Positions 1 through 64,000 of a stretch of DNA of 64,000 nucleotides are shown here, one piece after another. How positions within the stretch are numbered: the first letter of the stretch is position 1; the number at the start of each line of letters is the position of its first letter. The DNA is from a virus (taxonomy: Duplodnaviria; Caudoviricetes), in the IMG/VR virus record IMGVR_UViG_3300030330_006022, positions 50,351-114,350 of that record; one strand, given 5' to 3'. The notes below the pieces were generated by a model. That model was not told where the DNA came from. It made no database searches and worked only from the letters and a program-made list of their open reading frames with translations. The translations under genes and the position numbers were made by a program.

Positions 1-1
1 G

Positions 2-1051
2 CAAACCCAAGTCTTGTTACAACAAAAGCAATTGAGTCCTGATATAAGTTTGCAAATTACAATACCAAACGAATTTGAGAAAATAGCTCCAATCAACATA
101 GGCTATACAGCTGGTATAGAAACTAACAAGTGCTCCCCTCAATGGCTACCTAAGTGTAATGATATGGATAAAGTACTGGTTGTTTCAGAACACGCAAAAT
201 CCTCTATAGTGAATACAGTAGCAACAGCTACCAATAATAATACTGGAGAATCTTTTGATTATAAATGTGAAACTCCTGTAGAAGTTGTATGGGAAAATAC
301 AGTAAGATCAGAACCAGAAGAAATACCAGGCTTTGATCTAGAATTTGATAAAAACTTTTTAGTAGTTTCGCAACTTGGCCCTAGAAAGAATTTTGAAAAT
401 ACTGTATGTTGGTTTGTTGAAGAATTTATTGATCAAGAAGTTGGATTGGTTGTAAAGACTAATTTTAAAGGAAACTCAATTGGAGATTTTACACAAGTAG
501 AAAAACACCTTAAGTCTCTTCTTGGACGATATCAAAATCGTAAGTGTAAAGTTTATCTACTTCATGGGGATCTTAATCCTGGTCAAATGACCTCTTTGTA
601 TTCTAATTCTAAAATCACAGCTTTAGTAAATATTTCTCATGGCGAAGGTTTTGGCTTACCTATATATGAAGCAGCAAGAGAAAGTCTACCTATAATTACA
701 TGTGGCTGGTCTGGTCAACTAGATATCCTACATCATGGAGAGAAAGGGTATTTTAAATCTGTTGATTATACATTAAGACCAGTACAACAACAAGCAAGGT
801 GGAATGGTGTGATTGAAGAAGATGCTATGTGGGCTTTTGCCGATCAAGGATCTTACAAAATGGCACTAAGGTATGTAGCAAAAAATAAAAGTGAATTGAA
901 AGAACAATCAGCTAAATTAAAAGATTTAGTGTTGGAAAAATTTTCTGATGAAAAGTTGTTTGATTTATTCTGTAAATCAATAGTTGAAGAAGAAATGGAT
1001 ATTGACTCTTGGCTAGAAGAATTAGAATCAGGTATGGTAGAAAGTGAATAA
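2..1051 (+). CDS. Glycosyltransferase, GT4/GT-B fold (5' truncated by the window edge)
   Basis: RKN motif (GPRKNF) and the GT4 signature SHGEGFGLPIYEA; the frame is open back to position 2. Confidence 0.9.
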   Translation, partial: QTQVLLQQKQLSPDISLQITIPNEFEKIAPINIGYTAGIETNKCSPQWLPKCNDMDKVLVVSEHAKSSIVNTVATATNNNTGESFDYKCETPVEVVWENTVRSEPEEIPGFDLEFDKNFLVVSQLGPRKNFENTVCWFVEEFIDQEVGLVVKTNFKGNSIGDFTQVEKHLKSLLGRYQNRKCKVYLLHGDLNPGQMTSLYSNSKITALVNISHGEGFGLPIYEAARESLPIITCGWSGQLDILHHGEKGYFKSVDYTLRPVQQQARWNGVIEEDAMWAFADQGSYKMALRYVAKNKSELKEQSAKLKDLVLEKFSDEKLFDLFCKSIVEEEMDIDSWLEELESGMVESE

Positions 1052-1883
1052 AATATATTATTTTTCTGATTTGTTAGTAGAAGATCTGGTTGGCGGTGGT
1101 GAACTAAATGACTATGAACTTTGCAGTATGCTTTTAAAAAAAGGATACAAACTAACAAGATTAAGAACAAAAGAGATTAAACAAGAACACTTGGACAAAA
1201 AATATATTTACATTGTTTCTAATTTTGTAGGCTTAAGACCGGAGTACAAAGAATACTTAATTAAAAACTGTAAATATATAATTTATGAACACGATCACAA
1301 ATATCTTGCTTCAAGAAATCCAGCAATATATGAAAATTATCAAGCTCCAGAAAACAAAATAATCAACAAAAGTTTTTACGAAAACGCACAAATGGTTTTT
1401 TGTCAAAGTTCTTTTCATAAAAGCATAATCCAGAAAAATCTACAAATAGAAAATGTTTATAATGTATCTGGAAACTTATGGTCTATTGATAGTTTAGAAA
1501 CAATGAGACTTCTGAGTAAAAGGGACAAAAATGATTGTTTCTCTATTTTGAATTCTATGATAGAACATAAAAACACTAGAGAAGCTGCTTTTTATTGTGA
1601 TAAAAAAAACTTTAAATATACATTAATATCATCTAGAAATTATCAAGAGTTTCTTAATATGCTTTCTAGTAATAGTAAGTTTCTTTTTCTTCCTAAAACA
1701 CCTGAAACTTTATCTAGAGTTGTGGTTGAAGCAATGATGATGAATGTAAAAGTTGTTACAAATAAAAAAGTAGGCGCATCGTATGAGCCTTGGTTTAATA
1801 GAAAAGGAGAAGATTTGATAGACTTTATGTTAAACAAAAGAGAGCATATACTTAATAAAGTTTTAGAGGTGTTAGGTGAATAG
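1044..1883 (+). CDS. Glycosyltransferase-like protein (GT-B)
   Basis: N-terminal GGGELND and C-terminal PETLSRVVVEA (E-x7-E motif of GT4-like enzymes); overlaps both neighbours. Confidence 0.7.
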   Translation: MNKIYYFSDLLVEDLVGGGELNDYELCSMLLKKGYKLTRLRTKEIKQEHLDKKYIYIVSNFVGLRPEYKEYLIKNCKYIIYEHDHKYLASRNPAIYENYQAPENKIINKSFYENAQMVFCQSSFHKSIIQKNLQIENVYNVSGNLWSIDSLETMRLLSKRDKNDCFSILNSMIEHKNTREAAFYCDKKNFKYTLISSRNYQEFLNMLSSNSKFLFLPKTPETLSRVVVEAMMMNVKVVTNKKVGASYEPWFNRKGEDLIDFMLNKREHILNKVLEVLGE

Positions 1884-2622
1884 TCATTTTAAAATAATAG
1901 TTCCACTCTACAATGTTCAAGAGTGGATTAAGCTTTGTCTAAGATCTATTAAAGGTCAAACATATCGTAATTTTGAATGCATAATTATTGATGATATATC
2001 AACTGACAACAGTGTAGAAATAATAAAACAAGAGATTGGCAATGATGATAGATTTAAATTAATTGTAAATACAGAAAAAAAATATGCTTTAAAAAACATA
2101 CATGATGCGTTAATCGATTGTAACCCTAATGATGAAGATGTTATAGTAACAGTAGATGGAGATGATTGGCTAGCGAATAAAGATGTTTTAAAAACATTAA
2201 ATGAAGTGTATTCTTCTAATAATTGTTGGATGACTTATGGTAGCTATGCCGAATACCCTTCTAAAACAAGAGGTAAATTTGCTAAACAAATACCACAACA
2301 AGTCATAGATAAAAACTTATTTAGAAAACACGAATGGTGCTCTTCTCATTTAAGAACTTTTAAACACCACTTATGGAAATCTATTAACAAAGAGGATTTA
2401 ATAAATCCAGAAACAGGCAAGTTTATTAAAGCTGCATGGGACTTGGCTTTTATGTTTCCAATGTTGGAAATGTGTGGTAATAAATCTTTTTTCATCGATA
2501 AGGTACTGTACATTTATAATAGAGGCAATCCTCTAAACGAAGACAAAGTAAACCACAGCGTTCAATTAAACGAAGAAAGAATTGTCCGCAATAAAGAAGT
2601 ATATAATAGGATAGAGAATTGA
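1876..2622 (+). CDS. Glycosyltransferase family 2
   Basis: IIVPLYN, IIIDDISTD and VDGDDW (DxD) motifs. Confidence 0.92.
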   Translation: MNSHFKIIVPLYNVQEWIKLCLRSIKGQTYRNFECIIIDDISTDNSVEIIKQEIGNDDRFKLIVNTEKKYALKNIHDALIDCNPNDEDVIVTVDGDDWLANKDVLKTLNEVYSSNNCWMTYGSYAEYPSKTRGKFAKQIPQQVIDKNLFRKHEWCSSHLRTFKHHLWKSINKEDLINPETGKFIKAAWDLAFMFPMLEMCGNKSFFIDKVLYIYNRGNPLNEDKVNHSVQLNEERIVRNKEVYNRIEN

Positions 2623-3455
2623 AAAAAGTAAGTTTAAACATGATCAAAGGACCCTTTCAGCACGATATATGTTCTTCTGCTTTAAATACAAACAAGTATG
2701 TAGATTGGAAAAAGGATAATTCTGCTGATATATCTTGCCACATTGATTACGGATTGCTGGACAAGATAGATAGTACAAAAGAAAATTATGGTTGGGTATG
2801 TGAAAGCAGCGCCATAGTTCCATCTGTCATCAAAGAAGTTGTAAAAAACAAAGAGTCTTACAAAAAAAAATTTAAATACATTTTTACTTGTGATAGTAGA
2901 ATTGTAAACTTGGATAAAGATTTTTTTAAATTTACTATGCCATCAGCTTTGCCTTGGATACAAAATAAAAAGATATACAAAAAAACTAAATTAGTTTCTT
3001 TTATTGGTTCTAACAAAAAGATGTGTAAAGGCCACCTTTACAGACAAGAGATGATAGAAAAATACAAGGATAAAGTAGATCATTATGGTAGAGGTTTTAA
3101 AAACAAGGAGCTTCCATGGATGATAGAAAAAGAAAGTGGAAAAATATTAGGTCTAAAAGAATATATGTTTTCTTTTGCAATGGAAAACACAAACCATGAA
3201 TACGCATTTTGCGAAAAAACAACTGATTGTTTTGCCACTGGAACCATTCCAATATATTGGGGTGGAAAAGGAATTAAAGAATTTTTTGATCCTAAAGGCA
3301 TTATATTTATAGAGGATTTAAACTCTATAGATGAGTTAAATGAGGAATTATATAATTCAAAAATTGAATATATTGAGTCTAATTTTAAAAAACTAAACAG
3401 CCTATTAACATCAGAAGACTATTTTGTGAAAAACTACATAAGAGGTGAAGCTTGA
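2619..3455 (+). CDS. GT10 alpha-1,3-fucosyltransferase-like protein
   Basis: YMFSFAMEN...CEK..DCF..GTIPIYWG matches the GT10 motif. Confidence 0.85.
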   Translation: MKKVSLNMIKGPFQHDICSSALNTNKYVDWKKDNSADISCHIDYGLLDKIDSTKENYGWVCESSAIVPSVIKEVVKNKESYKKKFKYIFTCDSRIVNLDKDFFKFTMPSALPWIQNKKIYKKTKLVSFIGSNKKMCKGHLYRQEMIEKYKDKVDHYGRGFKNKELPWMIEKESGKILGLKEYMFSFAMENTNHEYAFCEKTTDCFATGTIPIYWGGKGIKEFFDPKGIIFIEDLNSIDELNEELYNSKIEYIESNFKKLNSLLTSEDYFVKNYIRGEA

Positions 3456-4318
3456 TAACTTGTAAATTTGCTGGTGGCTTGGGAAACAATTTGTTTCAGT
3501 TTGCTAATGTTTTTGCATTACATAGAAGACATAATGTTCCCTACTGTATTCAAAGAGATTTTCAAAGATTAACTTTTGATGGAAAGTTGTTAAAAGACGA
3601 ACTTAGATTTAAACAAGCTCATGTCTTGGAATTTCAAGAATTATTTGAAAATAAGCTTCCTTATATTGAAGAGTTAGCTGTGAACACTAAAAATATGAGC
3701 AACTATTATCATCATGATTTGGATGGAAGTAGTAATTTTTTGTTTTCGGAAGTTAAATTTAAAGATAATACAATGTATTATGGATACTATCAATCTGATA
3801 AATATTTTATGGATTCAAATTTGAAAGAAGAGCTGGTTGTCAATCGTGACATCACTGATATTATAAAGGATAGATACGCTGAACTTTTCAACAAACCAAC
3901 AATTTCATTACAATATAGACTTGGTGGAGATAGAAAGTTAAACAAGATTCAAAAGTTTCACAAAAACTTAAACCCAAGTTATTACACTAAAGCAGTTGAA
4001 GAAATATCAAGCATAACTGGTAAAAAAATTAGTGATTTCAATATTCTAGTTTTTTCTGATGATCTGGAACTAGCTAAAAAAGCTCTGTCATATACTACTT
4101 TAGATTGTGTTTATGTCGAAAACAAAAACAATATAGAAGATTTTATACACATGTCTATATGTGATCATAATATAATAGGAAACTCAACTTTTGCTTGGTG
4201 GGCTGCCTACATGAATAAAAACAGCGGATTAGTTATTGCTCCAAAAGATTTTTTTGGAAAAAATTATAGTAATTTTTTATTAGATGATTTCTATCCCACT
4301 GAATGGATAATTTTATAA
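3452..4318 (+). CDS. GT11 alpha-1,2-fucosyltransferase-like protein
   Basis: GGLGNNLFQ, GYYQS.KYF, VFSDD and IIGNSTFAWWAAY motifs; the usual HxRRGD motif reads QYRLGGD. Confidence 0.88.
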   Translation: MITCKFAGGLGNNLFQFANVFALHRRHNVPYCIQRDFQRLTFDGKLLKDELRFKQAHVLEFQELFENKLPYIEELAVNTKNMSNYYHHDLDGSSNFLFSEVKFKDNTMYYGYYQSDKYFMDSNLKEELVVNRDITDIIKDRYAELFNKPTISLQYRLGGDRKLNKIQKFHKNLNPSYYTKAVEEISSITGKKISDFNILVFSDDLELAKKALSYTTLDCVYVENKNNIEDFIHMSICDHNIIGNSTFAWWAAYMNKNSGLVIAPKDFFGKNYSNFLLDDFYPTEWIIL

Positions 4319-4328
4319 GGAGAAATAG

Positions 4329-5255
4329 TTGAAAATTATTGGATTAGGAAAATATGTACCAGAAAGAATCTTGCCAAATGAAGAAATACAGAAAACTGTC
4401 AATACAACTTCAGAGTGGATTAAAAGCAAGCTTGGTATAAGTGAGAGAAGGATTAGCAATAGCGATGAAAAAACTTCCGATCTTGCCTTTAAAGCTAGTT
4501 TAAAAGCTTTAAAATCTTGTAATAACTCTATTGATGATATTGATTTGATTATTGTTGCAACTTCAACACCAGATAGAAAAAGCCCATCAACTGCTTGTAT
4601 ATTACAAGAAAAATTTGATTGTAAAAATATACCGGCTTTTGATATAAATGCTGTTTGTTCGGGTTTTATATATGGACTTGATTTGTGTAATTCTTTATTA
4701 AACGAAAACAAATACAATAAAATTTTGCTAGTAGGAGCAGAACAGTACTCTACTATTACAAATTGGGAAAGCAGAGATTGTGTTTTCTTTGGAGATGGTG
4801 CTGGTGCTGTTGTGCTAGAAAAAGACGAAACCAGTTTTTTCAAATCAATTATAAAAGCTGATGGCAAAGGAAAAGAAAACTTTACAGTTCCTTCTGGAGA
4901 AAAGTATTTTAAAATGAACGGAAAAGAAGTGTTTAAGCATGCTACAAATGTTCTTCCAAGTTCTATAAAACAATTGCTACACGAGAACAATCTAAAATCA
5001 AGCGATATTGCCTTGTGTGTTCCTCACCAGCCTAGTATAAGGATTCTTGAATTAACAGCTAAAAAAATAGGCTTATCGTTTGATAAAATAGCAAGAACAA
5101 TGCATAAGTATGCTAATACTGCTGGTGCTTCTATTCCTGTTACTTTGTGTGATGCTTTTGAACAAGGAAGATTAAAGAAAGGTGATTTAATTTTATTTAC
5201 AGCCGTAGGTTCTGGATGGACTTGGGGTTCTGCAATTATAAGGTGGGCGATATGA
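4329..5255 (+). CDS. fabH: 3-oxoacyl-ACP synthase III (KAS III)
   Basis: Cys-His-Asn triad intact (DINAVCSGF, VPHQPS, YANTAGAS); FGDGAGA and MNGKEVFK; TTG start after AGGAG. Confidence 0.93.
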   Translation: MKIIGLGKYVPERILPNEEIQKTVNTTSEWIKSKLGISERRISNSDEKTSDLAFKASLKALKSCNNSIDDIDLIIVATSTPDRKSPSTACILQEKFDCKNIPAFDINAVCSGFIYGLDLCNSLLNENKYNKILLVGAEQYSTITNWESRDCVFFGDGAGAVVLEKDETSFFKSIIKADGKGKENFTVPSGEKYFKMNGKEVFKHATNVLPSSIKQLLHENNLKSSDIALCVPHQPSIRILELTAKKIGLSFDKIARTMHKYANTAGASIPVTLCDAFEQGRLKKGDLILFTAVGSGWTWGSAIIRWAI

Positions 5256-5902
5256 AAAAAATGTTAATTATTGGTGGATCTGGTGGTATTGGAAAAGAAA
5301 TGACAAAACTGTTTTCAGATAAATATGAAGTTTTATCATGTAGTTCTAAAACTTTTGATATAACTAACTTGCCCTTTCTAGATAGGTTTTTTAGTCTTAA
5401 TACATATGATATTATTCTAAATGCTTCTGGTTACAATTATGATTCTTTTGTTCATAAATATAGTATAAAAAATATACATGAGGTTGACAAAATGATTGAT
5501 ATCAATGTAAAAGGTAATTTAAACCTACTTTCAGCTTGCCTCCCTGGTATGAGAAAACAAGGAAATGGTAGAATAATATTTTTATCTTCTGTTTTGTCAA
5601 CGATGCCTGTAGCAGGAACATCAGTATATTCCGCATCCAAAGCTTTTATAGATAATTTAGTCAAAACTGTAACTTTAGAAAACTTATCTAAAGGCATAAC
5701 TTGTAATTCTATACAATTAGGATATTTTGATGCTGGAATGGCACATAGAATTCCTGAAAAAATTATCAATAATATAGTAGATGGTATTCCATTAAAAAGA
5801 TTGGGAAAAATGGAAGAACTTTACAACACAATAGAGTATCTTATAAACACAGAGTATGTTTCTGGTACTTCAATAAAAATAAATGGAGGCATTGATTTAT
5901 GA
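5252..5902 (+). CDS. Short-chain dehydrogenase/reductase, FabG/PhaB-like ketoacyl reductase
   Basis: GGSGGIG, Ser in LSSV, YSASK and C-terminal VSGTSIKINGG; ATG at 5252 overlaps the fabH stop (ATGA). Confidence 0.85.
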   Translation: MKKMLIIGGSGGIGKEMTKLFSDKYEVLSCSSKTFDITNLPFLDRFFSLNTYDIILNASGYNYDSFVHKYSIKNIHEVDKMIDINVKGNLNLLSACLPGMRKQGNGRIIFLSSVLSTMPVAGTSVYSASKAFIDNLVKTVTLENLSKGITCNSIQLGYFDAGMAHRIPEKIINNIVDGIPLKRLGKMEELYNTIEYLINTEYVSGTSIKINGGIDL

Positions 5903-6420
5903 AACATGGAATAGACTTTTATATAAATGATGATGTTGTAATCAAAAGAAATGAAACAGCAATATTTGGCAACCATGTTGCCATCGACAAAGGCTTTTAC
6001 TGTACTACTCAAATAAATGTAGGTGATTATGTTCACATTTCTCCTTACTGTACTGTAATAGGTGGAAAAGATGGCATGTTTATAATGGAAGACTTCACAG
6101 GTCTTTCAGCTGGATGTAGAGTAGTTTGTTGTGGAGATGATTACATCTCAGGACACTTGATGAACCCAACTGTGCCAATAAAATATAGAAAAGTAAAAAA
6201 TGATAAAGTTGTTTTAAAAAGATTCAGTTGTTTAGGGACAAATTGTGTTGTATTACCAGGTGTGGTAATTGCAGAAGGTTCAGTTATAGGAGCTAATTCT
6301 TTGGTAAATAAATCAACAGAACCTTGGACTGTTTATGTTGGTAGTCCGGCAAAACCAATAAAAAAAAGATCTAAAGAGTTATCTTATAAATTTGCTAAGG
6401 AGCTTGGGTATGAATTATAA
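5899..6420 (+). CDS. Left-handed beta-helix sugar N-acyltransferase (AntD/VioB-like)
   Basis: Hexapeptide repeats; VGDYVHISPY, DDY...LMNPTVP and VYVGSPAKPIKKR resemble AntD as I recall it. Confidence 0.8.
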   Translation: MKHGIDFYINDDVVIKRNETAIFGNHVAIDKGFYCTTQINVGDYVHISPYCTVIGGKDGMFIMEDFTGLSAGCRVVCCGDDYISGHLMNPTVPIKYRKVKNDKVVLKRFSCLGTNCVVLPGVVIAEGSVIGANSLVNKSTEPWTVYVGSPAKPIKKRSKELSYKFAKELGYEL

Positions 6421-7309
6421 CGCAAAAGATGATTATGTTAATAAAGACTCTATGTCTATGCCATGGGTTGAATCACCTTTTTTTGAATCTATTTTACAAA
6501 ACTTAGATGTATCTGAAGAATTAAAAAGTATGGCTAGAAAATACAACAAAGACGGTTATGTGATTTTAGATTTAAACTTAGATGATGACATAATATTTAA
6601 AATCAATGAAGATGTAAAACAAATCATAAAATCTAAAAATTTTGTGGGACAAGAGAAATATGAATATACAGATCACAGAAGGCTTTTCCAAGCTTGGAAA
6701 AAAAGTAAAAATGTAAGAAGTTTAACAAAAAACGAGAAGATACTAAGTGCCTTAAGATTTCTTTATAATAGAGAACCTTTTGCTTTTTCAACAATTAATT
6801 TTACTAATCCAACTTCACAACCTCTACACAGCGATACGATACATTTCAACTCCTATCCAAAAGGATGGATGGTTGGTGTTTGGGTTGCTTTTGAAGACTG
6901 TGACGTGTCAAATGGAGCTTTGAGAGTTGTTAAAGGTAGTCATAAATGGAAAGAGTACGATTATAACTGTATAAATATAATCCACCCAGATAACAGAGAT
7001 GATGGAGAAAAAAAATCATACAGAGATTATGATCAATTTGTCAGAAGATTAGTTGTGTCAAAGAACGCAAAAGAAGATTCTGTTGTAATGAAAAAAGGAC
7101 AAGCAATTATTTGGTCTGCTAATTTACTTCATGGCGGTACACCAGTTGAAAATGATAAGGTTACAAGAAGATCCCAAGCCATTCATTACTTTTTTCATGG
7201 ATGTAAAAAATATTACACACCAATGTTTTCAGAACCAATGTTAGGCAAGTACGCTGAAAAATGGTGTAATGAGAAAGAAAATGTATTCACATATAAGGAG
7301 AAAAAATAA
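6410..7309 (+). CDS. Phytanoyl-CoA dioxygenase (PhyH) family Fe(II)/2-oxoglutarate dioxygenase
   Basis: QPLHSD (HxD), GVWVAFED, NGAL..VKGSHKW, LLHGG and TRRS; ATG at 6410 follows AGGAG. Confidence 0.88.
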   Translation: MNYNAKDDYVNKDSMSMPWVESPFFESILQNLDVSEELKSMARKYNKDGYVILDLNLDDDIIFKINEDVKQIIKSKNFVGQEKYEYTDHRRLFQAWKKSKNVRSLTKNEKILSALRFLYNREPFAFSTINFTNPTSQPLHSDTIHFNSYPKGWMVGVWVAFEDCDVSNGALRVVKGSHKWKEYDYNCINIIHPDNRDDGEKKSYRDYDQFVRRLVVSKNAKEDSVVMKKGQAIIWSANLLHGGTPVENDKVTRRSQAIHYFFHGCKKYYTPMFSEPMLGKYAEKWCNEKENVFTYKEKK

Positions 7310-7905
7310 TGTCTTTTCAAGTAATTGCTGATTTTGAGAAAGAAATAGCTAATTTCTTCGGAGCTCCATATGCAGTAGCAGTGGATTGCTGCACACACGG
7401 AATTGAGCTTTGCTTAAGAATGAAGCAAGTTAAAAAAATAAAAGTCCCAAAGAGAACTTACTTATCTGTTCCAATGTTAGCTAACAAACTTAATATTGAT
7501 CTGGAGTGGACCAATCAGGTGTGGCAAGATTATTATCATCTAACTGATGACATAATTGATGCTGCTGTTTTATGGAGAAAGAACAGTTATATTGCTGGTA
7601 CATATATGAGTGTGAGTTTCCAATTTAGAAAACACTTAAGTCTTGGTAGAGGTGGTATAATATTGTTTGATAAAGAAGAAGATTTCGACACATTGAAAAG
7701 AATGTCTTATGATGGAAGACACCCAGACCAACGATGGCACTTGCAGAATATAAAAACTATGGGATATCATTACTACATGACTCCTGAAACAGCTGAACTT
7801 GGTTTACAAAAGCTTCCTGAAGCAATTGAAAGAAAACCAAAACAATGGGTTTATACAGATTGGCCCGATCTAACTACAATGGATTTTTTTAAGGAGAACA
7901 AATGA
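7309..7905 (+). CDS. Short DegT/DnrJ/EryC1/StrS PLP-dependent aminotransferase-like protein
   Basis: FEKEIANFFGAPYAVAVDCCTHG, IIDAA and SFQFRKHLSLGRGG (PLP Lys); only 198 aa. Confidence 0.8.
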   Translation: MSFQVIADFEKEIANFFGAPYAVAVDCCTHGIELCLRMKQVKKIKVPKRTYLSVPMLANKLNIDLEWTNQVWQDYYHLTDDIIDAAVLWRKNSYIAGTYMSVSFQFRKHLSLGRGGIILFDKEEDFDTLKRMSYDGRHPDQRWHLQNIKTMGYHYYMTPETAELGLQKLPEAIERKPKQWVYTDWPDLTTMDFFKENK

Positions 7906-8819
7906 AAATATTATTATTAGGATCAACCGGTTTTATTGGTAGTAACCTAAAAACAAGACTAGAAAAAGAAGGACACACGATTTTTACTGCTGAAAGATCT
8001 AGTGGAGTAGATATAAGAAGATACAACGATATTCGCTTCACTATAAAATACACCAAACCAGATGTCATTTACAATTTAGCTTCTCACGGTGGCAGTGTGC
8101 ACTATGTAAGAAATAACTCAGCTGATGTTTTTCAAGACAATGTTTTAATGGCAATTAATTTATACAAAGCCATTTCAGAAGTTAACAAAGATATAAAGGT
8201 TATACAGCCTTTCTCTAACTGTTCTTATCCTGGAAAAAGTGATGTCCAATATGAAGAAGAGTGGTTGGATGGCGATGTACATCCATCAGTATTTTCTTTT
8301 GGTAATTCTAAAAGAACAATTTTTTATTTATCAAAATGTTACAAACAGCAATACGGAATAAGATCAGTAAACATATTGTTTCCTAATACTTATGGCCCTG
8401 GTGACTCTTTAGATCCAAACCACACACATGCTTTAAACGGCATGATCATAAGGATGCTAGAGGCTCAAAAAAAAGGTGACGAAGAATTTGTAGTCTGGGG
8501 GACTGGTTCTCCTATTAGAGAGTGGGCTTATATTGATGATTTTATAGAGGTACTAGTTAGGTGCTTAGAGATCGAAGGTCAAGAGTATCCTGTAAACATG
8601 GGCCAAGAAAAAGGATATTCTATTGCTGAATCTGCTGGTTTGATTAAAAGAGCCTGCAAGTTTAAAGGAAAGATAACTTTCGACACAAAATATAGAGATG
8701 GAGACCCAGTTAAAATAGTAAGTGGAGAAAAGTTCAAACAATTATTTAAAGACTTTGAGTTCTTTGATCACTATCAAGGAATAAAAAATACAGTAAAATA
8801 CTATAAGGAGAAAAAATGA
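7902..8819 (+). CDS. GDP-L-fucose synthase (Fcl/WcaG)-like epimerase/reductase
   Basis: GSTGFIG, SNCSYP, PNTYGPGD, H in NHTHAL and VWGTGSPIREW; YxxxK reads FGNSK. Confidence 0.8.
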   Translation: MKILLLGSTGFIGSNLKTRLEKEGHTIFTAERSSGVDIRRYNDIRFTIKYTKPDVIYNLASHGGSVHYVRNNSADVFQDNVLMAINLYKAISEVNKDIKVIQPFSNCSYPGKSDVQYEEEWLDGDVHPSVFSFGNSKRTIFYLSKCYKQQYGIRSVNILFPNTYGPGDSLDPNHTHALNGMIIRMLEAQKKGDEEFVVWGTGSPIREWAYIDDFIEVLVRCLEIEGQEYPVNMGQEKGYSIAESAGLIKRACKFKGKITFDTKYRDGDPVKIVSGEKFKQLFKDFEFFDHYQGIKNTVKYYKEKK

Positions 8820-9754
8820 AAAAAATATTGATCACAGGCGGAGCTGGTTATGTTGGTACTACATTAATACCACTTCTACTTGGAAAAGGATATGAAGTTA
8901 CTGTCATAGATAGCTTGATATTCAATAATGGTGACAGACTAATACCCTTTATGTCAAATGAAAATTTTAGTTTTGTAAAAGGAGATGTTAGAGACTTAAA
9001 ATTATTAAGTGGGCTAGTAGGTGGTAAAGATGTAGTAATACATTTGGCTGCGTATGTTGGCTTTCCTTTGTGCAGACTAAAAGGAGAAAAAGAATCATAT
9101 GATGTGAACACAAAAGCAACTGAAGATTTGGTTAATATGTTAGAAGAAAACCAGTATCTACTTTTTGGCTCAACAGGTTCAAACTATGGTGAAGTTGTAG
9201 GTTTGTGTACTGAGGAAACACCACTAAACCCTCTATCAATTTATGGTAAAACTAAAACTGATGCTGAAAGAATTGTAATGACGCGTAAAAATTCAACAGC
9301 TTTTCGTTTTGCCACAGCTTTTGGAATTTCACCTAGAATGAGACTAGACCTTTTAGTAAATGATTTGACCTATAAAGCAATGACGGAAGGATATGCTGTT
9401 ATTTATGAATCTCATTTTTTGAGAACATTTATCCACGTTAGAGATTTGGCAAGATCTTTTCTTTTTGCAATCGAAAACCAAGAAAAAATGATTTCTAATG
9501 TTTATAATGTTGGTTCTAATAAGATGAATCATACAAAAAGGGAAGTCTGCGAAAAGATAAATGAGCAAGTGCCAAATGCTTTTTTCCATCATGCTTCAAT
9601 CAAAGAAGACCCAGATAAAAGAAATTATAAAGTATCTTATGATAAAATAAACTCTCTAGGATTTGAAGTTGAGGTAGACTTAGAAACAGGTATTAAGGAA
9701 ATTAAAGATTGTGTCATATTATTAGAAAACTCTCTGAGGTATAGAAATGTCTAA
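8816..9754 (+). CDS. NAD-dependent NDP-sugar epimerase/dehydratase
   Basis: ITGGAGYVG, HLAA, YGKTK, RFATAFGISPRMRLDL. Confidence 0.9.
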   Translation: MKKILITGGAGYVGTTLIPLLLGKGYEVTVIDSLIFNNGDRLIPFMSNENFSFVKGDVRDLKLLSGLVGGKDVVIHLAAYVGFPLCRLKGEKESYDVNTKATEDLVNMLEENQYLLFGSTGSNYGEVVGLCTEETPLNPLSIYGKTKTDAERIVMTRKNSTAFRFATAFGISPRMRLDLLVNDLTYKAMTEGYAVIYESHFLRTFIHVRDLARSFLFAIENQEKMISNVYNVGSNKMNHTKREVCEKINEQVPNAFFHHASIKEDPDKRNYKVSYDKINSLGFEVEVDLETGIKEIKDCVILLENSLRYRNV

Positions 9755-10049
9755 AGATATAACATTTGAAGAATACTACGAGCACTACTTGACATTACAC
9801 CAAAACAAATGGTGTAGAAGACTTCATGTTTTAGGACAGATAATGACTATTGCTTTTGTTGTTATTTGTATTAAATATAGTTTGTGGTTATTGTTGCTAG
9901 CAACACCGTTTGTAGTTTATCCTTTTGCTTGGACTGGTCATTACATCTTTGAAAAAAATGAACCTGCTGCGTTTAAAAACCCTTTGTGGGCTAAAGCTTG
10001 TGATTGGGTTATGCTAAAGGATATAATAATAGGTAAAATACCGTTTTAA
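9747..10049 (+). CDS. DUF962/Mpo1-like small membrane protein
   Basis: YL..H.....RRLH..G, a hydrophobic hairpin and FAWTGHYIFEKNEPAAF. Confidence 0.85.
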   Translation: MSKDITFEEYYEHYLTLHQNKWCRRLHVLGQIMTIAFVVICIKYSLWLLLLATPFVVYPFAWTGHYIFEKNEPAAFKNPLWAKACDWVMLKDIIIGKIPF

Positions 10050-10059
10050 GGAGAAAAAA

Positions 10060-10911
10060 ATGAAAAAAGTATTAGTAACAGGTGGTTGTGGATTTGTAGG
10101 AAGTAATTTGGTAGATATACTGATTAATAGCGGTAATCATGTTACTGTTATCGATGACCTGTCTTTTGGTAAAAAAGAATATTGTAATATAAAAGCAAAA
10201 TATATATTTGATGATTTTAAAAAGGTGTTAAATAATCACGAAGAAAAATATGATGTAATATATCATTTAGCAGCTGAGGCTAGAATACAACCATCTTTTA
10301 AAAATCCTCTGTATACTTGTGAAAACAATTCTTATGGAACTGCAATAGTTTGTGAATATGCAAGAAAAAACAATTCCATGATTGTGTATGCTGGTTCTAG
10401 TTCATTTTATGGTGGTGTGTATTTAAATCCATATGCATTCGCAAAATGGCAAGGTGAAGAAGTCATACAAATGTATACTAAAGTATATAATGTGAAAAGC
10501 GGAATAGCCAGGTTCTTTAATGTTTATGGGCCTAGAAACCCTTTGATAGGTCAATACACACCCGTGGTAGCTATTTTTGAACAGCAAATGCTAGACTTTA
10601 AACCACTAACAATTGTTGGAGACGGAGAGCAAAGAAGAGACTTTACTCACGTATATGATATATGTCAAGGGTTAATTGACATTTCTTTGGAAGATAGACA
10701 AGGAGAGGTATACAACCTAGGAACAGGTAAAAACTTTTCCATAAATGAGTTAGCTGACTTATTTGGTGGAGAGAAAAAGTACTTACCTGCTAGACCTGGA
10801 GAAGTTAGAGTAACACTTGCTGACACATCTAAAATAAATAAAGCAACTGGCTGGAAAGCCAAATACGATTTAGAAAAATACATAAAGGAGTTTAAAAATG
10901 AAATTATCTGA
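10060..10911 (+). CDS. NAD-dependent NDP-sugar 4-epimerase (GalE-like)
   Basis: VTGGCGFVGS, HLAA, YAFAK, RFFNVYGP, GDGEQRRDFTHV. Confidence 0.9.
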   Translation: MKKVLVTGGCGFVGSNLVDILINSGNHVTVIDDLSFGKKEYCNIKAKYIFDDFKKVLNNHEEKYDVIYHLAAEARIQPSFKNPLYTCENNSYGTAIVCEYARKNNSMIVYAGSSSFYGGVYLNPYAFAKWQGEEVIQMYTKVYNVKSGIARFFNVYGPRNPLIGQYTPVVAIFEQQMLDFKPLTIVGDGEQRRDFTHVYDICQGLIDISLEDRQGEVYNLGTGKNFSINELADLFGGEKKYLPARPGEVRVTLADTSKINKATGWKAKYDLEKYIKEFKNEII

Positions 10912-11083
10912 TCAAGCACTTGGAGCTATTATGATGGCTCTTCAAAAGTCTCTACTAGAGCAATCTGATATCACACCCGTCTTAAAAGGTATGGAGTTTG
11001 ATATAATGGACAACGGAGAGCTTCTTGTTAAGAATCCTCCTGTTGTCAAAACAAATGTAAACGTTGGCGTTAAAGATGCCTAG
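10898..11083 (+). CDS. Hypothetical protein (61 aa)
   Basis: AAGGAG RBS; overlaps both neighbours. Confidence 0.65.
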   Translation: MKLSDQALGAIMMALQKSLLEQSDITPVLKGMEFDIMDNGELLVKNPPVVKTNVNVGVKDA

Positions 11084-11324
11084 ATACGTCTACAGATGTT
11101 CTAAATGCGAAGGAGAGTTTCAAGTTCGTCATGGAATGAGTGAAACTCAGGAACATTGTGAATTGTGTGAGGCTACAGGAACTCTTCAACGCATCCCTCA
11201 ACTAACTTCCATTTCTAAACCTCCGTCGGAAGAGGGAAAGAGAGTTAAAGAAGCTATTGAGGATAATAAGAAAATATTTAAAGAACTATATAACGAAGCG
11301 AGGACACAAACATATGACGATTGA
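11076..11324 (+). CDS. FmdB-family zinc-ribbon protein
   Basis: MPRYVYRCSKCEGEF...CELC pattern; ATG at 11076. Confidence 0.8.
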   Translation: MPRYVYRCSKCEGEFQVRHGMSETQEHCELCEATGTLQRIPQLTSISKPPSEEGKRVKEAIEDNKKIFKELYNEARTQTYDD

Positions 11325-11739
11325 TGCTGCTCTTACAATTGTGCTTTTAGGGAGCCTAGGATGTAATTTATTGGCCGCTGTTTACATTAGAGACATACTA
11401 GGTAGGCTTGGCTGGTTAACGCAAAATTTGGCTAATTTAACGGAATTAATAAGAGGTTTTCAAAACCACATTAGAGGTGTCCATGAGCTTGAGAAGTTTT
11501 ATGGAGACAAAGATTTAAAATTACTTGTTCAACATACAAGTGATTTGATAGAGGTCATGGATGATTATTTAGAGGTTGGATTGGATTCTGAATTAATCGA
11601 GGAAGAACTAACCGAGGACAACACAAATGACACAACGAAAAAGAAAACCGAGAACAAAAAGGATGTATTTTACTCAGATACACGAGGACGCGATTCTGAA
11701 GTATTGCGATCCGGCTACGACTTATCTGGAAAAGTGTGA
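11314..11739 (+). CDS. Hypothetical membrane-anchored protein
   Basis: GAGGA RBS before ATG 11314; N-terminal hydrophobic helix followed by a helical/acidic region. Confidence 0.6.
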   Translation: MTIDAALTIVLLGSLGCNLLAAVYIRDILGRLGWLTQNLANLTELIRGFQNHIRGVHELEKFYGDKDLKLLVQHTSDLIEVMDDYLEVGLDSELIEEELTEDNTNDTTKKKTENKKDVFYSDTRGRDSEVLRSGYDLSGKV

Positions 11740-12328
11740 ACTATATGAAAATTTAATACAACCTGCTTTTTCTGAAATGGTTGATAAAATAGTATTCACT
11801 TATAGGTTTACCACTTTACCTAATATAGAAGATCTTAGAGAGGACTGCAAAGTTTGGCTCACCACTATATTAGCTAAATATGACCCCAATCGTGGATCAA
11901 AAGCATTTTCATACTTTTCAGTAATAACAAAAAATTGGTTTATTCACCAAGTAAAGAAAAACTCTAAAAGAGCAAAAAGAGAAGTTGATTTTGAATCAGC
12001 GGATGCTGAGTTAGAAAAAGCAAAACTAACAACTAGAAACCTATATGTAGAACAACAAATAGAAAAAGAGTTCTGGGAACACTTGTGGGCTGAAATAAAC
12101 AGCTGGGAAGTATCTATTATGAATGAAAATGAAAAGAAAGTATACAATGCTGTTAAAATTCTTTTAAACTCAAAAGAAGAAATAGATATTTTTAATAAAA
12201 AAGCAATATATTTTTATCTCAGGGAAATAACAGATTTAAACACAAAGCAAATTGTTTCTCAACTAAACAAGATGAGAAAAAAATACAAAACTTTCAAGTA
12301 CAAATGGGATAATCACAAATTTGAGTGA
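11627..12328 (+). CDS. Phage late-transcription sigma factor (T4 gp55-like)
   Basis: MYFT...AI..Y, EDL..DC and KYDP.RGSKAFSYFSVITKNWF (region-2-like AF.YF motif); lies just upstream of the structural module. Confidence 0.65.
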   Translation: MTQRKRKPRTKRMYFTQIHEDAILKYCDPATTYLEKCELYENLIQPAFSEMVDKIVFTYRFTTLPNIEDLREDCKVWLTTILAKYDPNRGSKAFSYFSVITKNWFIHQVKKNSKRAKREVDFESADAELEKAKLTTRNLYVEQQIEKEFWEHLWAEINSWEVSIMNENEKKVYNAVKILLNSKEEIDIFNKKAIYFYLREITDLNTKQIVSQLNKMRKKYKTFKYKWDNHKFE

Positions 12329-12342
12329 TAACTAATTATTAT

Positions 12343-12630
12343 ATGTCAAAAAAATTAGATGAAATTATACAAAAAACACTCGCCAACATTGAAGAAGACC
12401 GATTAGTTACTCGAGATCTACTTGAAGATGCTATGGAATATCTTGCAAAAGATGAACATCGTCATAGAGAAATTGGTCTCACTCTAGCTAAGTATGTTGA
12501 AACTTTACAGCGTTCAAACGAACAAATGGTAAAGGTCGCTTCGCTTATTCAAAAAGAAGAAAAGAAAGAAGACGGAATCTCCAAAGAAGAAATGGATAAC
12601 ATATTTTCTGCAATTGCGGAGGAAGAATAA
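12343..12630 (+). CDS. Hypothetical helical protein
   Basis: ATG at 12343 (the track starts at GTG 12325); TAATG coupling to the next gene. Confidence 0.7.
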   Translation: MSKKLDEIIQKTLANIEEDRLVTRDLLEDAMEYLAKDEHRHREIGLTLAKYVETLQRSNEQMVKVASLIQKEEKKEDGISKEEMDNIFSAIAEEE

Positions 12631-13799
12631 TGTCTGGTTGTGGAAATGATAAGAAAAAATCTTTCTTAAGCAAACCTACTGCTAGAGTTAGGAATAGAAG
12701 AGCTGAGATTGAAAGAGCACAAAGAGAAGCAGCAGGCACATTAACAGGTAAAACTATCTTTAGAGCTAGAGTTGTTGCCCTCCCAGCTCAAGAAACTGCC
12801 GGTATAAAAATGGCAGATGGAGTAGCATTAGAAGGTTTCTCTGATTCTTTGTTTCAACTAAAAGAAGGTAGTTTTACCATGGTAAATTATGTTAGAGTTT
12901 TTGGCTTAGATGGGTCTTTACCAGACCCGGCAGAACCAGGTATTACAACTGATTCAGCAGTAATCGCCATGGCAATGCACGGACCAGCATATGCACCAGA
13001 ATATATGAATTTAAAGTGTGGAGATATCATAGCAGTACAATTTGAAGAGGCTCCTGCAACACAATTATCCAACCAAATACCAAAAGTGATAAGCAAGTTT
13101 GAGAGCGATGAAGCATACGCCGACAGAGTCAGAGCTAATTTAGGAGCTAGTACTAGTGTTTTCTTAGGACTAGATAGTTCTTCTTTTCTTGGAGGCAACA
13201 ACAACCCATCAGGCTTTGACAATATAATATTCGAACTAGAGTCTAAGATTCCAATCGCTACAGGTATAAAAAAATCACCAAATATACCAGGTTTAACTCA
13301 GATAGTTGAAAATGAATACAAAATATGGGTGGGTAAAAAAGAAACCAACCAAGATGTTTATCAAACTTTGAAAAAATATTGGGACAATATACAATATGCA
13401 GGCTGGACACCCTCAGGTGACCCATGGTCAGCAGCTTTTATTTCTTGGATTTTAAAAGACCATGGATTCCCAAAAGCTTCTGCTCATCGAATATACTCAA
13501 ATTCTGCTTTACAAAACAGAATAGCTTCAAAAAAAGGTTGGCAACTTTTTTCTCTTTTACGAGAAACTCCAAAAGTTTCTGTTGGGGATGTTATGGTTAA
13601 GCCTCGTTATCCACAACCTCCTAACTATAAAGCAACACACGGCGATGCAGTCTATAAAATATCTAATAATATCGCCTACTTAACAGGTGGTAATGTTGGC
13701 GACACAATGGTAATAAATGTTGCTGTTAAACTAAATCCTGATGGTACTGTAAAAAATCGGCAAAAGTACGTCGCAATTTTAAAAAAAATAGAGGATTAA
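12630..13799 (+). CDS. gp5-like baseplate hub protein with a C-terminal DUF2272/CHAP-like cell-wall hydrolase domain
   Basis: N-terminal OB-like strands (FRARVV, LKCGDIIAVQFE); C-terminal PWSAAFISW, VGDV, THGDAV, GGNVGD. Confidence 0.65.
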   Translation: MSGCGNDKKKSFLSKPTARVRNRRAEIERAQREAAGTLTGKTIFRARVVALPAQETAGIKMADGVALEGFSDSLFQLKEGSFTMVNYVRVFGLDGSLPDPAEPGITTDSAVIAMAMHGPAYAPEYMNLKCGDIIAVQFEEAPATQLSNQIPKVISKFESDEAYADRVRANLGASTSVFLGLDSSSFLGGNNNPSGFDNIIFELESKIPIATGIKKSPNIPGLTQIVENEYKIWVGKKETNQDVYQTLKKYWDNIQYAGWTPSGDPWSAAFISWILKDHGFPKASAHRIYSNSALQNRIASKKGWQLFSLLRETPKVSVGDVMVKPRYPQPPNYKATHGDAVYKISNNIAYLTGGNVGDTMVINVAVKLNPDGTVKNRQKYVAILKKIED

Positions 13800-13802
13800 C
13801 AA

Positions 13803-14816
13803 ATGTCAATTTTTAGAAACAAAACACCAGAATTTTTAAAAGATGAAGTTTTAAATGGTATTAAGAGACCTGGTTTGCTACACACCAGATACTTTGAACC
13901 AATGCCAACATATGAAAAAGCTGAAGCCGAATTTATACTTCCTGATGCCTTATTCACAGATGGAGAAAATGATGGTGGTGATCAAAAATTAAATTGTGGC
14001 ATAGTTTTTGGTAGAGATAGAGACTCGCATCTAATGTCGGGTTATGGTAAAATTGGAGGAACACCATGTGCTGCTATCGACATAGTAGCCGGTAGGATGT
14101 CTTCTGCTAACACCAAGAAGGGCTTGTTTGGTAAAAAATTTGAACCTGTTGAAAGGGATACGCTAGTAGGAAGAAACTTTTTCTCTGATGCTTCTAGAAT
14201 ATATATAAGTCAAAAATGTGATATAGACCACTACTTTGGTTTACCCGATGGTAATTTTGGTAGACCAAAAGGAGAAGCTGGGATAGGCGTAAAATCAGAC
14301 CATGTTAGAATAATAGGTAGAGATTCGATTAAACTATTTGCAGGTTCTGCTAGAGCCGATAATCTAGGTATTCAAGGAGAACTTAATTCAAATGGTGATC
14401 AACTAATGAAATCAAAAATAGAATTTATAACTGACTTAGATGCAAAAACACAACCACTTGTCTTAGGGTCTAATCTAGTTGAATTTTTAGATGAAGTATT
14501 AGATAAGATATCTGATTTGCAGCAAGCTTTCTTTTTGACAAATGTAAATATTATAAAATTAGAAGCTGCATTGGCAAGTCATTTTCACATTGGTGGTGGT
14601 TTAGGTTATGTAACTGTAGGACCAGATCCTATACTTGCTTCAGTGTGTTTAAATGATATAAAAACAAACGTGCAGAAGATAACTGACAATGTTTCAAATG
14701 TTTTAAACTTTGAAGTTATGAGAGTAAACTATTTAGGATTGCCAAACTCAAACAACCCAGATCATAGAATAAAGACTGCAAAAAGTATTTTAAGCAGTAA
14801 CGTATACACAACATAG
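13803..14816 (+). CDS. Baseplate central spike protein (gp5 C-terminal/gpV-like)
   Basis: Beta-repeat region (SDASRIYIS, GIGVKSDHVRIIGRDSIKL), PLVLG..L and an HxH tip motif (SHFH); position between hub and wedge genes. Confidence 0.55.
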   Translation: MSIFRNKTPEFLKDEVLNGIKRPGLLHTRYFEPMPTYEKAEAEFILPDALFTDGENDGGDQKLNCGIVFGRDRDSHLMSGYGKIGGTPCAAIDIVAGRMSSANTKKGLFGKKFEPVERDTLVGRNFFSDASRIYISQKCDIDHYFGLPDGNFGRPKGEAGIGVKSDHVRIIGRDSIKLFAGSARADNLGIQGELNSNGDQLMKSKIEFITDLDAKTQPLVLGSNLVEFLDEVLDKISDLQQAFFLTNVNIIKLEAALASHFHIGGGLGYVTVGPDPILASVCLNDIKTNVQKITDNVSNVLNFEVMRVNYLGLPNSNNPDHRIKTAKSILSSNVYTT

Positions 14817-14824
14817 AGGAAATT

Positions 14825-17800
14825 ATGCCTGCAAAGTATCAAAGTATCAATAGGATAAAAAAAAATAAATTAATAATAAAAGCAAATAACACAGACAACA
14901 ACTCTGAGTTATATTTTTGGATTAAAGTTAGAGTGACAGAAAGTGATCCAATTGGCGATGATATAATTTATGTTAAAAACATACCTTGGCCTTTTGACAT
15001 AGAGGCTAAGTTGTATAAAAGAGGAAGACTCACTAATAATGTAAAATTTAACAAAGTGACTTATAGTAGCACTGATAAGAAATTAACGATAAAATTTGAA
15101 ACCTCAGGTGAAAAAAGTAAAAATAGAGAAAAGCATGCTCATTTTTTGAAAAAATTTAGAAACTTGAAAATGACAGAGGACAGTGGCAATAAAAAAGGGA
15201 TACAAAGATACAGAATCATACTTCAAAACGCTGCCTCTAGTGATATTAGAAACTACATAGAAGAAAATTATACCAACTTTGACTCTTTTCAAATTATAGG
15301 AGGTTTTGTAGAAAAAGGAACGTGGAAGCCTAATTCAGCATTAAAAAATGATGAAGACAAAAGTAAAGGTGATTTAATCTCTACTTTTGTAAGCGAACTA
15401 GAATATGAATCTATAAACGTCCCACCAGAAGCAAAACCAAAATCAAAAGTTGAAAGAAAAGAGTTTTTAAGCAATCTTGGTGTTAAGAAAAAAACCCCCA
15501 CTATACACGCACCTGGGCCTGTTTTTGGACATAAGCCAAAAATTAAAGCATTATCTAATAGTGATGGTTGCACACCAACTGAACTATCAGATCCAGATGG
15601 AAAAGCATCTGAGTTTTTTGAGTTATATGAAGAGGTGTGCGCTCCATTACCGGATGATGATGATATTTTGGAAAATTATCCAGATGATATATTTGTTAAG
15701 GCGTGTCCAACTTGTGTGCCTAATTTAAGCGCAACTCCTCTTGAGTGGTGGATAGAAGAGAATTTACCTAGAGATCGTGGAGAACCTTTTGAAGGTTTTA
15801 GGTATGGTCAAGTCTGGTTAAATGAAAAATTATGTGAATATAAAGTGGTGCTAAGAGATTTAGAAACTTACAGCTTAGGTGGTTTTAACGAATATACTAA
15901 TTTTAACAACAGGCAAGTTGTAATAGATAGAATGTCTCATGCAAGAAGAGCAGGTATTCAATTAATACTTGAAGAAACTGGTAAAGCTGTCACAGATAAT
16001 ATAATATGCGCTAATTTACCAAATATATCGACAGCAGATCGAGATGATTGTATTAGCATACCTTCTGATATTGAAATTGAAACATACAAGATCAACCTAC
16101 AATTTCCACCTCAAATTCAAGTTATAAAACAAAATATAGATACAGATCAAAATGATGGCACTTACATGACACTATACGGTGTCTCATCATCTGTTGAGTT
16201 TCAACAGTATCTTTTAAATCCCAAAGCATTAGAGATTTACTCTAAGTCTGAAATATATGCTTACAAAACAGCAACAGCTCAATATGCAAAACAACTAAAC
16301 CCTTGTTATGTGATATCTGTCCCAGCAAATTTGATAAATATGCAGAGTGATGATTTAGTATCTGAGGCAAATGAAAAATTTGAAGAACAATCAGAAGATC
16401 CAGATAATAAAGAGGTTGAAGGTTTAAACTCAGTTGTAATTAGAGGAACAGAACTTAATAATATTTTTAAAATAGATCTACCGAATATATTTGAGATATT
16501 TGGAGAATATCAAGCCAACTTTCTTTACTTTCAAAATGGAACTTTGAGAATCGAGACGCTTGGTGGTGGTAGCAAAAAATTCTATCTTTTTCAATATCCA
16601 CAAAAATTTAAACAATTTTATGCTGATATTAAAAATCTTTTAGAAAATAATGGATTTAGATTGCGTAACAAAGATGATGGATTCAAACACGCGTATGAAA
16701 TAAAAATTAGAGTCGATGATGAGTTTAAGATAAAAAAGGTAAAAGCAAAGTATATAGGTTGTCCTTGGAAAACATGTAGAAGAGGACTTAAAGCATTTAA
16801 AAACAAATACGCAAATGAAACAACTTTAATATCATATGTCATAAAAAGTGAAACCATGCAGAAAAATATAGGTAATGAATTACCTCCTTGGCTTGATTAT
16901 ATCATCGAGTATACATATCCAAGACTTTTGGTTTCATATGGCAACACAGACAGAGAGGTAAACTTTGAAAGCTGCCTTAACAGCGATAACAAGGACCCTA
17001 ATGATCCTGGTAGTATGGTAAATCTAGATGTAGATGAATTCTTAGAAGATTTTTTATTATCTTTAGTTAGTAGTTTTTCTGGTGCTTTACAGTACTCACT
17101 AAACAGTTTAAACTGTAGGACATTAGCTGAGTACAGTCCTTTAGGTTATGAAAAACTATTTGAACCTTTAACTCAAATGGGTCAACACCCTGACGTAGTA
17201 CAGACCATAGCAGACTATGGAGCATTTAATCAGGGCTTGGATGATGTAATTGGAATTAAATCTAAAACTAAAAAAACATATAAAAAGCTTATGAAAGGAG
17301 CTGGTTCTTTTGAATTTAATTTTTTTCAAAGATTAACAGGAGTAACTACAAAAGAATATGTCAAAGAGTTTAGGTCTAATGCTGGAGAGGCAATAGGTGA
17401 ATTGTTTACTAAAATGCGACCTTGTGATTGGGAAAAAATACTACTAGATCTTTTACGGTGTTTAATGAAAGGCTTAAACGCAAATACAGCTTTAAAAAAA
17501 ATAGCAAAAGCCTTGATGGGTGACTTAGACCCTGTTAGCTTTGCTAGAGTGTTTAAAGGATTACCACCAGAGGTTCAATTAGAAGTTCAAGAAGATATTG
17601 TAAATGCTTTAAAAAGAATACCATGGTTTGCTGAACAATACGAAGAGTTTAACATTGAAGATTTTGTTGCTTTATCTAACAATAAAACTAAAGAAAATGC
17701 AAATTCTTACGAAGAAGAAAGAGATAAACTGGAAAACCCACCGGAAACACAGCAAGCAGATCCAAGTAACGCAGATAAGATACAAAACGAAAGAGACAAT

Positions 17801-20800
17801 AAAGAGAAAAAACAAGCAGAAATAGAATCTTTAATGATAGATTATGAAGAACAGTTAGAAATTAATGAAATGTTTTTTGTAATTGAAAGTGAACTTGTAG
17901 AGTTGCGAGATAAAGATGCCGATTTATTAACACAAATTTTAGATTATAGGGTACTTGTTTCCGAAACTGGAGGAGAATTAGAAAGTTATGAACAAAGCTA
18001 TATTGATGAACTTGAAAGACAACACGAAGAAGTTAAAGCTGCAAGAATTTTAAAACAAGAGCAATATGATTTGTGGAAAAATGTTGTTTATGTAGACGAA
18101 GAAAATACAGAGTTGGTGTCTGATCTTATGCTTTATTCGATAGAATCAATAAAACAATCAATAAATAGTTCTAACCTAGCCTTACTAGAAGAACTAACAA
18201 AAGACTACAGCCCAAATGCATATGAAAAAGCCACTAGAGAAATAATAACCATCATAGGGGAAGCATACATAGACTTAATTGTAGAAAAGCTGAATATAGT
18301 TCAACTACAAAATTTAGTAGATTCTTTACCTGGTTCAGATCTCTTTGTTAGTGTTTTCAAAGCTGCTTTGTGTCCCCATAAAGAAATATTTGATGTTTGG
18401 AGTAAAGCTGCCTGGGCTGGTATGGAAATCAACCCTTGTAAAAGCACAAGTTGGAAAATTCCACCTATACCTGAAATACCAAAATTAAACTTATTATATA
18501 TATTAAACTTTTTAAAAGAACAATTTCTTTTAGCCTTAGTAAGAGCAATTGTTGCCGTGCTTATTTCGTATTTTATGAAATCTTTACAACTTCTTTTAGA
18601 CAAATTATGCGATATTTTATCGGGGGCGATGGGTGCTTTGTTTAACAATTCAGGCGAAGGTACTTTGTTTGATGCTGTAGCAGAAGCATTTTGCGATGAT
18701 TTGTTTGACACAGACGGCTCTGGAGGGGCACCTCAAGACGACTCAGGTGTTAATACAGTAATTGATGCTTTAAAACAAAATTCTAACTATTGTCCACCTA
18801 ACAAAGAAGTTAATAAAGAAGTAGTGTACAAATGGGGTCTGGCGATATCTGAGCAAGTCCCATTAGAGTTTTGGCAAAAATTAATGACAGAAGGTGGCAT
18901 AGCTGCTGAAGACCCTTTGATGCAATTAGTTTGGGAAATAACAAAGCAGTTTCCTGAAATGGAATGCTACTTTCAAGATATAAGTGATTTGTTAAGTTTC
19001 TTTAACATATTAAAAAGTTACTTACCAGAAGGCACAGCTATACAAATAGAAGACACCCTTAACACACTAGAGTACAATTCAACTGGTAACGAACTTTGCA
19101 AAATGTTTTGTTCTGATTTTAACACTGGGCTTGAAGACGACTTACCAGACTACCCTTTTGATGTTGATACCAGTGAAGTATCTCAAACATTTGAAGATTT
19201 GCTAGATGCATTTTACGGCGGCCCTGATTCCGCTTTGGAGGATTTATTAAGAGACATAGCAGATGATCCATTTTCCGCAGCTGCTTATTGTGACGATATA
19301 AGAAATGCCAATGATATAGGTGAAGACAATTTATCTGGTAAACAACCATTAGTACCACCAGAGCCACAAGAATTAACAGAACTGAGAGAAGAGATTGTGG
19401 ATTCTGTTTTTTCTAATTTAGAAGTTGCTTATAATAACGATATGATAATTGATTTTGATTCGTTCTTTAATAACCTCTTAGCAGATAAAGATAATAAAAA
19501 ACTCACTAAAGGTGAATTGTTTGATCCTTCACATGAGTTTAGAGAAAAAACAAACCTTTTGTTTCCTAATTCTGCCAACAATGCTAATGAGCACGAATTA
19601 ATGTGGTATCGTGGAGGTTTTATTAAAAAGTTCTTTATGAGAGTAAATTCAGTACTTGGAGACCCATCTTCTGGTGAGCAATCCCAAGCTTCAGCAGATC
19701 TAGATGATGTAGAAGTTGAAGATGAAGAGGGTGATGAAGGAGGTATTTTAAAGAAAGCAATAGCAAAGGCAAAAGAACTTATACAAAAATTCCAAGACGC
19801 ATTTGCAGAAAAATTTGGTTTTAATGGTCCAATAAAAACATTATTTATGATTTTTAAACTAGACTTTCCTATTGCTAGAAACCTGTTTCCAAGAACAGTA
19901 GGGATAAATTATTTAGAAAGCTTACAAGACAATAAGCCAAAATATGTATTAAAAAAACTACCATATGATAAAGAAGAGATTTGGTATGGATTTGATATTG
20001 AAGAAATTGATTTAAAATCCAACCCTTCAGCTAATGTAACTAATAGAGAATACCTACAAAAAGATGATGATATACACATATATTACGACTCACCTGAGGG
20101 TTATAGAGTTGAAACTGGTTTTTCTAGTAACTACATACCTGATCCTGAGAGTCCTAATTTTTATGCTTCTTGTTATGTCGAATATGACCAATCTGCTGAA
20201 CCCCCTGGAAGTTCAAACTTAACAGATCAAGATGATGAGGGAAATGAAGTAGCTGTATTTCCTGGCTTATTTGGCGGTAATCCGAACTCAACTAAGATAA
20301 GAGAACCAGTTTTTTCTGCTGTGGTACCAATAGATACCTCATATTATCAAAAAACATACGAAACTTATGTTGAAGGGTATACTCAAAATTCTTTAAATTC
20401 TCATTTTAGACAATCTGGTTTTTTTACTAAAAAAGAACAATTACAATCGTATGCATTTAAAAAATACATAACCTACAAAATACATGAAGAAGCAGGAATA
20501 CCAACAGATCATTTGAAATTTTCTACAATACATCCAAGTACTGACAGTCTTTACGCTACACTATATAACAGTAATAGTGACTTAAGATTTAATGATGATT
20601 ATGGTTCATTATTATTTTACGACAGAGTAGCTCAAGACGCAATAAGTGTTTTTATGAAAACCGTTTTAGGGAGTGGAACATACAGAGTAGGTAATTCCAT
20701 TCAACCTCCAAATGCTTTTAGGTTTGGCTATTCATCAGAACATAGATTAGATGGTGATGACTTAACGTATGTAGACCCTGATAAAGCAGGGCGCAATAAG

Positions 20801-23554
20801 AAAAGCCAATGGGATTATACTCACGATGAAGAAGAAAAAGTATTAGGAGTTTCTGCAACAAAAAACCAAAGAGTGGTGTTTCTAAACCCTGAAATATATG
20901 GTGGTAGTTATAAAAGACCAAAGATATATATAAAACCAGCACTTTATAGTGGAGTGTTGGGCGTTATGCAATATTTTGTACCTGAGCCTGATGGATGTGA
21001 ACCAACTAATGAAATAAAATTGTTTACTTCTGATATAAAAAAAGAAATTCTCACTATGGAAAAAAAGCTAACACGCGATAAAAGAATGAACTTTGATCCA
21101 AATTGCGTAAAAGAAGCTGCTTTTGATTTGATCGCGGACAGCTCTAGTCATGCTTATATGCATGGGTCTGTTAAGTTAACAATAAGAACTTATATACTTG
21201 AATTGTTTTTAAGATCTTTGCCGATATTTTTACAAATTAATCTGTCTGAGAAAAACTTTGATGATGTTTTTAATTCGTTTATTTTTAAAAGAATGAAAGC
21301 TGGATTACTTGAAACACCTGAAAATTTTAGTTTTAGAAAATACAGTAAAATAAAATACTGGTACTTGTTCTTAGAACAAATGGTACAGTCTGTTGAAAGA
21401 GAGGTGCTATTAGGTTCAATATATAAAGATGATAATTTGGATGAACTCTTTAAAAGAATAAGAGAGATAAGAAAAAATTATTACGAACCAGATAGAAGTG
21501 ATTGGAAAATATTGAAAAAAATAAAAAAAATAAAACTGGTAAAGGCTGGTCCAAAAGGAACAGACGATCAATATAAAGAATCAATAAACGGTAGACAATA
21601 CAAATTAAGCAGCCTTAGGGACTATGATGTGAGGTTTGAGTTTAAAGATGGTGTTGAGTATAATAAATTTGACAACAAATATAAAACTTTGCTAAAGAAA
21701 ATGGTAAAATCAGTTATACTTATTGGTCTTGGTGAAGATGGCGAGAGATATGTACAGTCAACAAATGAGTATATAAATTTTAGTGTTTGGACTATGGGTT
21801 TTAAAGAATTTAAAAATGTTTTTAGAATTTATTCAATATATCTAAACGAAGACACAGCAGAAAAAATATCTTATTATCTAATAGCTCAAGAACTAAAATC
21901 ATATATAAACCGCTTTAAAGATGATTTAATTTCTGGTTCTATGGAAGCACCTCAAGTGTTTGATATTAAAAAGTATGTACTGAACCCAGAATCAGGCCTA
22001 TCAATAGGACCAGACATATTAATAGGCACAAGAGATGCAGAGCTAACCTCAACATCTATTGAGGGATATGGAGATGTTAACGATTATACAACATTTGGAG
22101 AGAATGAGGTTTTAACAATTAACAACGCAAGTGGTTGTAGTTTTTCAACACAACAAAGAATAATAAAGTTTTTAAACAAACAAAGCGACGATTCACATGG
22201 CTATTTTATAGTTCAAAAATATGTTCTTATAACATCTGTAAAGACCCAACCACTAGGATCACCTGAAAGAATAATATACGACACTTTTAAATCATTAGAA
22301 GGTAAAAGAATATCAATAGCAAAGTTTCAAGAAAAAGTATTTAGTATAATATCATCAGGTATAACTTTTGGAAATACAGCTTCTATATCTGATTATTTCG
22401 GTGACGCTTCTCTAGATGATTCTGGAAGTGGTTACTCTGGATCTATAGGTATAAAGTTTGGTGTAAGATTGGCCTATATTAGAAATGATTTACCAGTAAG
22501 TGGTAGTAGAAAAGTTAGTGGCACAGGACTAGGTGCATTTGCACCAATCACAGTTCAGGCTGCTAATGCTGTGTTTGGTAGTGCAACTGGAAAAGTTATG
22601 CCAATAGAATTGTTAAATCATGAAGCTGATGTAGCTGATTTTCCAATGCAGGAGTTTTTGTACCAAAGGTGTTCACAAAATAATATAAGTGAAGATATTA
22701 AATGTTATTTAGATAGAATGTGTGAGAAAGAAGAGTTTGACTTTTTAATGGAATTTTGCTTTCCATTTAAAAGAGTCATATCTTTAATTATGATCAATGC
22801 TTACTATGGCTATGTGGAATCAATAGGAAAAGGAGAAGGAGAAAGATATCGTGGAGCTGAAGAGCCATATCATGACTGGAAGTACAAAATACTTCAACAA
22901 ACAAAAGAACAACTAAGAACAATGTTTTCTAGACATTATAAAGCTAGGGATATTAATATTAGTGAAAGAAGAAAACGCTCAGCAGATTGGTTGAAAGCAA
23001 ATATACCTGATGTTAACATTAATATTGATAGGCTGTCTGTAAAATGGTGGCAATTAATGAGGTTGCATGATAGGCCATATAATAAATATGGTGATGCTTG
23101 TATAGATGGAGCACTTGGTTCATTTAATCAAAACCTACCACCAGCACCAGTATCTCCTGACAACAAAGAATCAGGCGTATCAGTATCAGGTCTTACTTTT
23201 TCTGGAGGTAATACAGCGTTTAGAACTTCAACTCCTGAACCATGTGATTTGGGTAAAGTTCAAAACGGAAAACTAGGGCAACTAATAGCTGCTGAAAAAT
23301 CTTTAAAAACAGCAGGTATTGCAAAAAATTCAACTAAGAAACCACTGTTTTCTCGCGAATCTAGAAACAAAGTAGTGAAACAAATAAGAAAAAGCCCAAA
23401 TGGAAATACTAAAAAAATTAAAGAGATACCAATTAAATCAGCTCCTAGAAGAGTAGAGAAGATAACAACCTCGACATCCAAGGGTGTTAGAAATAAAATG
23501 AAGAATAATAAAACTAAAAAAGTTGGAAATCCAAAAAATTTTAGTAAAAAATAA
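14825..23554 (+). CDS. Giant hypothetical virion-associated protein (2909 aa)
   Basis: Uninterrupted 8.7 kb ORF with GAGGA RBS inside the baseplate module; central coiled coil, a hydrophobic helix and a Lys-rich C-terminus. Confidence 0.75.
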   Translation: MPAKYQSINRIKKNKLIIKANNTDNNSELYFWIKVRVTESDPIGDDIIYVKNIPWPFDIEAKLYKRGRLTNNVKFNKVTYSSTDKKLTIKFETSGEKSKNREKHAHFLKKFRNLKMTEDSGNKKGIQRYRIILQNAASSDIRNYIEENYTNFDSFQIIGGFVEKGTWKPNSALKNDEDKSKGDLISTFVSELEYESINVPPEAKPKSKVERKEFLSNLGVKKKTPTIHAPGPVFGHKPKIKALSNSDGCTPTELSDPDGKASEFFELYEEVCAPLPDDDDILENYPDDIFVKACPTCVPNLSATPLEWWIEENLPRDRGEPFEGFRYGQVWLNEKLCEYKVVLRDLETYSLGGFNEYTNFNNRQVVIDRMSHARRAGIQLILEETGKAVTDNIICANLPNISTADRDDCISIPSDIEIETYKINLQFPPQIQVIKQNIDTDQNDGTYMTLYGVSSSVEFQQYLLNPKALEIYSKSEIYAYKTATAQYAKQLNPCYVISVPANLINMQSDDLVSEANEKFEEQSEDPDNKEVEGLNSVVIRGTELNNIFKIDLPNIFEIFGEYQANFLYFQNGTLRIETLGGGSKKFYLFQYPQKFKQFYADIKNLLENNGFRLRNKDDGFKHAYEIKIRVDDEFKIKKVKAKYIGCPWKTCRRGLKAFKNKYANETTLISYVIKSETMQKNIGNELPPWLDYIIEYTYPRLLVSYGNTDREVNFESCLNSDNKDPNDPGSMVNLDVDEFLEDFLLSLVSSFSGALQYSLNSLNCRTLAEYSPLGYEKLFEPLTQMGQHPDVVQTIADYGAFNQGLDDVIGIKSKTKKTYKKLMKGAGSFEFNFFQRLTGVTTKEYVKEFRSNAGEAIGELFTKMRPCDWEKILLDLLRCLMKGLNANTALKKIAKALMGDLDPVSFARVFKGLPPEVQLEVQEDIVNALKRIPWFAEQYEEFNIEDFVALSNNKTKENANSYEEERDKLENPPETQQADPSNADKIQNERDNKEKKQAEIESLMIDYEEQLEINEMFFVIESELVELRDKDADLLTQILDYRVLVSETGGELESYEQSYIDELERQHEEVKAARILKQEQYDLWKNVVYVDEENTELVSDLMLYSIESIKQSINSSNLALLEELTKDYSPNAYEKATREIITIIGEAYIDLIVEKLNIVQLQNLVDSLPGSDLFVSVFKAALCPHKEIFDVWSKAAWAGMEINPCKSTSWKIPPIPEIPKLNLLYILNFLKEQFLLALVRAIVAVLISYFMKSLQLLLDKLCDILSGAMGALFNNSGEGTLFDAVAEAFCDDLFDTDGSGGAPQDDSGVNTVIDALKQNSNYCPPNKEVNKEVVYKWGLAISEQVPLEFWQKLMTEGGIAAEDPLMQLVWEITKQFPEMECYFQDISDLLSFFNILKSYLPEGTAIQIEDTLNTLEYNSTGNELCKMFCSDFNTGLEDDLPDYPFDVDTSEVSQTFEDLLDAFYGGPDSALEDLLRDIADDPFSAAAYCDDIRNANDIGEDNLSGKQPLVPPEPQELTELREEIVDSVFSNLEVAYNNDMIIDFDSFFNNLLADKDNKKLTKGELFDPSHEFREKTNLLFPNSANNANEHELMWYRGGFIKKFFMRVNSVLGDPSSGEQSQASADLDDVEVEDEEGDEGGILKKAIAKAKELIQKFQDAFAEKFGFNGPIKTLFMIFKLDFPIARNLFPRTVGINYLESLQDNKPKYVLKKLPYDKEEIWYGFDIEEIDLKSNPSANVTNREYLQKDDDIHIYYDSPEGYRVETGFSSNYIPDPESPNFYASCYVEYDQSAEPPGSSNLTDQDDEGNEVAVFPGLFGGNPNSTKIREPVFSAVVPIDTSYYQKTYETYVEGYTQNSLNSHFRQSGFFTKKEQLQSYAFKKYITYKIHEEAGIPTDHLKFSTIHPSTDSLYATLYNSNSDLRFNDDYGSLLFYDRVAQDAISVFMKTVLGSGTYRVGNSIQPPNAFRFGYSSEHRLDGDDLTYVDPDKAGRNKKSQWDYTHDEEEKVLGVSATKNQRVVFLNPEIYGGSYKRPKIYIKPALYSGVLGVMQYFVPEPDGCEPTNEIKLFTSDIKKEILTMEKKLTRDKRMNFDPNCVKEAAFDLIADSSSHAYMHGSVKLTIRTYILELFLRSLPIFLQINLSEKNFDDVFNSFIFKRMKAGLLETPENFSFRKYSKIKYWYLFLEQMVQSVEREVLLGSIYKDDNLDELFKRIREIRKNYYEPDRSDWKILKKIKKIKLVKAGPKGTDDQYKESINGRQYKLSSLRDYDVRFEFKDGVEYNKFDNKYKTLLKKMVKSVILIGLGEDGERYVQSTNEYINFSVWTMGFKEFKNVFRIYSIYLNEDTAEKISYYLIAQELKSYINRFKDDLISGSMEAPQVFDIKKYVLNPESGLSIGPDILIGTRDAELTSTSIEGYGDVNDYTTFGENEVLTINNASGCSFSTQQRIIKFLNKQSDDSHGYFIVQKYVLITSVKTQPLGSPERIIYDTFKSLEGKRISIAKFQEKVFSIISSGITFGNTASISDYFGDASLDDSGSGYSGSIGIKFGVRLAYIRNDLPVSGSRKVSGTGLGAFAPITVQAANAVFGSATGKVMPIELLNHEADVADFPMQEFLYQRCSQNNISEDIKCYLDRMCEKEEFDFLMEFCFPFKRVISLIMINAYYGYVESIGKGEGERYRGAEEPYHDWKYKILQQTKEQLRTMFSRHYKARDINISERRKRSADWLKANIPDVNINIDRLSVKWWQLMRLHDRPYNKYGDACIDGALGSFNQNLPPAPVSPDNKESGVSVSGLTFSGGNTAFRTSTPEPCDLGKVQNGKLGQLIAAEKSLKTAGIAKNSTKKPLFSRESRNKVVKQIRKSPNGNTKKIKEIPIKSAPRRVEKITTSTSKGVRNKMKNNKTKKVGNPKNFSKK

Positions 23555-23581
23555 TAATTAAAAAAGAGAGGGAGTGGATAG

Positions 23582-24001
23582 ATGAGCACTAAAGAATATT
23601 TTCAAATATCAATACCAAAAGATATAACCGTAGAAATACCACTGAATTTTGATTCAGATAAACCAGGATTTACTAGACTGTCTGAGGAACAAATTAAAGA
23701 TGTAATTAACTACAATATTAAATCTATAATATTAACTTCTCCTGGGGAACGATTCGACTCCAGCTTTGGCGTGGGACTAAGAAGCTATCTTTTTGAAAAC
23801 AATCTTTCTAACACAAGAGGACAAATAAAAAGTTCAATATCAAGACAAATATCTAGGTATATGCCATGGCTATCAAATTTTGATGTTTCTGTCTCAACTT
23901 TTAGCGAGGGTCAAGCAATTAACATATCTATAAAATATGAACTAAGAAACCCATCTATAATTGAAAATTATGATATGTCTCTTTCTCTGACAGATTTATA
24001 G
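23582..24001 (+). CDS. Baseplate wedge protein, gp25/GPW family
   Basis: IILTSPGERF...FGVGLRSYLFE and I..YMPW motifs. Confidence 0.88.
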   Translation: MSTKEYFQISIPKDITVEIPLNFDSDKPGFTRLSEEQIKDVINYNIKSIILTSPGERFDSSFGVGLRSYLFENNLSNTRGQIKSSISRQISRYMPWLSNFDVSVSTFSEGQAINISIKYELRNPSIIENYDMSLSLTDL

Positions 24002-24017
24002 TTTTTACTACAATAAT

Positions 24018-24024
24018 CTATTTA
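24018..24024 (+). promoter_or_regulatory. Putative late promoter CTATTTA
   Basis: Intergenic, 18 nt before the gp6-like ATG; recurs in other gene gaps. Confidence 0.6.
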
Positions 24025-24042
24025 CTCTGTGAGGGTTATAAG

Positions 24043-25848
24043 ATGCCAAAACAAAAGAATGTACCTATAAAATATACTAGTAGAGATTTTACTACTATAA
24101 AACAAGACTTAATTGAACACGCCAAAAGATATTACCCAGATGATTATAATGATTTTTCTGAGGCTTCTTTTGGATCTTTAGTGTTTGACACTGTTGCCTA
24201 TGTCGGTGACGTATTATCATACTATGTTGACTATTCAGTTAATGAAAGTTTTTTAGATTCTGCTCTAGAATTTTCTAATATTAGAAAGCATGCTAAAAAT
24301 TTAGGTTATAGATTTACTGGTGTTCCCGTAGCTGAGGGAATTATGGCTTTTTTTATTAGAGTTCCGTCTATTGTTGAGGGTAATGCTCCTGATACTGATT
24401 ATCTTCCAATTTTAAAAAAAGGATCAGAGTTTGCTTCAGGTAATGGCTCAACATTTACGCTTCTTGAAGATGTAAACTTTGGTGCCCCTGAGAATGATTT
24501 TATAGGAGCTACGTTTACACAAGATGGTGGAACACAAGAGTTTGCTGTAAGGGCATATGGGATGGTAAGTTCAGGAAAAGTTTTATCCACAGATATTGAT
24601 TTGACTAGTGCAACATTTGAAAAATTCAGAAAAGTTAGAGTTGATGATGGATCTGTTACCGAAATAATGAAAGTTGAAGACTCAGAAGGAAACATATTTT
24701 ATGAAGTTGACTACCTAAGTCAAGAAACTGTTTTTATTGAAACTACAAATCAAAGTGCCATGTCCGATGGAGTACGTTCAATAATCAAACCATTTGTAAC
24801 TGCTAGAAGATTCACAGTTTTTCAAGAGAATAACAGTACTTTTTTACAATTTGGTTTTGGAAGTGACAATGATGATGACTCTGGCCTTGCTGATCCTTCA
24901 AAAGTAGCAATAAAAATGCATGCTAAAGACCACATAACCCACACTGCTATTGATCCTACAAAATTATTAGGCACTGATAAGCTTGGAATATCACCTCAAG
25001 GTACGATCTTAACAATAACTTATAAGAAAAACGATAGAGCTAATCCTTCATCTGCTGCTAATACTATTAAAACAGTTGTAAAAGCAGATTTTAAATTTAT
25101 GAACGAACAAAATTTAATACCAGCAACAGTCGTAACAGTTAGAAATAGTTTAGAGTGTTCAAATGAAAAACCAATGGTTGCACCACAACTATCTGTCACT
25201 AGCGATGAGTTAAAAATTAGATCGAGAAACTTTTTTGCAACTCAAAATAGAGCTGTGACTAAACAAGATTATGAAGCAATAGCCTACAATATGCCAAATA
25301 AGTTTGGTAGTTTAAAGAGAGTAAACATTGTCAACAATCCTTTCGCTACAAATAAAGAGTTAATTATGTACGTTGTATCTGAAAACAATGAAGGTCTTTT
25401 AACACAAACTGAAAGTATTACGAAACAAAATCTAAAGTCTTGGCTAGAACAATACAGTTCTATTAATGATATAGTAAAAATTAATGATGCTAAAATAATA
25501 AACTTCGCTATAGATTTCGAGGTAAAAACAGATAACAGGTATGATACTACCGGTGTTTTAGCTGATGCTGTTGATAGAATTAAATTTAAATACAGCGAAA
25601 AATTTTATATTGGAGAGCCAATATATATAAATGATATTTTCAACATTCTTTCAAAAACAGAAGGTGTGATTGATGTGGTGAAAGTAAAAATATTAAACAA
25701 ATCTTCAAACGACGGTCCAGGTTATAGTTCTATACCATTTATTATGGATGATGTTATAAGTAATGATGCTACATATTACAAAGCTCCAAAAAATGTTCTT
25801 TTTGAATTAAGATACCCAGACCAAGATATTACAGGAAAAGCTTCATAA
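24043..25848 (+). CDS. Baseplate wedge protein, T4 gp6/P2 gpJ-like
   Basis: YTSRDF..IK..L, DFSEASFG, ESFLDSA, LGY, FGFG and TQNRAVTKQDYE motifs. Confidence 0.9.
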   Translation: MPKQKNVPIKYTSRDFTTIKQDLIEHAKRYYPDDYNDFSEASFGSLVFDTVAYVGDVLSYYVDYSVNESFLDSALEFSNIRKHAKNLGYRFTGVPVAEGIMAFFIRVPSIVEGNAPDTDYLPILKKGSEFASGNGSTFTLLEDVNFGAPENDFIGATFTQDGGTQEFAVRAYGMVSSGKVLSTDIDLTSATFEKFRKVRVDDGSVTEIMKVEDSEGNIFYEVDYLSQETVFIETTNQSAMSDGVRSIIKPFVTARRFTVFQENNSTFLQFGFGSDNDDDSGLADPSKVAIKMHAKDHITHTAIDPTKLLGTDKLGISPQGTILTITYKKNDRANPSSAANTIKTVVKADFKFMNEQNLIPATVVTVRNSLECSNEKPMVAPQLSVTSDELKIRSRNFFATQNRAVTKQDYEAIAYNMPNKFGSLKRVNIVNNPFATNKELIMYVVSENNEGLLTQTESITKQNLKSWLEQYSSINDIVKINDAKIINFAIDFEVKTDNRYDTTGVLADAVDRIKFKYSEKFYIGEPIYINDIFNILSKTEGVIDVVKVKILNKSSNDGPGYSSIPFIMDDVISNDATYYKAPKNVLFELRYPDQDITGKAS

Positions 25849-27296
25849 TGACTATAAAAAGATATTTTGCTACGGCAGATAATACAATTTCTAACGCTTT
25901 TGATCAATCTCTATTAACTACGAATAGAGCAACTGGTTCAAATATGGGAGAAGCAGACATACTTGAAGTGTTTCAAATATACGCCCAGTCTTCCTCCTCT
26001 TCTGGTCTTTCTAGTGAACTCTCTAGAGTATTAGTTCAATTTGACACCTCTGCAATTAGTACTGACAGAAGTAGTGGTGCTATTCCTGCTTCTGGTTCTG
26101 TATCTTTTTTTCTTAAACTTTACAATGCTCGTCACGCTTCAACGCTACCAGAAAACTATTCTATGACTATTTCTGCTGTTTCACAATCATGGCAAGAAGG
26201 TAATGGCTTAGACATGGTAAACTATACTGATAAAACATATGATTTAACTGGGTCTAATTGGGTTCGTAGAGGCTCAATGGGTGAATGGAATGTTACTGGT
26301 GGTACATATCATGCTTCCCCAACATACACAGCTACATTTAATGAAGGTTACGAAGACTTAGAAGTTGACGTTACCACATTAGTTGAGCAGTGGGTTAATA
26401 GTGAAGGTAATGTTTTAGGTTCAAAAGACAACTATGGATTTGGAATCAGATTGTCAGATTCTTTTGAATCAGCCCTTAAGTCGTTTTATACGAAGAAATT
26501 TTTTGCTCGCGGGTCAGAGTTTTACTACAAAAGACCTGTTCTTGAAGCTAGATGGGATGGCTCTGTGAAAGATGATAGAAGCTATTTTTTTGCTTCTTCT
26601 TCACTAGCACCCGCTGCTGATAACTTAAATACGTTATATCTATATAATAGTATTAGAGGTGTTTTAAGAAACATTCCTGCCGTTGGGACTAGTGATATTG
26701 AAGTTTCGCTTTACGACTCAGCTGGAGGATCACAAATAGGATCTACTTTCACTGGTTCTCATGTTTCTACTGGTATATATAAATGTCAAGTCTTTGCTGA
26801 CACTGCTGAAACTTCAATTGTAGATGTGTGGCATTCTGGTGGTGTTGAGTATCACACAGGATCAATTACAGTTAATCCTTTTTCTACAAACATATACAAC
26901 CCATCAGATCGTTATATACTTAATATTTCAAATTTAAAAGAATATTATGGACCTAATGAGACTGCAAGGTTTAAACTTTATGTAAGACCGAGAAATTGGT
27001 CACCAAATATATATACTGTCGCCAAATCAGCACCTCAAACTACGACAATATCAAGTGCTTCGTATGAAATATGTAGAGCATATGATAATTATCCCGTTAT
27101 TCCATTTGGAACTGGCTCTACCAATCACACAATGTTATCTTATAACGTATCAGGTAACTATTTTGATTTAGATATGTCAATATTTGAAACCGATCAAATG
27201 TATACAATTAAGTTTGCTTTTTATGATGATGGTGTAGGGTCTTGGAATGAACAGTCATATAAATTTAATTTTAAAGTGAGAAGCGATGTCTATTAA
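25848..27296 (+). CDS. Virion protein with a DNRLRE/CBM96-like domain
   Basis: ADNTI, SRVLVQFD, LKLY, SWQEG, DVTTLVEQW, NYGF and RPVLE pattern. Confidence 0.7.
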   Translation: MTIKRYFATADNTISNAFDQSLLTTNRATGSNMGEADILEVFQIYAQSSSSSGLSSELSRVLVQFDTSAISTDRSSGAIPASGSVSFFLKLYNARHASTLPENYSMTISAVSQSWQEGNGLDMVNYTDKTYDLTGSNWVRRGSMGEWNVTGGTYHASPTYTATFNEGYEDLEVDVTTLVEQWVNSEGNVLGSKDNYGFGIRLSDSFESALKSFYTKKFFARGSEFYYKRPVLEARWDGSVKDDRSYFFASSSLAPAADNLNTLYLYNSIRGVLRNIPAVGTSDIEVSLYDSAGGSQIGSTFTGSHVSTGIYKCQVFADTAETSIVDVWHSGGVEYHTGSITVNPFSTNIYNPSDRYILNISNLKEYYGPNETARFKLYVRPRNWSPNIYTVAKSAPQTTTISSASYEICRAYDNYPVIPFGTGSTNHTMLSYNVSGNYFDLDMSIFETDQMYTIKFAFYDDGVGSWNEQSYKFNFKVRSDVY

Positions 27297-30200
27297 AGAT
27301 TTATTCAATAAAAAAATTGTTACACAAAACACGATAACAGAATTAACAAATAGTGTAGAATCAATAGAGCTTGTTAAAGAAGTGGAAAAAAGAAACAGGA
27401 CTTTTTTTCCAAATCTAGATTTTGCCGACCCTGCTTCGTTTGTTCATTTCGGCTCAGCAAAAGAATACTACACTTCTGCAATAAAAAGAATATATTCATC
27501 TTTTCCTTATGATGGATCTGAAACAGAAAAATTAAAGTTTAAAAATAATTCCACTTATCTTGATCAATGGATGTTAGAAAATAAATACCCTAGATCCACT
27601 GGGTATGCTTTGTTTTCTGCTAACGGATGGGGAACTGGTACAACTATTAATGATGAAGACGGAGTAGCACAATATGGCCTTCCTGATTCCATAGAATACA
27701 TTTATTCAGCTGGAGGAACTCATTCTGCTTCTATAGAACAACACACAGAATCTGCTAATGTAATTACTGAAGGTTTAGCAAAAGCTTTTGAAAAAGCAGT
27801 TATATATGATACCAATAAAAACAGAACAACCAGTTTTAGAATGAAAATGGATGATGGTATTAGTATACAGTTTTGGTTAAAAAAGGAAGCCTTTGATATA
27901 TCTAAAACTAAAAAGGAAGTAATTTTAGATTTATGGAATGGTAACGCTTCTGATTCTGCTGACTATGGTAGACTTACTTTGGAAATATCTGGAGCTGCTG
28001 CTAATGAATCCTCAATTTATTTAACTTTGTATTCTGGTTCATCTGGTATAACAAGACAAGCCATATGCACCACAGATTATGATTCTGGTTCTTTGGCAAA
28101 TGGTGCTTGGACTCATCACTCTGTTACAGCTAGAGCAGCAAGTCAAAAACTTTTTGTAAAATATTATAAAGATGGACTAATCAATAGTTCTTCTGTTTTT
28201 GCAACTAGTTTGACTTTGGGAGAAATACCTGGTAGAATTAATGGATACATTGGTAGTCTACAGACATCTGCTCATGGTGACGCGTATCGTGACTCTGGGA
28301 ACATGGTAGGTGCTGGTAAACTTTCAGCCTCCATGGATGATTTTAGGTTTTGGAAAAAAGCACTAACAAGTGAATATATCTATAACACTTGGTATTGGCC
28401 CATTGGTGGAGGTGTAAACACAGACGACTATAGAACTGATTTGGGGATCTATTATAAATTCAATGAAGGAATAATGAACAACCCTTCATATGACTCAATA
28501 GTATTAGATTACTCTGGTAGAATAGCCAATGGTATATGGTATGGCTATGATAGCTATTCAAGATCTACAGGATCTGCGTTTACAGAGACAGAACCTGGTG
28601 ATCCAATTATAAGATCAGGTCATCCTTTGATTTCTAGTTTAATAACAGAAATGGAAGCAAGTGGTTCTTTATATGATGAAACAAACACTTCTAACATATA
28701 CGATTCCATTCCCGCTTGGTTAAGAGAAGAAGATGAAGAAAATAATAATATAAAATACTTGTACCAAATACTCTCTTCATATTTAGACACACTATATACT
28801 CAAATTTCTGAAATACCAAAGTTAAAAGATAAAGACTATTTTTCAGGATCTTCTGAGCCGTATTTCTTTATGGAAAGATTATTGAAAGATCAAGGTCTAA
28901 TAACTCCCAATGCATTTGTAGAAGGAGATGTCCTAGAATATTTTTGGGATAGAAATAACACAGGTGACAGATTTGAAAAAAATATAGAAAACACAAAAAG
29001 AAAAATCTATAATAACATTTACAACAATTTAGAATACATATACAAAACAAAAGGAACAGAAAAATCATTTAGAAATCTTTTGCGCTGTTATGGTATTGAT
29101 GACGAGTTGGTAAAACTAAATGTTTACACTGATAATGGTAAGCATTATATAAAAGATAGATATAAAGACACCTCAGTAAAGACAAAGGTGTTAAATTTAA
29201 ATAAAAAAAGCAGAACAGCAGGTAGAATTATACAAACTTCTTCGAGTGCTAATACGCTTACTTTTATATCTGGCTCTGGTGAGGAAATAAAACAAGAAAA
29301 ATTTTCTGCTTTTTCGTTAGAAGGCGGAGTTATATTTCCACAGAAAAAAGATTTTGGAGAAACAGGATACTATGAAGTAACCAGTCTATCCTCTTCTTTG
29401 TTTGGCTTTCACCAAGCTAATCCAGACGACCCTTCAGATTATACTTGGCACAGTAATGATGTAGCAAATTTACAAGTATATGCTGTAAAGCCAAGTATTT
29501 TTTCTACTTCAGCTAAATTTGTTGTTACTAATTATGATGCTAGTATTCGTTTTGAAACTGATTTTTATGAAGATGTCTACGATGCACAGAGATGGAACTT
29601 TCAATTATCTATTAAACCAAATGGATACCCAAATGCTGGAGCATATTCACAAGATGAAGAGCCGCAATACACTGCTAGGTTATATGGTATAACCCATCAA
29701 TTTGGGGACGTTAAACATCAATTTGAGATCACTTCTCCTGTTAATTTTACAATAGGTTCAGCTATTTTGTCAAATGCTAAAAGGGTTTACCTTGGTTGCC
29801 ACGCAACAAACTTTACTGGGTCTTCACACATAGAAACAGATGTAGTGTTTGATTCTCTGAGAGTTTGGATGGATGAGTTAAATAATGAGTCTATAAAAAT
29901 TCATAACTTGGATGCTTCTAACTATGGTCATGACAAAGTCTACAACAATACTACAATATTTAATTATGGAATATCAAGTTCCATTGAGATTCCTGGCTAT
30001 GATTCTCTAATTTTACACTGGAATTTTGATCAAAACTCTTCAGCAGATTCTTCAGGAGAGTTTGTAGTTAAGGATTTTTCAAGTGGCTCCGTGGACACGT
30101 TTGCGACAGCAAAAATAGTTATACAAGACGCAGGGGGAATATCACATGGTGACACATTTGGACTTGTTGATAGCGCAGGAACAGTAATTGAATATTTAGT

Positions 30201-33200
30201 AAATGGTGGCTTAGCTTTTGAATCTGGTGGTGGCAGTGGCGCTGTTGTTCCTGTAGGTTTTCTAGGTGTTGGTGGTGGTATTGCTGGTAAAGTAAAAGCA
30301 GCTAAAGCAATAGAACATGCAATTAACAATACAACAACTACAAACTATACTGCTGTTTCAAATGGTGTAGATACAGTAACAATAACTCAAGGTACAAAAG
30401 GGCCCATAGGAAACAGGACGAATCTAGATTCAATTGGCTTTACAACTGTGTCTAATTTTACTGGTGGTTTTAGTACAGACAAGTATGGGTGGGCATCTAA
30501 AATTTTAGAGAGTCAAAATGAAGGTCGCGCTTTAGGTTTTCCTGCTAATGACACAAATCCAGTAAAAACTGAAATGATATACTCTAGGAAAAAAGAGCTA
30601 CCAGAAATTTCTTTTACCAACGACAGAATTACTATTATGGGTAATGAAGAAGAATATTTCTTAGAGGATGAGGATACAACTGATAACGTATTTGCTTTAG
30701 AAAAAAGCATGTATCAATCGATATCAGAAGAGATGTTAAGAACATTTTCTACTGTTAAAGAATATTCTAATTTATTTACTAAACCTCTAGACTTTTATAA
30801 ATTAGAATATAAGAAGTTAAGATTAGCTAGAGGTTTGTTTTTTGATAGAGTAGAAGAAAACCCTAATTTAGACAAATACACAGACTACTTTAAATGGATA
30901 GACTCTTCCTTATCATTTTTTATAGAACAATTAAAACCAGCATCTGTGACGTTTTTAAATAGTGTTGCCAATGTTGTAGAAAGTCATATATTTGAGAGAC
31001 CAAAATACGACAGAAAGTTTCCGCTTTTGGACACTAAAACAGCAACCCAAGGTGTAGTAAAGTCTGTTGGGGAGTTGACCTACAATTGGAAGTTTGGTCA
31101 CTCACCTGAATACAAAACAGGAGCAACTCCAAACACTCATTGTCTTTGGAAAAGAGAACGGGAAGAAAGAACAGGTGATTTAGCTTCTGTTAGAAATACT
31201 ATTAGAGATGTGTTAACAACTGAAAATAAAACTTATATTGCTTTTCTGGGGGATAATGATAAAAATGCTTATCTAAAACCAAACTATGTAACTAGAAGGT
31301 TTTCAAAACCCTACAAACTAGACGTTGATTTAGGTGTAAACTTACATGGTGGTACAAACTATAACCAACAAAAAAATAGAAATTTCATTTACAATGTTAC
31401 TAGACCACATGGAGCTAAAACAAATTTAGGAATACCAGTTAACGTAGCTGTTGTTGGTGTTGGACCAGGACATGACATAGTTAATTCTAACTTGTGTGAT
31501 GATATTGAAGATCCATCAGAAGTTAAAGATTATAACTTTGTTATAACAGTTGGAAAAGACTCCTCTGGTGACGGACAGGCACCAGCTACTGCATCTTTAG
31601 AATATGCTTATAAAGTTAAAGGACACTATGCAGCTCCGTTCAATTTGATATCAGGATCTGAGACAGCTGGTGCCAATAAATTGGTTAATGACAGCTATTC
31701 AGCTTCAGTTATATTAACAAACCTACATTCTGATACGACATATTTTGAAAACGATATCCCAATGCAAGGTCCTTTTACACAAACTTGGGTTGGAGGACAT
31801 CAGTCTAGACATGTTGACATAAACCAATACGACCCAGCATTAAGAACTTCAGGTGGAGCTGACCCTACATTAAACAATCTAGATGATCAATATTCAAGAC
31901 CAGAAGCATTTAGATTACTATTTGGTGACCACCCTGATGAAGCTGTAAATGATGGAGCTATAGGTATCGTAGGACCAGATTATGGCGGTCCTTACCCAGA
32001 TACAACCAGACAATGGGCAATTTATTATCGCGACTTTAGAGGTAAAAGACCATATAACATTCAAAATGTTAGTGGCTCTAGAACTATGTTGGGTAATTAT
32101 AACAAAAGATATGAATATTTTAACTCTGTTGGAAGATTAGAAAACAATAACAGATTGAAGAAAGCAGCTTCTGACACTGAATATAATTTAAGTGGTACAT
32201 TTTTACCACCAGAAATACAAACAGCTTTGCCTCAGACTACTCATCCATTGACTATGTTTGGTATATCACCTTCATCAAATGGAAATGTTTTTGGTAATGT
32301 GATATCAGAATCTGCTTCTCCAGATGGAGAAAATAATAGAATAAACGCAATCAATCAAATAATAAGACCAATTGTTTTAGCATCTGGTTCAATGCTTGTT
32401 ACCGGTTCTACACTTTACAAAGCACCATATTCTGCTTCACTAAATATACAACCAATACCTTATCAAGGATTACATCAAGCTTATCACTTTCAAGTCTCTG
32501 GAGCAACTGACTATTACGAAATATATTCAGGTTCTTTTGACGTACAAACAGTGCCTCATGCTGGTATCCATCAAACTTACTATTTTAAAGTAACGGGATC
32601 AACCCACAATGAAATAATTGATAACATTTATACAGGTTCTTTTGATATTGATGCGGCCCCAAGAGCCCCAATTCATGATTTTTTGTATTTTAGAATCTCA
32701 GGATCTACTGATGCAACTGATAGTAGTTTATTAAAAATTACAGCAAGTTCAACTCAAAAACATTTTGAAATAGATAATAACGGCTTCACAGGTACCACTG
32801 ATGCCATAAGAGTTCCAACAAAGACAGTTTCTTCAACAAATGTAGCAAGTATTAGAAGCGCTACAGATGCTGACAATAAGCTTTTTGTGGACACTACATA
32901 TAGCGGAATAGGTACTAGTGATGTTTCTGTATCTTTCTGGTTTAATCCTTATGACATTAATGGATCTCTTGGAACTGACGACGATGCACAAGAAACTTAT
33001 ATAAGATTTGCTGATAATTTTCAAGATGCTTTAATTATACACTGGAATAAATACAGGTTTACAGTTGAGGTTGAAAACACATCAGGCACAGATAGATTCA
33101 AAAAATTTACTACGAATTATAACAACAGCACCGGTTGGAAACACGCAACAGTTACAGTAGGTATGAATAATTTAAGTACAGTAAGCCCAAAATTATACAT

Positions 33201-36200
33201 TAACGGAGTAGAACACACAGGCGTGTTTGGTTCATTCAACGCACCAGGAGGAAGTTCAAGAACTATTGACATGTTGATTGTAGGATTTAAAAATGGAAAC
33301 TCTTCTAATGGACCCGCAATGCATGATCTTGTTATTTGGGATAAAGTGCTGAATGCAGACGAAGCTTGGGAAGCATATAAAAATGGTTTAAAAAATCAAG
33401 ATTTCTCAACCCACAGTGCAAATTCTAATATAGTTAATCATTATTTATTTGGTGAAGAAGCAACTCTATCTCATCTTTCTTCTGGTGACACCGTTGATTC
33501 TCCTAGAAATTTGTCTTCAAATTATGGTAGTGAACCTGGGAATGTTCTTATAGACAGCACCAGTAATAGCATGAAAATACTAGATCACTCAATGAATCAA
33601 TATAACGCTAACTTAACAAACACTCAATTTTGGGATAGTTTAAAAACTTCACTAAACACAGAGTTTTCAGGATATACAGCAAATTATATTTCAGGAGGAA
33701 TGGCACAATTCTTTTTAAGAAAAGATGCCCCAGGGCAGAACAGTATAAATGTTGTCACAATCGGTAATGCTTTTTCATCTCCTGCTGGTCGACCTGGAAA
33801 TGCTGCTATAGCTAGTGATTTAGAAGATGGAGATACTATCTCTATTTCTGGTAGTACTTTTACTGTGAGACACACAACATCAGGTTCAGCACCAACAGAC
33901 TTTGTTGTTGGTGAATTGTATAGAAATGCTATACTGTTTCCAGAGTCAACAGAAAATCGCATTCATTTAAAACATGAAGACTACACCAACCCTTCATCAG
34001 ACAATATATCTTTTTCATTTTGGATTAGATCAAATAATGCAACTGGTGGAGGAAACAAATTTATATTTTTGTCAGAAGATGCCTCTTCAGACAATGCTAT
34101 TTGGATATATATTTATGAAGACGAATTACGAGTCTACACTTTAAATGGTAGTGGTACTAAAAACCATAAGTACAATGGAGCTATAGTAGAAGGAATATGG
34201 GATCACTTTACCATTTTTATTAACACAACAGATATGACGGATGTTAATGTATATAAAAATGGAACATTATTGTCTACTACTGGTGAATCAGGATCAGGTA
34301 CAGGAGCAACAAGAGATGTAAGGAAGATCTACATAGGAGATGCTGATGGTAACTCAAGTAATAGTGAACTTCAAGGCTCTCTGCAAGACTTTGTAATCTG
34401 GAACACTGGTTTAAATTTGTATGATGCCAAAACTCTTTACAATTCTGGGTCTTGGTTTGATCCTAGTTCACATATTTCTGCTTCTTATATACATGATTGG
34501 TGGCCTCTTGGTAACGGACCAGGAATGCCTTCATCAGGATCTAACATAAACTCTGTTACTACTTTTGAACCCGAGGTTGGCTCTCACCCACTTGTAAAAG
34601 GAACAGACTGTGACGATGAAGTTTTTATAACAGATGGGATAATTGAAAGAGCAAAAGACGATCCAGTTTTTTATACTCACGTTGCTCACCATATTGATGC
34701 TAACACAAACTATTCTGCTTCAAGTGTTGACAATGGGTCTACTGGTAGAATTAATATGCACCAAACCTCCTCTGTTGTTATTACAGACACACTAGCAAAT
34801 TCAAACGATACATTTTCCAATGAAGCAGCTTTTGGTGTTGATGTTCGTATAAATTATATATCTGGTGCCGTTCATGGACAGCAAGTTCAAATTGAAGATG
34901 AAGTTTTCTTTATCTCAACAGCTAGTTCTCCAACAACTTGGGCATCTAGTTCTGGTGGAATCCAAGTAAACTCCACAGGATCAGAATTTTGGAATCATTT
35001 ATCTGGTGCTATCCAACAATACCTTCCCGAATATACTGCTTCTTATTACATATATGACAATCAAGCACGTTTCTTTGTTAGAAATGGAGAATCTGGATCA
35101 CAAGCAAATGATACTTTATCTATTGGTGGCGGAAGCTGGTCAGACCATGGTACAGTTATTGGTTCTGATATGTCCGCTAGTTCTAATCTCACGGACGGAG
35201 ACACTTTAAGTCTTGATGGAGACACTTTTACTTTACGATATACAAATTCTGGCTCAGCCGCAGGAGACTTTGTCGTTGGATCAAGTTATAGAAAAGCTTT
35301 AAATTGGAAAGCAGCCACAGGCGCTTCAGCAAAAAAGATGAGTCTAAAAAATGTAAGTTTTGATGGAGCTAGTTTAGAAGATGTAATATCATTTTCTTTT
35401 TGGGTTAAGTTTGATCAGGATGACACTCCTGGTGACGTACAATACATACTTAATGGGTATGACTCTGCGGGCAATTTAGCAATTGGTATTTACAGATCTG
35501 GTAAAGATATACTTATAGAACTTTATAATACTAGCAGTGCAGTGCGAAACTATTTTACGACTAGTGATGCCTTACTATCTGGTAAATGGTACTCAGTAAG
35601 CATAAAAGTTGACACCTCTGATATTGACACTACATGTGTTGTTTATATAAATGGCCAATTGCAGTCAATCACTGGGGCAGGTTCAGCACCTGGTGCAGCT
35701 CGAACCTTGGGAAGAATTTATATTGGAGATTCTGCTGGTGATTTTCACTCAAACGAACTACAAGGCTCTTTACAAGACTTTGTAATTTGGAATACAGGAT
35801 TGGGATCACAAGATGCTGAAATTCTTTACAATTCAGGTTCTTGGTTAGACATACACTCTCACCCTTCTGCATCTTATATATGGGATTGGTGGAGACTAGG
35901 AAATGAAGATCCTAGTAAGCCTTCGGGTTCTGCTTGGACTTCGGTGCCTATAGTGCCGACAATTGGAAGACACGATTTGCAGTTTGACGACGATGCTGCT
36001 TCAAAGATTTTTGTAACAGACGGAATCATTGAGAACAAAAAAACCAACTCTGAATTAAAAACTCATATAGCTAGTACAATAGCAGCACAAACAGTGTTCT
36101 CAGCTTCCGTTAGTTCTATACTTTTAGAGGTAACTGCGGCGACAGATATACATTCAACAGGTTCTTTCTCAAAGGATGGAACAACGTTTGGATCATTATC

Positions 36201-39183
36201 AGGAATTGAGTTTGTAAAATACGGAAATTATTACTCTGGTTCGGTTCCTAATAATACACTTGTTTTTGAAGGAAAGACTTTTCACGTATCAGCTTCAACA
36301 ACACCAACAGATCCTTATACAATTGTTGGAAACAATGTTTACGTTTATTCTCATCAAGATCTTGACACAACTTGGTGGGGTAATTTATCAGGGGCAATAG
36401 AAGCCGCTCTTCCTGCTTTTACAGCCTCCTATTTTCAAAGTGGTACTATGGGTCACTTTTTTGTTAGAAACGCCACCACAGGCTCTACAGGCAACACAAC
36501 CATAACAGAATCAGGCGACACCTTTATGAATGAATATGTTGTAGTAGGAACTGATACTTCTGGTAGTTCAACATTAGCAGATCAAGATACTTTAAGAATA
36601 ATGGATAATAACCCTCGGGCAGATTTATCCGTACCACATACCATAACAGTTGGTCACACAACTTCAGGTAGTGTCGGAACAAACACAGGTGCAAATTATA
36701 GAAAATCTTTATGCTGGCCACCAGCAGCGGGATCTAGTAAACAAGTTCATATTAAAAATACGCAATATGAAAATCCAACATCTAATAATATAGCTATATC
36801 TTTTTGGTTAAAAAGAGATCATACCTTTTTCCAACACGCTGATTCTAGAGTAATATTTGAATTTCATAGCGATACAGCAGCAGATTTTGTGCTTAGAGGG
36901 TACACGCTTCCTGAAAGCTTAGTAGTTCTTGCAGCAGGAAAAACCGGAGCTGGAATTGGGGATGCGTACCGATTTACCTTAACGGAAACAGCAGGCATTT
37001 GGAATCATTATGTATTAAATATAGATACAACCGATGTTGAAACAGATTCAGTAACTTTACACATGAACGGGCAAATCCAAAGCCCGGAGTATACAAATTA
37101 TTCAACCTCTGGAGAATTATATGATCTTGATGAGATATATATTGGTGATGCTAAACAAGATAATGACTCAAGTGAGTTGCAAGGAACATTACAAGATTTT
37201 GTCGTTTGGAATACACCTCTAACAGCTCAAGATGCAATAACGCTTTATAACTCGGGATCGTGGTTAGATATTCACTCTCATGTCTCAGCTTCTCACATAT
37301 GGGATTGGTGGATGCTTGGAGAAGAAACATCAAAAAACCCTGATGATGCTTTAGCAGGCTCTGATTTTCCAATATTGCCAACAATTGGAAGACACAGTTT
37401 GTTTGCTGGTGATGATGCTATAGGTATAATAAATGTTTCAGGAGGTATAAAACACAACAGTAAAACAAATTCAGATTTTTGGAACTCTATATCAGCATCA
37501 ATAGAAGCAAACACAGAGTTTAAAACTCATGTAAGTTCTTCAAGTTCTAGTCTCTACACTATGACAGCATCAACTCAAATAACTGGTGCGATGATGAGAT
37601 TGGGAGAAAAGGACAGCTTACCAACCGTTGAAGCTTCTTTTACAAAAACCGGAAATACTTTCTCAATTTCTCAACAAGTTATTAGAGGAGCTGATACACT
37701 AAACCAACAAAGATATGCAAACGCAGGAGCTAATGCTGGAGATAGATTCACAATAAGTCCAAATTATGAAGAATCTGTTACCACTCAATTTATACTAGAC
37801 ATAAGCGGTGGACAAGCTGACACATCTTCTCCATTTTACACCAAAGTTGGAAATGATTATCATATATTCTCCTCAGCTTCAACAAATGATGAATTTTGGT
37901 TAAGAGTTTCTGGAGCAGTTTATGCTGCTTACCCTGCTTATAGTACAATAAGCTCTTCTACTTTGAATGTCACAGAATCACTTACAGGCCCAACAAGATT
38001 TAGTTTTACTGGTTCTCAGCCTCCAGATGTATGTTCTATACTTGATCTAGACCACATTAACAATAGAAATTTATCAACGACTGGTTCATCTTTTAATACC
38101 CCTGGTGGGATTTTAGGGGGTTTTGATCAGGTTGTTGAATGTGCCTTAATTAATGTCATTGAGAAAGAATCTGATTTCCTAACAGGGTCAACAAGAAACA
38201 AAACAGTTATAACATCACGCTTTTCTGCACCTGGTGGAGTTGAAGTACAGACATACGGTTATCTTGACGCTTATGCTAGAGAATATTCAGTTCACAATTC
38301 ATTGAACTATAGAAACTTGTCTGTTAGAGGTTCAGGAAGTGGTGAAAGCGGCTCTGTTGACGGAATGAGTATAAGAATGAACAACCAGATTGGTACTAGA
38401 GATGGACTAAGAACACTCTATCAACGTCCCATGGGACTTGCAGGAACTGATTTAGTTTACGGTTCAGCTAATTCTTCAGATTATGAATACTCTGCTTCTT
38501 TTCATAAAGTTCCTAGAAACACACTAGTAACTATACGCCCTAGTTCTTCTGTCAATGAAATAAGGGCAACCGCTTCAATAACACCTTTAGATGGAGGACA
38601 TACTACTTCCACCAGTGGCTTGACTTTTATTATCGATGATGGTGTTAATTTACCAATCACTTATACCTTTGGCGCATCTACAGCAAGAGTAAGTGAAACA
38701 GAAACATCCATTTTTTACACTATTAATAGTAGTTCTATGACTAGCGTTGCTACAGCAATAGATAAAATTGTACCTGCTATCAATCTAGCATTTAATAATA
38801 AAGATAGTATAATTCAAGCAACAGATGAAACCACAATTGTTGGTTTAACTTCTTCTGTGCCTGGAAGTTTTATTAACGGTAAAACAATCACCGGAACATA
38901 TATTGCTGATGGCATTGGATCTATGGTTGGATTTACTGGTGGAGAAATTTCTGTTGTACCTAATATTGTTGAAAGAAGCAATAATTATAACTTTAACTCT
39001 GTTTTGCCTTCATCTGATTACAATTATAGTTGGGTAACTTCTTCACTTGGAGATAATTATAGTGTAAGAAGTGGAACACAAAAAGTGTTTGGTTATTGGC
39101 CCAAAAATGGTATACATTCTTCGTCTACTGGATTTGATTCGGCAATAACCTTCCCAACAGCCTCAGAAATAAGTGGAGTTTAG
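27286..39183 (+). CDS. Giant baseplate wedge/adhesin protein (gp7/P2 gpI-like core) with multiple LamG domains and nested insertion domains (3965 aa)
   Basis: FVHFGSA and YKTKGTEKSFRNLLRCYGI (KGT wedge motif); LamG signatures such as SFW.., W.H, LY.NG and QGSLQDFVIWN. Confidence 0.8.
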   Translation: MSIKDLFNKKIVTQNTITELTNSVESIELVKEVEKRNRTFFPNLDFADPASFVHFGSAKEYYTSAIKRIYSSFPYDGSETEKLKFKNNSTYLDQWMLENKYPRSTGYALFSANGWGTGTTINDEDGVAQYGLPDSIEYIYSAGGTHSASIEQHTESANVITEGLAKAFEKAVIYDTNKNRTTSFRMKMDDGISIQFWLKKEAFDISKTKKEVILDLWNGNASDSADYGRLTLEISGAAANESSIYLTLYSGSSGITRQAICTTDYDSGSLANGAWTHHSVTARAASQKLFVKYYKDGLINSSSVFATSLTLGEIPGRINGYIGSLQTSAHGDAYRDSGNMVGAGKLSASMDDFRFWKKALTSEYIYNTWYWPIGGGVNTDDYRTDLGIYYKFNEGIMNNPSYDSIVLDYSGRIANGIWYGYDSYSRSTGSAFTETEPGDPIIRSGHPLISSLITEMEASGSLYDETNTSNIYDSIPAWLREEDEENNNIKYLYQILSSYLDTLYTQISEIPKLKDKDYFSGSSEPYFFMERLLKDQGLITPNAFVEGDVLEYFWDRNNTGDRFEKNIENTKRKIYNNIYNNLEYIYKTKGTEKSFRNLLRCYGIDDELVKLNVYTDNGKHYIKDRYKDTSVKTKVLNLNKKSRTAGRIIQTSSSANTLTFISGSGEEIKQEKFSAFSLEGGVIFPQKKDFGETGYYEVTSLSSSLFGFHQANPDDPSDYTWHSNDVANLQVYAVKPSIFSTSAKFVVTNYDASIRFETDFYEDVYDAQRWNFQLSIKPNGYPNAGAYSQDEEPQYTARLYGITHQFGDVKHQFEITSPVNFTIGSAILSNAKRVYLGCHATNFTGSSHIETDVVFDSLRVWMDELNNESIKIHNLDASNYGHDKVYNNTTIFNYGISSSIEIPGYDSLILHWNFDQNSSADSSGEFVVKDFSSGSVDTFATAKIVIQDAGGISHGDTFGLVDSAGTVIEYLVNGGLAFESGGGSGAVVPVGFLGVGGGIAGKVKAAKAIEHAINNTTTTNYTAVSNGVDTVTITQGTKGPIGNRTNLDSIGFTTVSNFTGGFSTDKYGWASKILESQNEGRALGFPANDTNPVKTEMIYSRKKELPEISFTNDRITIMGNEEEYFLEDEDTTDNVFALEKSMYQSISEEMLRTFSTVKEYSNLFTKPLDFYKLEYKKLRLARGLFFDRVEENPNLDKYTDYFKWIDSSLSFFIEQLKPASVTFLNSVANVVESHIFERPKYDRKFPLLDTKTATQGVVKSVGELTYNWKFGHSPEYKTGATPNTHCLWKREREERTGDLASVRNTIRDVLTTENKTYIAFLGDNDKNAYLKPNYVTRRFSKPYKLDVDLGVNLHGGTNYNQQKNRNFIYNVTRPHGAKTNLGIPVNVAVVGVGPGHDIVNSNLCDDIEDPSEVKDYNFVITVGKDSSGDGQAPATASLEYAYKVKGHYAAPFNLISGSETAGANKLVNDSYSASVILTNLHSDTTYFENDIPMQGPFTQTWVGGHQSRHVDINQYDPALRTSGGADPTLNNLDDQYSRPEAFRLLFGDHPDEAVNDGAIGIVGPDYGGPYPDTTRQWAIYYRDFRGKRPYNIQNVSGSRTMLGNYNKRYEYFNSVGRLENNNRLKKAASDTEYNLSGTFLPPEIQTALPQTTHPLTMFGISPSSNGNVFGNVISESASPDGENNRINAINQIIRPIVLASGSMLVTGSTLYKAPYSASLNIQPIPYQGLHQAYHFQVSGATDYYEIYSGSFDVQTVPHAGIHQTYYFKVTGSTHNEIIDNIYTGSFDIDAAPRAPIHDFLYFRISGSTDATDSSLLKITASSTQKHFEIDNNGFTGTTDAIRVPTKTVSSTNVASIRSATDADNKLFVDTTYSGIGTSDVSVSFWFNPYDINGSLGTDDDAQETYIRFADNFQDALIIHWNKYRFTVEVENTSGTDRFKKFTTNYNNSTGWKHATVTVGMNNLSTVSPKLYINGVEHTGVFGSFNAPGGSSRTIDMLIVGFKNGNSSNGPAMHDLVIWDKVLNADEAWEAYKNGLKNQDFSTHSANSNIVNHYLFGEEATLSHLSSGDTVDSPRNLSSNYGSEPGNVLIDSTSNSMKILDHSMNQYNANLTNTQFWDSLKTSLNTEFSGYTANYISGGMAQFFLRKDAPGQNSINVVTIGNAFSSPAGRPGNAAIASDLEDGDTISISGSTFTVRHTTSGSAPTDFVVGELYRNAILFPESTENRIHLKHEDYTNPSSDNISFSFWIRSNNATGGGNKFIFLSEDASSDNAIWIYIYEDELRVYTLNGSGTKNHKYNGAIVEGIWDHFTIFINTTDMTDVNVYKNGTLLSTTGESGSGTGATRDVRKIYIGDADGNSSNSELQGSLQDFVIWNTGLNLYDAKTLYNSGSWFDPSSHISASYIHDWWPLGNGPGMPSSGSNINSVTTFEPEVGSHPLVKGTDCDDEVFITDGIIERAKDDPVFYTHVAHHIDANTNYSASSVDNGSTGRINMHQTSSVVITDTLANSNDTFSNEAAFGVDVRINYISGAVHGQQVQIEDEVFFISTASSPTTWASSSGGIQVNSTGSEFWNHLSGAIQQYLPEYTASYYIYDNQARFFVRNGESGSQANDTLSIGGGSWSDHGTVIGSDMSASSNLTDGDTLSLDGDTFTLRYTNSGSAAGDFVVGSSYRKALNWKAATGASAKKMSLKNVSFDGASLEDVISFSFWVKFDQDDTPGDVQYILNGYDSAGNLAIGIYRSGKDILIELYNTSSAVRNYFTTSDALLSGKWYSVSIKVDTSDIDTTCVVYINGQLQSITGAGSAPGAARTLGRIYIGDSAGDFHSNELQGSLQDFVIWNTGLGSQDAEILYNSGSWLDIHSHPSASYIWDWWRLGNEDPSKPSGSAWTSVPIVPTIGRHDLQFDDDAASKIFVTDGIIENKKTNSELKTHIASTIAAQTVFSASVSSILLEVTAATDIHSTGSFSKDGTTFGSLSGIEFVKYGNYYSGSVPNNTLVFEGKTFHVSASTTPTDPYTIVGNNVYVYSHQDLDTTWWGNLSGAIEAALPAFTASYFQSGTMGHFFVRNATTGSTGNTTITESGDTFMNEYVVVGTDTSGSSTLADQDTLRIMDNNPRADLSVPHTITVGHTTSGSVGTNTGANYRKSLCWPPAAGSSKQVHIKNTQYENPTSNNIAISFWLKRDHTFFQHADSRVIFEFHSDTAADFVLRGYTLPESLVVLAAGKTGAGIGDAYRFTLTETAGIWNHYVLNIDTTDVETDSVTLHMNGQIQSPEYTNYSTSGELYDLDEIYIGDAKQDNDSSELQGTLQDFVVWNTPLTAQDAITLYNSGSWLDIHSHVSASHIWDWWMLGEETSKNPDDALAGSDFPILPTIGRHSLFAGDDAIGIINVSGGIKHNSKTNSDFWNSISASIEANTEFKTHVSSSSSSLYTMTASTQITGAMMRLGEKDSLPTVEASFTKTGNTFSISQQVIRGADTLNQQRYANAGANAGDRFTISPNYEESVTTQFILDISGGQADTSSPFYTKVGNDYHIFSSASTNDEFWLRVSGAVYAAYPAYSTISSSTLNVTESLTGPTRFSFTGSQPPDVCSILDLDHINNRNLSTTGSSFNTPGGILGGFDQVVECALINVIEKESDFLTGSTRNKTVITSRFSAPGGVEVQTYGYLDAYAREYSVHNSLNYRNLSVRGSGSGESGSVDGMSIRMNNQIGTRDGLRTLYQRPMGLAGTDLVYGSANSSDYEYSASFHKVPRNTLVTIRPSSSVNEIRATASITPLDGGHTTSTSGLTFIIDDGVNLPITYTFGASTARVSETETSIFYTINSSSMTSVATAIDKIVPAINLAFNNKDSIIQATDETTIVGLTSSVPGSFINGKTITGTYIADGIGSMVGFTGGEISVVPNIVERSNNYNFNSVLPSSDYNYSWVTSSLGDNYSVRSGTQKVFGYWPKNGIHSSSTGFDSAITFPTASEISGV
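32830..37455 (+). repeat. Four LamG/concanavalin A-like domain repeats; the last three are spaced about 1.4 kb apart
   Basis: ELQG(S/T)LQDFV(I/V)WNT.L...DA..LYNSGSW.D...H.SAS.I.DWW at about 34363-34503, 35755-35892 and 37174-37311 with visible DNA similarity; a more divergent copy lies near 33320. Confidence 0.85.
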
Positions 39184-39184
39184 A

Positions 39185-42100
39185 ATGAGCAATATACCTT
39201 TAGACTTTGTTGGTTTAAATACATTAGTAAAAGAAGAGATAGACCCAGATACAAATACAATAGGAAACACAAATGCAAAAGCATTAAAGTTTAATAAGAC
39301 TGATGAGATATACAATTTAGAGCTAACCCAATCAGCTGGGTATTCTTATTTGGTAAATTACGGTGCGCAGGGATATACTCAAACAGGCCCTTTGTCTTAT
39401 TCTTTTTGGATAAAAATGAACTGGGATGCGCTTTCTAGTTTGACAATACCATTTGCTTTGATCTCTTCTGGACACTGGACAAATGGTCAATTTTTTACTA
39501 TCGTACTTTACGAATCTGATGGGTCAAGCCTCACGTACAGAATTAACACAAATAATACCGGCGGTACCGATACAGTTTTTGATGGGTCAAGAATATTAAA
39601 TATTGATTTTACTGATTCTAGTTCTAATACAAGAGCTCTTATTAGTCAAGTTGTTCTTAACGCTTTTGAAGCTTTAAATTTAACTAATTGGCAATTTTCT
39701 CGGGAAGGTTTTGGAGAAAACCCCGTCTTTATAAAAGCTACGTCACCATTACAAAAAATTACTTTTAATGATGATGATATTGGTGGAGCTATATCTCCCA
39801 TAAGAACACCTTTGCTTTACAGAATTATCGGCTTTGATACTACAGGAGATAGTTTTTTTGGTATAATTAAAGATGATTACTTACTTCACACACCAGGGTT
39901 GGCAGATGGTGGAAATAATACTGAATTTATATTTAGGCACTCAGCCAGTGATGGAACAATAAAAACAGCCACTTGGGAGTTAAATACTTACCTTAGCGGT
40001 CTTGATTGGGCAGGTTGGGACGACTGGGCTCATATAGTCGTTTCTTGGGATGGAAACTTTAATAATTCTGTAATACTTTATGTAAATGGAATAAACATAG
40101 GAGCAGGATCTCAAAACAGCGTAGACAAAATAGAAAAGAAAGCCATAAGTCAGATTGCGATAGGTTTTCCAAAATCTATACCAACAGTAACCACATATCA
40201 CCCTAGTTCTTTAAATGCAGAAATTAAACATGTTGCCACTTACAACAAAACGCTAAATCAAAACGATATTGATTTAATATATTCTAACGGGTTTGTAGAA
40301 AATATTGCAAAAATATCAACACTAAAACCTTTCATAATAGATTATTGGAAATTTGGAGATGACTTATCATTAAACTTTGATGATACAATTCAAAATAATA
40401 CTGATATTGAACCATCTTATGGAATAAACACATTAAGAACTGTCAACACTTTTACCATATCAAAAGGCCTAATACCAGAAATAAGAAATAAAGAAGTTCT
40501 TTTAACTAAAGTTGTTCGAACAAGAGTGGCAAATGAGTATTTTACTATGAACCCAGATTTAGTTGATGATGATGGTAATGTTATATATGTCGACTCAACT
40601 AATCAAGTTTTAAGAACAAATGGTCAAATTGAATATGAAGATTATTTAATTGCTTTAAATATACACAGAAATGGACCTTATGGGTATTCATCTTTTAAAC
40701 AAATTAGGGCTCATGAAAACCCTGTTACAAGATATCATAAAAAAAATAATATTTTTTCTTTTTCTCCAGAAGAAGGTTTTAGAAGAACAGTTATCAAAGA
40801 TGGAAAAGTAATATCTCAACACACAGATAAACGAGGACCAGTAACAAATTTTGAAAATGAAAGCCCAGTAATAATGAACAAAAAACCCTTTGAAGCAATT
40901 GTGGATGTTTTTATAGAACAGGGTGGAGACCAATTTGAAGAAAAAGTAAAACTTAAAACATCTTATGCAAGTCAACTGGATTACTTTAACAATGAAATAA
41001 TAAATCAGCAGCTTGGGTTGGATGAACAAAGAGATCACTTTTATGAAGAAATGAAAAGTTTGTATATGGGAGTTGATCCTGAATCTTCAATAGTTACGGG
41101 TGTGGATAGCGTAAAGTTATCTCAAACTATTTTTCCAACAGATCTTTATACAAATAAATCTTTTACCAAACAAAGACCCAGCTTTAATTCTAATTTTTGG
41201 AGAAAAAATAGAAATGATAGGATTCTTTTAGATCAAGATAATGGCTTTGGGTATTCTGTTCCTTCTCAATCAATGTGGCCTTTAGATGCGGTAGCAAATT
41301 TTGAAACTCAAACCCTCATCGGCTCAGATGGAAATTTTAGAATCTTTAGCCCCTCTTTAGCAAAAGCTATAAATGACGGCGGCACAGTGACAAATGCTTC
41401 TAGATTTACATTTCCCGAGTCTCACCCTTCAACCCCAGGCAGTATATTTTTTGAAGTTGTTAACAAAGGGTCTTTGGCTGCTCGTTTTTACGGAAGACAG
41501 AGCAGTCATTATATAGGAACCAATGAAGTAGATGGACTTAACGTAAAATTAAAAATTGAACCTGCGATTGCTCATCTGTACGATGGATTTAGTAGAGTTG
41601 CTACAAATATGAGAACTGCTTTTGTTGGGTCTCCAAATAATTATGACTCTACAACAGACTTTACTCTTAACACATACACAAGAAAAGGAGCTTATATAGC
41701 TAGAAGTGCTGGTTTACACAACTCATCTAGCCCACAAGTGGCAAGAGTAAACTATATGAGAGTAAAAAACATATATTTAGATAATATTAACACAAATGAT
41801 AGTAATGCTAGATATAGAGCTAAATGGTTAGCTGATTTTAGAAACTGTACTTTATCCTACTGGAACGCAGCAGGTGCTGATTCTAGTAATAATACTGGAT
41901 TTGGTACACTTATGATAGATTTTAGTTCTAGTAAATCACCAGTAGCCCATACTGGCGATGGAGTTGTAACAGGTACTGGAACAAACCGACAAAGTGGTAA
42001 TGGTCCCGGTGCTCTATCAATATCAGGATCTGGAGATATTGATAAACTAAGAAGGCACATATTTTTTGCTACAAGTTCTGTTAATGTAAGTTCTACTTCT

Positions 42101-45100
42101 GGTGGAGGAACTACTACACACTATACCACTACAACAGGTGACAATATGCTGGTTGTCAGACTAGGAACAAAATGGACGAAAGATCCAAGTGGTGAAAATC
42201 CGGAAGATTATTACGGTAACGTTAGTCACGATCCAGCCCTTGGAATTCAATCTGGAGTGGACAACAATGGAGCTGTTGATTTTATTTTTGATGGTATTTT
42301 TAGTATAAATAACCCACTTAAACAAACTCATCACAGCACAACTGAACTGGATATTACATGTAGAAATTCTAGATATTTAACTTATATACAGTCTCACTTT
42401 CTAGTTTCTTTAAAACAAAATCTAGAATCAGATGCTGGTGAAGCAGCTTTTAGTGCTAGTTGCTATTTAGCAATAAATGGTAAATTTATTGCCCCAACAA
42501 GAATCGTAGACCCATATGGATTTTTATCTCGTACTAATTATACCGATGCTGGTGGTGTAGAGTATGCACCACAAACTTGGACCGCAAAAGATGTTGAACC
42601 AACAGATGTTATTTGGTTTCAAGGTGGAGATGGAGTAACTAAAACTTCTGGTGGTACTCCTATAGCTGAGGTTGAAAATGCTCCAACAAACTTTCAATAT
42701 TTTTCCGATATAGCATTATTCAAAGGATCTTTAGATCATTCAGAAAACAGCATGTCAGAAACATTAACAATTAGAAATGGTTCAGGAGCCAGTCAAGATA
42801 TAACTCTTACTAGAGACAGAAACTCAGCACACGGTTTTTCGTTTAACAATACAATTACAATTGTTGTAAACTTAGCTGCTGCGAACGCTGGTAGCAAGTG
42901 TTTAGTAGACTTTTCTGTAAACTCATCAGGAAATATGACAATCGCTATTACACCAAATACGGGTCTATCTCCTACATGTTCTAGAACTGCTCTTGTTGCT
43001 GCTATTAATGATGGCGAACATTCTGATTTGACCGTAACTGGTCACGATCTCGTAGACTTTACCGCGGCTGCTGGTGGTGCTTCTGATGGCACTGCTATAG
43101 AATCAATGCCAGCTACTAATTTTCCTGGAGCCACAAGGTTCAGTGGTTTTAATAATTCTTCTATCGGTTTTGTTGGTAAAATACCTTTCATAGCTGGTAC
43201 AAATGGTGCTGGAGGAGATGAGCAGCAAATTGGAGTACGATATGTTGATTACAACACTGCCATGACAAACTTTAACGATCAGGCTACTGGTACTCCTTTA
43301 GAAGGTCCATACCTTTGGTACAATTTTGAAAACAATCACAGAGGTGAGGCTTCCGTTAATCAATATGATGTTTTTGGTTTTGAAGATGTATCCGTTAATA
43401 CAGCAGTTGCAGCTTCAAGTTATGATTACCTTGCTACAATGGGATATCTACACGGTGATTTATCAGGTAAGGGATTTCTAGAAAATCAAAATATACCTGG
43501 GCTTGTTGGACCAATAACAACTACGCATCGTTTAAATAATGGATCTTTTGCTGATTTTATAGCCGCTCCTGGGGATAATCTAGCAACATACACAATAGAA
43601 CAAGGTCTCATGAGTGATTACTCACCAGCTAGTAATTTTAACTCACCAGTAGAACCATCTATTCCTCTTGGTGGATTTACAGGAGATAATTCTCGACAAG
43701 GACCAGGTGTATTACAAAACTCTTACAGTCAATTTGCTAGAGGTTTGACCACTTCTACCCCTCTCGACCTCCAATTATCAGCATCGGCTTTTTACTCTAG
43801 AAGACATACATTAACAGCTTCTACTTCTGTTGTTAATCCATTTTTTACAAACTTGTCTGGTGGCACAATTCATGGAATAACTGCGTCTCAATTATACTTG
43901 GGAACAGCTTTGTGGGAGGCTCCTCAACAAGCAGGATTTTTCAATAACGAAGGGACATTTGTATCTGCTTCAAAAGATCCTTTCTATGATACATATGGAG
44001 AGTATGCTGAAGAAATAACTAAAATAGGAAAAGGCTACTCTGTTGTGCCTGAGTTTAGAATATCAACTCAAATAGAACACTATTTATCTCAGGGACCTTT
44101 GGCAAGTAAGAATGATTTTTTAGAATTAACAGGAGGTTTATCAACACTACAGAAAAGTTCACAAAATAATTTTTATAAAATATACACAAATTCAGAATTT
44201 ATTAAACATTTTAAAGTTGTTAGAGATGATCATAAGAAAATGTTTGATCCCTACAAAATAACGCTAAGTTGTAAAGCGATTAAAAAGTTTCTTCCTTACA
44301 AAGGTTTTTATCCTGCCGAAAGAACAGTTGAAATGGCAAAACAATTTTATTCTTCTTATGGTTCTAATGTAATTACAACAGCTAGCATAGGCCTGACAGG
44401 AAATAGCTATTTTGCAAATCAAACTTATCCAGTTCAATATTTACTAAATCCTTTGTTTGGGCCCGGAGTGCTTTACAATACAATCAAGTCAGGTATAGCT
44501 TGCGATTATCCAGTAATTACTTCTTCAATGAACACTACCGGAAGTGTTGTTGGAGATTATCATATAAACGACTTTTTTGACACAAGAATACCATTTGAAG
44601 CTTTAGTTGAACCAGAAAAGTATTTAGCAAACAATACTTTATTTTCTAATGAGCCCGATCCAAACGGTAATACATTTACAGAAGTTGCATGGAATGGTCA
44701 GGGAAACAATCTGTACAAACTACAGATGAATAATTTTCTAGCTGAAGTCGGAGAATTCTTTTTAGAAAATCAAAATTATACTACAATAACTTCACTACCT
44801 CAAGGAGATCCCAACTTTGGTAACGCTGAAGCTGGTAAAGTATATTCAATGCGTTTAAAAATGTTTAGAACTATAACTGGTCAAAAATCTTCTGGAAATG
44901 GTCCAAAAGGAATTAAGTATGGATTACCTCAAGATACAGGCTCAATGAGTGAAGCTTTTACTATGTACTCTAGACCATCAGCATTTGGTCCTCCAACAAA
45001 AATGTCTGCTTCTTCGTTTACAACAAAAGCATGGAATAAGTTTAAAAAACAAAACAGCGTTAATTTTCTTTATAACACAGCATCGACATATGTTGCTGTT

Positions 45101-46816
45101 ACGTCTTCTAATCCAAATGATGGCTATAATTGGCCTTTCACACCTCCATATTATCATGGAGAAGCATGGGCAGACATAACATTTGTTCCACCAAGTGCAG
45201 AATCAAAAAAATATACTCTACCTGAAATTATCAACAATTCATCTGTTGAATTTTGTAGATATTTTGAAAAAGATCACACACCGGGATCAGCCAAAGCAAC
45301 AGTAACTATTCAAACTTTGGTACTAACACGAGATATCAAAGGTGTAGACACTAGTACAGTTACGGTTGTTTTTGCCGATGATGCTGAAAATCCGGATAAT
45401 AAATGTTTAGTTGATTTTGCTGTTGTTGATGGTAATACTACAATTACAATTACAAGAGATGGTGATGGTACAACTTGCTCTAGAAATGCTTTAAAAGCTG
45501 CTATTAACGATGGTTCACATGCCGATTTAATTGTAACAGGCCACAGCCAGGTTGAGTTTAGTGTTACAAATACACCAACAGATGGAACTAACGCTATGAC
45601 CGCAGAAACAGTTACTTTTTCTGGTGGAGCAGGTAATTTTTTCAGTTTAGATGGAGCAGGAAATACTGCTTTATTTAACTCATCATCTTTTATAAATAAT
45701 GAATTAGCTATGCAAATTGCTTCATCAATGAATATATTTTCAAAAGGTGTTTTAAGACAAGATATAACCGAAGGTGGCGTTACAGTTGAAACTCAATTTG
45801 AAAATAAATATCGTTGGATTATGCAGTCTAAATTTGAATGCCCGACATTAAATTTTAATCACCATTCACATGACACAATAACAATGCCAAGTTTGGCAAC
45901 TTCTTCAGTCCCCATAGGAATGTGGCACCAATATGGAAGACTACCTCAAAGTACAAATGAAGGTATCTTTTTACAAGTTGAAGAGTTACCAGAAAATTGG
46001 ATTGAAGGTGCTTTAGGGATGGACGCTAATTTAACCGGTTCTTTATTGGATTTGTGTGGTTTCTCAACTGATCCTATTAGGGTTGGAGAAGTAAAAGAAT
46101 CAAAACTTATTGAAGAAGCTGTTGTCGCCATACCTTTTATAGCAGATGAAAATTATAACAGATTTTTCAATTTACCGAAAAAAGATGTTCGAAAAGCAAT
46201 AAAAGGACAAACAGATCAAGTTGGTGAAACTATATCTAATCTTGTAACACAACAACGAAAATATGTTTTTCCTCCACAATTTGATTTTGTGAATTTCAAA
46301 AATGTTGACCCAATTGTCATGTATGTTTTTGAATTTTCTCATTCATTGTCTAGGCAAGATTTAGCTGACATATGGCAAAATTTACCTCCAAAAGTTGGAT
46401 TAGTTCATGAAGTTTCTACCGCTTCAATATCCCATGAATTATTTGCTCACGAATTTTTTGGAAAAGGTGCTAAACTAACAAACACTAAAAACTTACAAAA
46501 AGTAACAGATTTAAGCAAACTAGAAGATAAAATACAATGGATGGTATTTAAAGTTAAGAAAAGAGCTAGAAATAATTATTTTGAAAAAATGTTTGATAGA
46601 AACGAGTCTGGTGCTGACATAACTTCTGAAGAGATTGTTGCTACTGCATTAGGTAAAAGACAAAAGATTAGCTACAATTGGCCATATGATTTCTTTTCTT
46701 TAGTAGAACTAATTAAAATAGACGCTGGTATCGAGTTTGGAAATGTAGACAAAAACACTTCACTTGAACTTGATGATATAGTGTTGCAAACTACACCTCC
46801 AACGAGTAAAACTTAA
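39185..46816 (+). CDS. Giant tail/baseplate protein with an N-terminal LamG domain and duplicated insertion domains (about 2543 aa)
   Basis: SYSFWIK...WAHIVVSWDG...LYVNG LamG; ATG at 39185 after GGAG; C-terminal SYNWPYDFFSLVEL. Confidence 0.75.
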   Translation: MSNIPLDFVGLNTLVKEEIDPDTNTIGNTNAKALKFNKTDEIYNLELTQSAGYSYLVNYGAQGYTQTGPLSYSFWIKMNWDALSSLTIPFALISSGHWTNGQFFTIVLYESDGSSLTYRINTNNTGGTDTVFDGSRILNIDFTDSSSNTRALISQVVLNAFEALNLTNWQFSREGFGENPVFIKATSPLQKITFNDDDIGGAISPIRTPLLYRIIGFDTTGDSFFGIIKDDYLLHTPGLADGGNNTEFIFRHSASDGTIKTATWELNTYLSGLDWAGWDDWAHIVVSWDGNFNNSVILYVNGINIGAGSQNSVDKIEKKAISQIAIGFPKSIPTVTTYHPSSLNAEIKHVATYNKTLNQNDIDLIYSNGFVENIAKISTLKPFIIDYWKFGDDLSLNFDDTIQNNTDIEPSYGINTLRTVNTFTISKGLIPEIRNKEVLLTKVVRTRVANEYFTMNPDLVDDDGNVIYVDSTNQVLRTNGQIEYEDYLIALNIHRNGPYGYSSFKQIRAHENPVTRYHKKNNIFSFSPEEGFRRTVIKDGKVISQHTDKRGPVTNFENESPVIMNKKPFEAIVDVFIEQGGDQFEEKVKLKTSYASQLDYFNNEIINQQLGLDEQRDHFYEEMKSLYMGVDPESSIVTGVDSVKLSQTIFPTDLYTNKSFTKQRPSFNSNFWRKNRNDRILLDQDNGFGYSVPSQSMWPLDAVANFETQTLIGSDGNFRIFSPSLAKAINDGGTVTNASRFTFPESHPSTPGSIFFEVVNKGSLAARFYGRQSSHYIGTNEVDGLNVKLKIEPAIAHLYDGFSRVATNMRTAFVGSPNNYDSTTDFTLNTYTRKGAYIARSAGLHNSSSPQVARVNYMRVKNIYLDNINTNDSNARYRAKWLADFRNCTLSYWNAAGADSSNNTGFGTLMIDFSSSKSPVAHTGDGVVTGTGTNRQSGNGPGALSISGSGDIDKLRRHIFFATSSVNVSSTSGGGTTTHYTTTTGDNMLVVRLGTKWTKDPSGENPEDYYGNVSHDPALGIQSGVDNNGAVDFIFDGIFSINNPLKQTHHSTTELDITCRNSRYLTYIQSHFLVSLKQNLESDAGEAAFSASCYLAINGKFIAPTRIVDPYGFLSRTNYTDAGGVEYAPQTWTAKDVEPTDVIWFQGGDGVTKTSGGTPIAEVENAPTNFQYFSDIALFKGSLDHSENSMSETLTIRNGSGASQDITLTRDRNSAHGFSFNNTITIVVNLAAANAGSKCLVDFSVNSSGNMTIAITPNTGLSPTCSRTALVAAINDGEHSDLTVTGHDLVDFTAAAGGASDGTAIESMPATNFPGATRFSGFNNSSIGFVGKIPFIAGTNGAGGDEQQIGVRYVDYNTAMTNFNDQATGTPLEGPYLWYNFENNHRGEASVNQYDVFGFEDVSVNTAVAASSYDYLATMGYLHGDLSGKGFLENQNIPGLVGPITTTHRLNNGSFADFIAAPGDNLATYTIEQGLMSDYSPASNFNSPVEPSIPLGGFTGDNSRQGPGVLQNSYSQFARGLTTSTPLDLQLSASAFYSRRHTLTASTSVVNPFFTNLSGGTIHGITASQLYLGTALWEAPQQAGFFNNEGTFVSASKDPFYDTYGEYAEEITKIGKGYSVVPEFRISTQIEHYLSQGPLASKNDFLELTGGLSTLQKSSQNNFYKIYTNSEFIKHFKVVRDDHKKMFDPYKITLSCKAIKKFLPYKGFYPAERTVEMAKQFYSSYGSNVITTASIGLTGNSYFANQTYPVQYLLNPLFGPGVLYNTIKSGIACDYPVITSSMNTTGSVVGDYHINDFFDTRIPFEALVEPEKYLANNTLFSNEPDPNGNTFTEVAWNGQGNNLYKLQMNNFLAEVGEFFLENQNYTTITSLPQGDPNFGNAEAGKVYSMRLKMFRTITGQKSSGNGPKGIKYGLPQDTGSMSEAFTMYSRPSAFGPPTKMSASSFTTKAWNKFKKQNSVNFLYNTASTYVAVTSSNPNDGYNWPFTPPYYHGEAWADITFVPPSAESKKYTLPEIINNSSVEFCRYFEKDHTPGSAKATVTIQTLVLTRDIKGVDTSTVTVVFADDAENPDNKCLVDFAVVDGNTTITITRDGDGTTCSRNALKAAINDGSHADLIVTGHSQVEFSVTNTPTDGTNAMTAETVTFSGGAGNFFSLDGAGNTALFNSSSFINNELAMQIASSMNIFSKGVLRQDITEGGVTVETQFENKYRWIMQSKFECPTLNFNHHSHDTITMPSLATSSVPIGMWHQYGRLPQSTNEGIFLQVEELPENWIEGALGMDANLTGSLLDLCGFSTDPIRVGEVKESKLIEEAVVAIPFIADENYNRFFNLPKKDVRKAIKGQTDQVGETISNLVTQQRKYVFPPQFDFVNFKNVDPIVMYVFEFSHSLSRQDLADIWQNLPPKVGLVHEVSTASISHELFAHEFFGKGAKLTNTKNLQKVTDLSKLEDKIQWMVFKVKKRARNNYFEKMFDRNESGADITSEEIVATALGKRQKISYNWPYDFFSLVELIKIDAGIEFGNVDKNTSLELDDIVLQTTPPTSKT

Positions 46817-47922
46817 TGACTTTTTATGATAAAAAAGAAGATGTATTAGACTTAAAACTAACACCATACGGTAGACACTTGATATCCAGAGGCAAGTTTA
46901 TGCCTAAGTATTATTCTTTTTTAGATGAAGATGTTGTATATAACGTTAACCAACAGGGATATGGATCAATCACAGAAAAAAACTCTGATGTAAAAAACAG
47001 AATTTTAGATGAAACACCAAGTATAAAACCAATGTATACAATGAACTCTGTTGAAACTGAGCTTGAGGATAACCCTGAGAACACAATGGAAATAACAGAT
47101 CCTCAATTTGTTAACATATATGACAAAAGAATGAGGCACACATCTGATACAAATACAAAATATTTACAAAACACAATTGGAACTTCTAAGCAAGCTACTA
47201 AAAAAGGACCAAGATGGGATATAGCTTTTTTATCTAGTGAGATGAATACTTCTTTAACAACAAACTTCACCTCATCTAATCCTTATTCAGAAACTTTATC
47301 TACATCGGCATCTGTAATACATATTCCTCAATTGGAAGTTGAAATTGAATGGAGTATACAGGTAAAAAACACTTCTGACCCTGATCATGATCAAAATAAA
47401 TTAAACAATGTCAGTAATGTTGACATAGAAGTATATAGCGACGGAACTTATCTAGACTACACAGAAGAACAATCAATTATAAGGTTTTTAGAAAAAAATG
47501 GTTTTGTAAAAAGAGATTCTTTCTCAATTGAGGTTTTTGAATATGAGAAAGACAATAATGGAGACTTTACAGACAGATTAAAGCCTTTAAAGTTTATGAA
47601 TAGAAACTATCAGGATGTCAAAGACTATAAGATTGATAAAGACATTTTAATTGAAGACCCTTATTCTACAGAACTCCCACCTGATCCAAGTACAGTTGAA
47701 TACTACTTTGATCTTAGAGTAGATAAAGAGATACCATTAGACGACTTGTGCAAAGCTGTAGATGAGCTTAAAAGTGAAGGTATATACATTGAAGATTTAG
47801 AAATTAAGTGTCCTGATATTCTTGGCTATGGACCAGACGGTGGTTTGATTGATTTAGGTACTGGGTTGCCGGATGGTGATCCTTGCGACGATCCAGCTAC
47901 AATATGTGCGGAAGAGGAATAA
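46816..47922 (+). CDS. Virion structural protein, N-terminus related to 53214..54179
   Basis: D.KLTPYGR..ISRG....Y.F.DEDV.Y aligns with DAVLTDYGR..LSKG....F...DEEINY. Confidence 0.65.
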   Translation: MTFYDKKEDVLDLKLTPYGRHLISRGKFMPKYYSFLDEDVVYNVNQQGYGSITEKNSDVKNRILDETPSIKPMYTMNSVETELEDNPENTMEITDPQFVNIYDKRMRHTSDTNTKYLQNTIGTSKQATKKGPRWDIAFLSSEMNTSLTTNFTSSNPYSETLSTSASVIHIPQLEVEIEWSIQVKNTSDPDHDQNKLNNVSNVDIEVYSDGTYLDYTEEQSIIRFLEKNGFVKRDSFSIEVFEYEKDNNGDFTDRLKPLKFMNRNYQDVKDYKIDKDILIEDPYSTELPPDPSTVEYYFDLRVDKEIPLDDLCKAVDELKSEGIYIEDLEIKCPDILGYGPDGGLIDLGTGLPDGDPCDDPATICAEEE

Positions 47923-47926
47923 CAAT

Positions 47927-50900
47927 ATGGCTATTGATGGTGGTATATATGGATTTGAACAAATACCAAACGTTTATATAAACAGTATAGAATTACATGA
48001 AAAAAAACCTGGTTCTACCAAAGAGGGTTTAATAGTCAAGGTTGAGTTTTTATATTACGATACAATGAACGAATATGATGAAGACTTGTTTACTAGTAAA
48101 TACACTTTAGACTCTATGAAGCTAAATACCTTATTAAGCCTAGATTCTAATCTTACAAATGAAATTGTCAATGGAAACAACCTTATACATAAACCAAGGA
48201 GCAGGCTTTTAAAAAGATTTCTAGATGACGAGCTCTGCATTTTAGACAATAAAGAAACAGCAAAAGTTTTTAATCAAGATATAGAAAAATGTGTATATGA
48301 TGAATATACTGAGTTTTATTATACAAAAACTTTTCATCTCAAAGAGACTCCACAACACTTATCTATTACTTGTTTGTTTTCAGATAGTGATTATAGAAAC
48401 AGAACAAGCTTTGGACCTACAACTTGTGAAACAATCATAGAAAATGGTAAAGTTGTTTTAAGCAGCAAGTTTCTTTTAAACAATGAAGAAATATGGACTG
48501 GACCTGTTCACGAACACGATGGTGTTATTATGGCCCACTCTTTTCATTCCAACAGCATTCCTCACCCTACATTGACTTCTGTTGGTTATCATAATTTAAA
48601 AATAAAAGACTTTAGAAGCCAGAGAATAAATTTGCCAGATGTGAAAAAAGAAAACAAGCAATCAAACTCAAAAGTAATATATTCTAATCTTTTTTACAAC
48701 CAGATGTCTAATCATGAACTTGGTATGGTCTTTTCTGCAAACATAAAAAGCATACTATTACAAAATTGTAAAGAAGCAATAATATTACAAGAAACAAGTC
48801 CCGAAGTTTTTAACAAACTAGCGCAAAATTTAAAAATAAAAAGTATAAAAATTGGAATCAAAGAACATCCAAGAAAGCCTTTTAGAAATGTTTTCTACTC
48901 TTTTGATCAAAATGAAAAAGTAAAGACAATACAAAATAAACTAGGAGAAATGAAAGAAATAGTTTTATCAAGCAACCCTTTTATAAGAACTTTTGATATT
49001 ATGTTAAAAACAAAAAGAATACATGAAATGAATGTGTTTATCGAGGTCAATAACCCATTAACAAAATATCTAGAAGATATTTATGAAAATTTTTCTAAAA
49101 ACATAACAGATTTAAAAATCAGCTTACAATACTTTAAAAAAGAAATGTTTTACGATAGAGAGACTGGTAAATTAGATAGAGAAAGAGTTGTAACTGAATT
49201 CGACAATCAGAATTCTACTTGGATTAGCTCCATAGCTCAAATATTGAAAATAAGAAGTTTGTTTCTTAGAGAAGATAATGAAGAAAGTGTGCAGGAATTT
49301 GTAATAAAATCGATGTCAAAAATATCCGCTAGATCATTTACTGTCGAATCTCTAGAAAGTTTTATAGATGATTGTTATTATTACTTAAAATTATTTGTAA
49401 GCATTTTTGAAATAAAAAAGAAATCTTTACCATCTAGTTTTGGAAGAGGCAAAAGATCAGGTAATAAAAATCACAAAGATGAATTAATTTCCTCTAAAAG
49501 ATATAGAATAAAATACAAATATAGAGGAAAAACAAAAAGTTATTTTAAAGACTCTCAAGACGTTGGAGTAAAATCATTTACTGTTTCTAGTTTTATGAGC
49601 CTAGTTCAGGATGAAAAAAACAAATTGGCTGGTGACTTTGCTAATGATATTATTAACATTTCAAATTACAATGAATACATCACTTTATCACCAAGGCTAT
49701 TGATTTCTGGTGGCGATAAATTCTCTTTTAACAGTCTTAAAACTATACAAGAAGACAAAATTTCAGTTTTTGTTGATTCTCTGCAAATATCCGAAGAAGA
49801 GCTTAGTAATTTGTTTGGTAAAAATATAAAAGTAGAATTTTTAGAAGAAGAAAAAGATTTGAATTTTGAAAACCTAAACTTAGGAACTGACAATAATTTT
49901 GGAACACAAACTGTAACTACAGATGAGTCTTTAGCCCCAGATAGAACTAAGGCAATAAAAGACAGTGTAGTTTTAGTTGGAAACAAAAATAGTAAAAAAA
50001 CAAAAAAAATAGTCGACAAAGTGTCCCCAAAAACCGACAGTTCTATATATTCCACAGGTCAAGAAGAAGGGTTTAATGAAGCAAGTGACGTGCCTATTCA
50101 CTATGTTTTCCTAGCAAACTTAAATGTTTCAAATAAAGTTTTTGGTAGCACAATGGATTTTTTAAGAGACAAAAGATATACAAGAGATTTGGCTTTCTTT
50201 AATTTAGAAAGAGTTTATTACGAAGAGTATGATCTTTTTGATGACTCTGGTGATCCCATTGTAGGTCTTGGAAAAATTAAGCCTTTAACAATGAGTGTTT
50301 TAAACAACTTAGAAGAGCCAATTATCTGCACTTTGAATTCTTATCATGATCCTGATTTTAATATAGATAATAATCAATTTGAAAGGTTTGAAACAATAGA
50401 TAGGAACTTTATAATATATCCTAATAATTTTTCTTTTTCAAAACAACAGTTATCCACAACTACAGGAGAAGATGCTTTAGAGTTTAAAGAATTGTACGAT
50501 GCTTATTACAGTCTTGATGTTCAAGAACTACAGTTTTCGAGAACTAACATAGTAAAAGAATCTTTAACTAGAAAAAACAATAGATACGAAAAAGGATTAA
50601 GAGTTAATATTAACAGATTTAATAATATGGATAGACAAAGAGCAAGGTATTTTAATAAATTAAAACAAGAAAAAAGAAGAAAAATAATTAAAGAAGAAAG
50701 AAGACAAAGAAGATTACAAGCAGATAGAAGAAAAGCAAATAAATTAAGAAGAATGAAACAAGAACAAGAAGAAGCAGAAAGAAAAATGATGTTAATGAAA
50801 ATGCTAGAAAATGAAAAAAAACAAAACAAACAAATTGATATATCAAAATTCAAACCCATGAAGCCTCTTCGGACATTCCCTGCGATTTCATCTGGAATAG

Positions 50901-51199
50901 TAACCAAAAAGCTTGAAAAAGCAGACCCCGAATTAGAAAACCTAGCGATGGAACTTGAAGACGAAATAGAAACAACCACTATTATACCGGATAAAGTTGT
51001 ACCACCTTTGCCAATTGCTGCTCCTCTAGAACCGGTAAGACCAACCACAAGTAGACCACCATCTAGACCACCATCCCCAAGCACATCTAGACCATCATCT
51101 GCTAATACACTAAGGCCCTCTGCCAATCGTCCTTCAAACAACAGAGGTGGTGGCCGTGGCGGTGGTAGGAGCGGCGGCTCAAGAGGAGGAGGATACTGA
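47927..51199 (+). CDS. Hypothetical structural-module protein with a low-complexity C-terminal tail
   Basis: GAGGA RBS before ATG 47927; His cluster WTGPVHEH...HSFH...HP; E/K/R helix, RPxS repeats and an RGG...GGGY end. Confidence 0.7.
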   Translation: MAIDGGIYGFEQIPNVYINSIELHEKKPGSTKEGLIVKVEFLYYDTMNEYDEDLFTSKYTLDSMKLNTLLSLDSNLTNEIVNGNNLIHKPRSRLLKRFLDDELCILDNKETAKVFNQDIEKCVYDEYTEFYYTKTFHLKETPQHLSITCLFSDSDYRNRTSFGPTTCETIIENGKVVLSSKFLLNNEEIWTGPVHEHDGVIMAHSFHSNSIPHPTLTSVGYHNLKIKDFRSQRINLPDVKKENKQSNSKVIYSNLFYNQMSNHELGMVFSANIKSILLQNCKEAIILQETSPEVFNKLAQNLKIKSIKIGIKEHPRKPFRNVFYSFDQNEKVKTIQNKLGEMKEIVLSSNPFIRTFDIMLKTKRIHEMNVFIEVNNPLTKYLEDIYENFSKNITDLKISLQYFKKEMFYDRETGKLDRERVVTEFDNQNSTWISSIAQILKIRSLFLREDNEESVQEFVIKSMSKISARSFTVESLESFIDDCYYYLKLFVSIFEIKKKSLPSSFGRGKRSGNKNHKDELISSKRYRIKYKYRGKTKSYFKDSQDVGVKSFTVSSFMSLVQDEKNKLAGDFANDIINISNYNEYITLSPRLLISGGDKFSFNSLKTIQEDKISVFVDSLQISEEELSNLFGKNIKVEFLEEEKDLNFENLNLGTDNNFGTQTVTTDESLAPDRTKAIKDSVVLVGNKNSKKTKKIVDKVSPKTDSSIYSTGQEEGFNEASDVPIHYVFLANLNVSNKVFGSTMDFLRDKRYTRDLAFFNLERVYYEEYDLFDDSGDPIVGLGKIKPLTMSVLNNLEEPIICTLNSYHDPDFNIDNNQFERFETIDRNFIIYPNNFSFSKQQLSTTTGEDALEFKELYDAYYSLDVQELQFSRTNIVKESLTRKNNRYEKGLRVNINRFNNMDRQRARYFNKLKQEKRRKIIKEERRQRRLQADRRKANKLRRMKQEQEEAERKMMLMKMLENEKKQNKQIDISKFKPMKPLRTFPAISSGIVTKKLEKADPELENLAMELEDEIETTTIIPDKVVPPLPIAAPLEPVRPTTSRPPSRPPSPSTSRPSSANTLRPSANRPSNNRGGGRGGGRSGGSRGGGY

Positions 51200-53175
51200 T
51201 GTCTGAATTTATAACCTCAGTTGCGTATCATATAGCTGATGATACTGATGTACAATACATGGTCCAACCTTACTTCAACTACGTTGCTCTGGACTACAAT
51301 GAAAGACAAGATATGCAAATGCCTTGTTTGTATAGTGAATACGTTTACGAACCTAGGAATGCACCAGATACTTACAAAGATTGCCAAGTAGGTGATGGTA
51401 AATTTGGAAAAGAATATAAATATGGTGAATATAGTAAAAGATATTTGTTTGATAATGAATCATTACCTACTTTAACACCCGAACAGATAGAAAAAATATC
51501 AAATCTATATATTTTAGGTAAAAACTTTAGAACTTTAGCCACCAACTCAGTGAGAAAATTTACAGGAACTGATGAAATATCGGGTCATTTTCCTCAACAT
51601 GTTAAAATTTCTTTAGGTGGCAATAAACTTAAACCAATAACTGGTGGACTTTTAGAATTTTTAATATCTAGTAGAGTGTATTATGGTGATCAAGCAACAT
51701 ACTACATGCCTTATTTTGTGAGAAATGTAATTGAAAAGTACACTATAGGCTCGGATGGTAACTTAAAAAGAGATCGTGATAATAATGTTTCAACAATCTT
51801 GGACGAGAATGTAGTTACCGATTCGCTCTATAAATTTAGAGCTTTTGATCCTGATGATGCTTTTGTTCAAATTGACCCAATATCTGATCAAATAGGAAGA
51901 AGAAGATATATAAATCATTTGTTAACTCACATAGACACGCTTGCTGAAGAGTTGCCACTTTATTATGACGAAACCATATTTTATGAAGTTCAAAAAAGAG
52001 TTGGTACTGAGGTTATTCAAACTTTTTATGTTTGTATTTCCGACACAGATTCTACAGAATGGGAATTTGTTGACACACAAGTAAAACCACAAGTAGAATA
52101 TAACTATGTTTGTTATTCATGGAAATATTTTGCTTTTGATAAAACTTTGAAAAGAAGTGACAACACACAAGTTTTTAATCAAACTATTAAAATAGAACAA
52201 CCACCTTTACCAGTACCATCAGTTACTTTTGCATTAGAAAACGATGTTAAAAATAAATATAAATTTTCTATTGGTTTAGACCTCTCTGTTAATTCAGAAC
52301 ATGGACCTTTTTATGAAATGTTTGCTGGGGAAGAGGATGAGCTAAAAGCTAGAGAAGAATTGTTTAATATACACGGCACTAAGACAAGATTTGTGTACGA
52401 AACACAAGAAGGTATATATGAAATTTATAAATCCACAACACAACCTTATGAAAGTAAAAATGGAAAATATAGAGCTGTGGATCTTATATCATCTTCAGAA
52501 ACTATAGTTTCCACAGGAGGAACTAGTCTTCAATATTTACAGAGTGTACAGAGTTTTAAAAAATATTACTATGTTATTAGAGCTATTAATGCTTATGGCT
52601 ATCCTTCAAACCCTACTCCAATTTATGAAGTAGAAATGACAGAGGATGCAGATGAAGTCTTTCTAAATACTAAAGTAGTTGATTTTGTTGATCCTACAAA
52701 AGATAAATATAAAAACTTTAAAACAATGATGAAACTAATGCAAATAATACCTTCAAGTGAGCAGTTGTTTTTCGAACCAGGCGGGGCTCTGTCTAATGAA
52801 CAAATAGAAGGTGATCCGCTGTTAGATTCAGAGGGTAGACAATACTTGGGGTATAGAAATGATGATAACAATATAGTGTATACTGGTTATGTTGATATTG
52901 ACGGATCTTATGTGTTTTATCCAAACATTTCACCAGAATTTCAAAATATCTCTCTTCCTTTAAAACAAAGAGGACCAGAGGTAGATTCCTTAACTATTTT
53001 TGATGATATGGAGCTGCCAACCTTGGGTATCAGTGAAAATGACTCTATGTGGAAAACATTTGATCCAAATGGTACTGTTAAGGATAAAGGAAAAAGGTTT
53101 AAAATTAGAGTTGTTTCTAATGATAGTGGAAGAAAAATTGATTTAAATGTTAGTTTTGCATTAAAGAAAAATTAA
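51199..53175 (+). CDS. Hypothetical structural protein with FN3-like segments
   Basis: FVDTQVKP..EYNY and KYYYVIRAINAYGYPSNP resemble FN3 strands; TGATG coupling. Confidence 0.6.
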   Translation: MSEFITSVAYHIADDTDVQYMVQPYFNYVALDYNERQDMQMPCLYSEYVYEPRNAPDTYKDCQVGDGKFGKEYKYGEYSKRYLFDNESLPTLTPEQIEKISNLYILGKNFRTLATNSVRKFTGTDEISGHFPQHVKISLGGNKLKPITGGLLEFLISSRVYYGDQATYYMPYFVRNVIEKYTIGSDGNLKRDRDNNVSTILDENVVTDSLYKFRAFDPDDAFVQIDPISDQIGRRRYINHLLTHIDTLAEELPLYYDETIFYEVQKRVGTEVIQTFYVCISDTDSTEWEFVDTQVKPQVEYNYVCYSWKYFAFDKTLKRSDNTQVFNQTIKIEQPPLPVPSVTFALENDVKNKYKFSIGLDLSVNSEHGPFYEMFAGEEDELKAREELFNIHGTKTRFVYETQEGIYEIYKSTTQPYESKNGKYRAVDLISSSETIVSTGGTSLQYLQSVQSFKKYYYVIRAINAYGYPSNPTPIYEVEMTEDADEVFLNTKVVDFVDPTKDKYKNFKTMMKLMQIIPSSEQLFFEPGGALSNEQIEGDPLLDSEGRQYLGYRNDDNNIVYTGYVDIDGSYVFYPNISPEFQNISLPLKQRGPEVDSLTIFDDMELPTLGISENDSMWKTFDPNGTVKDKGKRFKIRVVSNDSGRKIDLNVSFALKKN

Positions 53176-53184
53176 CGAACTTAA

Positions 53185-53195
53185 CTACTTATTTA
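53185..53195 (+). promoter_or_regulatory. Putative late promoter (CTACTTATTTA)
   Basis: Intergenic TATTTA ends 18 nt before ATG 53214, followed by AGGAG. Confidence 0.55.
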
Positions 53196-53213
53196 CAGAT
53201 TAGGAGAAAAAAT

Positions 53214-54179
53214 ATGGGTTTTTTAGATAATTCTGGTGATATTATACTAGATGCTGTTTTGACCGATTATGGTAGAAAGGTATTATCAAAAGGAGATGGG
53301 ACTTTCAAAATTGTAAAATTTGCTTTAGGTGATGAAGAAATAAATTATGAATTGTATGATTCAACGAATGCTAATGGTTCTGCTTATTATGATTTAGAAA
53401 TTTTACAAACTCCAATTTTAGAAGCGTTCACAGATAATGCTATATCGATGAAATCTAAATTAGTTACTTATGAGAACTTAGATTTACTGTATCTACCTGT
53501 AATAAAGATGAATGATAGTGACACAATGCATCAACTGCATGCTAGTGGTTCTTTTATAGTTGCTGTAGATGGTTTAACTGAAAATGACAACGGGTCTACT
53601 GCAACCCAAGGTGGTATTGGTTTCTCAGGCGGATCAAGAGTTACAGGTGTTTTGTTTGGACAGACCGTTTCAGGTGGTGGGTTTATAAGATTAGACCAAG
53701 GACTAGATACTTTTGCGATTTCTTTTCAAAAAAATATCCCTAGAGACATGTATGAGACTGGTTTTATAGTACAAATTGATAACAGATTTGGAGAAATTAC
53801 TGATATAAATGGTGTCACAATGCCTGTGGACTATGTAGATGACGATGACATTGCTTTCTATACATTAACAAGTTTACAAGCACCAGCCTTCAGAAACAAC
53901 CCAAACAAAACAGATGCGGCAGATTCAAACGGTTCTACTCAGGTAATAAAAGGTCCTCGTGGTTCTATTTTAGAATTTAAGATTAGAGCTTCTTTAGATC
54001 TTAATACAAGCACTTATTTATTTAATGAGTTAGGAAGCACATCAGCATTAGATAACAGAGCAGGTGGTTCTTCAGTGGTGTATCACATTGATAGTATCAT
54101 AAGAGTCACAGGTGTCACAACAGGTTATACAGTTGATATTCCTGTTCGTTTTGTAAAATTCAAACAACTTAATTCATAA
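53214..54179 (+). CDS. Virion/baseplate structural protein
   Basis: MGFLDNS..ILDAVLTDYGR...FKIVKFALGDEEINY resembles the N-terminal part of the tail-collar (DUF3751-like) domain. Confidence 0.65.
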   Translation: MGFLDNSGDIILDAVLTDYGRKVLSKGDGTFKIVKFALGDEEINYELYDSTNANGSAYYDLEILQTPILEAFTDNAISMKSKLVTYENLDLLYLPVIKMNDSDTMHQLHASGSFIVAVDGLTENDNGSTATQGGIGFSGGSRVTGVLFGQTVSGGGFIRLDQGLDTFAISFQKNIPRDMYETGFIVQIDNRFGEITDINGVTMPVDYVDDDDIAFYTLTSLQAPAFRNNPNKTDAADSNGSTQVIKGPRGSILEFKIRASLDLNTSTYLFNELGSTSALDNRAGGSSVVYHIDSIIRVTGVTTGYTVDIPVRFVKFKQLNS

Positions 54180-54192
54180 AGAGAGATAAAAT

Positions 54193-55323
54193 ATGGCTAA
54201 TGGTTCATTTAAAACTTTAGGAGGAAACGACATTGTTTCCACACGCACACTTCTTCACGAAGCTATTCCTTTAACAGGAACAATTGTATCAGGAACTTAC
54301 GCTGATGCTAATGTTAAAAAACATTCTCACGGAATGTTTCAGTCTGTTTACGACTATCCGTTTTTAAGCTCATCAGCAAATCACATTTTTGATATCACAG
54401 CTGGTGTTGCTGCTAATTCACTTTTGTATAGCACAGTAACATCACAGCAAAAGAAAAAGAAAAACGTTTATGGACAGATGGCGCAGATTCTTGTAGGATA
54501 CGACATAACAGGGTCAGTTCTAGATTTTGATGCCGACGGTAATATATTAGCTGGTGGTGATAAATTAAGAGAAGTGTTTATTTTACCCATGTCTAGATTG
54601 TTGGTAAAAGATGAAATTAAAAAAGAAACATTTAACTTAGAAATAGGAGTTAAGCCTGCTTATGATGAAGCAGGAGCGTTGTTTGATGATAGACTAACAA
54701 TCACAGATCACGGAGCAGCCAGTAGTTATTTTGTGAATTCACCTGCTGGGGAATATGGTATTCTTTATGCAACATGCTCAACAGGACAATCATCAGTAGG
54801 GTCTCACGATGTTATGCATGCTACAAACCAACGAGTAGCGTGTGGATTGATTTATTATCAAGCAGGAATAATTGTAGTCTCTTCTTCTATATTTAAGCCA
54901 GCTAGTGCTGGTGGAATATTACACAACTCTCATGGAAGTGTTTTAATGGATGGACCAAAAGGTAAAGGTGTTGCCACTGAAACTGTCGATGCAGTATTAA
55001 CAGGGTCTTTAATATCAAAAGCAGGTGACAACTTTAGAACAAGAATGTATAATCTTTCTTTCAACAATACAACAGAACTTAATTCAACAATTTATTTTTG
55101 TAGAGTAAGACATGATGAGTTTAATTATTCATCCAATCCAACTTATCTAACAGGTTCAAAAATTAGAGTAAAGCAAAATGCTACTATGGACCCAGTTTCT
55201 TATATTACAACAATCGGTCTGTATTCTTCTGCAAATGAATTAATGGCAGTTGCTAAACTATCAGAACCTCTAAAGAAAACACCTTCGCAAGAATTTACGC
55301 TAAGAGTTAGATTAGATTACTAA
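54193..55323 (+). CDS. Virion/baseplate structural protein (paralog A)
   Basis: C-terminal EFNYSSNPT...YITTIGLY...ELMAVAKLSEPLKK...LRVRLDY. Confidence 0.7.
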   Translation: MANGSFKTLGGNDIVSTRTLLHEAIPLTGTIVSGTYADANVKKHSHGMFQSVYDYPFLSSSANHIFDITAGVAANSLLYSTVTSQQKKKKNVYGQMAQILVGYDITGSVLDFDADGNILAGGDKLREVFILPMSRLLVKDEIKKETFNLEIGVKPAYDEAGALFDDRLTITDHGAASSYFVNSPAGEYGILYATCSTGQSSVGSHDVMHATNQRVACGLIYYQAGIIVVSSSIFKPASAGGILHNSHGSVLMDGPKGKGVATETVDAVLTGSLISKAGDNFRTRMYNLSFNNTTELNSTIYFCRVRHDEFNYSSNPTYLTGSKIRVKQNATMDPVSYITTIGLYSSANELMAVAKLSEPLKKTPSQEFTLRVRLDY

Positions 55324-55325
55324 TA

Positions 55326-55332
55326 CTATTTA
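55326..55332 (+). promoter_or_regulatory. Putative late promoter CTATTTA
   Basis: Lies in a 24-nt intergenic gap, 15 nt before ATG 55348. Confidence 0.6.
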
Positions 55333-55347
55333 CTTAGAGGCGTAATC

Positions 55348-56619
55348 ATGGCAATATTTAAATTCGACGATAATGATGTATTCATAAACACTATTGAAGC
55401 GTATGCGGAATACTCTTTTATAATAAACAACGGAAACGTGTTTGTAGACAATAGACCAAATGTCACTGGTTCTTTTGCTCCAAACAACGATACCACAGTT
55501 TTAGGTGTGCCTTCTGGGTTTGTATCTCTTTATGAGGTTAATGTTAATAGACCAGGTGATAGTGAAGAAACTAGTCATAACATAACTCCTTTCGTAGTTA
55601 AAGATGGATATAAACATGCTTTCAAAACAGAAACAAAGTCAGAATATAACGTAAAGCATGAATTTGGGGAAACAATTCAAGGAAATTATAATTTAAGCTC
55701 TTCAATAATGCAATATTTTTATGAAAGCGGACATAATGCGCCCATGAAAAGAATATATGATGGCAAAAAAACCATCAAAGTAACAGGTGAAACAGAAGAA
55801 ATTATGTATTTTTCTGTTAAAAATGTTATAGAAGAATATAAGTTTTTATCACCTCATATGAAAATGATAACCGAGGCTCCTTTAAACGAGAGAAATCTAT
55901 CAACAACAGAAATATCATTAGTAACAATACCATCAATATTTTATGGACAAAAAATAAAACCTGGAACTGTTGAGCTAAATTATTACGTCACCGGTACTCT
56001 AGTTGCTACTTTAAAAGACACAAAACAAAATGGTGAACTAATCCAAACATATTCGACATCATCTTCACCAGAAGATTATTCAGGCTCAGTTGCAGGAATA
56101 TTGTTGTATGGTGAAGGCTTAATGTTTTTAACAGGAGCTTATCAATTAGGTGAAGACAACGATATAAACTATTCAGGCTCTAGTGGCACATTAAATAAGT
56201 GGACACACTTTGGTTCAGGACTACACCAAGATGTATCCTCAAATACTGATATTGAAAAAGCAACATTTGAAATAAAATATCAAGGAATCACAGAAGCACC
56301 AACAGTCATGATGATGTGTCATGCGAACTATGGAGAGCTAAACTGGTCAAACAACCCGACCTTCTTGTCTTCTTCAGAAAGAAACGATGACTTTACATTA
56401 TCCAACAAAAGATTTATACAGCAAGATGTTGATATACAAAATGTTACACATACAAAATTAACAGACGATGAAGAACCAAATTTTAAAAGAGAAACATATA
56501 TTTCTAAGGTAGCCATTTATGATGATAAGAAAAATCTTATTGGTGTAGCTACACTAGCTAACCCTGTTCGTAAGACAGAGGATCGTCAATATACTTTTAA
56601 ATTAAAATTAGATTTATAG
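55348..56619 (+). CDS. Virion/baseplate structural protein (paralog B)
   Basis: IKPGTV, GILLYGEG and ELNWSNNPT...YISKVAIYD...LIGVATLANPVRK...FKLKLDL, matching the upstream gene. Confidence 0.7.
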   Translation: MAIFKFDDNDVFINTIEAYAEYSFIINNGNVFVDNRPNVTGSFAPNNDTTVLGVPSGFVSLYEVNVNRPGDSEETSHNITPFVVKDGYKHAFKTETKSEYNVKHEFGETIQGNYNLSSSIMQYFYESGHNAPMKRIYDGKKTIKVTGETEEIMYFSVKNVIEEYKFLSPHMKMITEAPLNERNLSTTEISLVTIPSIFYGQKIKPGTVELNYYVTGTLVATLKDTKQNGELIQTYSTSSSPEDYSGSVAGILLYGEGLMFLTGAYQLGEDNDINYSGSSGTLNKWTHFGSGLHQDVSSNTDIEKATFEIKYQGITEAPTVMMMCHANYGELNWSNNPTFLSSSERNDDFTLSNKRFIQQDVDIQNVTHTKLTDDEEPNFKRETYISKVAIYDDKKNLIGVATLANPVRKTEDRQYTFKLKLDL

Positions 56620-56648
56620 TTGACAAACCAAAATTAATATGTTACACT
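56620..56648 (+). promoter_or_regulatory. Sigma70-type promoter TTGACA-N17-TACACT with extended -10 TG
   Basis: -35 at 56620-56625, -10 at 56643-56648, TG at 56640-56641. Confidence 0.8.
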
Positions 56649-56655
56649 ATACATT

Positions 56656-57171
56656 ATGATTATTTTAGGACTAGATATTAGCTCAAGTAGAATTGGGTAC
56701 TGTTTAATAAACGAGAACGAAGATTTACTTCTTGTTGATGAGATAAAGCTAAAACCATCTCAATCTCTTGAAGAACGAGCGGATATCTTTAAAAAGACTA
56801 TGGAAATTATAAAAGAACATTCGGAGGTAAATTATGTTTTCATCGAACAACCATTCATGGCATTCTCAGGAGGAAAGACAACAGCAGCGACAATGGCCAA
56901 GCTACAACGTTTTAATGGTATGTGTAGCTATGTGGTTCACCATTTATTTGGCAGTCCTGCGGTACTCCTTCAGGCGAACAAAGCTCGGGGTCTCGTTGAT
57001 CTCAAAATCAAAAGGGGTGATAATACGAAGCTCAAGGTTATTGAGTGGGTTAGCGATAAGTATCCAAAAGAATTTATAGTTGAGTACACAAGACACGGAA
57101 ATCCAAAGCCGGGAACCGATGATAAAGCCGATGCAGTTGTTATAGCAAATGCTGGATTAAAAACTATTTAG
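56656..57171 (+). CDS. ruvC: RuvC-like Holliday junction resolvase
   Basis: Acidic tetrad in ILGLDIS, FIEQPF and DDKADA. Confidence 0.85.
   Translation: MIILGLDISSSRIGYCLINENEDLLLVDEIKLKPSQSLEERADIFKKTMEIIKEHSEVNYVFIEQPFMAFSGGKTTAATMAKLQRFNGMCSYVVHHLFGSPAVLLQANKARGLVDLKIKRGDNTKLKVIEWVSDKYPKEFIVEYTRHGNPKPGTDDKADAVVIANAGLKTI
57164..57170 (+). promoter_or_regulatory. Putative late promoter CTATTTA
   Basis: Overlaps the ruvC stop codon, 19 nt before ATG 57190. Confidence 0.6.
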
Positions 57172-57189
57172 ATATAAAGAGGAAAAATT

Positions 57190-58074
57190 ATGTCAAATGA
57201 TATGAAACTTATTATGGAGTCTTGGAGATCTTCACATGTTTTAACTGAGACCAAGCAAGACCTTTTTGAAGACATTAAGTATATACAAGAAGTGTTAGGT
57301 ATAAAAATTCCTTTGAATGAAAACAATGAGTTTGTTTTAAGTGAAGAGTTAAAGAAAGAAATTATCCTAAGAGAAAACGCTTTTCAAAACTTTTTTAAAC
57401 AATTCAACCCAATAGAAGCAGTTAAAAAATATGGACAAGAAATTGGTGATCTGTTCTCTACCTTGCACGACTTAGTAAAATCACCTGAAAACCTTGACAT
57501 TTACATAGGATCAGTACACAGAAAGGTTGTTAGCCCTATACTTAGAAAAATAACAAAACTTAATGAATGGACATTATCCAAAGGAATGACTAAAGTTTCT
57601 GAAGCAATAAATAATATCCGTAAGAAAATGGCAGCTGTTGTACAATTGGAAGTTAGTTGGAAAAAAGCCATTTTAATTACTGGTCTTGTCGTTGGCGCAT
57701 ATTATCTTTTAGATGAATTAAAAGGTAAAGGAATTGATATGGCAACTCAAGGATGGTCTGAGATTTCTAAAGTGTTAACGGGCTTTGACAAAGACAAGTT
57801 ACAAAATATTTTAATGAACTTTTTTATGAAAGAGATGCCAAAAATAGCAACAAAATTGTTTGGCCTTAAAGCGGTGGCTGCTTCAACAGGTTTTGTAGGG
57901 TTTATTGTTTTAATAGTGCCGTTCATTAAGGTTTTAAATATAGCAAAAGAAGTATTAAAAGAAGCGATATTAAGGTTTAAAAGAAGATCAAAAAGAAGAG
58001 ACGATAGAGCTGAGAGAGTTAAACAAGCTAAAGCTCGCGGTGAAACAGGAATTGTACTAGAACTTGAAAAATAA
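57190..58074 (+). CDS. Hypothetical protein with an MKLIMESW leader and two hydrophobic helices
   Basis: GAGGA RBS; several (I/L)xE sites in the N-terminal part; ILITGLVVGAYYLL and TGFVGFIVLIVPFI segments. Confidence 0.7.
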   Translation: MSNDMKLIMESWRSSHVLTETKQDLFEDIKYIQEVLGIKIPLNENNEFVLSEELKKEIILRENAFQNFFKQFNPIEAVKKYGQEIGDLFSTLHDLVKSPENLDIYIGSVHRKVVSPILRKITKLNEWTLSKGMTKVSEAINNIRKKMAAVVQLEVSWKKAILITGLVVGAYYLLDELKGKGIDMATQGWSEISKVLTGFDKDKLQNILMNFFMKEMPKIATKLFGLKAVAASTGFVGFIVLIVPFIKVLNIAKEVLKEAILRFKRRSKRRDDRAERVKQAKARGETGIVLELEK

Positions 58075-58077
58075 TTC

Positions 58078-58105
58078 TTGACAAATTTTCAAAACGTGTT
58101 ATACT
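58078..58105 (+). promoter_or_regulatory. Sigma70-type promoter TTGACA-N16-TATACT with extended -10 TG
   Basis: -35 at 58078-58083, -10 at 58100-58105; GGAGG RBS at 58114-58118. Confidence 0.8.
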
Positions 58106-58123
58106 AAATACACGGAGGAAATT

Positions 58124-59059
58124 ATGGAGGAAAAAAGAAAGATACTAACCGATATTCTTGGTTCTTATCATCGTAAAGGTAATGAGCATTTGTATCATTG
58201 TCCTTATTGTAAACACCACAAGAAGAAATTGTCTGTTAACTTTGCAAATGGTTTTTTTAAATGTTGGGTCTGTGATGTTAGAGGAAAGAATATTTATAGA
58301 ATTGTTCGCTCTTATGGAGAATACAGACAACGTCAAAGATGGCTAGAGCTTGATGGAAGACTTGATCTCAAAGACTTTGATAAAATATATAAAGAAGTAA
58401 ACGAGATTCAAGAGGAACCAACTTGTGATTTACCATCAGAGATGATCTCACTTTGCAACAAGCACCTTCCTCGTTCATCAAAACGAGCACTTGACTATCT
58501 TTACAGTCGAGGAATTGATGACGATCAAATAAAGCTATGGAAGATTGGCTATTGCACAGAGGGTAGATATGGAGGGCGGATTATTATTCCGTCTTTCAAC
58601 TCAAACGGAGATCCAAATTTCTTTATTGCTCGTTCTTATGTCGGGCATAGAATGAAATACCTTAATCCAAGAACCACAAAAGACATTATATTTAATGAAT
58701 TGATGGTTGATTGGGACGAGCCTGTAACAATTGTCGAAGGTGCCTTTGATGCTATAGTTGCAGGAACACAAGGTATTCCCATACTTGGCTCAACCCTTAG
58801 ACCACAGTCTCGTTTGTTTCAAGCTCTTGCGATAAACGACACACCAGTTTATATAGGGCTTGACCAAGATGCGGAGAAGAAAGCATCGTGGATGATTAAG
58901 AAGATGATTGAATACGATATGGAGGTCTATAAAATAGACACTTCTGCTGTTGAAGACGTTGGTTCTATGACCCCACGACAATTCGAGAACGCAAAAGACA
59001 GGGCTCAGCCAATTGATCCCGACTATTTCTTTTTTGATAAACTTTTAAATGCTATCTAA
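58124..59059 (+). CDS. DNA primase (zinc finger plus TOPRIM)
   Basis: CPYC...CWVC, RIIIP, IVEGAFDA and GLDQDA. Confidence 0.9.
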   Translation: MEEKRKILTDILGSYHRKGNEHLYHCPYCKHHKKKLSVNFANGFFKCWVCDVRGKNIYRIVRSYGEYRQRQRWLELDGRLDLKDFDKIYKEVNEIQEEPTCDLPSEMISLCNKHLPRSSKRALDYLYSRGIDDDQIKLWKIGYCTEGRYGGRIIIPSFNSNGDPNFFIARSYVGHRMKYLNPRTTKDIIFNELMVDWDEPVTIVEGAFDAIVAGTQGIPILGSTLRPQSRLFQALAINDTPVYIGLDQDAEKKASWMIKKMIEYDMEVYKIDTSAVEDVGSMTPRQFENAKDRAQPIDPDYFFFDKLLNAI

Positions 59060-59072
59060 CCATGGAGGATAT

Positions 59073-62000
59073 ATGATAAAAATAGCACATTTTGCGGATA
59101 CACATATTCGTAATCTTAAATTTCATGATGAATACAGGTTTGTATTTAATCAGATATATAAAAAACTGCTAAGTCAAAAGCCGGACTATATAGTTCATTG
59201 CGGAGACTTAGCTCACACAAAGACCCAGTTGTCACCAGAGTATTTTGCTTTGGCTTCTGAGTTTTTAAAGAACCTAGCAGACATTGCACCAACCTATATT
59301 ATTCTTGGAAACCACGATGGCAATCTAAAGAATTCTGATAGAGAAGATGCTGTGTCTCCTATTGTAAATGCCTTAAACCATCCACAATTGCATTTACTAA
59401 AAAATTCTGGTCGCGTTTCACCACAACCAGGCTTATCCTTGAACGTTCTATCTATATTTGACAGAGGTGCTTGGATGCGACCAAAAAGAGGTGACATCAA
59501 TATTGCTCTTTATCATGGTGCTGTTATGGGCTCCAAGACCGGTTCTGGCTGGGCGATGGAGCACGGAGATGATGATATAAGTATATTTAAGGGTCATGAC
59601 TTTGCTATGCTCGGAGACATACATAAACCACAAATATTAGACGATGAGGGTCGTGCTCAATATGCTGGTTCCACGATTCAGCAAAACTTCTCGGAAGATG
59701 GTCGCAAAGGTTACAAGTTGTGGACAATTAAATCTAAAGATGATTTTGAATGTCAACATGTGATATTTACGAACCCTCGTCCTTTTATTACAGTTAATTT
59801 AGACAATAAAGGTAACATACCTAAGCACTATCATATCCCACATGGTTGTCGCCTTAGGTTAATCTCAACTACAAACATGGATAGCTCTTCCATACGCAAG
59901 ATTACCGATTTGGCTCGCTCTAAATATAACCCAGTCACTTTGTCCTTCTTAAACAAAGGAACCAGTAATTTTACATCCTCGGACGGTCAAGAGCACAAAA
60001 TGGAGAATATGCGAGATGTTTCTATTCAAGAACAATATATTCGAGAATATTTAAAAGATTATGAGTTAACTGAAGACTTGATGAGTCAAGTGCTTGATCT
60101 TAATACTAGATATAATAAAGAGGTCGAGAAAGTTGAAGAAGTCCGAAGAAACGTCAAATGGAATATTAAAGAAATGGAGTTCTCAAATCTATTTAATTAT
60201 GGACAAAATAATAGGTTGGATTTTGATAACCTCTCTGGAACTGTTGGCATTTTTGGCAAGAACTACAGTGGGAAGTCTTCTGTTATTGATTCTGCTCTTT
60301 ATGGCGTTTTTGGCGGAACCAGAAAGGCCGAGAAGAAAAACGTTCACCTCGTCAATCAAAATAAAACTAAAGCCTCTATCAAGATGGTGGTCGAGGCAGA
60401 CGGTCAAGATTATCAAATTACTAGGAATCTTAATAAATCTTATAAGACCGTCAAAGGAAAGTCCGTCCCTGTGGCCTCTGGTGATCTCGACTTCCACAAT
60501 ATCACTACTGATAGCTCTTGTAATGGTGATTCTGTAAAAGATACTGAAGCGAACATAAGAAAGATTTTTGGTAATATCGAAGACTTTATGATTACCTCAA
60601 TGGCTTCTCAATTGGACTCTCTTGCTTTTATTAAGGAAGGGTCAACAAAGAGAAAAAATAAATTAGCCAAGTTTCTTGATTTGGACATTTTTGAACAAAA
60701 ACTTAATTTTGCCAAAAAAGATTCAGCAGAAATTTCAGCATTAATAAAACGGTTTAAAAACAAAAAAATTGCTGAACTGCTTGTTGCAAAACAAGAAGAA
60801 GTAGAAGAAATAAATGATGACATAGATCATCAAACTGATTTGTGTAAAAAACATAATACTAGATATGAAGAATTGTTACAAGAGTATTTAAAAATAGAAG
60901 AAGAGATTAATTCTATTCCACAAACAATCATAGACATTGACGAATTGGAAGATGAGATAGATCGTCTTGATGCTGAGATACACAAAGCTGGTGTGAAGGT
61001 TTCACAAAACAAGACCAGTATAAAAGAAAATGTTTTAGCAATCGAACAAGCAGATGCTATTGTTAACTCTATAAATGAACATAGGCTTGCGCAAATCTTA
61101 GAGCAGTGTAGTGAGTTCGAAAAGTCTTTAAAAGCTTCAGAACAAGAACTACGAACCCTTAAAACCAAAGAAAAGCAATCTATTAAAAAGATCAATATGC
61201 TTCATGACCATGAGTATGATCCTGACTGTAAATACTGTTGTGACAATAAGTTTGTTAAAGATGCTACCAAAGCCAAAGACTATCTTCCAACTCTTGAAGA
61301 AGAGATTGAGGAAGTAGAAAAGATAATTGATGGCTGGAAGCTTAAAATATTTGGTCTTGATAAAGCATCTGCTGAGAAAGAGTTAAAGACTCTTGAAAGC
61401 AATGTTGTCAAAAGAGATAAGTTTGTTGCCATAAATAAAAATTTACAAATAACAAATGAATCAATTGTATCAAAAATTTCTTTGATGAAAAACCAAACAA
61501 ACTCTTTGGAAAAACAGAGAGATGAATACAATACAAACAGACAGGCTATAGAAAACCTTTCTTCTCTTATAAAATCTAAAAACGCCGTTAAACTGAAGAT
61601 GACTGAAGCTAAAGAAAGAAAAGAAAAGTGTGATAAAAAAATTCAAGATTATCTTGTTGAACTTGGTGCTGTTAAGAGTACCATCAAGAGACTCCATGTT
61701 GAGAAACGAGAACAAGATGAACTAGAAGAGTCATTTATAGCCTATGAGTTGTTCATGCGTTGTATGCACCCTAATGGTATTGCTTACGAGATTATCAAAC
61801 AGAAGCTATCTCTTATTAACGAGGAGATTCAAAAGTGTCTTGCTAATATTGTTGACTTTCAGGTTATGTTCGAGGAAGATGGTCGCAATTTGGATATTAA
61901 CATAAAGCATCCAAAGTACGACTCTCGACCTATATCTATGGGTTCCGGTGCTGAAAAAACTATTGCTGCTATGGCTATACGTCTTGCTCTAATTGAGATA

Positions 62001-62213
62001 ACCAACTTGCCTAAGTCTACTCTATTTATTATGGATGAGCCTGCTACAGCTCTTGACCAGGAGCACATGGAGGGTTTTGTTCGTTTGATTGATATGATAA
62101 AAGATAAATTTAAAACTGTTCTGTTAATTTCTCACCTCGATGTTTTGAAAGACTGTGTAGATAAAACTATTGATATACAGAAAGTTGGTGGTTATGCTAA
62201 AGTAAACTGCTAA
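59073..62213 (+). CDS. Fused Mre11/SbcD nuclease and Rad50/SbcC ATPase (T4 gp47-gp46-like)
   Basis: ADTH, GDLAH, GNHD and LGDIH phosphoesterase motifs; Walker A GKNYSGKS; CKYC zinc hook; GSGAEK signature; FIMDEP Walker B; ISH; ATG 59073 after GGAGG. Confidence 0.93.
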   Translation: MIKIAHFADTHIRNLKFHDEYRFVFNQIYKKLLSQKPDYIVHCGDLAHTKTQLSPEYFALASEFLKNLADIAPTYIILGNHDGNLKNSDREDAVSPIVNALNHPQLHLLKNSGRVSPQPGLSLNVLSIFDRGAWMRPKRGDINIALYHGAVMGSKTGSGWAMEHGDDDISIFKGHDFAMLGDIHKPQILDDEGRAQYAGSTIQQNFSEDGRKGYKLWTIKSKDDFECQHVIFTNPRPFITVNLDNKGNIPKHYHIPHGCRLRLISTTNMDSSSIRKITDLARSKYNPVTLSFLNKGTSNFTSSDGQEHKMENMRDVSIQEQYIREYLKDYELTEDLMSQVLDLNTRYNKEVEKVEEVRRNVKWNIKEMEFSNLFNYGQNNRLDFDNLSGTVGIFGKNYSGKSSVIDSALYGVFGGTRKAEKKNVHLVNQNKTKASIKMVVEADGQDYQITRNLNKSYKTVKGKSVPVASGDLDFHNITTDSSCNGDSVKDTEANIRKIFGNIEDFMITSMASQLDSLAFIKEGSTKRKNKLAKFLDLDIFEQKLNFAKKDSAEISALIKRFKNKKIAELLVAKQEEVEEINDDIDHQTDLCKKHNTRYEELLQEYLKIEEEINSIPQTIIDIDELEDEIDRLDAEIHKAGVKVSQNKTSIKENVLAIEQADAIVNSINEHRLAQILEQCSEFEKSLKASEQELRTLKTKEKQSIKKINMLHDHEYDPDCKYCCDNKFVKDATKAKDYLPTLEEEIEEVEKIIDGWKLKIFGLDKASAEKELKTLESNVVKRDKFVAINKNLQITNESIVSKISLMKNQTNSLEKQRDEYNTNRQAIENLSSLIKSKNAVKLKMTEAKERKEKCDKKIQDYLVELGAVKSTIKRLHVEKREQDELEESFIAYELFMRCMHPNGIAYEIIKQKLSLINEEIQKCLANIVDFQVMFEEDGRNLDINIKHPKYDSRPISMGSGAEKTIAAMAIRLALIEITNLPKSTLFIMDEPATALDQEHMEGFVRLIDMIKDKFKTVLLISHLDVLKDCVDKTIDIQKVGGYAKVNC

Positions 62214-62220
62214 ATCTCTT

Positions 62221-62265
62221 TGAAAAGCCTATTTAGTGTAAAAGCTATTTAGGCTTTCATTTTAT
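62221..62265 (+). terminator. Candidate intrinsic terminator hairpin containing two CTATTTA copies
   Basis: AAAGCCTA (62224-62231) pairs with TAGGCTTT (62250-62257), followed by TTTT; CTATTTA at 62229 and 62245. Confidence 0.5.
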
Positions 62266-62276
62266 GGAGATTAAAA

Positions 62277-62549
62277 ATGAAACTCACAGAAAAACAAATA
62301 AAACGCATTATTAAAGAAGAATTAAATAAAATTGTTAAAGAAAGCATGGGGCCTGATCATCCTGACTATGATTATGTTGGTGGAATTATCATGCAGACCG
62401 TTAGAAAATTTATGCATCTTGCTCCAATGGTCAAACAAGGAATGGGAAGTATGTTCGAAAATGATATTTATCATTATGTCGCCGAGCAGTCTCCTGAGCA
62501 TGCAGATTACATAACAGGAAGAGTTATGCAGATATTAAGTGAAAGCTAA
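62277..62549 (+). CDS. Hypothetical protein with an MKLTEKQIKRIIKEEL leader
   Basis: GGAG RBS, upstream CTATTTA, TAATG coupling to the next gene. Confidence 0.75.
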   Translation: MKLTEKQIKRIIKEELNKIVKESMGPDHPDYDYVGGIIMQTVRKFMHLAPMVKQGMGSMFENDIYHYVAEQSPEHADYITGRVMQILSES

Positions 62550-62824
62550 TGACAAGAGAAGAATTTTTAAAGGCAGGAGAAAAAATGGAACAAGAAAGAA
62601 AAGAAAAATTAAAAAAAGAATTGTACCTTGATAATAAAAACAAAGGAGTTCTTGACGCGATTCAAGAAAAAGCAATTTCAAGAAAATTGCTTGTGTTCAT
62701 TTCAGCAACAGCTTTATTGTGGAACGCACAACTAGACCCTGAAACTTGGGGAATGATTGCTATGATGTATATTGGTGGACAAACTGCTGTTGACTTTGCC
62801 AAAATGTGGCGACACGGTGGTTAG
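62549..62824 (+). CDS. Small membrane protein, holin-like
   Basis: Charged N-terminus, then SRKLLVFISATALL and WGMIAMMYIGGQ hydrophobic segments. Confidence 0.5.
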   Translation: MTREEFLKAGEKMEQERKEKLKKELYLDNKNKGVLDAIQEKAISRKLLVFISATALLWNAQLDPETWGMIAMMYIGGQTAVDFAKMWRHGG

Positions 62825-62826
62825 TC

Positions 62827-63162
62827 ATGATCTGGTTGTACAAAGCAAAGAATTGGATTGTAGCTCATAAGAACTGGTTAGTTCTTGTGGGTTTGTTCAT
62901 TTTGTCTTATGTACTTGGAAGACGATCAAACCAAAACTATTTGGAAATGGCAAACTTAGCTAAAGATCAATACAAGAAGGAAAACGAAGAACTTGAGCGT
63001 TTACAGAAAGCAAAGCAAGTTCGAGATAAGAGAGCAGAACAAAAAGCAAAGGCTGTCAAAGCTGCGCTTGAAGTTGAAAAAGAAAAACGATTAAAAGAGT
63101 TAGAAAAACAAAAAGCCAACCCTGATGATGTTTTTAAAGATTTAGGAATAACAAAGAAATGA
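62827..63162 (+). CDS. Membrane-anchored coiled-coil protein (i-spanin-like)
   Basis: WLVLVGLFILSYVLG TM segment followed by an E/K/Q/A-rich coiled coil. Confidence 0.5.
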   Translation: MIWLYKAKNWIVAHKNWLVLVGLFILSYVLGRRSNQNYLEMANLAKDQYKKENEELERLQKAKQVRDKRAEQKAKAVKAALEVEKEKRLKELEKQKANPDDVFKDLGITKK

Positions 63163-63554
63163 TTTTATTTTTACTGTCTGCATTAGCGTGGGGACAACCA
63201 CCTGAATATACATATCTTGAAAGGGGAATGGAAGCTCCGTTTTCTGGTCGCTTGTTCAACGACACAGCATCTCAATTATTGTCAGATAAAATAGCAGACG
63301 CAACAGATAGATGCCAAATAGAGATGGACTATCAGATTGGTATGCTTCTTGCAGAGAAAGAACAAGAAATAAATAAACTTAAGTCTCAACACAAACTCGA
63401 TAAAGGAACGCTTGAAGCAGAAATTCAAGCTTTAGAAGAAAGAATTATGGGTTTAGAAAAAATAAAAACCCCACCAAAAAAGAAGTTTTGGTTTTCGTTT
63501 GGACTAGTTACTGGAGTAGGAATTACTATAATAATAGCACAAGCGGTGAATTAA
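63159..63554 (+). CDS. Signal-peptide protein with a coiled coil and C-terminal TM helix
   Basis: MILFLLSALAWG signal, APFSG.L motif, KKKFWFSFGLVTGVGITIIIA. Confidence 0.6.
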   Translation: MILFLLSALAWGQPPEYTYLERGMEAPFSGRLFNDTASQLLSDKIADATDRCQIEMDYQIGMLLAEKEQEINKLKSQHKLDKGTLEAEIQALEERIMGLEKIKTPPKKKFWFSFGLVTGVGITIIIAQAVN

Positions 63555-64000
63555 TGGCAATAACAAAAAAAGATATCATGAAAATGATAAAAGAAGAATT
63601 AAAAAAAGTTCTTACGGAAGATCTTTCGTTATTAAGAGATATGACTCCTCAAGATGTTTTGGAATATATGAGACGGGAACTAAATGGGAAAACATGGTTT
63701 TTTTGGGATTTAGAATCTATAGGCTTTAATGGACAAATAACTCAATATGGAGCTATAGCTTATAAAATTGTTGATATTGACGGATCAGCTCCAATTGAAC
63801 CAATTGCTGAGTTTGACGTGAACGTTGCCTTAAACGAAGAAACTTTAAAAAAATACGTTATGCAACAAGACATTTTAAACAGAGCTGCTGAAATTGTACA
63901 ACAATACGAAGAAACAAATCAGGTCACAAGTGAGTTAGAATTTATTCTTAAAGCACAACAAGAAAAAGAAGAAGGAAGACCATACACAGTAGCTGATATG
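63554..64000 (+). CDS. DEDD-family 3'-5' exonuclease-like protein with an IKEEL leader (3' truncated; absent from the ORF track)
   Basis: My translation: MAITKKDIMKMIKEELKKVLTEDLS...TWFFWDLESIGFNGQITQYGAIAY (ExoI DxE motif); open to the window end; TAATG coupling. Confidence 0.65.
   Translation, partial: MAITKKDIMKMIKEELKKVLTEDLSLLRDMTPQDVLEYMRRELNGKTWFFWDLESIGFNGQITQYGAIAYKIVDIDGSAPIEPIAEFDVNVALNEETLKKYVMQQDILNRAAEIVQQYEETNQVTSELEFILKAQQEKEEGRPYTVADM

Follow-up and report, generated by a model that had tools for sequence, protein, structure and literature searches.

The tail and baseplate proteins of this marine T4-like virus, which is uncultured, carry a recurrent tripeptide, [S/T]-[G/A]-S. 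The sequence patterns are best explained if it is a selected, clade-specific and usually hydrophobic-flanked tag on outward-facing tail and baseplate parts, and this is likely. Tentatively, the tag is most readily read as a candidate acceptor for cytoplasmic O-glycosylation by phage-encoded soluble glycosyltransferases. It is quite possible, if short of probable, that an abundant marine T4-like clade, including immuto, Mel-JY01 and RM378, sugar-coats its exposed tail, baseplate and sheath through a [S/T]-[G/A]-S sequon read by a conserved pair of soluble GT4 enzymes, and that the type of glycan depends on a variable gene cluster.

The initial annotation described a 14-gene glycan cluster within the window (the whole 64,000-nucleotide stretch analyzed), and Pfam matches bear out both its presence and its content. 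The cluster also reaches 1.4 kb upstream of the window, adding a second GT4 gene (gtA), and a phosphomannomutase gene is found 10 kb upstream. gtA lies immediately upstream of gtB (positions 2 to 1051, plus strand; Pfam Glycos_transf_1), a 414-aa ORF that starts 193 nt before the window and is the second of two tandem genes, conserved as a pair, for soluble GT4-type enzymes. Both proteins contain the EX7E motif, and the best PDB matches of the pair are chlorovirus B736L, BshA and MshA-type GT4 enzymes, the best solved-structure match of gtA being a weak one to the chlorovirus glycosyltransferase B736L (E 1e-6). The following genes (1044 to 4318, plus strand; Pfam) encode a 279-aa weak GT-B-like protein with a weak GT1 match, a GT2 enzyme, and GT10-like and GT11-like fucosyltransferases; none of these transferases has TM-like segments, which indicates that they are soluble. 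With six glycosyltransferase-type genes in or adjoining the window, the phage encodes its own glycosyltransferases. Sugar-nucleotide and modification genes occupy positions 4329 to 10911 (plus strand; Pfam): FabH-like, SDR, hexapeptide acyltransferase, PhyH dioxygenase and short DegT-like genes, three NAD epimerase/dehydratases (the last GDP-mannose dehydratase-like), and a small Mpo1-like membrane protein of 100 aa, the sole clearly hydrophobic protein. Pfam searches and a scan for TM-like segments found no flippase, polymerase or membrane priming transferase in the cluster, and megablast of the cluster against phage records gave no match.

Upstream of the cluster is an early-type sigma-70 promoter, TTGACA-N17-TATAAT, as for the recombination genes, and the motif upstream of the tail genes differs from it. 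The position of the cluster beside the tail genes does not amount to coregulation. A possible gp55-like late sigma factor, with a weak match to phrog_234 (E 4.4e-4), is encoded at 11627 to 12328 (plus strand), and the T4 late promoter TATAAATA is not enriched (6 occurrences versus 10 expected).

Every motif instance listed in the initial annotation exists, and motif counts were compared with composition-preserving shuffles, both global and local (40-aa windows). As the proposed shuffle comparison found, [ST]G[ST] is enriched 3- to 6-fold in five tail-module proteins (3965, 482, 376 and 423 aa and, weakly, 2909 aa). The 482-aa outer baseplate protein (25848 to 27296, plus strand), for which shuffles, an AF2 model and fold matches were obtained, is built as a beta-sandwich array and includes a CBM-like domain. 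Its sequence contains ATGS, ASGS, LTGS, FTGS and HTGS, as had been reported, and GTGS besides, making six [ST]GS sites; [ST]G[ST] occurs 6 times versus 1.8 expected and TGS 5 times versus 0.4. The 3965-aa giant tail protein (27286 to 39183, plus strand), with LamG-like repeats, has 46 [ST]G[ST] sites versus 14 (z ~9; z 8.2 in local 40-aa shuffles). The 376-aa tail protein (54193 to 55323, plus strand), a member of a very abundant marine family, has five sites, all in highly conserved columns, versus 1.1 expected; the reported ITGS, two LTGS and VSGT are joined by LTGT. Its 423-aa paralogue (55348 to 56619, plus strand) also has five sites, versus 0.9, and the by-eye tally of [ST][GAS][ST] was accurate, with 9 in this protein against 4 in the 1054-aa Rad50-like protein. 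Enrichment is weak in the 2909-aa protein (14825 to 23554, plus strand; 6 versus 2.4, z 2.7), where the motifs cluster at residues 2370 to 2586.

Seven other tail-module proteins show no [ST]G[ST] enrichment. These are the gp25-like and gp6-like inner baseplate wedge proteins (23582 to 25848, plus strand; Pfam and PHROG), which lack the motif, the 601-aa gp6-like protein having 0 sites versus 0.8 expected, as in relatives' versions; the four proteins of 368, 1108, 658 and 321 aa encoded at 46816 to 54179 (plus strand; shuffles), of which the 1108-aa protein has no [ST][GAS][ST] at all; and the 2547-aa giant protein (39173 to 46816, plus strand; shuffles), which has 7 [ST]G[ST] sites versus 6.3 and is mildly enriched for the Ala variant only (11 [ST]A[ST] versus 5.0).

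The signal depends on both residue order and residue identity, with [ST]-[GA]-S as the core. With the order permuted, as G[ST][ST] or [ST][ST]G, counts stay close to expectation, so residue order matters. In pooled sequences that had been selected for [ST]G[ST] enrichment, the residue before G-S is enriched 5.9-fold for S and 5.7-fold for T versus 0.9-fold for N and 1.7-fold for D, and the Ala variant, on which the set was not selected, is enriched 2.8- to 4.0-fold. A generic Asx/ST-turn is ruled out, as N-G-S is not enriched. A DNA-level cause is likewise ruled out by codon diversity (56 distinct 9-mers at 77 sites), local composition by the 40-aa-window shuffles, and internal repeats by the survival of the enrichment when later repeat copies in the 3965-aa protein are masked (30 versus 8.6). 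Other motifs behave differently: SG-hydrophobic, GSP, DS[AD] and GxT[GA] are not enriched here, [ST]GxT reaches 2.2-fold, and the Bacteroidota O-glycosylation sequon D-[ST]-[AILVMT] is not enriched over the whole tail module (64 versus 52.6, z 1.6).

The sites occupy conserved alignment columns, yet there is also turnover, with sites at new positions. Ser at +2 persists in 119 of 120 sequences in two columns of the 376-aa family, whose middle residue varies (G/S/A or G/S/Q/N/A/E); in some conserved columns N or D occupies position 1 now and then. The 150 representatives of the 482-aa family hold 1124 sites versus 290 expected. The family has 6.3 sites per sequence, 2.5 of them in 58 sporadic columns, versus 1.35 expected in total.

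The tag is confined to the outer parts of the virion. All 11 sites of the immuto sheath fall in variable residues 62 to 345 and none in the conserved core, and gp6, gp25, the major capsid protein (2 versus 1.2 sites in immuto), portal and terminase are at chance. The motif is found in unrelated folds, namely, the sheath insertion, LamG-like repeats, beta-sandwich arrays and a lysozyme-like protein. The annotation proposed mapping the motifs to exposed turns. In the AF2 model of the 482-aa protein (pLDDT 92.6), sites lie in loops and at a hairpin tip and also in mid-strand with hydrophobic flanks; there is no single secondary-structure context, and the model gave no indication that the sites are mostly buried. 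The mid-strand alternation in this model would imply an outward-facing hydroxyl pair. The AF2 model of the 376-aa protein was mediocre (pLDDT 63) and gave no fold match.

Across 80 related loci, the motif is enriched 2.5-fold overall and at least 1.5-fold in each locus, and it recurs in four distant relatives, Flavobacterium phage immuto, Microcystis phage Mel-JY01, Rhodothermus phage RM378 and LR756508. A generic tail-fiber property is ruled out, as T4 tail proteins show no enrichment and three marine T4-like phages (S-PM2, HTVC008M and P-SSM2) reach at most ~2-fold in most proteins.

GT4 genes accompany the motif throughout the clade. A GT4 gene is present in 15 of 15 complete or near-complete relatives, with at least two in 14 of the 15; of 11 near-complete relatives, 10 have a GT4 pair and the other has a single GT4 gene. 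All four distant relatives have GT4 genes, immuto and Mel-JY01 having orthologues of both gtA and gtB and RM378 of gtA. The proposed co-occurrence of glycosyltransferases and motif is perfect but phylogenetically confounded: there are zero relatives without GT4 genes and hence no independent contrasts, and the association reflects one shared ancestry. A GT4 plus TibC-like/GT9 fusion enzyme of Mel-JY01 is encoded beside a motif-rich structural protein. No GT9 or TibC-like gene was found in the source contig or in ten marine relatives at least 90% complete, and a lone GT9 match occurs in another genome (G011).

From the observed motif statistics, conservation, distribution and gene content, we infer a modification of the tag, an enzyme that acts on it and a sugar that is attached. 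The serine hydroxyl of [S/T]-[G/A]-S would accept a sugar in the cytoplasm, and gtA and gtB are the best candidates for the first sugar transfer. The variable rest of the cluster, with its GT2 enzyme, two fucosyltransferase-like enzymes, GDP-fucose-type genes and N-acyl amino-sugar genes, may supply and extend a lineage-specific glycan. The annotation's claim that the tripeptide is an O-glycosylation sequon stands in part, as a reading that we hold to be somewhat less than probable. The enrichment, residue specificity, restriction to outer parts, chance-level counts in nonstructural proteins and lack of signal in T4 support it; the early-type promoter and the untagged tail-module proteins do not. 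The 1108-, 658-, 368- and 321-aa proteins lack the tag and the 2547-aa protein largely does. A few enriched proteins also occur in phages without GT1 or GT2 matches (6 versus 0.8 in a 420-aa protein of HTVC008M and 4 versus 0.7 in a 292-aa protein of S-PM2), and the motif is not depleted from nonvirion proteins, with 99 observed versus 84 expected in ~98,000 aa of nonstructural proteins of four phages. No report of glycosylated virions for the clade was found in the literature searched.

A serious possibility, though on the doubtful side, is that the tripeptide is an unmodified structural or ligand-contact signature of outer-tail beta-rich domains, with two hydroxyls on an exposed strand or loop face serving folding, trimer packing, hydration or weak polysaccharide binding. 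The glycan cluster would then act elsewhere, most likely on host envelope glycans during infection, a role already suggested for the LPS-type clusters that marine cyanomyoviruses carry. High column conservation and the occasional N or D at position 1 would also fit such a structural role, as would hydrophobic flanks typical of strand-turn-strand, the absence of the motif from some tail-module proteins and mild enrichment in giant proteins of phages without GT matches. The early-type promoter and the homologues of cluster enzymes in the P-SSM2 glycan region are likewise consistent with it. However, no single structural role fits a motif that occupies loops, hairpin tip and mid-strand and spans unrelated folds. 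In addition, at two sites in the 376-aa family the Gly varies more than Ser +2 does, N-G-S is not enriched even though N-G is a classic turn, and sporadic sites by themselves outnumber all those expected by chance. Neither T4 tail proteins nor beta-sandwich-rich cyanophage giants show comparable enrichment, and a cluster for host glycans would sit poorly with the lack of a flippase, polymerase and membrane priming transferase.

Another covalent serine modification (phosphorylation, acylation or cross-linking) by a host or phage enzyme unrelated to the cluster is unlikely. Hydroxyl-residue specificity and the invariance of Ser +2 point to a functional hydroxyl and not to its chemistry, which leaves room for such a modification, but no Hanks-type kinase was found to be conserved across the clade, and GT4 genes were the sole conserved protein-modifying candidates found. 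A shared host enzyme is also less likely because the hosts span Bacteroidota, Rhodothermota and Cyanobacteria.

It is very unlikely that the glycosyltransferases modify phage DNA, as in T4 or other hypermodifying phages, with the motif unrelated. The early-type promoter and the position of the RM378 GT4 gene, flanked by genes for a DNA-polymerase-like protein and a ribonucleotide reductase, are compatible with DNA modification. However, no ThyA-family hydroxymethylase (PF00303) was found in a 100% complete relative (G004), Mel-JY01, RM378 or the source contig; fucosyltransferase-like and N-acyl amino-sugar genes are atypical of such systems; and a 10-kb stretch of the genome is purged of GGCC, CCGG, GCGC and CCWGG, for which there would be no need under global glycosylation of cytosines. 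An artifact of composition, low complexity or internal duplication has a negligible chance of being correct: tail proteins are S/T/G-rich and the giant protein has internal repeats, but it is rejected by shuffling at both local and global scale, by controls with permuted order, by the masking of repeats and by replication in hundreds of homologues.

Sequon-directed glycosylation here would resemble several known systems in part. In mycobacteriophage Che8, according to Freeman et al. (2023) as summarized in PMC12619734, glycans decorate the C termini of capsid and tail-tube subunits. Like Che8, this is a tailed phage whose own glycosyltransferases are shown or, here, proposed to decorate virion proteins in the cytoplasm. 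Unlike in Che8, the putative glycosylation would fall on internal tripeptides, within proteins of the outer tail, baseplate and sheath protrusions, relatives' capsid proteins are not enriched, and the conserved enzymes are GT4, whereas Che8 gives GT2-type matches. TibC and Aah, which act on TibA and AIDA-I, share cytoplasmic serine O-glycosylation of short strand-loop-strand motifs in beta-rich surface proteins, and Mel-JY01 has a TibC_1st plus GT9 domain pair beside its motif-rich structural protein; the source contig and the ten marine relatives at least 90% complete differ in lacking such genes. GtfA/GtfB, the GT4 enzymes of O-GlcNAc addition to serine-rich-repeat adhesins, also form a conserved core of two adjoining GT-B/GT4-type genes with varying accessory transferases and acceptor serines beside small residues. 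GtfB is noncatalytic, whereas EX7E is kept in both phage proteins; furthermore, the candidate acceptors are isolated tripeptides in folded domains and not long Ser-rich repeats, the accessory Sec system is absent, and the top PDB matches are B736L, BshA and MshA-type enzymes.

Among viruses, the glycan (LPS-type) region of P-SSM2 likewise combines sugar-nucleotide dehydratase/epimerase and glycosyltransferase genes in a T4-like marine phage, with direct homologues of cluster enzymes at 24 to 42% identity, but the tail proteins of P-SSM2 are only mildly motif enriched overall and the tandem GT4 pair had no tblastn match there. Chlorovirus and mimivirus capsid and fibril glycosylation shares virus-encoded soluble transferases and GDP-fucose and amino-sugar pathways; those are eukaryotic viruses with other acceptor proteins and sequons, and the similarity is weak. 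The membrane flippase, bactoprenol glucosyltransferase and membrane GtrC of serotype-converting gtrABC are not matched, the transferases here being without TM-like segments, and the hydroxymethyl-pyrimidine pathway of T4 DNA glucosylation has no ThyA-family counterpart in the genomes named above.

In the literature searched, virion glycosylation in tailed phages was found only for mycobacteriophages, on terminal tails and with no defined sequon. If the glycosylation reading is correct, no earlier system of sequon-directed protein glycosylation would be known from tailed phages. There would be consequences for adsorption, the sticking of virions to cell debris or mucus, particle stability, and recognition by defense systems or marine grazers. 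The reading is directly testable, as immuto, Mel-JY01 and RM378 are cultured members of the clade. If the tag is a real acceptor, glycosylated virion proteins would be predictable from sequence alone, and a role would emerge for the glycan gene clusters that have long gone unexplained in marine myoviruses. If it is unmodified, it would still be an unexplained, strongly selected signature of outer tail proteins.

The tripeptide [ST]-[GA]-S, counted mostly as [ST]G[ST], is overrepresented in the tail module. The initial annotation had listed individual instances of this motif, each of which is present, and had proposed that the motif and a nearby glycan cluster form a virion O-glycosylation system. 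Relative to composition-preserving shuffles, [ST]G[ST] exceeds expectation in five tail-module proteins, those of 3,965 aa (46 observed versus 14 expected), 482 aa (6 versus 1.8), 376 aa (5 versus 1.1), 423 aa (5 versus 0.9), and 2,909 aa (6 versus 2.4), and shuffling within 40-residue windows gave the same outcome as global shuffling. By the same procedure, no enrichment was found in the gp6-like and gp25-like inner baseplate proteins or in the 2,547-, 368-, 1,108-, 658-, and 321-aa proteins. For the entire unselected tail module, the ratio was 2.6 (z, 8.7), and the permuted motifs G[ST][ST] and [ST][ST]G were near expectation in tail-module proteins. The 1,108-aa protein (window positions 47873 to 51199), for which no Pfam or PHROG match was found, contains no [ST][GAS][ST] at all, versus 3.4 expected, and its gene region has the lowest GC content of the window (~31%).

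Ser is much more common than Thr at the third position. Pooled enriched proteins from five phages, a set in which Ala at the middle position was not a selection criterion, showed enrichment before G-S for S (5.9-fold) and T (5.7-fold) only, versus 0.9-fold for N and 1.7-fold for D; Ala as the middle residue was enriched 2.8- to 4.0-fold, and both flanks favor hydrophobic residues. The motif is encoded by diverse codons, which rules out a DNA word as its cause. Internal repeats were also rejected, as the 3,965-aa protein retained 30 sites versus 8.6 expected after later copies were masked.

The nearest cultured relatives are Microcystis phage Mel-JY01 and Flavobacterium phage immuto, with a gp6-like baseplate protein only ~30% identical. 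In their complete genomes, enrichment is limited to the distal baseplate/fiber block and a second structural block, and the motif is at chance in the major capsid protein, portal, terminase, gp6, and ~200 nonstructural open reading frames (ORFs). All 11 sites in the immuto sheath lie within variable residues 62 to 345, and none lies in the C-terminal core conserved with Mel-JY01, Rhodothermus phage RM378, and the complete metagenomic relative G004. Nonstructural proteins of four clade genomes contain 99 sites versus 84 expected. In 80 IMG/VR loci, 1,625 sites occur versus 639 expected, with every locus at ≥1.5-fold. Outside the clade, T4 baseplate, fiber, and sheath proteins show no enrichment. 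The motif is 1.4- to 1.7-fold enriched genome-wide in S-PM2 (no GT1 or GT2 match), HTVC008M (only a subthreshold GT2 match), and P-SSM2 (which has a glycan cluster); their giant proteins reach at most ~2.3-fold, and a few small proteins are exceptions.

Motif columns are almost invariant among the best 120 homologues of the 376-aa protein (window 54193 to 55323; 60 to 100% identity). Two sites tolerate other middle residues (G/S/A or G/S/Q/N/A/E), yet Ser at the third position is retained by 119 of 120 sequences. Conserved third-position serines of this protein include S108, S232, and S322. In Mel-JY01, immuto, and RM378, several paralogous tail proteins share its ~80 C-terminal residues. Counts for the 482-aa family (150 representatives; 38 to 67% identity) are 1,124 [ST]G[ST] sites versus 290 expected, with 333 and 407 for the permuted controls. 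Sequences carry 6.3 sites each; four conserved columns account for 2.5 of these and 58 sporadic columns for another 2.5, compared with a chance expectation of 1.35 in total; thus, the motif is both conserved and repeatedly created. The AF2 model of the 482-aa protein (window 25848 to 27296; pLDDT 92.6) shows beta-sandwich domains arranged in series, including a carbohydrate-binding-module-like domain. Loops hold the sites at residues 29, 82, 134, 250, and 422, and a hairpin tip (residues 48 to 51) holds another. Two more are in mid-strand (residues 302 and 337), where the hydrophobic flanks would suggest an outward orientation of both hydroxyls. Structural similarity to a chondroitin-sulfate-binding carbohydrate-binding module was found for one domain (8wab; TM score of 0.71 on the target).

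The 14 genes of the glycan cluster (window 2 to 10911) were confirmed by Pfam. They encode transferases (GT4, a weak GT-B-like protein of 279 aa, GT2, and GT10-like and GT11-like fucosyltransferases), modification enzymes (FabH-like, SDR, hexapeptide acyltransferase, and PhyH dioxygenase), three NAD-dependent epimerase/dehydratases (one GDP-mannose-dehydratase-like), a short DegT-like protein, and a small Mpo1-like membrane protein. The first gene of the cluster, starting 1.4 kb before the window, is another GT4 gene (gtA), in tandem with the GT4 gene at the window start (gtB); the EX7E motif is kept in both products. A phosphomannomutase gene lies 10 kb upstream. No cluster transferase has transmembrane-like segments, and the cluster showed no sign of a flippase, polymerase, or priming transferase. 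The DegT-like ORF (window 6392 to 7905 region), directly preceded by the PhyH dioxygenase gene, has just 198 aa matching the middle of a 360-position profile and is possibly an aminotransferase of truncated or atypical form.

All called genes are on the plus strand. The contig carries 10 canonical TTGACA-N16-18-TATAAT-type promoters, most with a TGT extension, which precede the glycan cluster and the phosphomannomutase, RuvC-like, and Mre11-like genes; window positions 56620 and 58078 are among their locations. One (TTGACA-N17-TATAAT; G000:C1:48862-48890 on the contig) lies 51 nt 5' of gtA and 1.4 kb before the window, which places the cluster in the early or middle class. Tail genes instead have CTATTTAC 22 to 26 nt before the start codon. 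The motif [CT]TATTTA[CG] (window 24018, 53189, 55326, 57164, 62229, and 62245) is located 22 to 26 nt before four gene starts (24043, 53214, 55348, and 57190) and 32 to 48 nt before a fifth (62277). This motif may be the late promoter of the lineage; TATAAATA, the T4 consensus, shows no enrichment (6 versus 10 expected). The adjacency of cluster and tail genes does not mean coregulation.

The enrichment itself holds up, with greater strength and specificity than the initial annotation could reveal. A glycosylation sequon is, tentatively, its best single explanation, although cluster and tail promoters differ and several tail-module proteins lack the tag; the literature searched yielded no description of virion glycans in this clade. 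The main rival, an unmodified structural or binding signature, is only slightly less likely and also fits the high column conservation. Most motifs of a similar kind proposed for other phage clades are not enriched here, which is consistent with lineage-specific tags without counting as independent evidence. The cluster may alternatively remodel the host envelope. Glycosylation of phage DNA is unlikely, as a ThyA-family hydroxymethylase is absent from G004, Mel-JY01, RM378, and the present contig and restriction sites containing C have been purged from one stretch of the genome (no GGCC, CCGG, GCGC, or CCWGG in G000:C1:10001-20000, outside the window, versus 1 to 12 of each per 10 kb elsewhere in the contig). 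Phosphorylation of the tag is disfavored, since a search for a conserved Hanks kinase found none.

The window is the final 64 kb of a 114,350-bp IMG/VR viral contig, rated 63% complete by CheckV, and related metagenomic phages have genomes of 184 to 201 kb. The 376-aa protein has at least 8,000 homologues (E ≤ 1e-5), many of them from Tara Oceans and other marine samples; the phage therefore belongs to an abundant lineage of marine myoviruses. Among 11 near-complete relatives, 10 have the tandem GT4 pair and one has a single GT4 gene; GT2 presence is variable. Mel-JY01 encodes a 1,226-aa protein (L044:4750-8430) with a GT4 domain, a TibC-like N-terminal domain (TibC_1st), and GT9 (heptosyltransferase), the architecture of bacterial protein O-heptosyltransferases. 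Motif-rich proteins, one of them structural, lie on both sides of it, and a cytidylyltransferase-like gene is nearby. The 1,226-aa product is a candidate phage protein O-glycosyltransferase; such an enzyme is absent from the contig and from 10 marine relatives ≥90% complete. Among 50,697 phage records, gtA homologues occur only in immuto, Mel-JY01, the 484-kb uncultured phage LR756508, and RM378, all with motif-enriched tail blocks, an association that is perfect but reflects single ancestry. In RM378, the gtA homologue and the next ORF (425 aa; L126:3001-5729) lie between DNA-polymerase-I-like and ribonucleotide reductase genes; hence, the GT4 gene stays with the clade despite great differences in host and gene neighborhood.

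Follow-up and report, generated by a model that had tools for sequence, protein, structure and literature searches.

Five coupled FabH, ketoreductase, AntD-type acyltransferase, PhyH and DegT-like genes in an uncultured marine phage, probably directed at an N-(hydroxyacyl) 4-amino-4,6-dideoxyhexose

The DNA considered here (the window, 64,000 nucleotides) belongs to an uncultured marine phage, whose viral record spans 114,350 bp with a CheckV completeness of 63%. Five tightly coupled genes, all on the + strand, occupy window positions 4329-7905. Together with their surroundings, and with the evidence for each assignment in brackets, they are:

14..4318, + strand: upstream context, with GT1, an unknown 279-aa protein, GT2, GT10 and GT11 (Pfam)
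4329..5255, + strand: FabH, KAS III (NCBIfam scores above cut-off, PDB matches, site table, tree)
5252..5902, + strand: SDR ketoreductase, FabG/PhaB-like (Pfam adh_short, family models, PDB matches)
5899..6420, + strand: AntD-type LbH N-acyltransferase (phmmer match to AntD structures)
6410..7309, + strand: PhyH dioxygenase (PF05721, PDB matches)
7309..7905, + strand: minimal 198-aa DegT-like PLP enzyme (PF01041, invariant residues, AF2 model, Foldseek)
7902..10911, + strand: downstream context, with an Fcl-like GDP-sugar epimerase/reductase, two SDR epimerase/reductase genes and a DUF962/Mpo1-like 100-aa protein (Pfam, NCBIfam)

Every junction of the five genes combines a Shine-Dalgarno-like sequence inside the upstream gene with a start/stop overlap, and the genes are therefore read as one operon. 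The open reading frame of the SDR is listed from 5216, its probable start being an ATG at 5252 that shares the sequence ATGA with the FabH stop; that of PhyH begins at a TTG (6392), its probable start being the ATG at 6410 with AAGGAG ahead of it. A sequence-only reading of the window had described the five genes as coupled and as lying between glycosyltransferases and epimerases, and both descriptions hold: all five overlap, with the GT1, GT2, GT10 and GT11 genes upstream and the Fcl-like and SDR epimerase/reductase genes downstream. The upstream genes likely encode glycan assembly enzymes; GT10 and GT11 are fucosyltransferase families. The same reading had found no ACP gene in the window, and this extends to the full 114,350-bp record (63% complete), in which no PP-binding (ACP, PF00550) domain is matched. 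Four further module-carrying viral records, two of them complete, also give no PF00550 match, and a search for a divergent phage carrier protein turned up no relative. The 114-kb record contains neither a 4,6-dehydratase (Gmd) nor a nucleotidyltransferase (RmlA-type included), and the RmlB-type dehydratase acid/base pair is missing from both downstream SDR epimerase/reductase sequences.

The FabH protein exceeds the cut-offs of two family models (NF006829, 360 bits, cut-off 249; TIGR00747, 335 bits, cut-off 292), and its top PDB matches are all FabH (2ebd, 265 bits). The catalytic triad, Cys110/His233/Asn263, is invariant across 129 aligned sequences. The position of Phe87 in the E. coli enzyme is taken by Ser85. 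Every one of the 46 viral-clade rows has Ser there; Ala predominates (58 of 71) among the other FabHs, mostly from cellular polysaccharide clusters, and 6 of 9 housekeeping-type paralogs have Phe. Ser at this position may widen the primer pocket, and the acyl chain could therefore be of a length other than C4. The window protein keeps the ACP-docking Arg (E. coli R249) as Arg238; Arg is found in 11 of 46 clade members, compared with 9 of 9 housekeeping-type paralogs, and within the clade its retention does not track with the presence of an SDR.

In the FabH tree, the window protein belongs to a starred clade, and module neighbours accompany 35 of its 46 rows. A topology separating the housekeeping and distant paralogs from all glycan-cluster FabHs has a p-AU of 0.89 in the AU test and is better by 70 lnL units than the free quick tree. 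The nearest cellular FabHs adjoin SDR, LbH, DegT and sugar-transferase genes, that is, polysaccharide clusters and not FAS-II operons; in one such cellular genome, another FabH paralog adjoins acpP. The proposal that the phage enzyme is not a fatty-acid auxiliary is supported by its separate clade, by the AU test and by the glycan operon in which the gene is placed; the phylogeny did not group it with housekeeping copies.

The SDR is of the classical type, with the motifs GGSGGIG and NASG, a Ser, and YSASK, and matches Pfam adh_short with 101 bits. The FabG, PhaB and acetoacetyl-CoA reductase models score it at 116-120 bits, below their cut-offs of 269-302, and its top PDB matches are FabG and acetoacetyl-CoA reductase. 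Its predicted role is the reduction of a 3-oxoacyl to a 3-hydroxyacyl group. The PhyH protein (PF05721, 83.5 bits, gathering threshold 22) contains the motifs LHSDT and LLHGG, and its best PDB matches are SyrB2 and human PhyH. Its iron triad, HSD...H (HxD...H), marks it as a hydroxylase type and not a halogenase, and this Fe(II)/2-oxoglutarate dioxygenase is predicted to hydroxylate the acyl group.

Among solved structures, the acyltransferase has AntD (3vbi-3vbp) of Bacillus cereus/anthracis as its sole strong match (phmmer, E 7e-29, 104 bits, residues 21-161, about 37% identity over 141 residues); the next-best solved relative reaches 1.4e-9. One of the AntD entries, 3vbn, is named as such in the literature (PMC6031040). 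The AntD motifs cited in the sequence-only reading, HI..Y...GG and DD....LM.PT.P..Y..V, are both real in the alignment to 3vbi (HIspYctviGG / HIaaYtalyGG; DDyisghLMnPTvPikYrkV / DDfsgnaLMgPTiPnqYknV), and at the site altered by mutation in 3vbk and 3vbm both proteins have a Ser. About 32 residues at the N-terminus of AntD have no counterpart in the phage protein. A NeuD/PglB/VioB-type model matches only its C-terminal 50 residues, with 48 bits against a cut-off of 161. In a tree of AntD-like proteins, FabH, ligase, SDR or PhyH neighbours accompany 24 of 29 rows on one side and 0 of 41 on the other, and the window protein sits in the subclade tied to acyl-supply genes.

AntD transfers the acyl group of a beta-hydroxyacyl-CoA, 3-hydroxy-3-methylbutyryl-CoA, to the amino group of a 4-amino-4,6-dideoxy sugar nucleotide; Kubiak and Holden reportedly identified the acceptor in 2012 as dTDP-4-amino-4,6-dideoxyglucose. 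The acyl donor for anthrose in Bacillus is made by the enoyl-CoA hydratase AntA, whereas the window would use FabH and the SDR for this purpose; domain annotation places no enoyl-CoA hydratase (AntA) domain in the cluster. The acceptor would also differ, being probably a GDP-sugar in the window and a dTDP-sugar for AntD.

The DegT-like protein matches PF01041 with 55.9 bits (gathering threshold 19.8) but has only 198 aa, compared with about 360-390 aa for the two-domain DegT/DnrJ/EryC1 family. It covers only profile positions about 25-95 and 163-236; the family's C-terminal domain is missing entirely, as are about 50 of its internal residues. Proteins of this short form make up a family of their own, which has a median length of 199 aa (105 loci) and, at E <= 1e-30, comprises 324 representative clusters, almost all of them about 200-220 aa long; natural fusions to GNAT N-acetyltransferases exist. 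The PLP-binding D84 and the Schiff-base K108 are invariant in 36 members. The AF2 model has a pLDDT of 94.7, and its top Foldseek matches are fold-type I sugar aminotransferases, the first 8 all being GDP-perosamine synthase. The best structural match is the Caulobacter crescentus enzyme Per (3bn1, 3dr4, 3dr7; E 3e-11, TM 0.72, query-normalised), which has the same catalytic Lys and Asp; the usual neighbour of short-DegT relatives is Gmd. Per is a two-domain protein of about 365-370 residues; the phage protein lacks the C-terminal domain, its large domain is shortened, and the two sequences are only 17-19% identical. A homodimer is predicted with a score of 0.91, compared with 0.00 for the best control, and a partner pLDDT of 93, although this may reflect likeness to DegT dimers that have already been solved; the runs concur in >=97% of contacts, and 20 of 30 proteins with solved pair structures and 1 of 23 with solved single-chain structures attained the mark applied. 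From its sequence, its model and the Gmd neighbours of its relatives, the short enzyme is predicted to be a GDP-4-keto-6-deoxymannose 4-aminotransferase, like perosamine synthase.

Many viral and metagenome contigs place a relative of the FabH (40-56% identity) beside SDR, AntD-like, PhyH and short-DegT genes. Across 113 loci of the FabH clade, in which neighbours were counted within fetched flanks of up to 8 kb per side, an SDR occurs in 76, an AntD-like gene in 68, PhyH in 48 and a short DegT in 43; these counts take in related contigs, and the loci are not independent events. At least four gene orders are seen, and PhyH, where present, adjoins the AntD-like gene in most loci. When 80 viral loci were instead seeded with the short DegT, Gmd was found in 66, an AntD-like gene in 32 and FabH in 8, and all 8 FabH loci also hold an AntD-like gene. 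Of 109 related loci, 70 have Gmd directly next to the short DegT, with Gmd scores of 380-393 bits on TIGR01472. The lineage of the window and two relatives, L066 and L177, has no Gmd in the cluster. L066 is close to the window (short DegT, 88% identity; Fcl-like gene, 86% identity), and FabH is replaced there by a carrier protein (DSLD motif), an SDR and an AMP-ligase. In another relative, L003, the short DegT is absent and full-length DegT genes are present instead.

The known system most similar to the module is the viosamine island of Pseudomonas syringae pv. tabaci, which comprises vioA, vioS, vioR, acp, vioB, vioM and vioT, together with the part of the flagellin glycosylation island of P. 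aeruginosa PAK that is homologous to it (PMC3927599). There, vioS (KAS III), vioR (reductase), acp, vioB and vioA make Qui4N(3-hydroxybutanoyl)2Me, and the modified sugar is no longer made when the reductase is lost (PMC3927599). Like the window, the island clusters a KAS III, a 3-oxoacyl reductase, an acyltransferase and a DegT-type aminotransferase with glycosyltransferases. The window module differs in being phage-encoded, in having no ACP gene, and in adding PhyH and a 198-aa aminotransferase; its acyltransferase is of the AntD and not the NeuD/PglB/VioB type, and its sugar route is probably based on GDP-mannose and not on dTDP-glucose. The window also has no methyltransferase; FkbM genes are present in relatives. 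In Vibrio cholerae O1, rfbK-O encode a carrier protein, a ligase, dehydrogenases and an acyltransferase that prepare a hydroxy-acid for the N-acylation of perosamine. By this description, they resemble the ligase-type cassette of L066, whereas in the window FabH replaces the ligase and carrier protein.

With gene identities, catalytic residues, coupling and recurrent linkage established by sequence and comparison, the five genes probably act as one operon in a phage glycan cluster and make a nucleotide-activated N-(hydroxyacyl) 4-amino-4,6-dideoxyhexose. The substrates, chain length, order of steps, acyl carrier (CoA or host ACP) and attachment target of the glycan in the following scheme are what we infer. 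A 4-keto-6-deoxy sugar nucleotide, most likely GDP-4-keto-6-deoxymannose, would be supplied by Gmd, which, being absent from the available sequence, would be host-encoded or lie in the missing 37% of the genome. The minimal DegT-like enzyme, as a homodimer, would aminate C4 to give a GDP-perosamine-type sugar. In parallel, FabH would join a short acyl-CoA primer to a malonyl thioester, and the SDR would convert the resulting 3-oxoacyl into a 3-hydroxyacyl thioester, in the simplest case 3-hydroxybutyryl. The AntD-type enzyme would then place the acyl group on the 4-amino group of the sugar, and PhyH may add a further hydroxyl to the acyl chain before or after transfer. Finally, the neighbouring glycosyltransferases would incorporate the sugar into a glycan, of which fucose is probably another component. 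The central proposal of the sequence-only reading, in which FabH and the ketoreductase feed an acyl group to an AntD-like enzyme acting on a DegT-made amino sugar, gains support from five independent comparative lines: the AntD match, the linkage of FabH, the FabH tree and AU test, the AntD-like subclade, and the ligase/carrier swap in L066.

The sugar itself had been proposed to be anthrose- or viosamine-like, and here a GDP-perosamine type is more likely. As the record contains neither Gmd nor a nucleotidyltransferase, and the downstream SDRs lack the dehydratase pair, the identity of the sugar nucleotide is taken from relatives only. The same pathway logic could operate on a dTDP-linked, gluco-configured sugar, as suggested by the dTDP acceptor reported for AntD, the closest solved relative, and by the lack of Gmd from the record and from the clusters of the window, L066 and L177. 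However, Gmd stands directly beside the short DegT in most related loci, the DegT model finds GDP-perosamine synthase in all of its eight top structural matches, and the Fcl-like gene and the GT10 and GT11 families in the cluster use GDP-sugars; moreover, the dTDP route finds no RmlA-type or RmlB-type counterpart in the record or the downstream SDRs, respectively, and it is unlikely. A change in the DegT step is conceivable as well: with its C-terminal domain and internal residues missing, and with no characterised member in its family, the 198-aa protein might be a dehydratase resembling ColD, a remnant with a regulatory role or a scaffold. Yet ColD has a His at the Schiff-base Lys position, whereas the Lys and the PLP-binding Asp are invariant in the short family, which is large and uniform in length, has a confident fold and includes fusions to N-acetyltransferases, and L003, without the short form, has full-length DegT genes instead. 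A role other than amination is therefore highly unlikely.

Two further readings would uncouple FabH from the amino sugar. The AntD-like enzyme might merely N-acetylate, with FabH, the SDR and PhyH making a hydroxy acid, free or bound to a carrier, that serves another end; many loci contain AntD-like, short-DegT and Gmd genes without any acyl-supply gene, so that the acyltransferase can work without one, and the SDR is missing from some related FabH loci. Against this, the AntD-like proteins beside acyl-supply genes form their own clade, every FabH locus of the DegT-seeded sample has an AntD-like gene, PhyH mostly adjoins that gene, and AntD itself uses a beta-hydroxyacyl-CoA, all of which makes separate products very unlikely. 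Alternatively, FabH and the SDR could be an auxiliary pair that boosts the initiation of host FAS-II during infection, their position in a glycan cluster being incidental. The FabH does score above the subfamily cut-offs, with its triad and ACP-docking Arg intact, and without a dedicated ACP the host ACP would serve. Such a pair is extremely improbable, given the translational overlap with the acyltransferase operon, the linkage of the clade to AntD-like, PhyH and short-DegT genes across rearranged loci, its separation from housekeeping paralogs with Ser and not Phe at position 87, the ligase and carrier protein found at the same place in a close relative, and the absence of other FAS genes in the annotated part of the window (1-14816).

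Compared with the known viosamine-type module, the acyl-capping operon favoured here is new in being phage-borne, in lacking an ACP, and in being coupled to PhyH and a minimal DegT. It had been called rare in a phage, which stands for cultured phages, as the module is absent from those in GenBank, but not for uncultured aquatic phages, in many of which it recurs.

The viral record spans 114,350 bp (IMG/VR) at a CheckV completeness of 63%, and the window forms its final 64 kb, with a G+C content of ~30-38% and baseplate and primase genes of T4 type. A glycan cluster occupies positions 14-10911, with all genes in the same orientation, in the order listed here together with the region directly 3' of it.

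Genes of the glycan cluster in order, and the adjoining region (positions in the window)
from 14: GT1 glycosyltransferase, unknown protein, GT2 glycosyltransferase
2619-4318: GT10 and GT11 (alpha-1,3 and alpha-1,2 fucosyltransferase families)
4329-7905, + strand: FabH, SDR, LbH acyltransferase, PhyH and short DegT (the five module genes)
7902-8819: divergent Fcl-like gene
following: SDR epimerase
9747-10049: DUF962/Mpo1-like protein, 100 aa
to 10911: second SDR epimerase
14825-46816: three giant ORFs (2909, 3965 and 2547 aa) around a gp6-like baseplate wedge gene

The sequence-only reading had recognized the five module genes at this place, and both their identities and their coupling are confirmed. 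An AAGGAG-like or GGAGG-like sequence lies before each start, and each start overlaps the preceding stop; on these grounds the SDR start likely shifts to 5252 and the PhyH start to 6410. FabH, with its Cys/His/Asn triad, scores above the cut-off of both curated FabH models and can be aligned over its whole length with solved FabHs. The SDR belongs to the classical short-chain reductases; FabG, PhaB and acetoacetyl-CoA reductases are its nearest relatives, and it scores under every cut-off of these. Among solved structures, the LbH acyltransferase matches Bacillus cereus AntD (3vbn; PMC6031040) far better than any other, at E 7e-29 against 1.4e-9 for the next family, and the alignment of the two proteins contains the AntD motifs named in the earlier reading. 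PhyH carries the HxD...H triad of the hydroxylase type. The DegT-like protein, of 198 residues, is without the C-terminal domain and ~50 internal residues but retains the PLP lysine and aspartate. GT10 and GT11, found again in many related loci, and the Fcl-like gene (159 bits vs a cut-off of 500) suggest a glycan that is fucosylated or rich in 6-deoxyhexose.

Module genes recur together in other genomes. The closest FabH proteins (P0002-P0009, 64-81% identity) were aligned, and a scan with the alignment retrieved 113 loci (33 viral, 80 metagenome), whereas viral contigs scanned with a single FabH protein gave no match. The fetched flanks of these 113 FabH genes, which reach up to 8 kb to either side, include an SDR in 76 loci, an AntD-like gene in 68, PhyH in 48 and a short DegT in 43, counts that take in related contigs and so do not represent independent events. 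Gene orders vary (FabH-SDR-AntD-PhyH-DegT, DegT-AntD-FabH, AntD-PhyH-FabH-SDR and SDR-FabH-AntD-PhyH), and as linkage kept despite rearrangement is a classic sign of a shared pathway, the association of FabH with the module is judged real. A scan seeded with the short DegT found at least 588 viral contigs in IMG/VR; the best 80 contain Gmd (66), an AntD-like gene (32), PhyH (9) and FabH (8), with an AntD-like gene in all eight FabH loci. These counts, which likewise take in related contigs and are no tally of independent events, show a hierarchy, in which Gmd and the short DegT form the core, the AntD-like acyltransferase a frequent add-on, and FabH, SDR and PhyH a further layer present only where the acyltransferase exists. 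A scan seeded with AntD, in which none of 69 loci has FabH, had hinted at a FabH confined to this phage; the FabH- and DegT-seeded scans show this absence to be a sampling effect of exact peptide patterns. On L089 (IMGVR GVMAG-S-ERX555964-61, 141 kb), labelled a giant-virus MAG, a FabH of the viral clade lies together with PhyH, SDR and LbH acyltransferase genes; the contig may either place the module beyond tailed phages or be misassigned. The sole 'cellular' row in the viral FabH clade is L241, a 15.6-kb contig of a Rhodobacteraceae MAG with AntD-like, FabH, SDR and short DegT genes, which probably derives from a phage and was binned with bacterial sequences.

Whether this FabH is a housekeeping enzyme was judged from its relatives. 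The nearest cellular FabHs (43-51% identity; Bacteroidota, Cloacimonadota, Acidobacteriota and others) are followed by an SDR and often adjoin LbH, DegT or sugar-transferase genes; further FabH paralogs in the same genomes show 38-44% identity, and one adjoins acpP. A tree built from 129 sequences puts the window FabH in a starred clade whose 46 rows are viral or metagenomic. A quick free search placed housekeeping paralogs as the weakly supported sister of this clade, but it had missed a better tree: in the AU test, the topology that sets housekeeping paralogs apart from all glycan-cluster FabHs is better by 70 log-likelihood units (p-AU 0.89). The position of Phe87, which closes the primer pocket in E. 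coli FabH, is Ser in all 46 viral-clade proteins, Ala in 58 of 71 others, mostly from cellular polysaccharide clusters, and Phe in six of nine housekeeping-type paralogs. The window enzyme is thus judged not to be a housekeeping FabH: by clade, AU test and pocket residue alike it fails to group with FAS-II paralogs, in line with the earlier claim that it is no fatty-acid auxiliary. In many bacteria (Bacteroidota, Cloacimonadota, Fermentibacteria, Acidobacteriota) polysaccharide clusters contain a second FabH with an SDR immediately after it (loci L183-L262, e.g., L186:7977-9639 in Olleya and L190:6259-9648), usually with Ala at the Phe87 position and without an adjacent ACP. These FabHs seem to form a wide class of KAS III enzymes for glycan tailoring, of which we know of no study.

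The acyl carrier may be CoA or a host ACP. No PP-binding domain is found in the 114,350-bp record or in four other module-bearing viral records, two of them complete, and no ACP adjoins the cellular glycan-cluster FabHs. All housekeeping-type paralogs keep the Arg by which E. coli FabH docks ACP, against only 11 of the 46 viral-clade proteins, among them the window FabH. The idea that this Arg is kept where the phage SDR is absent, with host FabG acting on an ACP-bound intermediate, was rejected, as most such clade FabHs have Asn. The acyl donor of AntD is a CoA thioester. An all-CoA route, from acetyl-CoA and malonyl-CoA via acetoacetyl-CoA to 3-hydroxybutyryl-CoA, is attractive but unproven, and a host ACP is a possible carrier.

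The acyltransferase may take the FabH product, a possibility favoured by its phylogeny and by the exchange of its neighbours. When 70 AntD-like proteins of known context are placed in a tree, all 21 FabH-linked proteins, both ligase-linked ones and one SDR+PhyH row fall on one side; an acyl-supply or acyl-tailoring neighbour occurs in 24 of 29 rows there and in none of 41 on the other side, an association among related sequences that share labels, not a count of independent events. In close relatives of the phage the flanks are kept while the cassette differs.

Acyl cassettes and flanks of related loci (identity to the window)
L066: flanks short DegT 88%, Fcl-like 86%, epimerase 82%, Mpo1-like 74%; cassette AntD-like (53%), 97-aa protein with DSLD carrier motif, SDR, AMP-ligase, PhyH
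L177 (TARA scaffold): flanks 75-85%; SDR, FabH and AntD-like just 44-49%, in a different order
L103: the window's own cassette, 83-95%
L003: SDR-AntD-PhyH, two full-length DegT genes and Gmd, without short DegT

At L066:8521-10857, and also in L004, the FabH slot is taken by the 97-aa carrier protein, whose phosphopantetheine-type motif is missed by Pfam, together with the SDR and an AMP-binding ligase of 451 aa. Such a set would be an alternative acyl supply for the same AntD-like and PhyH pair. Swappable acyl-activating machinery beside the same acyltransferase is expected if that machinery feeds the acyltransferase, and the tree and the swap together speak for this arrangement. Flanks that are 75-88% identical around differing cassettes resemble O-antigen diversification, and such variation between close relatives suggests that a surface glycan made by the phage is under selection. 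The Mpo1-like protein, matched at 105 bits across the entire Pfam profile, is 74-75% identical in L066 and L177, where its gene always comes after the Fcl-like and epimerase ones; just 4 of the 80 DegT-seeded loci carry it, and it is thus lineage-specific and no regular partner of PhyH.

The earlier pathway interpretation is supported by the linkage, the FabH clade, the AntD-like tree and the cassette swap, but its sugar, of the viosamine/anthrose type, has to be corrected. In four of five loci examined the short DegT is immediately followed by Gmd (380-393 bits on TIGR01472), and the two genes adjoin directly in 70 of 109. The AlphaFold model of the short DegT (pLDDT 94.7, pTM 0.91) has GDP-perosamine synthase as all eight best Foldseek matches. 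The Fcl-like, GT10 and GT11 families, all in the cluster, need GDP-4-keto-6-deoxymannose or GDP-fucose. Gmd context in relatives, structural matches and GDP-sugar genes thus favour a GDP-perosamine-type sugar. This assignment is weakest in that neither Gmd nor a nucleotidyltransferase is found in the window's own record, and the two downstream SDR genes were rejected as 4,6-dehydratases, both being without the Asp/Glu pair after the catalytic Ser/Thr; the host, or the part of the genome outside the record, would therefore have to supply the precursor.

The short DegT itself is probably an enzyme, judging from conserved residues and predicted structure. It measures 192-217 residues in related loci, with a few longer calls of up to 861, and D84, S103, F104 and K108 are invariant. 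A homodimer prediction with PLP scores 0.91, a mark also attained for 20 of 30 proteins with a solved pair structure and for 1 of 23 with a solved single-chain structure, vs 0.00 for the best of three controls, a pass that may reflect likeness to full-length DegT dimers already solved; contacts agree at >= 97% between runs, with a partner pLDDT of 93. Some members are fused to GNAT acetyltransferases (in both orders) or to a GT1-FkbM methyltransferase protein (P0180, P0184, P0128), and one has an HNH/AP2 endonuclease at its N-terminus. At E <= 1e-30 the family comprises 324 representative clusters (50% identity), which, with the IMG/VR contigs already counted, exposes a large viral group of half-size DegT proteins; if active, they define a minimal sugar-aminotransferase architecture.

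Among described systems, the viosamine island of P. syringae pv. tabaci comes closest; its genes vioA, vioS (KAS III), vioR (reductase), acp, vioB, vioM and vioT yield D-Qui4N(3-hydroxy-1-oxobutyl)2Me on flagellin, a sugar lost in the vioR mutant; the P. aeruginosa PAK glycosylation island has homologues of all seven ORFs (PMC3927599). The phage module would follow the same logic, but it is phage-borne, has no ACP and adds PhyH; its acyltransferase is of the AntD and not the VioB type, its aminotransferase is a half-size DegT, and it probably proceeds via GDP-sugars. The main novelties lie in a FabH clade specific to phages and marked by Ser, an acyl cassette that can be swapped, and a large family of minimal DegT proteins. 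On the main interpretation, phage FabH, otherwise misannotated by pipelines, belongs to glycan tailoring and is not to be read as a lipid auxiliary, and phage PhyH dioxygenases gain a testable role. A wider reading is put forward tentatively, as possible but rather doubtful: an ACP-independent, self-contained route of aquatic phages, in which a Ser-pocket KAS III would use CoA thioesters, a PLP aminotransferase of half size and a single domain would make GDP-perosamine, and PhyH would yield a dihydroxyacyl-perosamine for display on the virion or infected cell, the cassette (FabH type, ligase + carrier type, SDR only or none) being swapped among close relatives as a diversifying surface determinant. 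If true, this would be the first concrete role for the abundant, unexplained PhyH genes of marine phages.

No credible FabH was found in GenBank phages. The 'phage' matches consist mainly of short fragments (Listeria, Staphylococcus, Enterococcus, faecal), with Helicobacter and Acinetobacter records; none resembles the module, and they are most likely host DNA. AntD-like genes occur there in unannotated megaphage assemblies only, and the short DegT only in megaphage assemblies, Flavobacterium 'immuto' phages and the cultured cyanophage Synechococcus phage S-SCSM2R. The S-SCSM2R copy is annotated as 'AHBA synthase', and such a gene is placed under antibiotic synthesis in the description of a cyanomyovirus (PMC12801897).

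What the first reader, a model, noticed from the sequence alone, without database searches (positions are those of the whole stretch)
32380..38121. Seven-level nested ('matryoshka') domain arm displaying four LamG domains in the 3965 aa baseplate protein
Seen: an intact ~120 aa module occurs at 30103-30468 and 38566-38943, with the order AT(A)xI strand, a G(D/L)TF strand pair, an 'I..AIN' helix, further strands and an FTGG end. At 32380-32709 seven isolated first strands are stacked in tandem: ASGSMLVTGST, SASLNIQPIP, AYHFQVSGAT, SGSFDVQTVP, TYYFKVTGST, TGSFDIDAAP, FLYFRISGST. Seven module bodies lacking a first strand follow, with helices FWDSLKTSLN, FYTHVAHHID, FWNHLSGAIQ, LKTHIASTIA, WWGNLSGAIE, FWNSISASIE and FWLRVSGAVY, ending at GGILGG. 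Both series alternate between two types. Bodies 1, 3 and 5 share FF(V/L)R and would pair with the three YxFxVxG strands; bodies 2, 4 and 6 share D(G/Q)DT and would pair with the three Pro-ending strands. LamG domains interrupt bodies 1, 2, 4 and 6. Inference: each domain is inserted into the first loop of the previous one, so the chain runs out as single strands and returns completing domains in reverse order. This would give a strand-complemented stalk extended by duplicating a two-domain unit at two distant DNA sites at once. I do not know of a description of this architecture.
Basis: partly seen in the sequence, partly recalled or inferred. Interest (0 to 1): 0.9.

Follow-up and report, generated by a model that had tools for sequence, protein, structure and literature searches.

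The report
Seven-deep nested lectin arm, phage baseplate
A giant baseplate-region protein of an uncultured marine phage very probably builds a long sugar-binding side arm by plugging seven copies of one small domain into each other like Russian dolls. Relatives with 0 to 12 layers always keep one leading strand per domain, but structure prediction could not confirm how the strands pack.

Summary
The arm (residues 1699-3612) sits in a loop of a conserved core. In many relatives the two flanks are only 20-57 residues apart.

Across about 30 homologs, leading strands always equal domain bodies: 0, 1, 2, 3, 5, 6, 7, 8, 11 and 12. The outward path grows by 16 residues per body (r2 0.98 and 0.96 in two clades). 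Strand types and body types co-vary. Between the 7-level window protein and an 11-level relative, the four outermost strands and the last four bodies are conserved together, as a mirrored nest predicts.

Four ConA/LamG-like domains interrupt bodies 1, 2, 4 and 6.

Two AlphaFold2 runs on homolog nests left the outer strands disordered, so packing is inferred, not shown.

Nested insertion is already known in T4 sheath gp18, flagellin and cyanobacterial RNA polymerase Si3, where the published record is six levels. This is a deeper, same-domain variant in a new family. Unchecked earlier notes from this scan describe similar nests on other marine phage DNA.

The parts
27286..39183 (+). Giant ORF of 3965 aa. 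It lies in the baseplate gene block: a gp25-like gene at 23582-24001, a gp6-like gene at 24043-25848, a 482-aa ORF, then this ORF.
27286..32379 (+). Conserved N-terminal core, residues 1-1698. It ends in a conserved Pro-x-Thr-Thr anchor at about residue 1649, just before the arm.
   Evidence: 332 relatives in IMG/VR
30103..30468 (+). Contiguous ('intact') ~120-aa module at another site in the core. Only 2 of the homologs have it, so it is a sporadic insertion.
32380..32709 (+). Outward path: seven stacked first strands with a period of 16-19 aa, starting at residues 1699, 1716, 1732, 1748, 1764, 1783 and 1799.
32710..33813 (+). Level 7, the innermost. The body 1 hairpin directly follows strand 7, then LamG 1 (32833-33585), then the rest of body 1.
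33814..34866 (+). Body 2 (type B), interrupted by LamG 2 (33919-34635). Inferred partner: strand 6.
34867..35181 (+). Body 3 (type A, no LamG). Inferred partner: strand 5.
35182..36207 (+). Body 4 (type B), interrupted by LamG 3 (35287-36021). Inferred partner: strand 4.
36208..36567 (+). Body 5 (type A, no LamG). Inferred partner: strand 3.
36568..37683 (+). Body 6 (type B), interrupted by LamG 4 (36703-37440). Inferred partner: strand 2.
37684..38121 (+). Body 7, the outermost and of its own type. Inferred partner: strand 1. It closes the arm.
38122..39180 (+). Conserved C-terminal core. It starts with a conserved Arg-Phe-Ser-Ala-Pro-Gly-Gly region. It also holds a second contiguous module (38566-38943) that no homolog has.

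Best explanation
Residues 1699-3612 form one long excursion from a surface loop of a conserved giant baseplate-region protein. The excursion is a seven-level nest of one small alpha/beta module. The module's parts, in order, are: a first strand, a hairpin, a strand, a helix, and three or four more strands.

Each module is inserted between the first strand and the hairpin of the module below it. The chain therefore climbs as seven single strands of about 16 residues per level. It then descends by completing the modules in reverse order: strand 7 with body 1, down to strand 1 with body 7. The two ends of the arm meet again at the core.

The expected result is a rod in which every joint is crossed by two chain segments. 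ConA/LamG-like lectin domains are plugged into a loop of levels 7, 6, 4 and 2, counted from the core. The likely role is multivalent binding of host surface glycans at a distance from the baseplate.

Depth changes in evolution by gain or loss of levels on both sides together. The likeliest route is a single patch recombination whose two crossovers are each out of register by one unit. In the main clade that unit is a type A plus type B pair.

What is shown: the parts, the equal counts, the 16-residue increment, the co-variation of types, the mirrored orthology, the insertion site, and the LamG identity.

What is inferred: the physical packing of each strand into its body, the rod shape, glycan binding, the recombination route, and that the protein sits in the baseplate (from gene position only).
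For: 1. The arm is an insertion. In many relatives the anchor motif and the C-terminal core are 20-57 residues apart. In others the same site holds one contiguous module of 160-205 aa, or one module carrying a LamG domain, about 420-475 aa.

2. Strand count equals body count in every complete homolog read:
- 0/0: P0027, P0057, P0061 and many loci
- 1/1: P0020, P0026, P0038, P0051, L017 and others
- 2/2: L025
- 3/3: P0008, P0009, P0010, P0016, L006
- 5/5: P0006, P0007, L010
- 6/6: P0065
- 7/7: window protein, P0004, P0005
- 8/8: L018
- 11/11: P0003
- 12/12: P0012

3. An objective proxy agrees. The distance from the anchor to the first landmark of the innermost domain rises by 16.1 aa per body (r2 0.98, n=17) in the main clade, and by 16.5 aa per body (r2 0.96, n=9) in a second clade. 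An automatic strand scan correlates with body number at Spearman 0.97 and never exceeds it.

4. Types co-vary. Similarity among strands mirrors similarity among bodies: window r 0.71, p 0.0025; P0003 r 0.67, p 0.0001. In the two even-depth proteins tested that show signal (L018 and P0065; P0012 showed none), the mirrored pairing fits and the same-order pairing does not (0.45 against -0.59; 0.49 against -0.14), though these two mirrored fits are not significant on their own (permutation p 0.057 and 0.12).

5. Orthology is mirrored. Window strands 1-4 best match P0003 strands 1-4, while window bodies 4-7 best match P0003 bodies 8-11, with scores up to 249.

6. In P0003 the most similar pair of outward units (50% identity) corresponds to the most similar pair of return units (46%).

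7. Bodies lack only the first strand. The innermost level has it directly before the hairpin. The profile alignment of contiguous modules to bodies starts right after that strand.

8. In the AlphaFold2 model of the L025 nest, the outer body is confident (pLDDT 77-93) except for its last strand (about 36). That fits a sheet edge waiting for the missing first strand, but it is only a hint.

9. This body best resembles the protruding domains of phage tail sheath proteins and FliD D3, which are themselves insertion domains (VIA Z 5.2-5.8).
Against: No structural confirmation was obtained. AlphaFold2 on the 3-level nest of P0008 gave mean pLDDT 50, and on the 2-level nest of L025 gave 49.6. Both left the outer strands as low-confidence coil, pLDDT 24-35. 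The L025 outer body was modelled confidently without its strand.

Counts in divergent proteins (P0012, L006, L010) needed reading by eye, because the body HMM undercounts there.

Within odd-depth proteins, the mirrored and same-order pairings fit equally well.

Type A bodies carry a short, weakly strand-like stretch just before their hairpin, and its role is unexplained.

Homology of the two contiguous modules in this protein to the bodies is weak.

The assignment to the baseplate rests on gene order only. The protein matches no PHROG family, and its only Pfam matches are weak, below-threshold hits to lectin-type (ConA-like) domains inside the arm. Its N-terminal and middle core regions (the parts tested) match none of 50,697 phage records.
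Confidence: 0.8

Rival explanations
1. Beads on a string plus a separate strand domain. The seven strands fold together as their own small sheet or sandwich. The seven bodies are complete, independent tandem domains.
For: AlphaFold2 modelled the outer body of L025 with high confidence without placing the distant strand. A strand-like pattern also occurs inside bodies, about 0.4 per 100 aa.
Against: This gives no reason for strand and body numbers to be equal at ten different depths, or for 16 aa of outward path per body. It does not explain the matching of types or the mirrored orthology. AlphaFold2 did not fold the strands into a domain of their own either. The two ends of the arm must meet at one loop of the core, and a tandem string does not provide that.
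Confidence: 0.07
2. One-to-one docking without fold completion. The strands form a continuous spine or ribbon along which the bodies sit, one per strand, but each body is a closed fold on its own.
For: This would also give equal counts and a mirrored order. The L025 outer body was confidently modelled alone.
Against: At the innermost level and in one-level relatives, the same strand is contiguous with the hairpin and belongs to the module. Bodies correspond to the module minus exactly that strand. The last strand of the L025 outer body loses confidence when the first strand is not placed.
Confidence: 0.08
3. Complementation in trans. In an oligomeric baseplate arm, the strands of one chain complete the bodies of a neighbouring chain, as a domain swap, instead of those of their own chain.
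For: Baseplate and fibre proteins are commonly dimers or trimers (general knowledge). Sequence counts cannot tell cis from trans.
Against: No evidence of oligomerisation was obtained. The short linkers and the return of the chain to one loop fit a cis nest most simply.
Confidence: 0.05

Closest known systems
Si3 insertion of cyanobacterial RNA polymerase beta' (RpoC2)
   Same: It is an elongated arm inserted in one loop of a large host protein. It is built from repeats of one small domain that are not in simple tandem: several copies are assembled from distant parts of the chain (PMC10895346). A survey of 2.7 million domains describes it as a six-level recursive insertion and names it as its example of the most complex nesting (PMC13114784).
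   Different: The fold differs (sandwich-barrel hybrid motif). It is a cellular enzyme, not a virion protein. It has eight domains at up to six levels, with branching. Here there are seven levels of one module in a strictly linear nest, 11-12 in relatives, plus a LamG level. The outward path is reduced to one strand per level, and depth varies from 0 to 12 within one family.
T4 tail sheath protein gp18
   Same: It is a phage tail protein in which domain I is inserted in domain II, which is inserted in domain III, which lies between the termini forming domain IV. The N-terminal share of domain II is only residues 88-97, a single short segment (PMC3004832). The best fold matches of the body modelled here are protruding domains of phage sheath proteins (8env_A Z 5.8, 9khy_a Z 5.6).
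   Different: It has four levels of different folds, not repeats of one module. It carries no lectin domains and has a fixed depth. The fold match is weak (Z below 6).
Flagellin and flagellar cap FliD outer domains
   Same: They share the hairpin-like nested topology, in which outer domains are inserted in inner ones and the chain returns to its start (general knowledge). FliD D2-D3 chains are among the best fold matches (5h5v_A Z 5.2, 5h5w_B Z 5.1).
   Different: They have three to four levels, no repeated identical module and no sequence similarity. They serve in a filament, not a baseplate arm.
Donor-strand complementation in chaperone-usher pili
   Same: A fold that lacks one strand is completed by a strand supplied from elsewhere (general knowledge).
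   Different: There the strand comes from the next subunit, in trans, and drives polymerisation. Here it is inferred to come from the same chain, hundreds to about 1900 residues upstream.

Membership tests
Recursive (nested) domain insertion architecture, A1-B1-C-B2-A2 type | The whole array lies inside a loop of a host whose flanks are adjacent in relatives without the array. | tested here: met
   The anchor motif and the C-terminal core are 20-57 aa apart in many homologs.
Recursive (nested) domain insertion architecture, A1-B1-C-B2-A2 type | Each host domain is split into an N-piece and a C-piece, with one of each per level. | tested here: met
   Strand count equals body count at depths 0, 1, 2, 3, 5, 6, 7, 8, 11 and 12. 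The outward path grows 16 aa per body.
Recursive (nested) domain insertion architecture, A1-B1-C-B2-A2 type | N-pieces and C-pieces occur in mirrored order. | tested here: met
   The outer four strands and the last four bodies are co-orthologous between the 7-level and 11-level proteins. In two of three even-depth proteins (L018, P0065) the mirrored pairing fits better than the same-order pairing, though not significantly (p 0.057, 0.12); the third, P0012, shows no signal.
Recursive (nested) domain insertion architecture, A1-B1-C-B2-A2 type | The N-piece packs physically into the fold formed by its C-piece. | tested here: inconclusive
   AlphaFold2 left the outer strands as low-confidence coil in two homolog nests. 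No coordinates are available, and the complex predictor was closed.
Concanavalin A-like lectin / LamG (Pfam PF13385, PF02210) | Score above the Pfam gathering threshold. | tested here: met
   Segments 1, 2 and 4 score 33.9, 48.3 and 38.7 bits against 27.6. Segment 3 is their paralog, with only a weak PF02210 hit. The matching part of a homolog model resembles galectins at Z about 5.
Sheath protruding-domain / FliD D3-like fold (for the repeated module) | Clear structural superposition on a solved member. | tested here: inconclusive
   The best VIA Z values are 5.8, 5.6 and 5.2 over 86-101 residues of a homolog body. That is below the level where a shared fold is safe.
T4-type baseplate wedge module | Recognisable wedge genes next to the giant ORF. 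| tested here: met
   A gp25 domain (PF04965, 41 bits) at 23582-24001 and a gp6-like match (phrog_219, E 1e-17) at 24043-25848. The same order, followed by a large ORF, occurs in Flavobacterium phage immuto.
T4-type baseplate wedge module | The giant protein itself matches a known baseplate protein family. | tested here: inconclusive
   No PHROG, Pfam or PDB sequence match outside the LamG parts. No tblastn match in 50,697 phage records for the N-terminal and middle core regions tested.

The most novel reading that the evidence does not exclude
This family holds the deepest linear same-domain nests found so far: seven module levels plus a LamG level in the window, and 11 and 12 module levels in relatives. 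That exceeds the six levels named as the record in a 2026 survey. The family also forms a natural 'telescopic' series, in which arm length and lectin valency are tuned by paired, mirrored recombination events that add or remove a strand and its body together. If so, it is a directly testable model for how proteins grow by recursive insertion and how such a chain folds.
Probability: 0.55. Interest if true: 0.8.

Novelty: new variant of a known kind. Interest (0 to 1): 0.7.

Why it matters
Domain insertion is usually one level deep. The published extreme is six levels, in cyanobacterial RNA polymerase. Here one protein family shows every stage from no insert to twelve nested copies of one module, so the growth of a nest can be traced step by step.

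It raises a folding question. The first strand of the outermost domain is made about 1900 residues before the rest of that domain.

It also suggests how phages of uncultured marine hosts adjust the reach and valency of their sugar-binding arms. A rod whose joints are each crossed by two chain segments may interest protein designers.

Earlier unchecked notes from this scan suggest the same grammar is common in giant marine phage baseplate proteins. If so, this is a general building principle and not a curiosity.

Tried and rejected
AlphaFold2 on the complete 3-level nest of homolog P0008 (881 aa, 6-row alignment) gave mean pLDDT 50 and pTM 0.34. Only the innermost module and the LamG domains were moderately confident, and the outer strands were coil.

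AlphaFold2 on the 2-level nest of L025 (541 aa, 20 rows, enriched with paralogous bodies) gave mean pLDDT 49.6. The outer body was confident, but its distant strand was not placed. MAFFT had aligned the one-level relatives onto the outer strand plus outer body, leaving the inner domain without support. Neither run supports or refutes the packing. The window's own arm (1914 aa) exceeds the 1200-aa limit, and both jobs are now used.

Model coordinates are not exposed, so contacts could not be read.

A short strand HMM was too insensitive to count strands in divergent proteins. An ungapped profile scan undercounts by one or two, mostly at the innermost strand, and also hits one ordinary strand inside many bodies. 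The body HMM undercounts in P0012, L006 and L010, and those were counted by eye.

Within-protein similarity tests cannot separate mirrored from same-order pairing when the depth is odd.

Profile comparison of contiguous modules with bodies gave only a weak match.

Searches for a named family found nothing beyond LamG. This covered Pfam, PHROGs, PDB sequences and 50,697 phage genomes.

Literature searches on 'Russian doll', 'nested domain' and phage terms found no description of this arm.

The analysis was redone by coordinates.

Full report
**Setting.** The window is part of a 114-kb IMG/VR viral contig, judged 63% complete, with about 33% G+C. The finding lies in one open frame, 27286-39183, of 3965 aa. 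Upstream are a gp25-type wedge gene (PF04965), a gp6-like wedge gene (phrog_219, E 1e-17) and a 482-aa ORF. Downstream is a 2547-aa ORF with no family match. The same order, ending in a large ORF, is seen in Flavobacterium phage immuto. The giant protein matches no PHROG family, its only Pfam matches are weak, below-threshold hits to lectin-type (ConA-like) domains inside the arm, and its N-terminal and middle core regions (the parts tested) match none of 50,697 phage genomes. Its place in the baseplate is therefore inferred from gene position only.

**Observation.** All seven short strands, all seven helices, the closing motif and the two alternating signature motifs are at the stated coordinates.
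- Pairwise scores show two alternating types among strands (3/5/7 and 2/4/6) and among bodies (1/3/5 and 2/4/6). Strand 1 and body 7 each stand apart.
- The bodies align with each other, and an HMM built from them finds seven hits.
- The four interrupting segments are ConA/LamG-like, and three pass the PF13385 threshold.

**The arm is an insertion.** The core before the arm ends in a conserved Pro-x-Thr-Thr anchor. The core after it begins with a conserved Arg-Phe-Ser-Ala-Pro-Gly-Gly region. I gathered relatives from a word-index search, an exhaustive profile search and IMG/VR, which gave 332 relatives of which 80 loci were fetched. Across these, the distance between the two landmarks falls into classes:
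- 20-57 aa: no insert.
- 160-205 aa: one contiguous module.
- About 420-475 aa: one module carrying a LamG.
- 566 aa, then about 920-980 aa, then 1313-1450 aa.
- About 2000-2270 aa, and 3533 aa.
The one-level forms have the first strand directly before the hairpin. They align with the two contiguous modules of the window protein.

**Counts.** Reading the stacked strands and the body helices in each complete homolog gives equal numbers every time:
- 3/3: P0008, P0009, P0010, P0016, L006
- 5/5: P0006, P0007, L010
- 7/7: window protein, P0004, P0005
- 11/11: P0003
- 12/12: P0012
- 6/6: P0065
- 8/8: L018
- 2/2: L025
- 1/1 and 0/0 in many others

The body HMM reproduces the body counts automatically in the main clade and in the P0065/L018 clade. 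It undercounts in three divergent proteins, which I read by eye.

I used a measure free of my own strand calls as a check. The distance from the anchor to the first landmark of the innermost domain rises by 16.1 aa per body (r2 0.98, n=17), and by 16.5 aa per body (r2 0.96, n=9) in the second clade. An automatic strand scan gives Spearman 0.97 against body number and never exceeds it.

**Order.** Within proteins, similarity among strands matches similarity among bodies under the mirrored pairing (window r 0.71, p 0.0025; P0003 r 0.67, p 0.0001). With odd depth, the same-order pairing fits equally well because the two types alternate. In the even-depth proteins L018 and P0065 the mirrored pairing fits (0.45, 0.49) and the same-order pairing does not (-0.59, -0.14), although the mirrored fits themselves fall short of significance (p 0.057 and 0.12); the third even-depth protein, P0012, shows no signal either way.

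Between proteins the test is sharper. Window strands 1-4 match P0003 strands 1-4 (scores 66-109). Window bodies 4-7 match P0003 bodies 8-11 (scores 91-249). So the extra four levels of P0003 lie in the interior on both sides. In P0003 the most similar pair of outward units (50% identity) corresponds to the most similar pair of return units (46%).

The main clade has only odd depths, as growth by a type A plus type B pair predicts. Other clades change by single levels. A single patch recombination with both crossovers shifted by one unit would add a strand pair and a body pair at once. That route is my inference.

**Structure.** The arm is too long for one prediction, so I folded smaller nests from homologs.
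- The 3-level nest of P0008 gave a poor model (pLDDT 50). Only the innermost module, with its contiguous first strand, and the LamG domains were moderately confident.
- The 2-level nest of L025, with paralog-enriched rows, gave a confident outer body (pLDDT 77-93). Its distant strand and its own last strand stayed at low confidence.
- The strands did not form a domain of their own in either run.
- Coordinates are not exposed and the complex predictor was closed. Packing therefore remains inferred.
- The confident body best resembles protruding domains of phage sheath proteins and FliD D3 (Z 5.2-5.8). These are classic insertion domains, but the scores are too low to claim the fold.

**Known relatives of the idea.**
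- In T4 gp18, domain I is inserted in II, II in III, and III between the termini. The N-terminal share of domain II is only ten residues (PMC3004832).
- Cyanobacterial Si3 is an arm of eight repeats of one motif, four of them built from distant chain segments (PMC10895346).
- A 2026 survey calls Si3 a six-level recursive insertion, the deepest example it describes among 2.7 million domains (PMC13114784).
- The present arm works on the same principle but differs in several ways. It is strictly linear and made of one different module. It is seven levels deep, with a LamG on top, and reaches 11-12 levels in relatives. It sits in a virion protein, and its family shows every intermediate depth.
- Earlier unchecked notes of this scan describe similar nests in other marine phage proteins. 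They are not independent evidence.

**Verdict.** The nested, strand-completed reading is well supported by comparative sequence evidence (my confidence is 0.8) but is not confirmed by structure. It is a new, deeper variant of a known architectural kind.

Noticed in passing
window 30103-30468 and 38566-38943: The two contiguous modules are sporadic. Only P0006 and P0038 share the first at that site, and no homolog has the second. The module therefore seems to move between surface loops of the core.
   Followed up: partly
P0083 (homolog, 3933 aa), residues about 1329-2415: This relative has no insert at the usual site. It has seven tandem bodies after a LamG at a different site, preceded by what look like about seven stacked strands. 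This may be an independent nest, but the strand count there is uncertain.
   Followed up: partly
P0012 (homolog, 4194 aa), residues about 3380-3530: Body 10 of the 12-level relative is interrupted by a segment with His- and Met-containing motifs that recall a cupredoxin-like domain, not a LamG. This was not tested.
   Followed up: no
window 34867-34910 and 36208-36255: Type A bodies 3 and 5 begin with a short, weakly strand-like stretch before their hairpin. The second clade (P0065, L018) lacks it. Its role is unexplained: it may be a neck strand pairing with the outward linker, or the remainder of the first loop.
   Followed up: partly
L047, L052, L081 (IMG/VR loci): Some relatives carry only a LamG domain, without any module, at or near the arm site. 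L081 has LamG domains inserted inside the core itself.
   Followed up: no
window 39173-46816: The next ORF (2547 aa) matches no Pfam or PHROG family. Another first-reader note says it holds copies of a similar plug-in module. I did not examine this.
   Followed up: no
window 27286-27296: The giant ORF overlaps the end of the upstream 482-aa ORF by 11 bases. The database copy of the protein (P0002) is 29 residues shorter, so the true start codon is uncertain.
   Followed up: no

Follow-up and report, generated by a model that had tools for sequence, protein, structure and literature searches.

The window analysed here comprises 64,000 nucleotides (positions 50,351 to 114,350) of the 114-kb viral contig IMGVR_UViG_3300030330_006022; coordinates are those of the window, and all features described lie on its + strand. 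Towards the end of the window, genes at 57190, 62277 and 63554 encode proteins with distinctive N-terminal leaders. As the first-pass annotation had noted, 57190 and 62277 lie among replication genes, namely those for a RuvC-like resolvase, a DnaG-type primase and a fused SbcCD. The gene at 57190..58074 encodes a 294-aa protein that starts MSND-MKLIMESWR-SSHVLTE. Its leader (residues 1-20, MSNDMKLIMESWRSSHVLTE; 57190..57249) holds I-M-E and ends in L-T-E, and is followed by an all-helical basic cargo (net +12) in which residues 223-241 make up a single TM-like stretch. The protein matched no Pfam or PHROG family. The heptamer CTATTTA at 57164..57170, a candidate late promoter element, lies 19 nt before the ATG and shares bases with the RuvC-like gene's stop codon.

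The gene at 62277..62549 encodes a 90-aa protein with a small acidic cargo, and its leader (residues 1-22, MKLTEKQIKRIIKEELNKIVKE; 62277..62342) includes I-K-E at positions 12-14 and V-K-E at 20-22. The cargo belongs to no known family in Pfam or PHROG, and a Protein Atlas look-up of the protein returned unnamed viral clusters only, below 0.9. Copies of CTATTTA are present at 62229 and 62245 (41 and 25 nt before the ATG), as reported earlier, and both are contained in a hairpin (AAAGCCTA...TAGGCTTT) followed by a T-rich tail (62224..62257), which could be the terminator of SbcCD, the promoter of 62277, or both. The matching place in another locus (L017:1757) has a perfect palindrome and a T-run. 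Downstream of 62277 are three translationally coupled small genes without a leader (62549..63554; 91, 118 and 131 aa, two with TM-like stretches), and gene overlaps of 1, 19, 4 and 1 nt confirm that 63554 belongs to the same coupled run. The leader of 63554 (residues 1-22, MAITKKDIMKMIKEELKKVLTE) occupies 63554..63619. The contig end cuts this gene, leaving its 5' part (63554..64000; 149 codons of 352 aa).

From its motifs and modelled fold, the cargo of 63554 is assigned as a DEDDh 3'-5' exonuclease of the DnaQ/TREX/RNase T fold. Besides the fold, the assignment uses the Exo I D-x-E, Exo II and Exo III H-x4-D motifs, and D52/E54 (Exo I D-x-E), H187-N188...D193 and H284...D289 are invariant in 38 sequences. 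Foldseek with the structural model (pLDDT 90.8) retrieved the DnaQ domain with TM 0.74-0.76, and TREX1/2 and RNase T too; Pfam RNase_T gave only 21.5 bits, under the cut-off of 24. Homologues with as little as 43% identity were read, and 11/11 kept the leader. This leader-bearing DnaQ-like enzyme is conserved, and its gene is located between replication and head genes. Searches of cultured phages gave no match in tblastn with a 547-aa leader protein or with the exonuclease, nor in megablast of the region, and one weak match only in tblastn with the 32-aa leader.

The leader shared by 62277 and 63554, designated type 1, has 16-22 residues and the form MK[IL]T..QL.QIIKEEL. Likeness between the two proteins is confined to residues 1-24 (46% identity), with none beyond, in agreement with the first-pass annotation, which had read all three N-termini exactly and called the remainders unrelated. 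Its proposal of one leader common to the three proteins holds for this pair only, as 57190 carries a different leader (type 2). By profile A1, which was made from 18 representatives, the scores are 49.7 bits for 62277 and 38.7 bits for 63554, and the N-terminus of 57190, at -10.7 bits against the type-1 model, is not a member.

The type-1 leader is placed at protein starts. A six-frame scan of the 114-kb contig with a strict peptide pattern gave 6 matches, all on the coding strand and all from ORF residue 4, and in leave-one-out runs the omitted leader was the top non-training match each time (6/6). When the type-1 HMM was applied to both strands of the contig and the loci of 14 relatives (305,680 bp), model position 1 fell on the start codon in 38/38 matches at E<=0.01 (37 ATG, 1 GTG) and 0/38 were internal; the supposed N-terminal restriction was thus upheld, every match beginning at residue 1. 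For KQIIKEE[LF] in IMG/VR, a start codon lies exactly 8 codons upstream in 132 of 147 independent occurrences, and a further 8 have Met 6-11 codons upstream. A type-1 profile search of 1.84 billion cluster representatives yielded 4,719 matches, each representing a cluster at 50% identity. Among the best 150 of these, 147 have a copy at residue <=4, and 115 have more than one copy, the leader recurring inside longer ORFs. These extra internal copies are not needed for targeting alone and count against a capsid-targeting role.

Positions I12 and E14 are invariant in type 1, and the Glu of [LIVM]-x-E falls at position 21 or 22 in 58% of 128 proteins, as compared with 0-5% at positions 23-45; these end positions, like those in type 2, lie outside the search patterns. 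The leader codons are A-rich with variable synonymous sites. Since I12 and E14 stay fixed while synonymous codons change, the peptide is what is under selection. This codon variation, together with the lack of conservation in the upstream DNA, led to the rejection of an element acting in type 1 at the DNA or RNA level. Type 1 as a strongly amphipathic helix was also dropped, the helical moment being 0.288 versus 0.218 +/- 0.111 for shuffles.

The type-2 leader is likewise N-terminal and widespread. In 57190, MKLIMESWR begins no more than 4 residues from the start and is followed by [LIVM]-x-E, which defines the type. The combination was found in 92 IMG/VR stretches representing 70 distinct occurrences, of which 70/70 are <=50 codons and 44/70 are <=8 codons from an in-frame stop. 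The [LIVM]-x-E motif ends at residues 14-16 in 81% of 64 proteins, where the background is a few percent. Eight of 13 homologues of 57190 found were read, and the leader or a close variant (MNLIMENWR, MAIKLIMENWR) was kept in all with one exception, a 165-aa form with a different start. Both leaders include a fixed I-x-E and mostly terminate in [LIVM]-x-E, which bears out the earlier observation that they end in a motif of the T4 gp21 type. In the structural models the leaders look detachable, with pLDDT <50 at residues 13-21 of the exonuclease and 1-23 of 57190, in each case adjoining a confident core.

The cargo is diverse. The 31 unique type-1 proteins of the contig and its relatives fall into 16 separate BLASTP groups, so that the leader is found on unrelated proteins of at least 16 cargo families in the clade, besides the 4,719 cluster representatives. 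Folds and families include the DEDDh exonuclease, an AAA_33 P-loop kinase and GNATs. For 62277, relatives show a 16-residue indel immediately past the leader and a variable linker, and the same slots in the window and in locus L012 differ in the presence of leader genes. Net-negative charge was calculated for the cargo of 73% of 104 type-1 and 89% of 28 type-2 complete proteins, whereas T4 IPII and IPIII are basic (+4 and +9). Acidic cargo fits expelled core proteins better than DNA-bound cargo.

CTATTTA ranks first among 105 words of the same composition in upstream windows. It is found ahead of genes for the portal, the gp22-like scaffold and the baseplate, including a gp6-like baseplate wedge gene in the window (24018..24024, 18 nt upstream), which supports its reading as a late promoter, and it also occurs 15 nt before a 423-aa gene at 55348 (55326..55332). 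In contrast, the primase and resolvase genes are preceded by sigma-70-like promoters and not by CTATTTA; that of the primase (58078..58105) is TTGACA-16-TATACT and TG-extended. Similar sigma-70-like promoters precede the primase and SbcCD in L012. Judged by this distribution, CTATTTA is probably a late promoter, and it is an upstream feature that 57190 and 62277 have in common with head and baseplate genes. The portable cassette of late promoter and leader that had been proposed was recovered in part: the leader is portable and CTATTTA is late-promoter-like, but a cassette at the DNA level is restricted to type 2. It is found at 57164 in the window and twice in L012, where two more type-2 leader genes are preceded by the same upstream string (aaaaCTATTTAga[c/t]ataaagaggaaa). 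For type 1, only 1/8 type-1-like genes (six strong, two weak) and 11/127 genes of a wider sample have their own CTATTTA upstream. The string TATAAATA was found in 0/127 and 0/64 upstream regions.

Close relatives of the contig include Peptidase_S77 (gp21-type; 8e-35 and 1.4e-32), Gp23 capsid protein and Portal_T4, the protease being found in G002, L016 and L017. In relatives, the protease gene directly follows two type-1 genes and one comes immediately after the portal gene, and the N-terminal region of the capsid protein includes L-L-E-G and L-E-N-Q, as in T4 gp23. Peptidase_S77 is absent from the contig itself, which ends before the head module (CheckV: 63% complete), so any protease of its own would fall outside the sequence observed. 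In complete records, a long distance often separates leader genes from the protease gene. Of 10 large leader-holding records, 9 have a gp21-type protease; its co-occurrence was dropped as a discriminating test because a record with an apparently chance-only pattern match has one too, as T4-like phages dominate large marine contigs, and because ClpP-like genes show co-occurrence as well. A ClpP-like protein, named by PHROG as a head protease, ceased to be the leading candidate when a gp21-type protease was found in relatives.

Taken together, these data favour the leaders being T4-style capsid-targeting propeptides, a reading to which a probability of roughly 55% is assigned. Type-1 and type-2 leader genes would be expressed late in infection alongside head genes, and the leader would confer affinity for the prohead core, by which the protein would be built into the prohead. 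The gp21-type prohead protease would then cut after the Glu of [LIVM]-x-E, at I12-K-E14 and about L20-x-E22 in type 1 and at I-M-E and about L-x-E at 12-14 (MKLIM numbering) in type 2, freeing the cargo inside the head. The cargo may then be expelled like scaffold, or be kept with the DNA and enter the next host. Core binding, cleavage, packaging and injection of the leader proteins are all inferred here, and the leader-bearing DnaQ-like exonuclease could be a cytoplasmic replication enzyme.

The fate of the cargo separates injection from an accessory role in the prohead core or scaffold, comparable to that of T4 gp67, gp68 and gp22; proteins of this kind would share the targeting and cleavage and help to fill the prohead or give it its shape, but be degraded and expelled before DNA entry. 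The mostly small and acidic cargo, like T4 gp67, would suit such a role, as would the leader genes of relatives between portal and protease, the place of T4 genes 67 and 68, and an acidic 191-aa protein at the contig start that has CTATTTA upstream and its own conserved N-terminus ending in L-N-E. It is nonetheless unlikely, as enzyme cargo (the DEDDh exonuclease, AAA_33 kinase and GNATs) and thousands of cargo clusters are hard to fit, and the basic 57190 cargo with its TM-like stretch is more like the SPN3US ejection protein gp47, the mature part of which has a transmembrane domain according to passages of PMC5694885.

A tag unconnected with the capsid, serving timed degradation by host ClpX with a phage ClpP-like protein, recognition by a phage GroEL, or enhancement of translation start, is improbable. 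ClpP-like genes do occur in 4/5 leader-rich records, and in this contig one adjoins two leader genes and GroEL is also beside leader genes; furthermore, the leader codons are A-rich, and 57190, 62277 and 63554 lie among replication genes. However, the resemblance of the leader to ClpX N-terminal recognition motifs is a putative one, I12 and E14 are fixed despite varying synonymous codons, the CTATTTA of leader genes also precedes portal, scaffold and baseplate genes, and a ClpX or GroEL tag offers no reason for two unrelated leaders to converge on a terminal [LIVM]-x-E. A single fast-evolving paralogous family, in which only the N-terminal helix is conserved and the leader is not portable, can be largely discounted: genome 28378, genome 29789 and L012:8931 cluster together and are real paralogues, but BLASTP splits the cargo into 16 groups, the linker is variable with the 16-residue indel directly past the leader, and cargo of such distinct folds (DnaQ/TREX, AAA_33 P-loop kinase, GNATs) cannot be paralogues.

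Many unrelated proteins of this uncultured marine T4-like phage begin with one of the two tags, and the resemblance of these to the load-then-cut signal of T4 means that the cargo of the capsid may number thousands of proteins among ocean phages. In full-text searches no description of these leaders or of the CTATTTA promoter word was found, neither for the two leader strings nor in CTS marine or cyanophage contexts, nor, at the level of a listing, for CTATTTA as a late promoter. Should the tags act as in T4, thousands of ocean phage proteins that lack annotation could be recognised as capsid-internal by a simple N-terminal motif, and part of the viral "dark matter" would become a defined class, open to testing, of core proteins or candidate injected effectors. 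The T4 cargo-loading principle would then be general and modular, with several tag families per phage, and packaging tags would be available for phages of marine and flavobacterial hosts. A more speculative extension, considered possible but doubtful, is that abundant marine T4-like phages use at least two interchangeable tags to load the head with a large, fast-changing arsenal, injected with the DNA as anti-defence effectors of the first minute. Such an arsenal would amount to thousands of clusters, including nucleases, kinases, acetyltransferases and a membrane-active protein. If so, ocean metagenomes could be searched for injected phage effectors by sequence alone, with the tags as the key, and the tags would also be ready for use in packaging when non-coli phages are engineered.

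In encapsulins, short portable cargo-loading peptides send unrelated cargo inside an HK97-fold shell; these peptides, which are components of cellular compartments, usually stand at the C-terminus and are not known to be removed by a protease. In the giant phages phiKZ, 201phi2-1 and SPN3US, head and ejection propeptides are cut by diverged gp21 homologues, according to sections of PMC5694885 and PMC9026906. As described there, many head-internal proteins of these phages are cut after Glu in a three-residue motif, as is proposed here, their propeptides have multiple cut sites, and the first 15 residues of SPN3US gp53 and gp54 are identical on diverged paralogues, comparable to the shared leaders. 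The same sections give the motif as S/A-x-E versus L/I-x-E here, propeptides mostly >100 residues long, and mass spectrometry as the basis, whereas the present leaders rest on sequence.

The closest parallel is the CTS of T4 (IPI, IPII, IPIII and Alt, with the gp24 propeptide), which gp21 removes, cutting after L/I-x-E (PMC9026906, in part); it is given in portions of PMC9026906 and PMC3012670 as 10 residues able to bring foreign proteins into the head. T4 ipII and ipIII share their first 11 residues, with the first 30 nt identical, and diverge afterwards. Both systems have a short N-terminal leader on otherwise unrelated, fast-changing proteins, a hydrophobic-x-Glu end (I-K-E, L-x-E and I-M-E here; I-A-E in T4 IPII/IPIII and L-R-E in gp24) and, in T4 and the relatives of the contig, a T4-type head with a Peptidase_S77 protease. 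No homology with the T4 CTS was detected, the type-1 profile giving nothing at E<=10 against the T4 genome in a search run without a positive control. In contrast to the T4 CTS, the present leaders are longer (16-22 residues) with two candidate cut motifs each, and the promoter word is CTATTTA and not TATAAATA. The cargo is mostly acidic, unlike the basic IPII and IPIII, and forms clusters numbering in the thousands; the leader genes are scattered, including among replication genes, and at least two leader families occur in one phage.

The window covers the final 64 kb of a linear, 114,350-bp virus contig (GC ~33%; 63% complete by CheckV estimate) that has no terminal overlap and carries nearly all genes on the + strand. 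Genes for a RuvC-like resolvase (56656; genes are named by their start in the window), a 294-aa protein (57190), a DnaG-type primase (58124) and a fused SbcD-SbcC (59049) are followed by the translationally coupled run 62277/62549/62806/63159/63554, in which successive genes overlap by 1, 19, 4 and 1 nt; 63554 is cut by the contig end. The N-termini of 57190, 62277 and 63554 match those quoted in the first-pass annotation, which proposed one leader shared by the three proteins. The products of 62277 and 63554 are alike, over residues 1–24 only, but 57190 is unlike both and, at -10.7 bits, is not a member of the type-1 profile (MK[IL]T..QL.QIIKEEL) that describes the other two.

SbcD (Metallophos) and SbcC (AAA_23, SMC_N) form a single 1054-aa ORF (59049–62213), whose overlap with the primase gene is 11 nt; L012, a locus from a relative, has an insertion between primase and SbcCD, namely a type-1 leader gene of 102 aa accompanied by two copies of CTATTTA. 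Three small coupled genes (62549–63554) separate 62277 from 63554, and Pfam gave only a weak SieB match for them (0.0065). Two of the three encode TM-like stretches, one N-terminal and followed by a charged coiled region, the other C-terminal and preceded by a signal-like start; these may be lysis, spanin-like or exclusion proteins. Before the window, at about 10200–22700 of the contig, lies a large paralogous island of >20 small genes (50–75 aa) with a common N-terminal M.[VI]GDLV motif.

A strict type-1 peptide pattern gave six copies in the six frames of the contig, all on the coding strand and all from ORF residue 4, in genes at contig positions 628, 28378, 29789 and 36783 and window positions 62277 and 63554; weaker variants occur at contig positions 2631 and 29181. 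When each leader in turn was left out of training, it ranked as the top non-training match in six of six runs. The leader HMM scan that had been proposed covered both strands of the contig and 14 loci from relatives (305,680 bp) and bore out the expected N-terminal enrichment: in all 38 matches at E ≤0.01 the first model position coincides with a start codon (37 ATG, 1 GTG), and internal or opposite-strand matches were absent. Because of overlapping or near-identical loci, these reduce to 31 unique proteins, whose parts past residue 24 form 16 BLASTP groups. In 18 representatives M1, I12 and E14 are invariant, and conservation is high to residue 16 and fades by residue 22. Synonymous codons differ among the leaders, and selection therefore acts on the peptide.

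An independent test of IMG/VR scanned for a DNA pattern encoding KQIIKEE[LF], an octapeptide, with no start codon required, and gave at least 131 stretches in 13 of 64 parts, extrapolating to about 630. Among the matches listed, a start codon precedes 132 of 147 distinct occurrences by exactly 8 codons (125 ATG, 6 GTG and 1 TTG, the last in a 13-codon frame and probably due to chance); of the other 15 listed, eight have a Met 6–11 codons upstream, one is at a locus edge and six appear internal or chance. The type-1 profile matched 4,719 proteins at E ≤0.001, 33 of them at E ≤1e-10, among 1.84 billion cluster representatives. Single records held 2, 4, 8, 6 and 10 matches (E ≤0.01), and two half-genome relatives 8 and 6 (E ≤0.1); within records the matches are often clustered, and the protease gene is not always nearby.

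More than one leader copy is present in 115 of the best 150 of the 4,719 matches, a ranking that favours multi-copy proteins; in the same 150, Met opens 78 of the internal copies and is absent from the start of 53. Many internal copies are preceded by hydrophobic-x-E-[N/G/S]-K, which resembles a translated ribosome-binding site and thus suggests fusion of tandem leader genes. Long ORFs with 2–4 copies, some internal ones lacking Met, include the library proteins P0127, P0128, P0132, P0145, P0143 and others, with junctions resembling a translated Shine-Dalgarno sequence (..E-N-K-M..); such ORFs may be either genuine polyproteins or tandem genes that have fused. If a protease cuts at the leader motifs, multi-leader proteins would be split into modules.

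The leader of 57190 defines a second family, type 2 (MKLIMESWR), and two adjacent, otherwise dissimilar genes in L012 open with the same MSNQMKLIMESWRKKVL.E. The nonapeptide was found in 92 IMG/VR stretches representing 70 distinct occurrences, all 70 at most 50 codons from an in-frame stop and 44 within 8 codons; five lie in frames of ≤16 codons. Thirteen homologues of 57190 were found; of the eight read, seven retain the leader or a variant near to it (MNLIMENWR, MAIKLIMENWR), and the eighth, a 165-aa form, starts differently. A third N-terminal style, MK[IV][KR][IV]..K..[IVL]-x-E in the first 11–14 residues, occurs on unrelated proteins of 78–440 aa encoded at contig positions 30665, 33610 and 38331 (before the window) and in relatives at L016:11276, L017:1757, L017:13278 and L242:3939. 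Its 5-residue pattern has four matches in the + strand frames of the contig, all four at the first Met of an ORF, and gene 33610 has CTATTTA 8 nt upstream.

Both leaders contain a fixed hydrophobic-x-Glu (type 1, I-K-E at residues 12–14; type 2, I-M-E) and usually a second at the point where similarity ends. In the wide IMG/VR sample of pattern-detected genes, [LIVM]-x-E ends at residue 21 or 22 in 58% of 128 type-1 proteins (0–5% at each of residues 23–45) and at 14–16 in 81% of 64 type-2 proteins (0–11% further on); the search patterns did not include these second positions. In the AlphaFold predictions both leaders come out with low confidence next to better-modelled cores, pLDDT being <50 at residues 13–21 of the 63554 exonuclease (mean 90.8) and at residues 1–23 of 57190 (mean 72.3). 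Amphipathicity of the leader as a helix is not clear for type 1 and moderate for type 2.

In the wide sample, complete type-1 proteins are small (54–207 aa, more than half of them under 100 aa), and the cargo following the leader is net-negative in 73% of 104 complete type-1 and 89% of 28 complete type-2 proteins. Pfam at E ≤1e-4 recognised four of 128 wide-sample proteins, all type 2: one Zeta_toxin/AAA_33 kinase, one DUF2441 and two GNATs. The 63554 cargo is a DEDDh exonuclease with catalytic motifs invariant in 38 sequences, and its model matches the DnaQ domain (TM 0.74–0.76), TREX1/2 and RNase T; the leader is kept in 11 of 11 homologues read, down to 43% identity. The 57190 cargo is all-helical and basic (+12) with one TM-like stretch, and the 62277 family shows a 16-residue indel immediately after the leader. 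At L242:6091–7307, in the relative G002, two type-1 leader genes directly upstream of a gp21-type protease gene (L242:7297–7941) carry cargo that resembles an AAA_33 P-loop kinase (Pfam, 5.5e-13) and, weakly (6.7e-5, below cut-off), the cyclic phosphodiesterase domain of tRNA ligase, a pair that would be RNA-repair-like.

The first-pass annotation had further proposed a portable cassette of leader and CTATTTA late promoter. The contig contains 19 forward and 4 reverse copies of CTATTTA; ten of the 19 forward copies are ≤60 nt upstream of a start, in windows covering 6.7% of positions, and the word ranks first of 105 same-composition words in these windows. It precedes genes for an acidic core-like protein and a gp6-like baseplate protein as well as 55348, 57190 and 62277, and in relatives the portal and gp22-like scaffold genes together with two head-region genes that match no known family, one (139 aa) immediately following the protease gene and the other (119 aa) lying farther along. 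The primase and resolvase genes have sigma-70-like promoters in its place. A gp55-like late sigma factor is weakly indicated (phrog_234, 4.4e-4; no Pfam match), and T4's TATAAATA showed no strand bias in the contig (8 forward, 9 reverse) and was not found upstream of wide-sample leader genes. CTATTTA is thus probably the late promoter word of this phage group, shared by head and baseplate genes, but it is not restricted to leader genes.

Only one of the eight type-1-like genes of the contig (six strong, two weak) has its own CTATTTA, and within 80 nt upstream in the wide sample the word precedes 11 of 127 type-1 and 15 of 64 type-2 genes (reverse complement, 0 and 1, respectively). A cassette at the DNA level is seen for type 2, in which promoter word, ribosome site and leader recur at window position 57164 and, joined to different cargo, at two places in L012, but not for type 1, few genes of which follow CTATTTA. 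A hairpin at 62224–62257 encloses the CTATTTA pair before 62277 and may also act as terminator of SbcCD; the matching place in L017 holds a perfect palindrome. Before the portal gene, a near-consensus sigma-70-type promoter (TTGACA-N17-TATAAT) is followed directly by CTATTTA at L012:14208 and L016:7855, which suggests both early and late transcription; at L017:8033 the sigma-70-type promoter is present and exact CTATTTA is not.

Peptidase_S77 was not found in the contig, at its 63% completeness. Relatives 79–95% identical in the window's proteins extend beyond the exonuclease gene into a head module encoding a T4-like large terminase, T4-type portal (8.9e-77), gp21-type protease (Peptidase_S77, 8e-35 and 1.4e-32), gp22-like scaffold and Gp23 capsid protein (5.8e-72). 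G002 has one type-1 gene directly after the portal gene and two directly before the protease gene. The N-terminal region of the relatives' capsid protein retains L-L-E-G and L-E-N-Q, as in T4 gp23, which suggests that their protease has kept T4 gp21 specificity. A ribosomal protein S21 homologue (phrog_21469, 1.5e-12) also lies inside the module (L017:13952–14158, L242:8350–8556).

At the contig start, a ClpP-like protease gene (Pfam, 1.6e-32) adjoins two leader genes and the gene for an acidic 191-aa protein. This very acidic protein, noted in the region at contig 50–1749 (before the window) and in L004, L006, L008, L009 and L018:7659–8123, has a conserved N-terminus, MRKKLLSEAQVRRFQSLASIKPLNE, and CTATTTA upstream; besides the ClpP-like protease, its neighbourhood encodes an amidase that includes a PG-binding domain, a large and variable leader protein, and a phage GroEL. 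The ClpP-like protease occurs in a phage group that also has the gp21-type enzyme. The latter is present in nine of the ten largest leader-holding records, the tenth being 62% complete. This co-occurrence was rejected as a discriminating test, since a record whose sole pattern match is chance-like has the protease too and ClpP-like genes occur in four of five records examined.

Judged by terminase (48% identity), the closest isolate is Flavobacterium phage vB_FspM_immuto. This cultured phage carries leaders of its own in this style, MKKSQLRQIIKEAL.. and MKKSQIVKAVQEVLEE.., one of them on a gene between its portal and protease genes; it also encodes a protein with an N-terminus similar to that of the 191-aa protein. 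The N-terminal leader observation is confirmed, and it extends to 4,719 library proteins and a second leader family. By analogy and motif statistics, the best explanation, with a probability of about 0.55, is that the leaders are capsid-targeting sequences; injection of the cargo, as first proposed, is less certain still. According to PMC9026906 and PMC3012670, the first 10 residues of T4 IPIII suffice for head incorporation, gp21 cleaves after L/I-x-E, the internal proteins are diverse except for the capsid-targeting sequence (CTS), and the CTS can package foreign proteins. Replacing the T4 cut-site residue by Asp prevents processing while targeting still takes place (PMC9026906). For giant phages, PMC5694885 describes many head proteins cut after S/A-x-E and diverged paralogues with identical N-termini. 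The present leaders have the same architecture as the T4 CTS, but sequence similarity between them was not found; they are longer, form at least two families in one phage, and carry mostly acidic cargo, on thousands of clusters. T4 ipII and ipIII share a DNA-level cassette like that of type 2.
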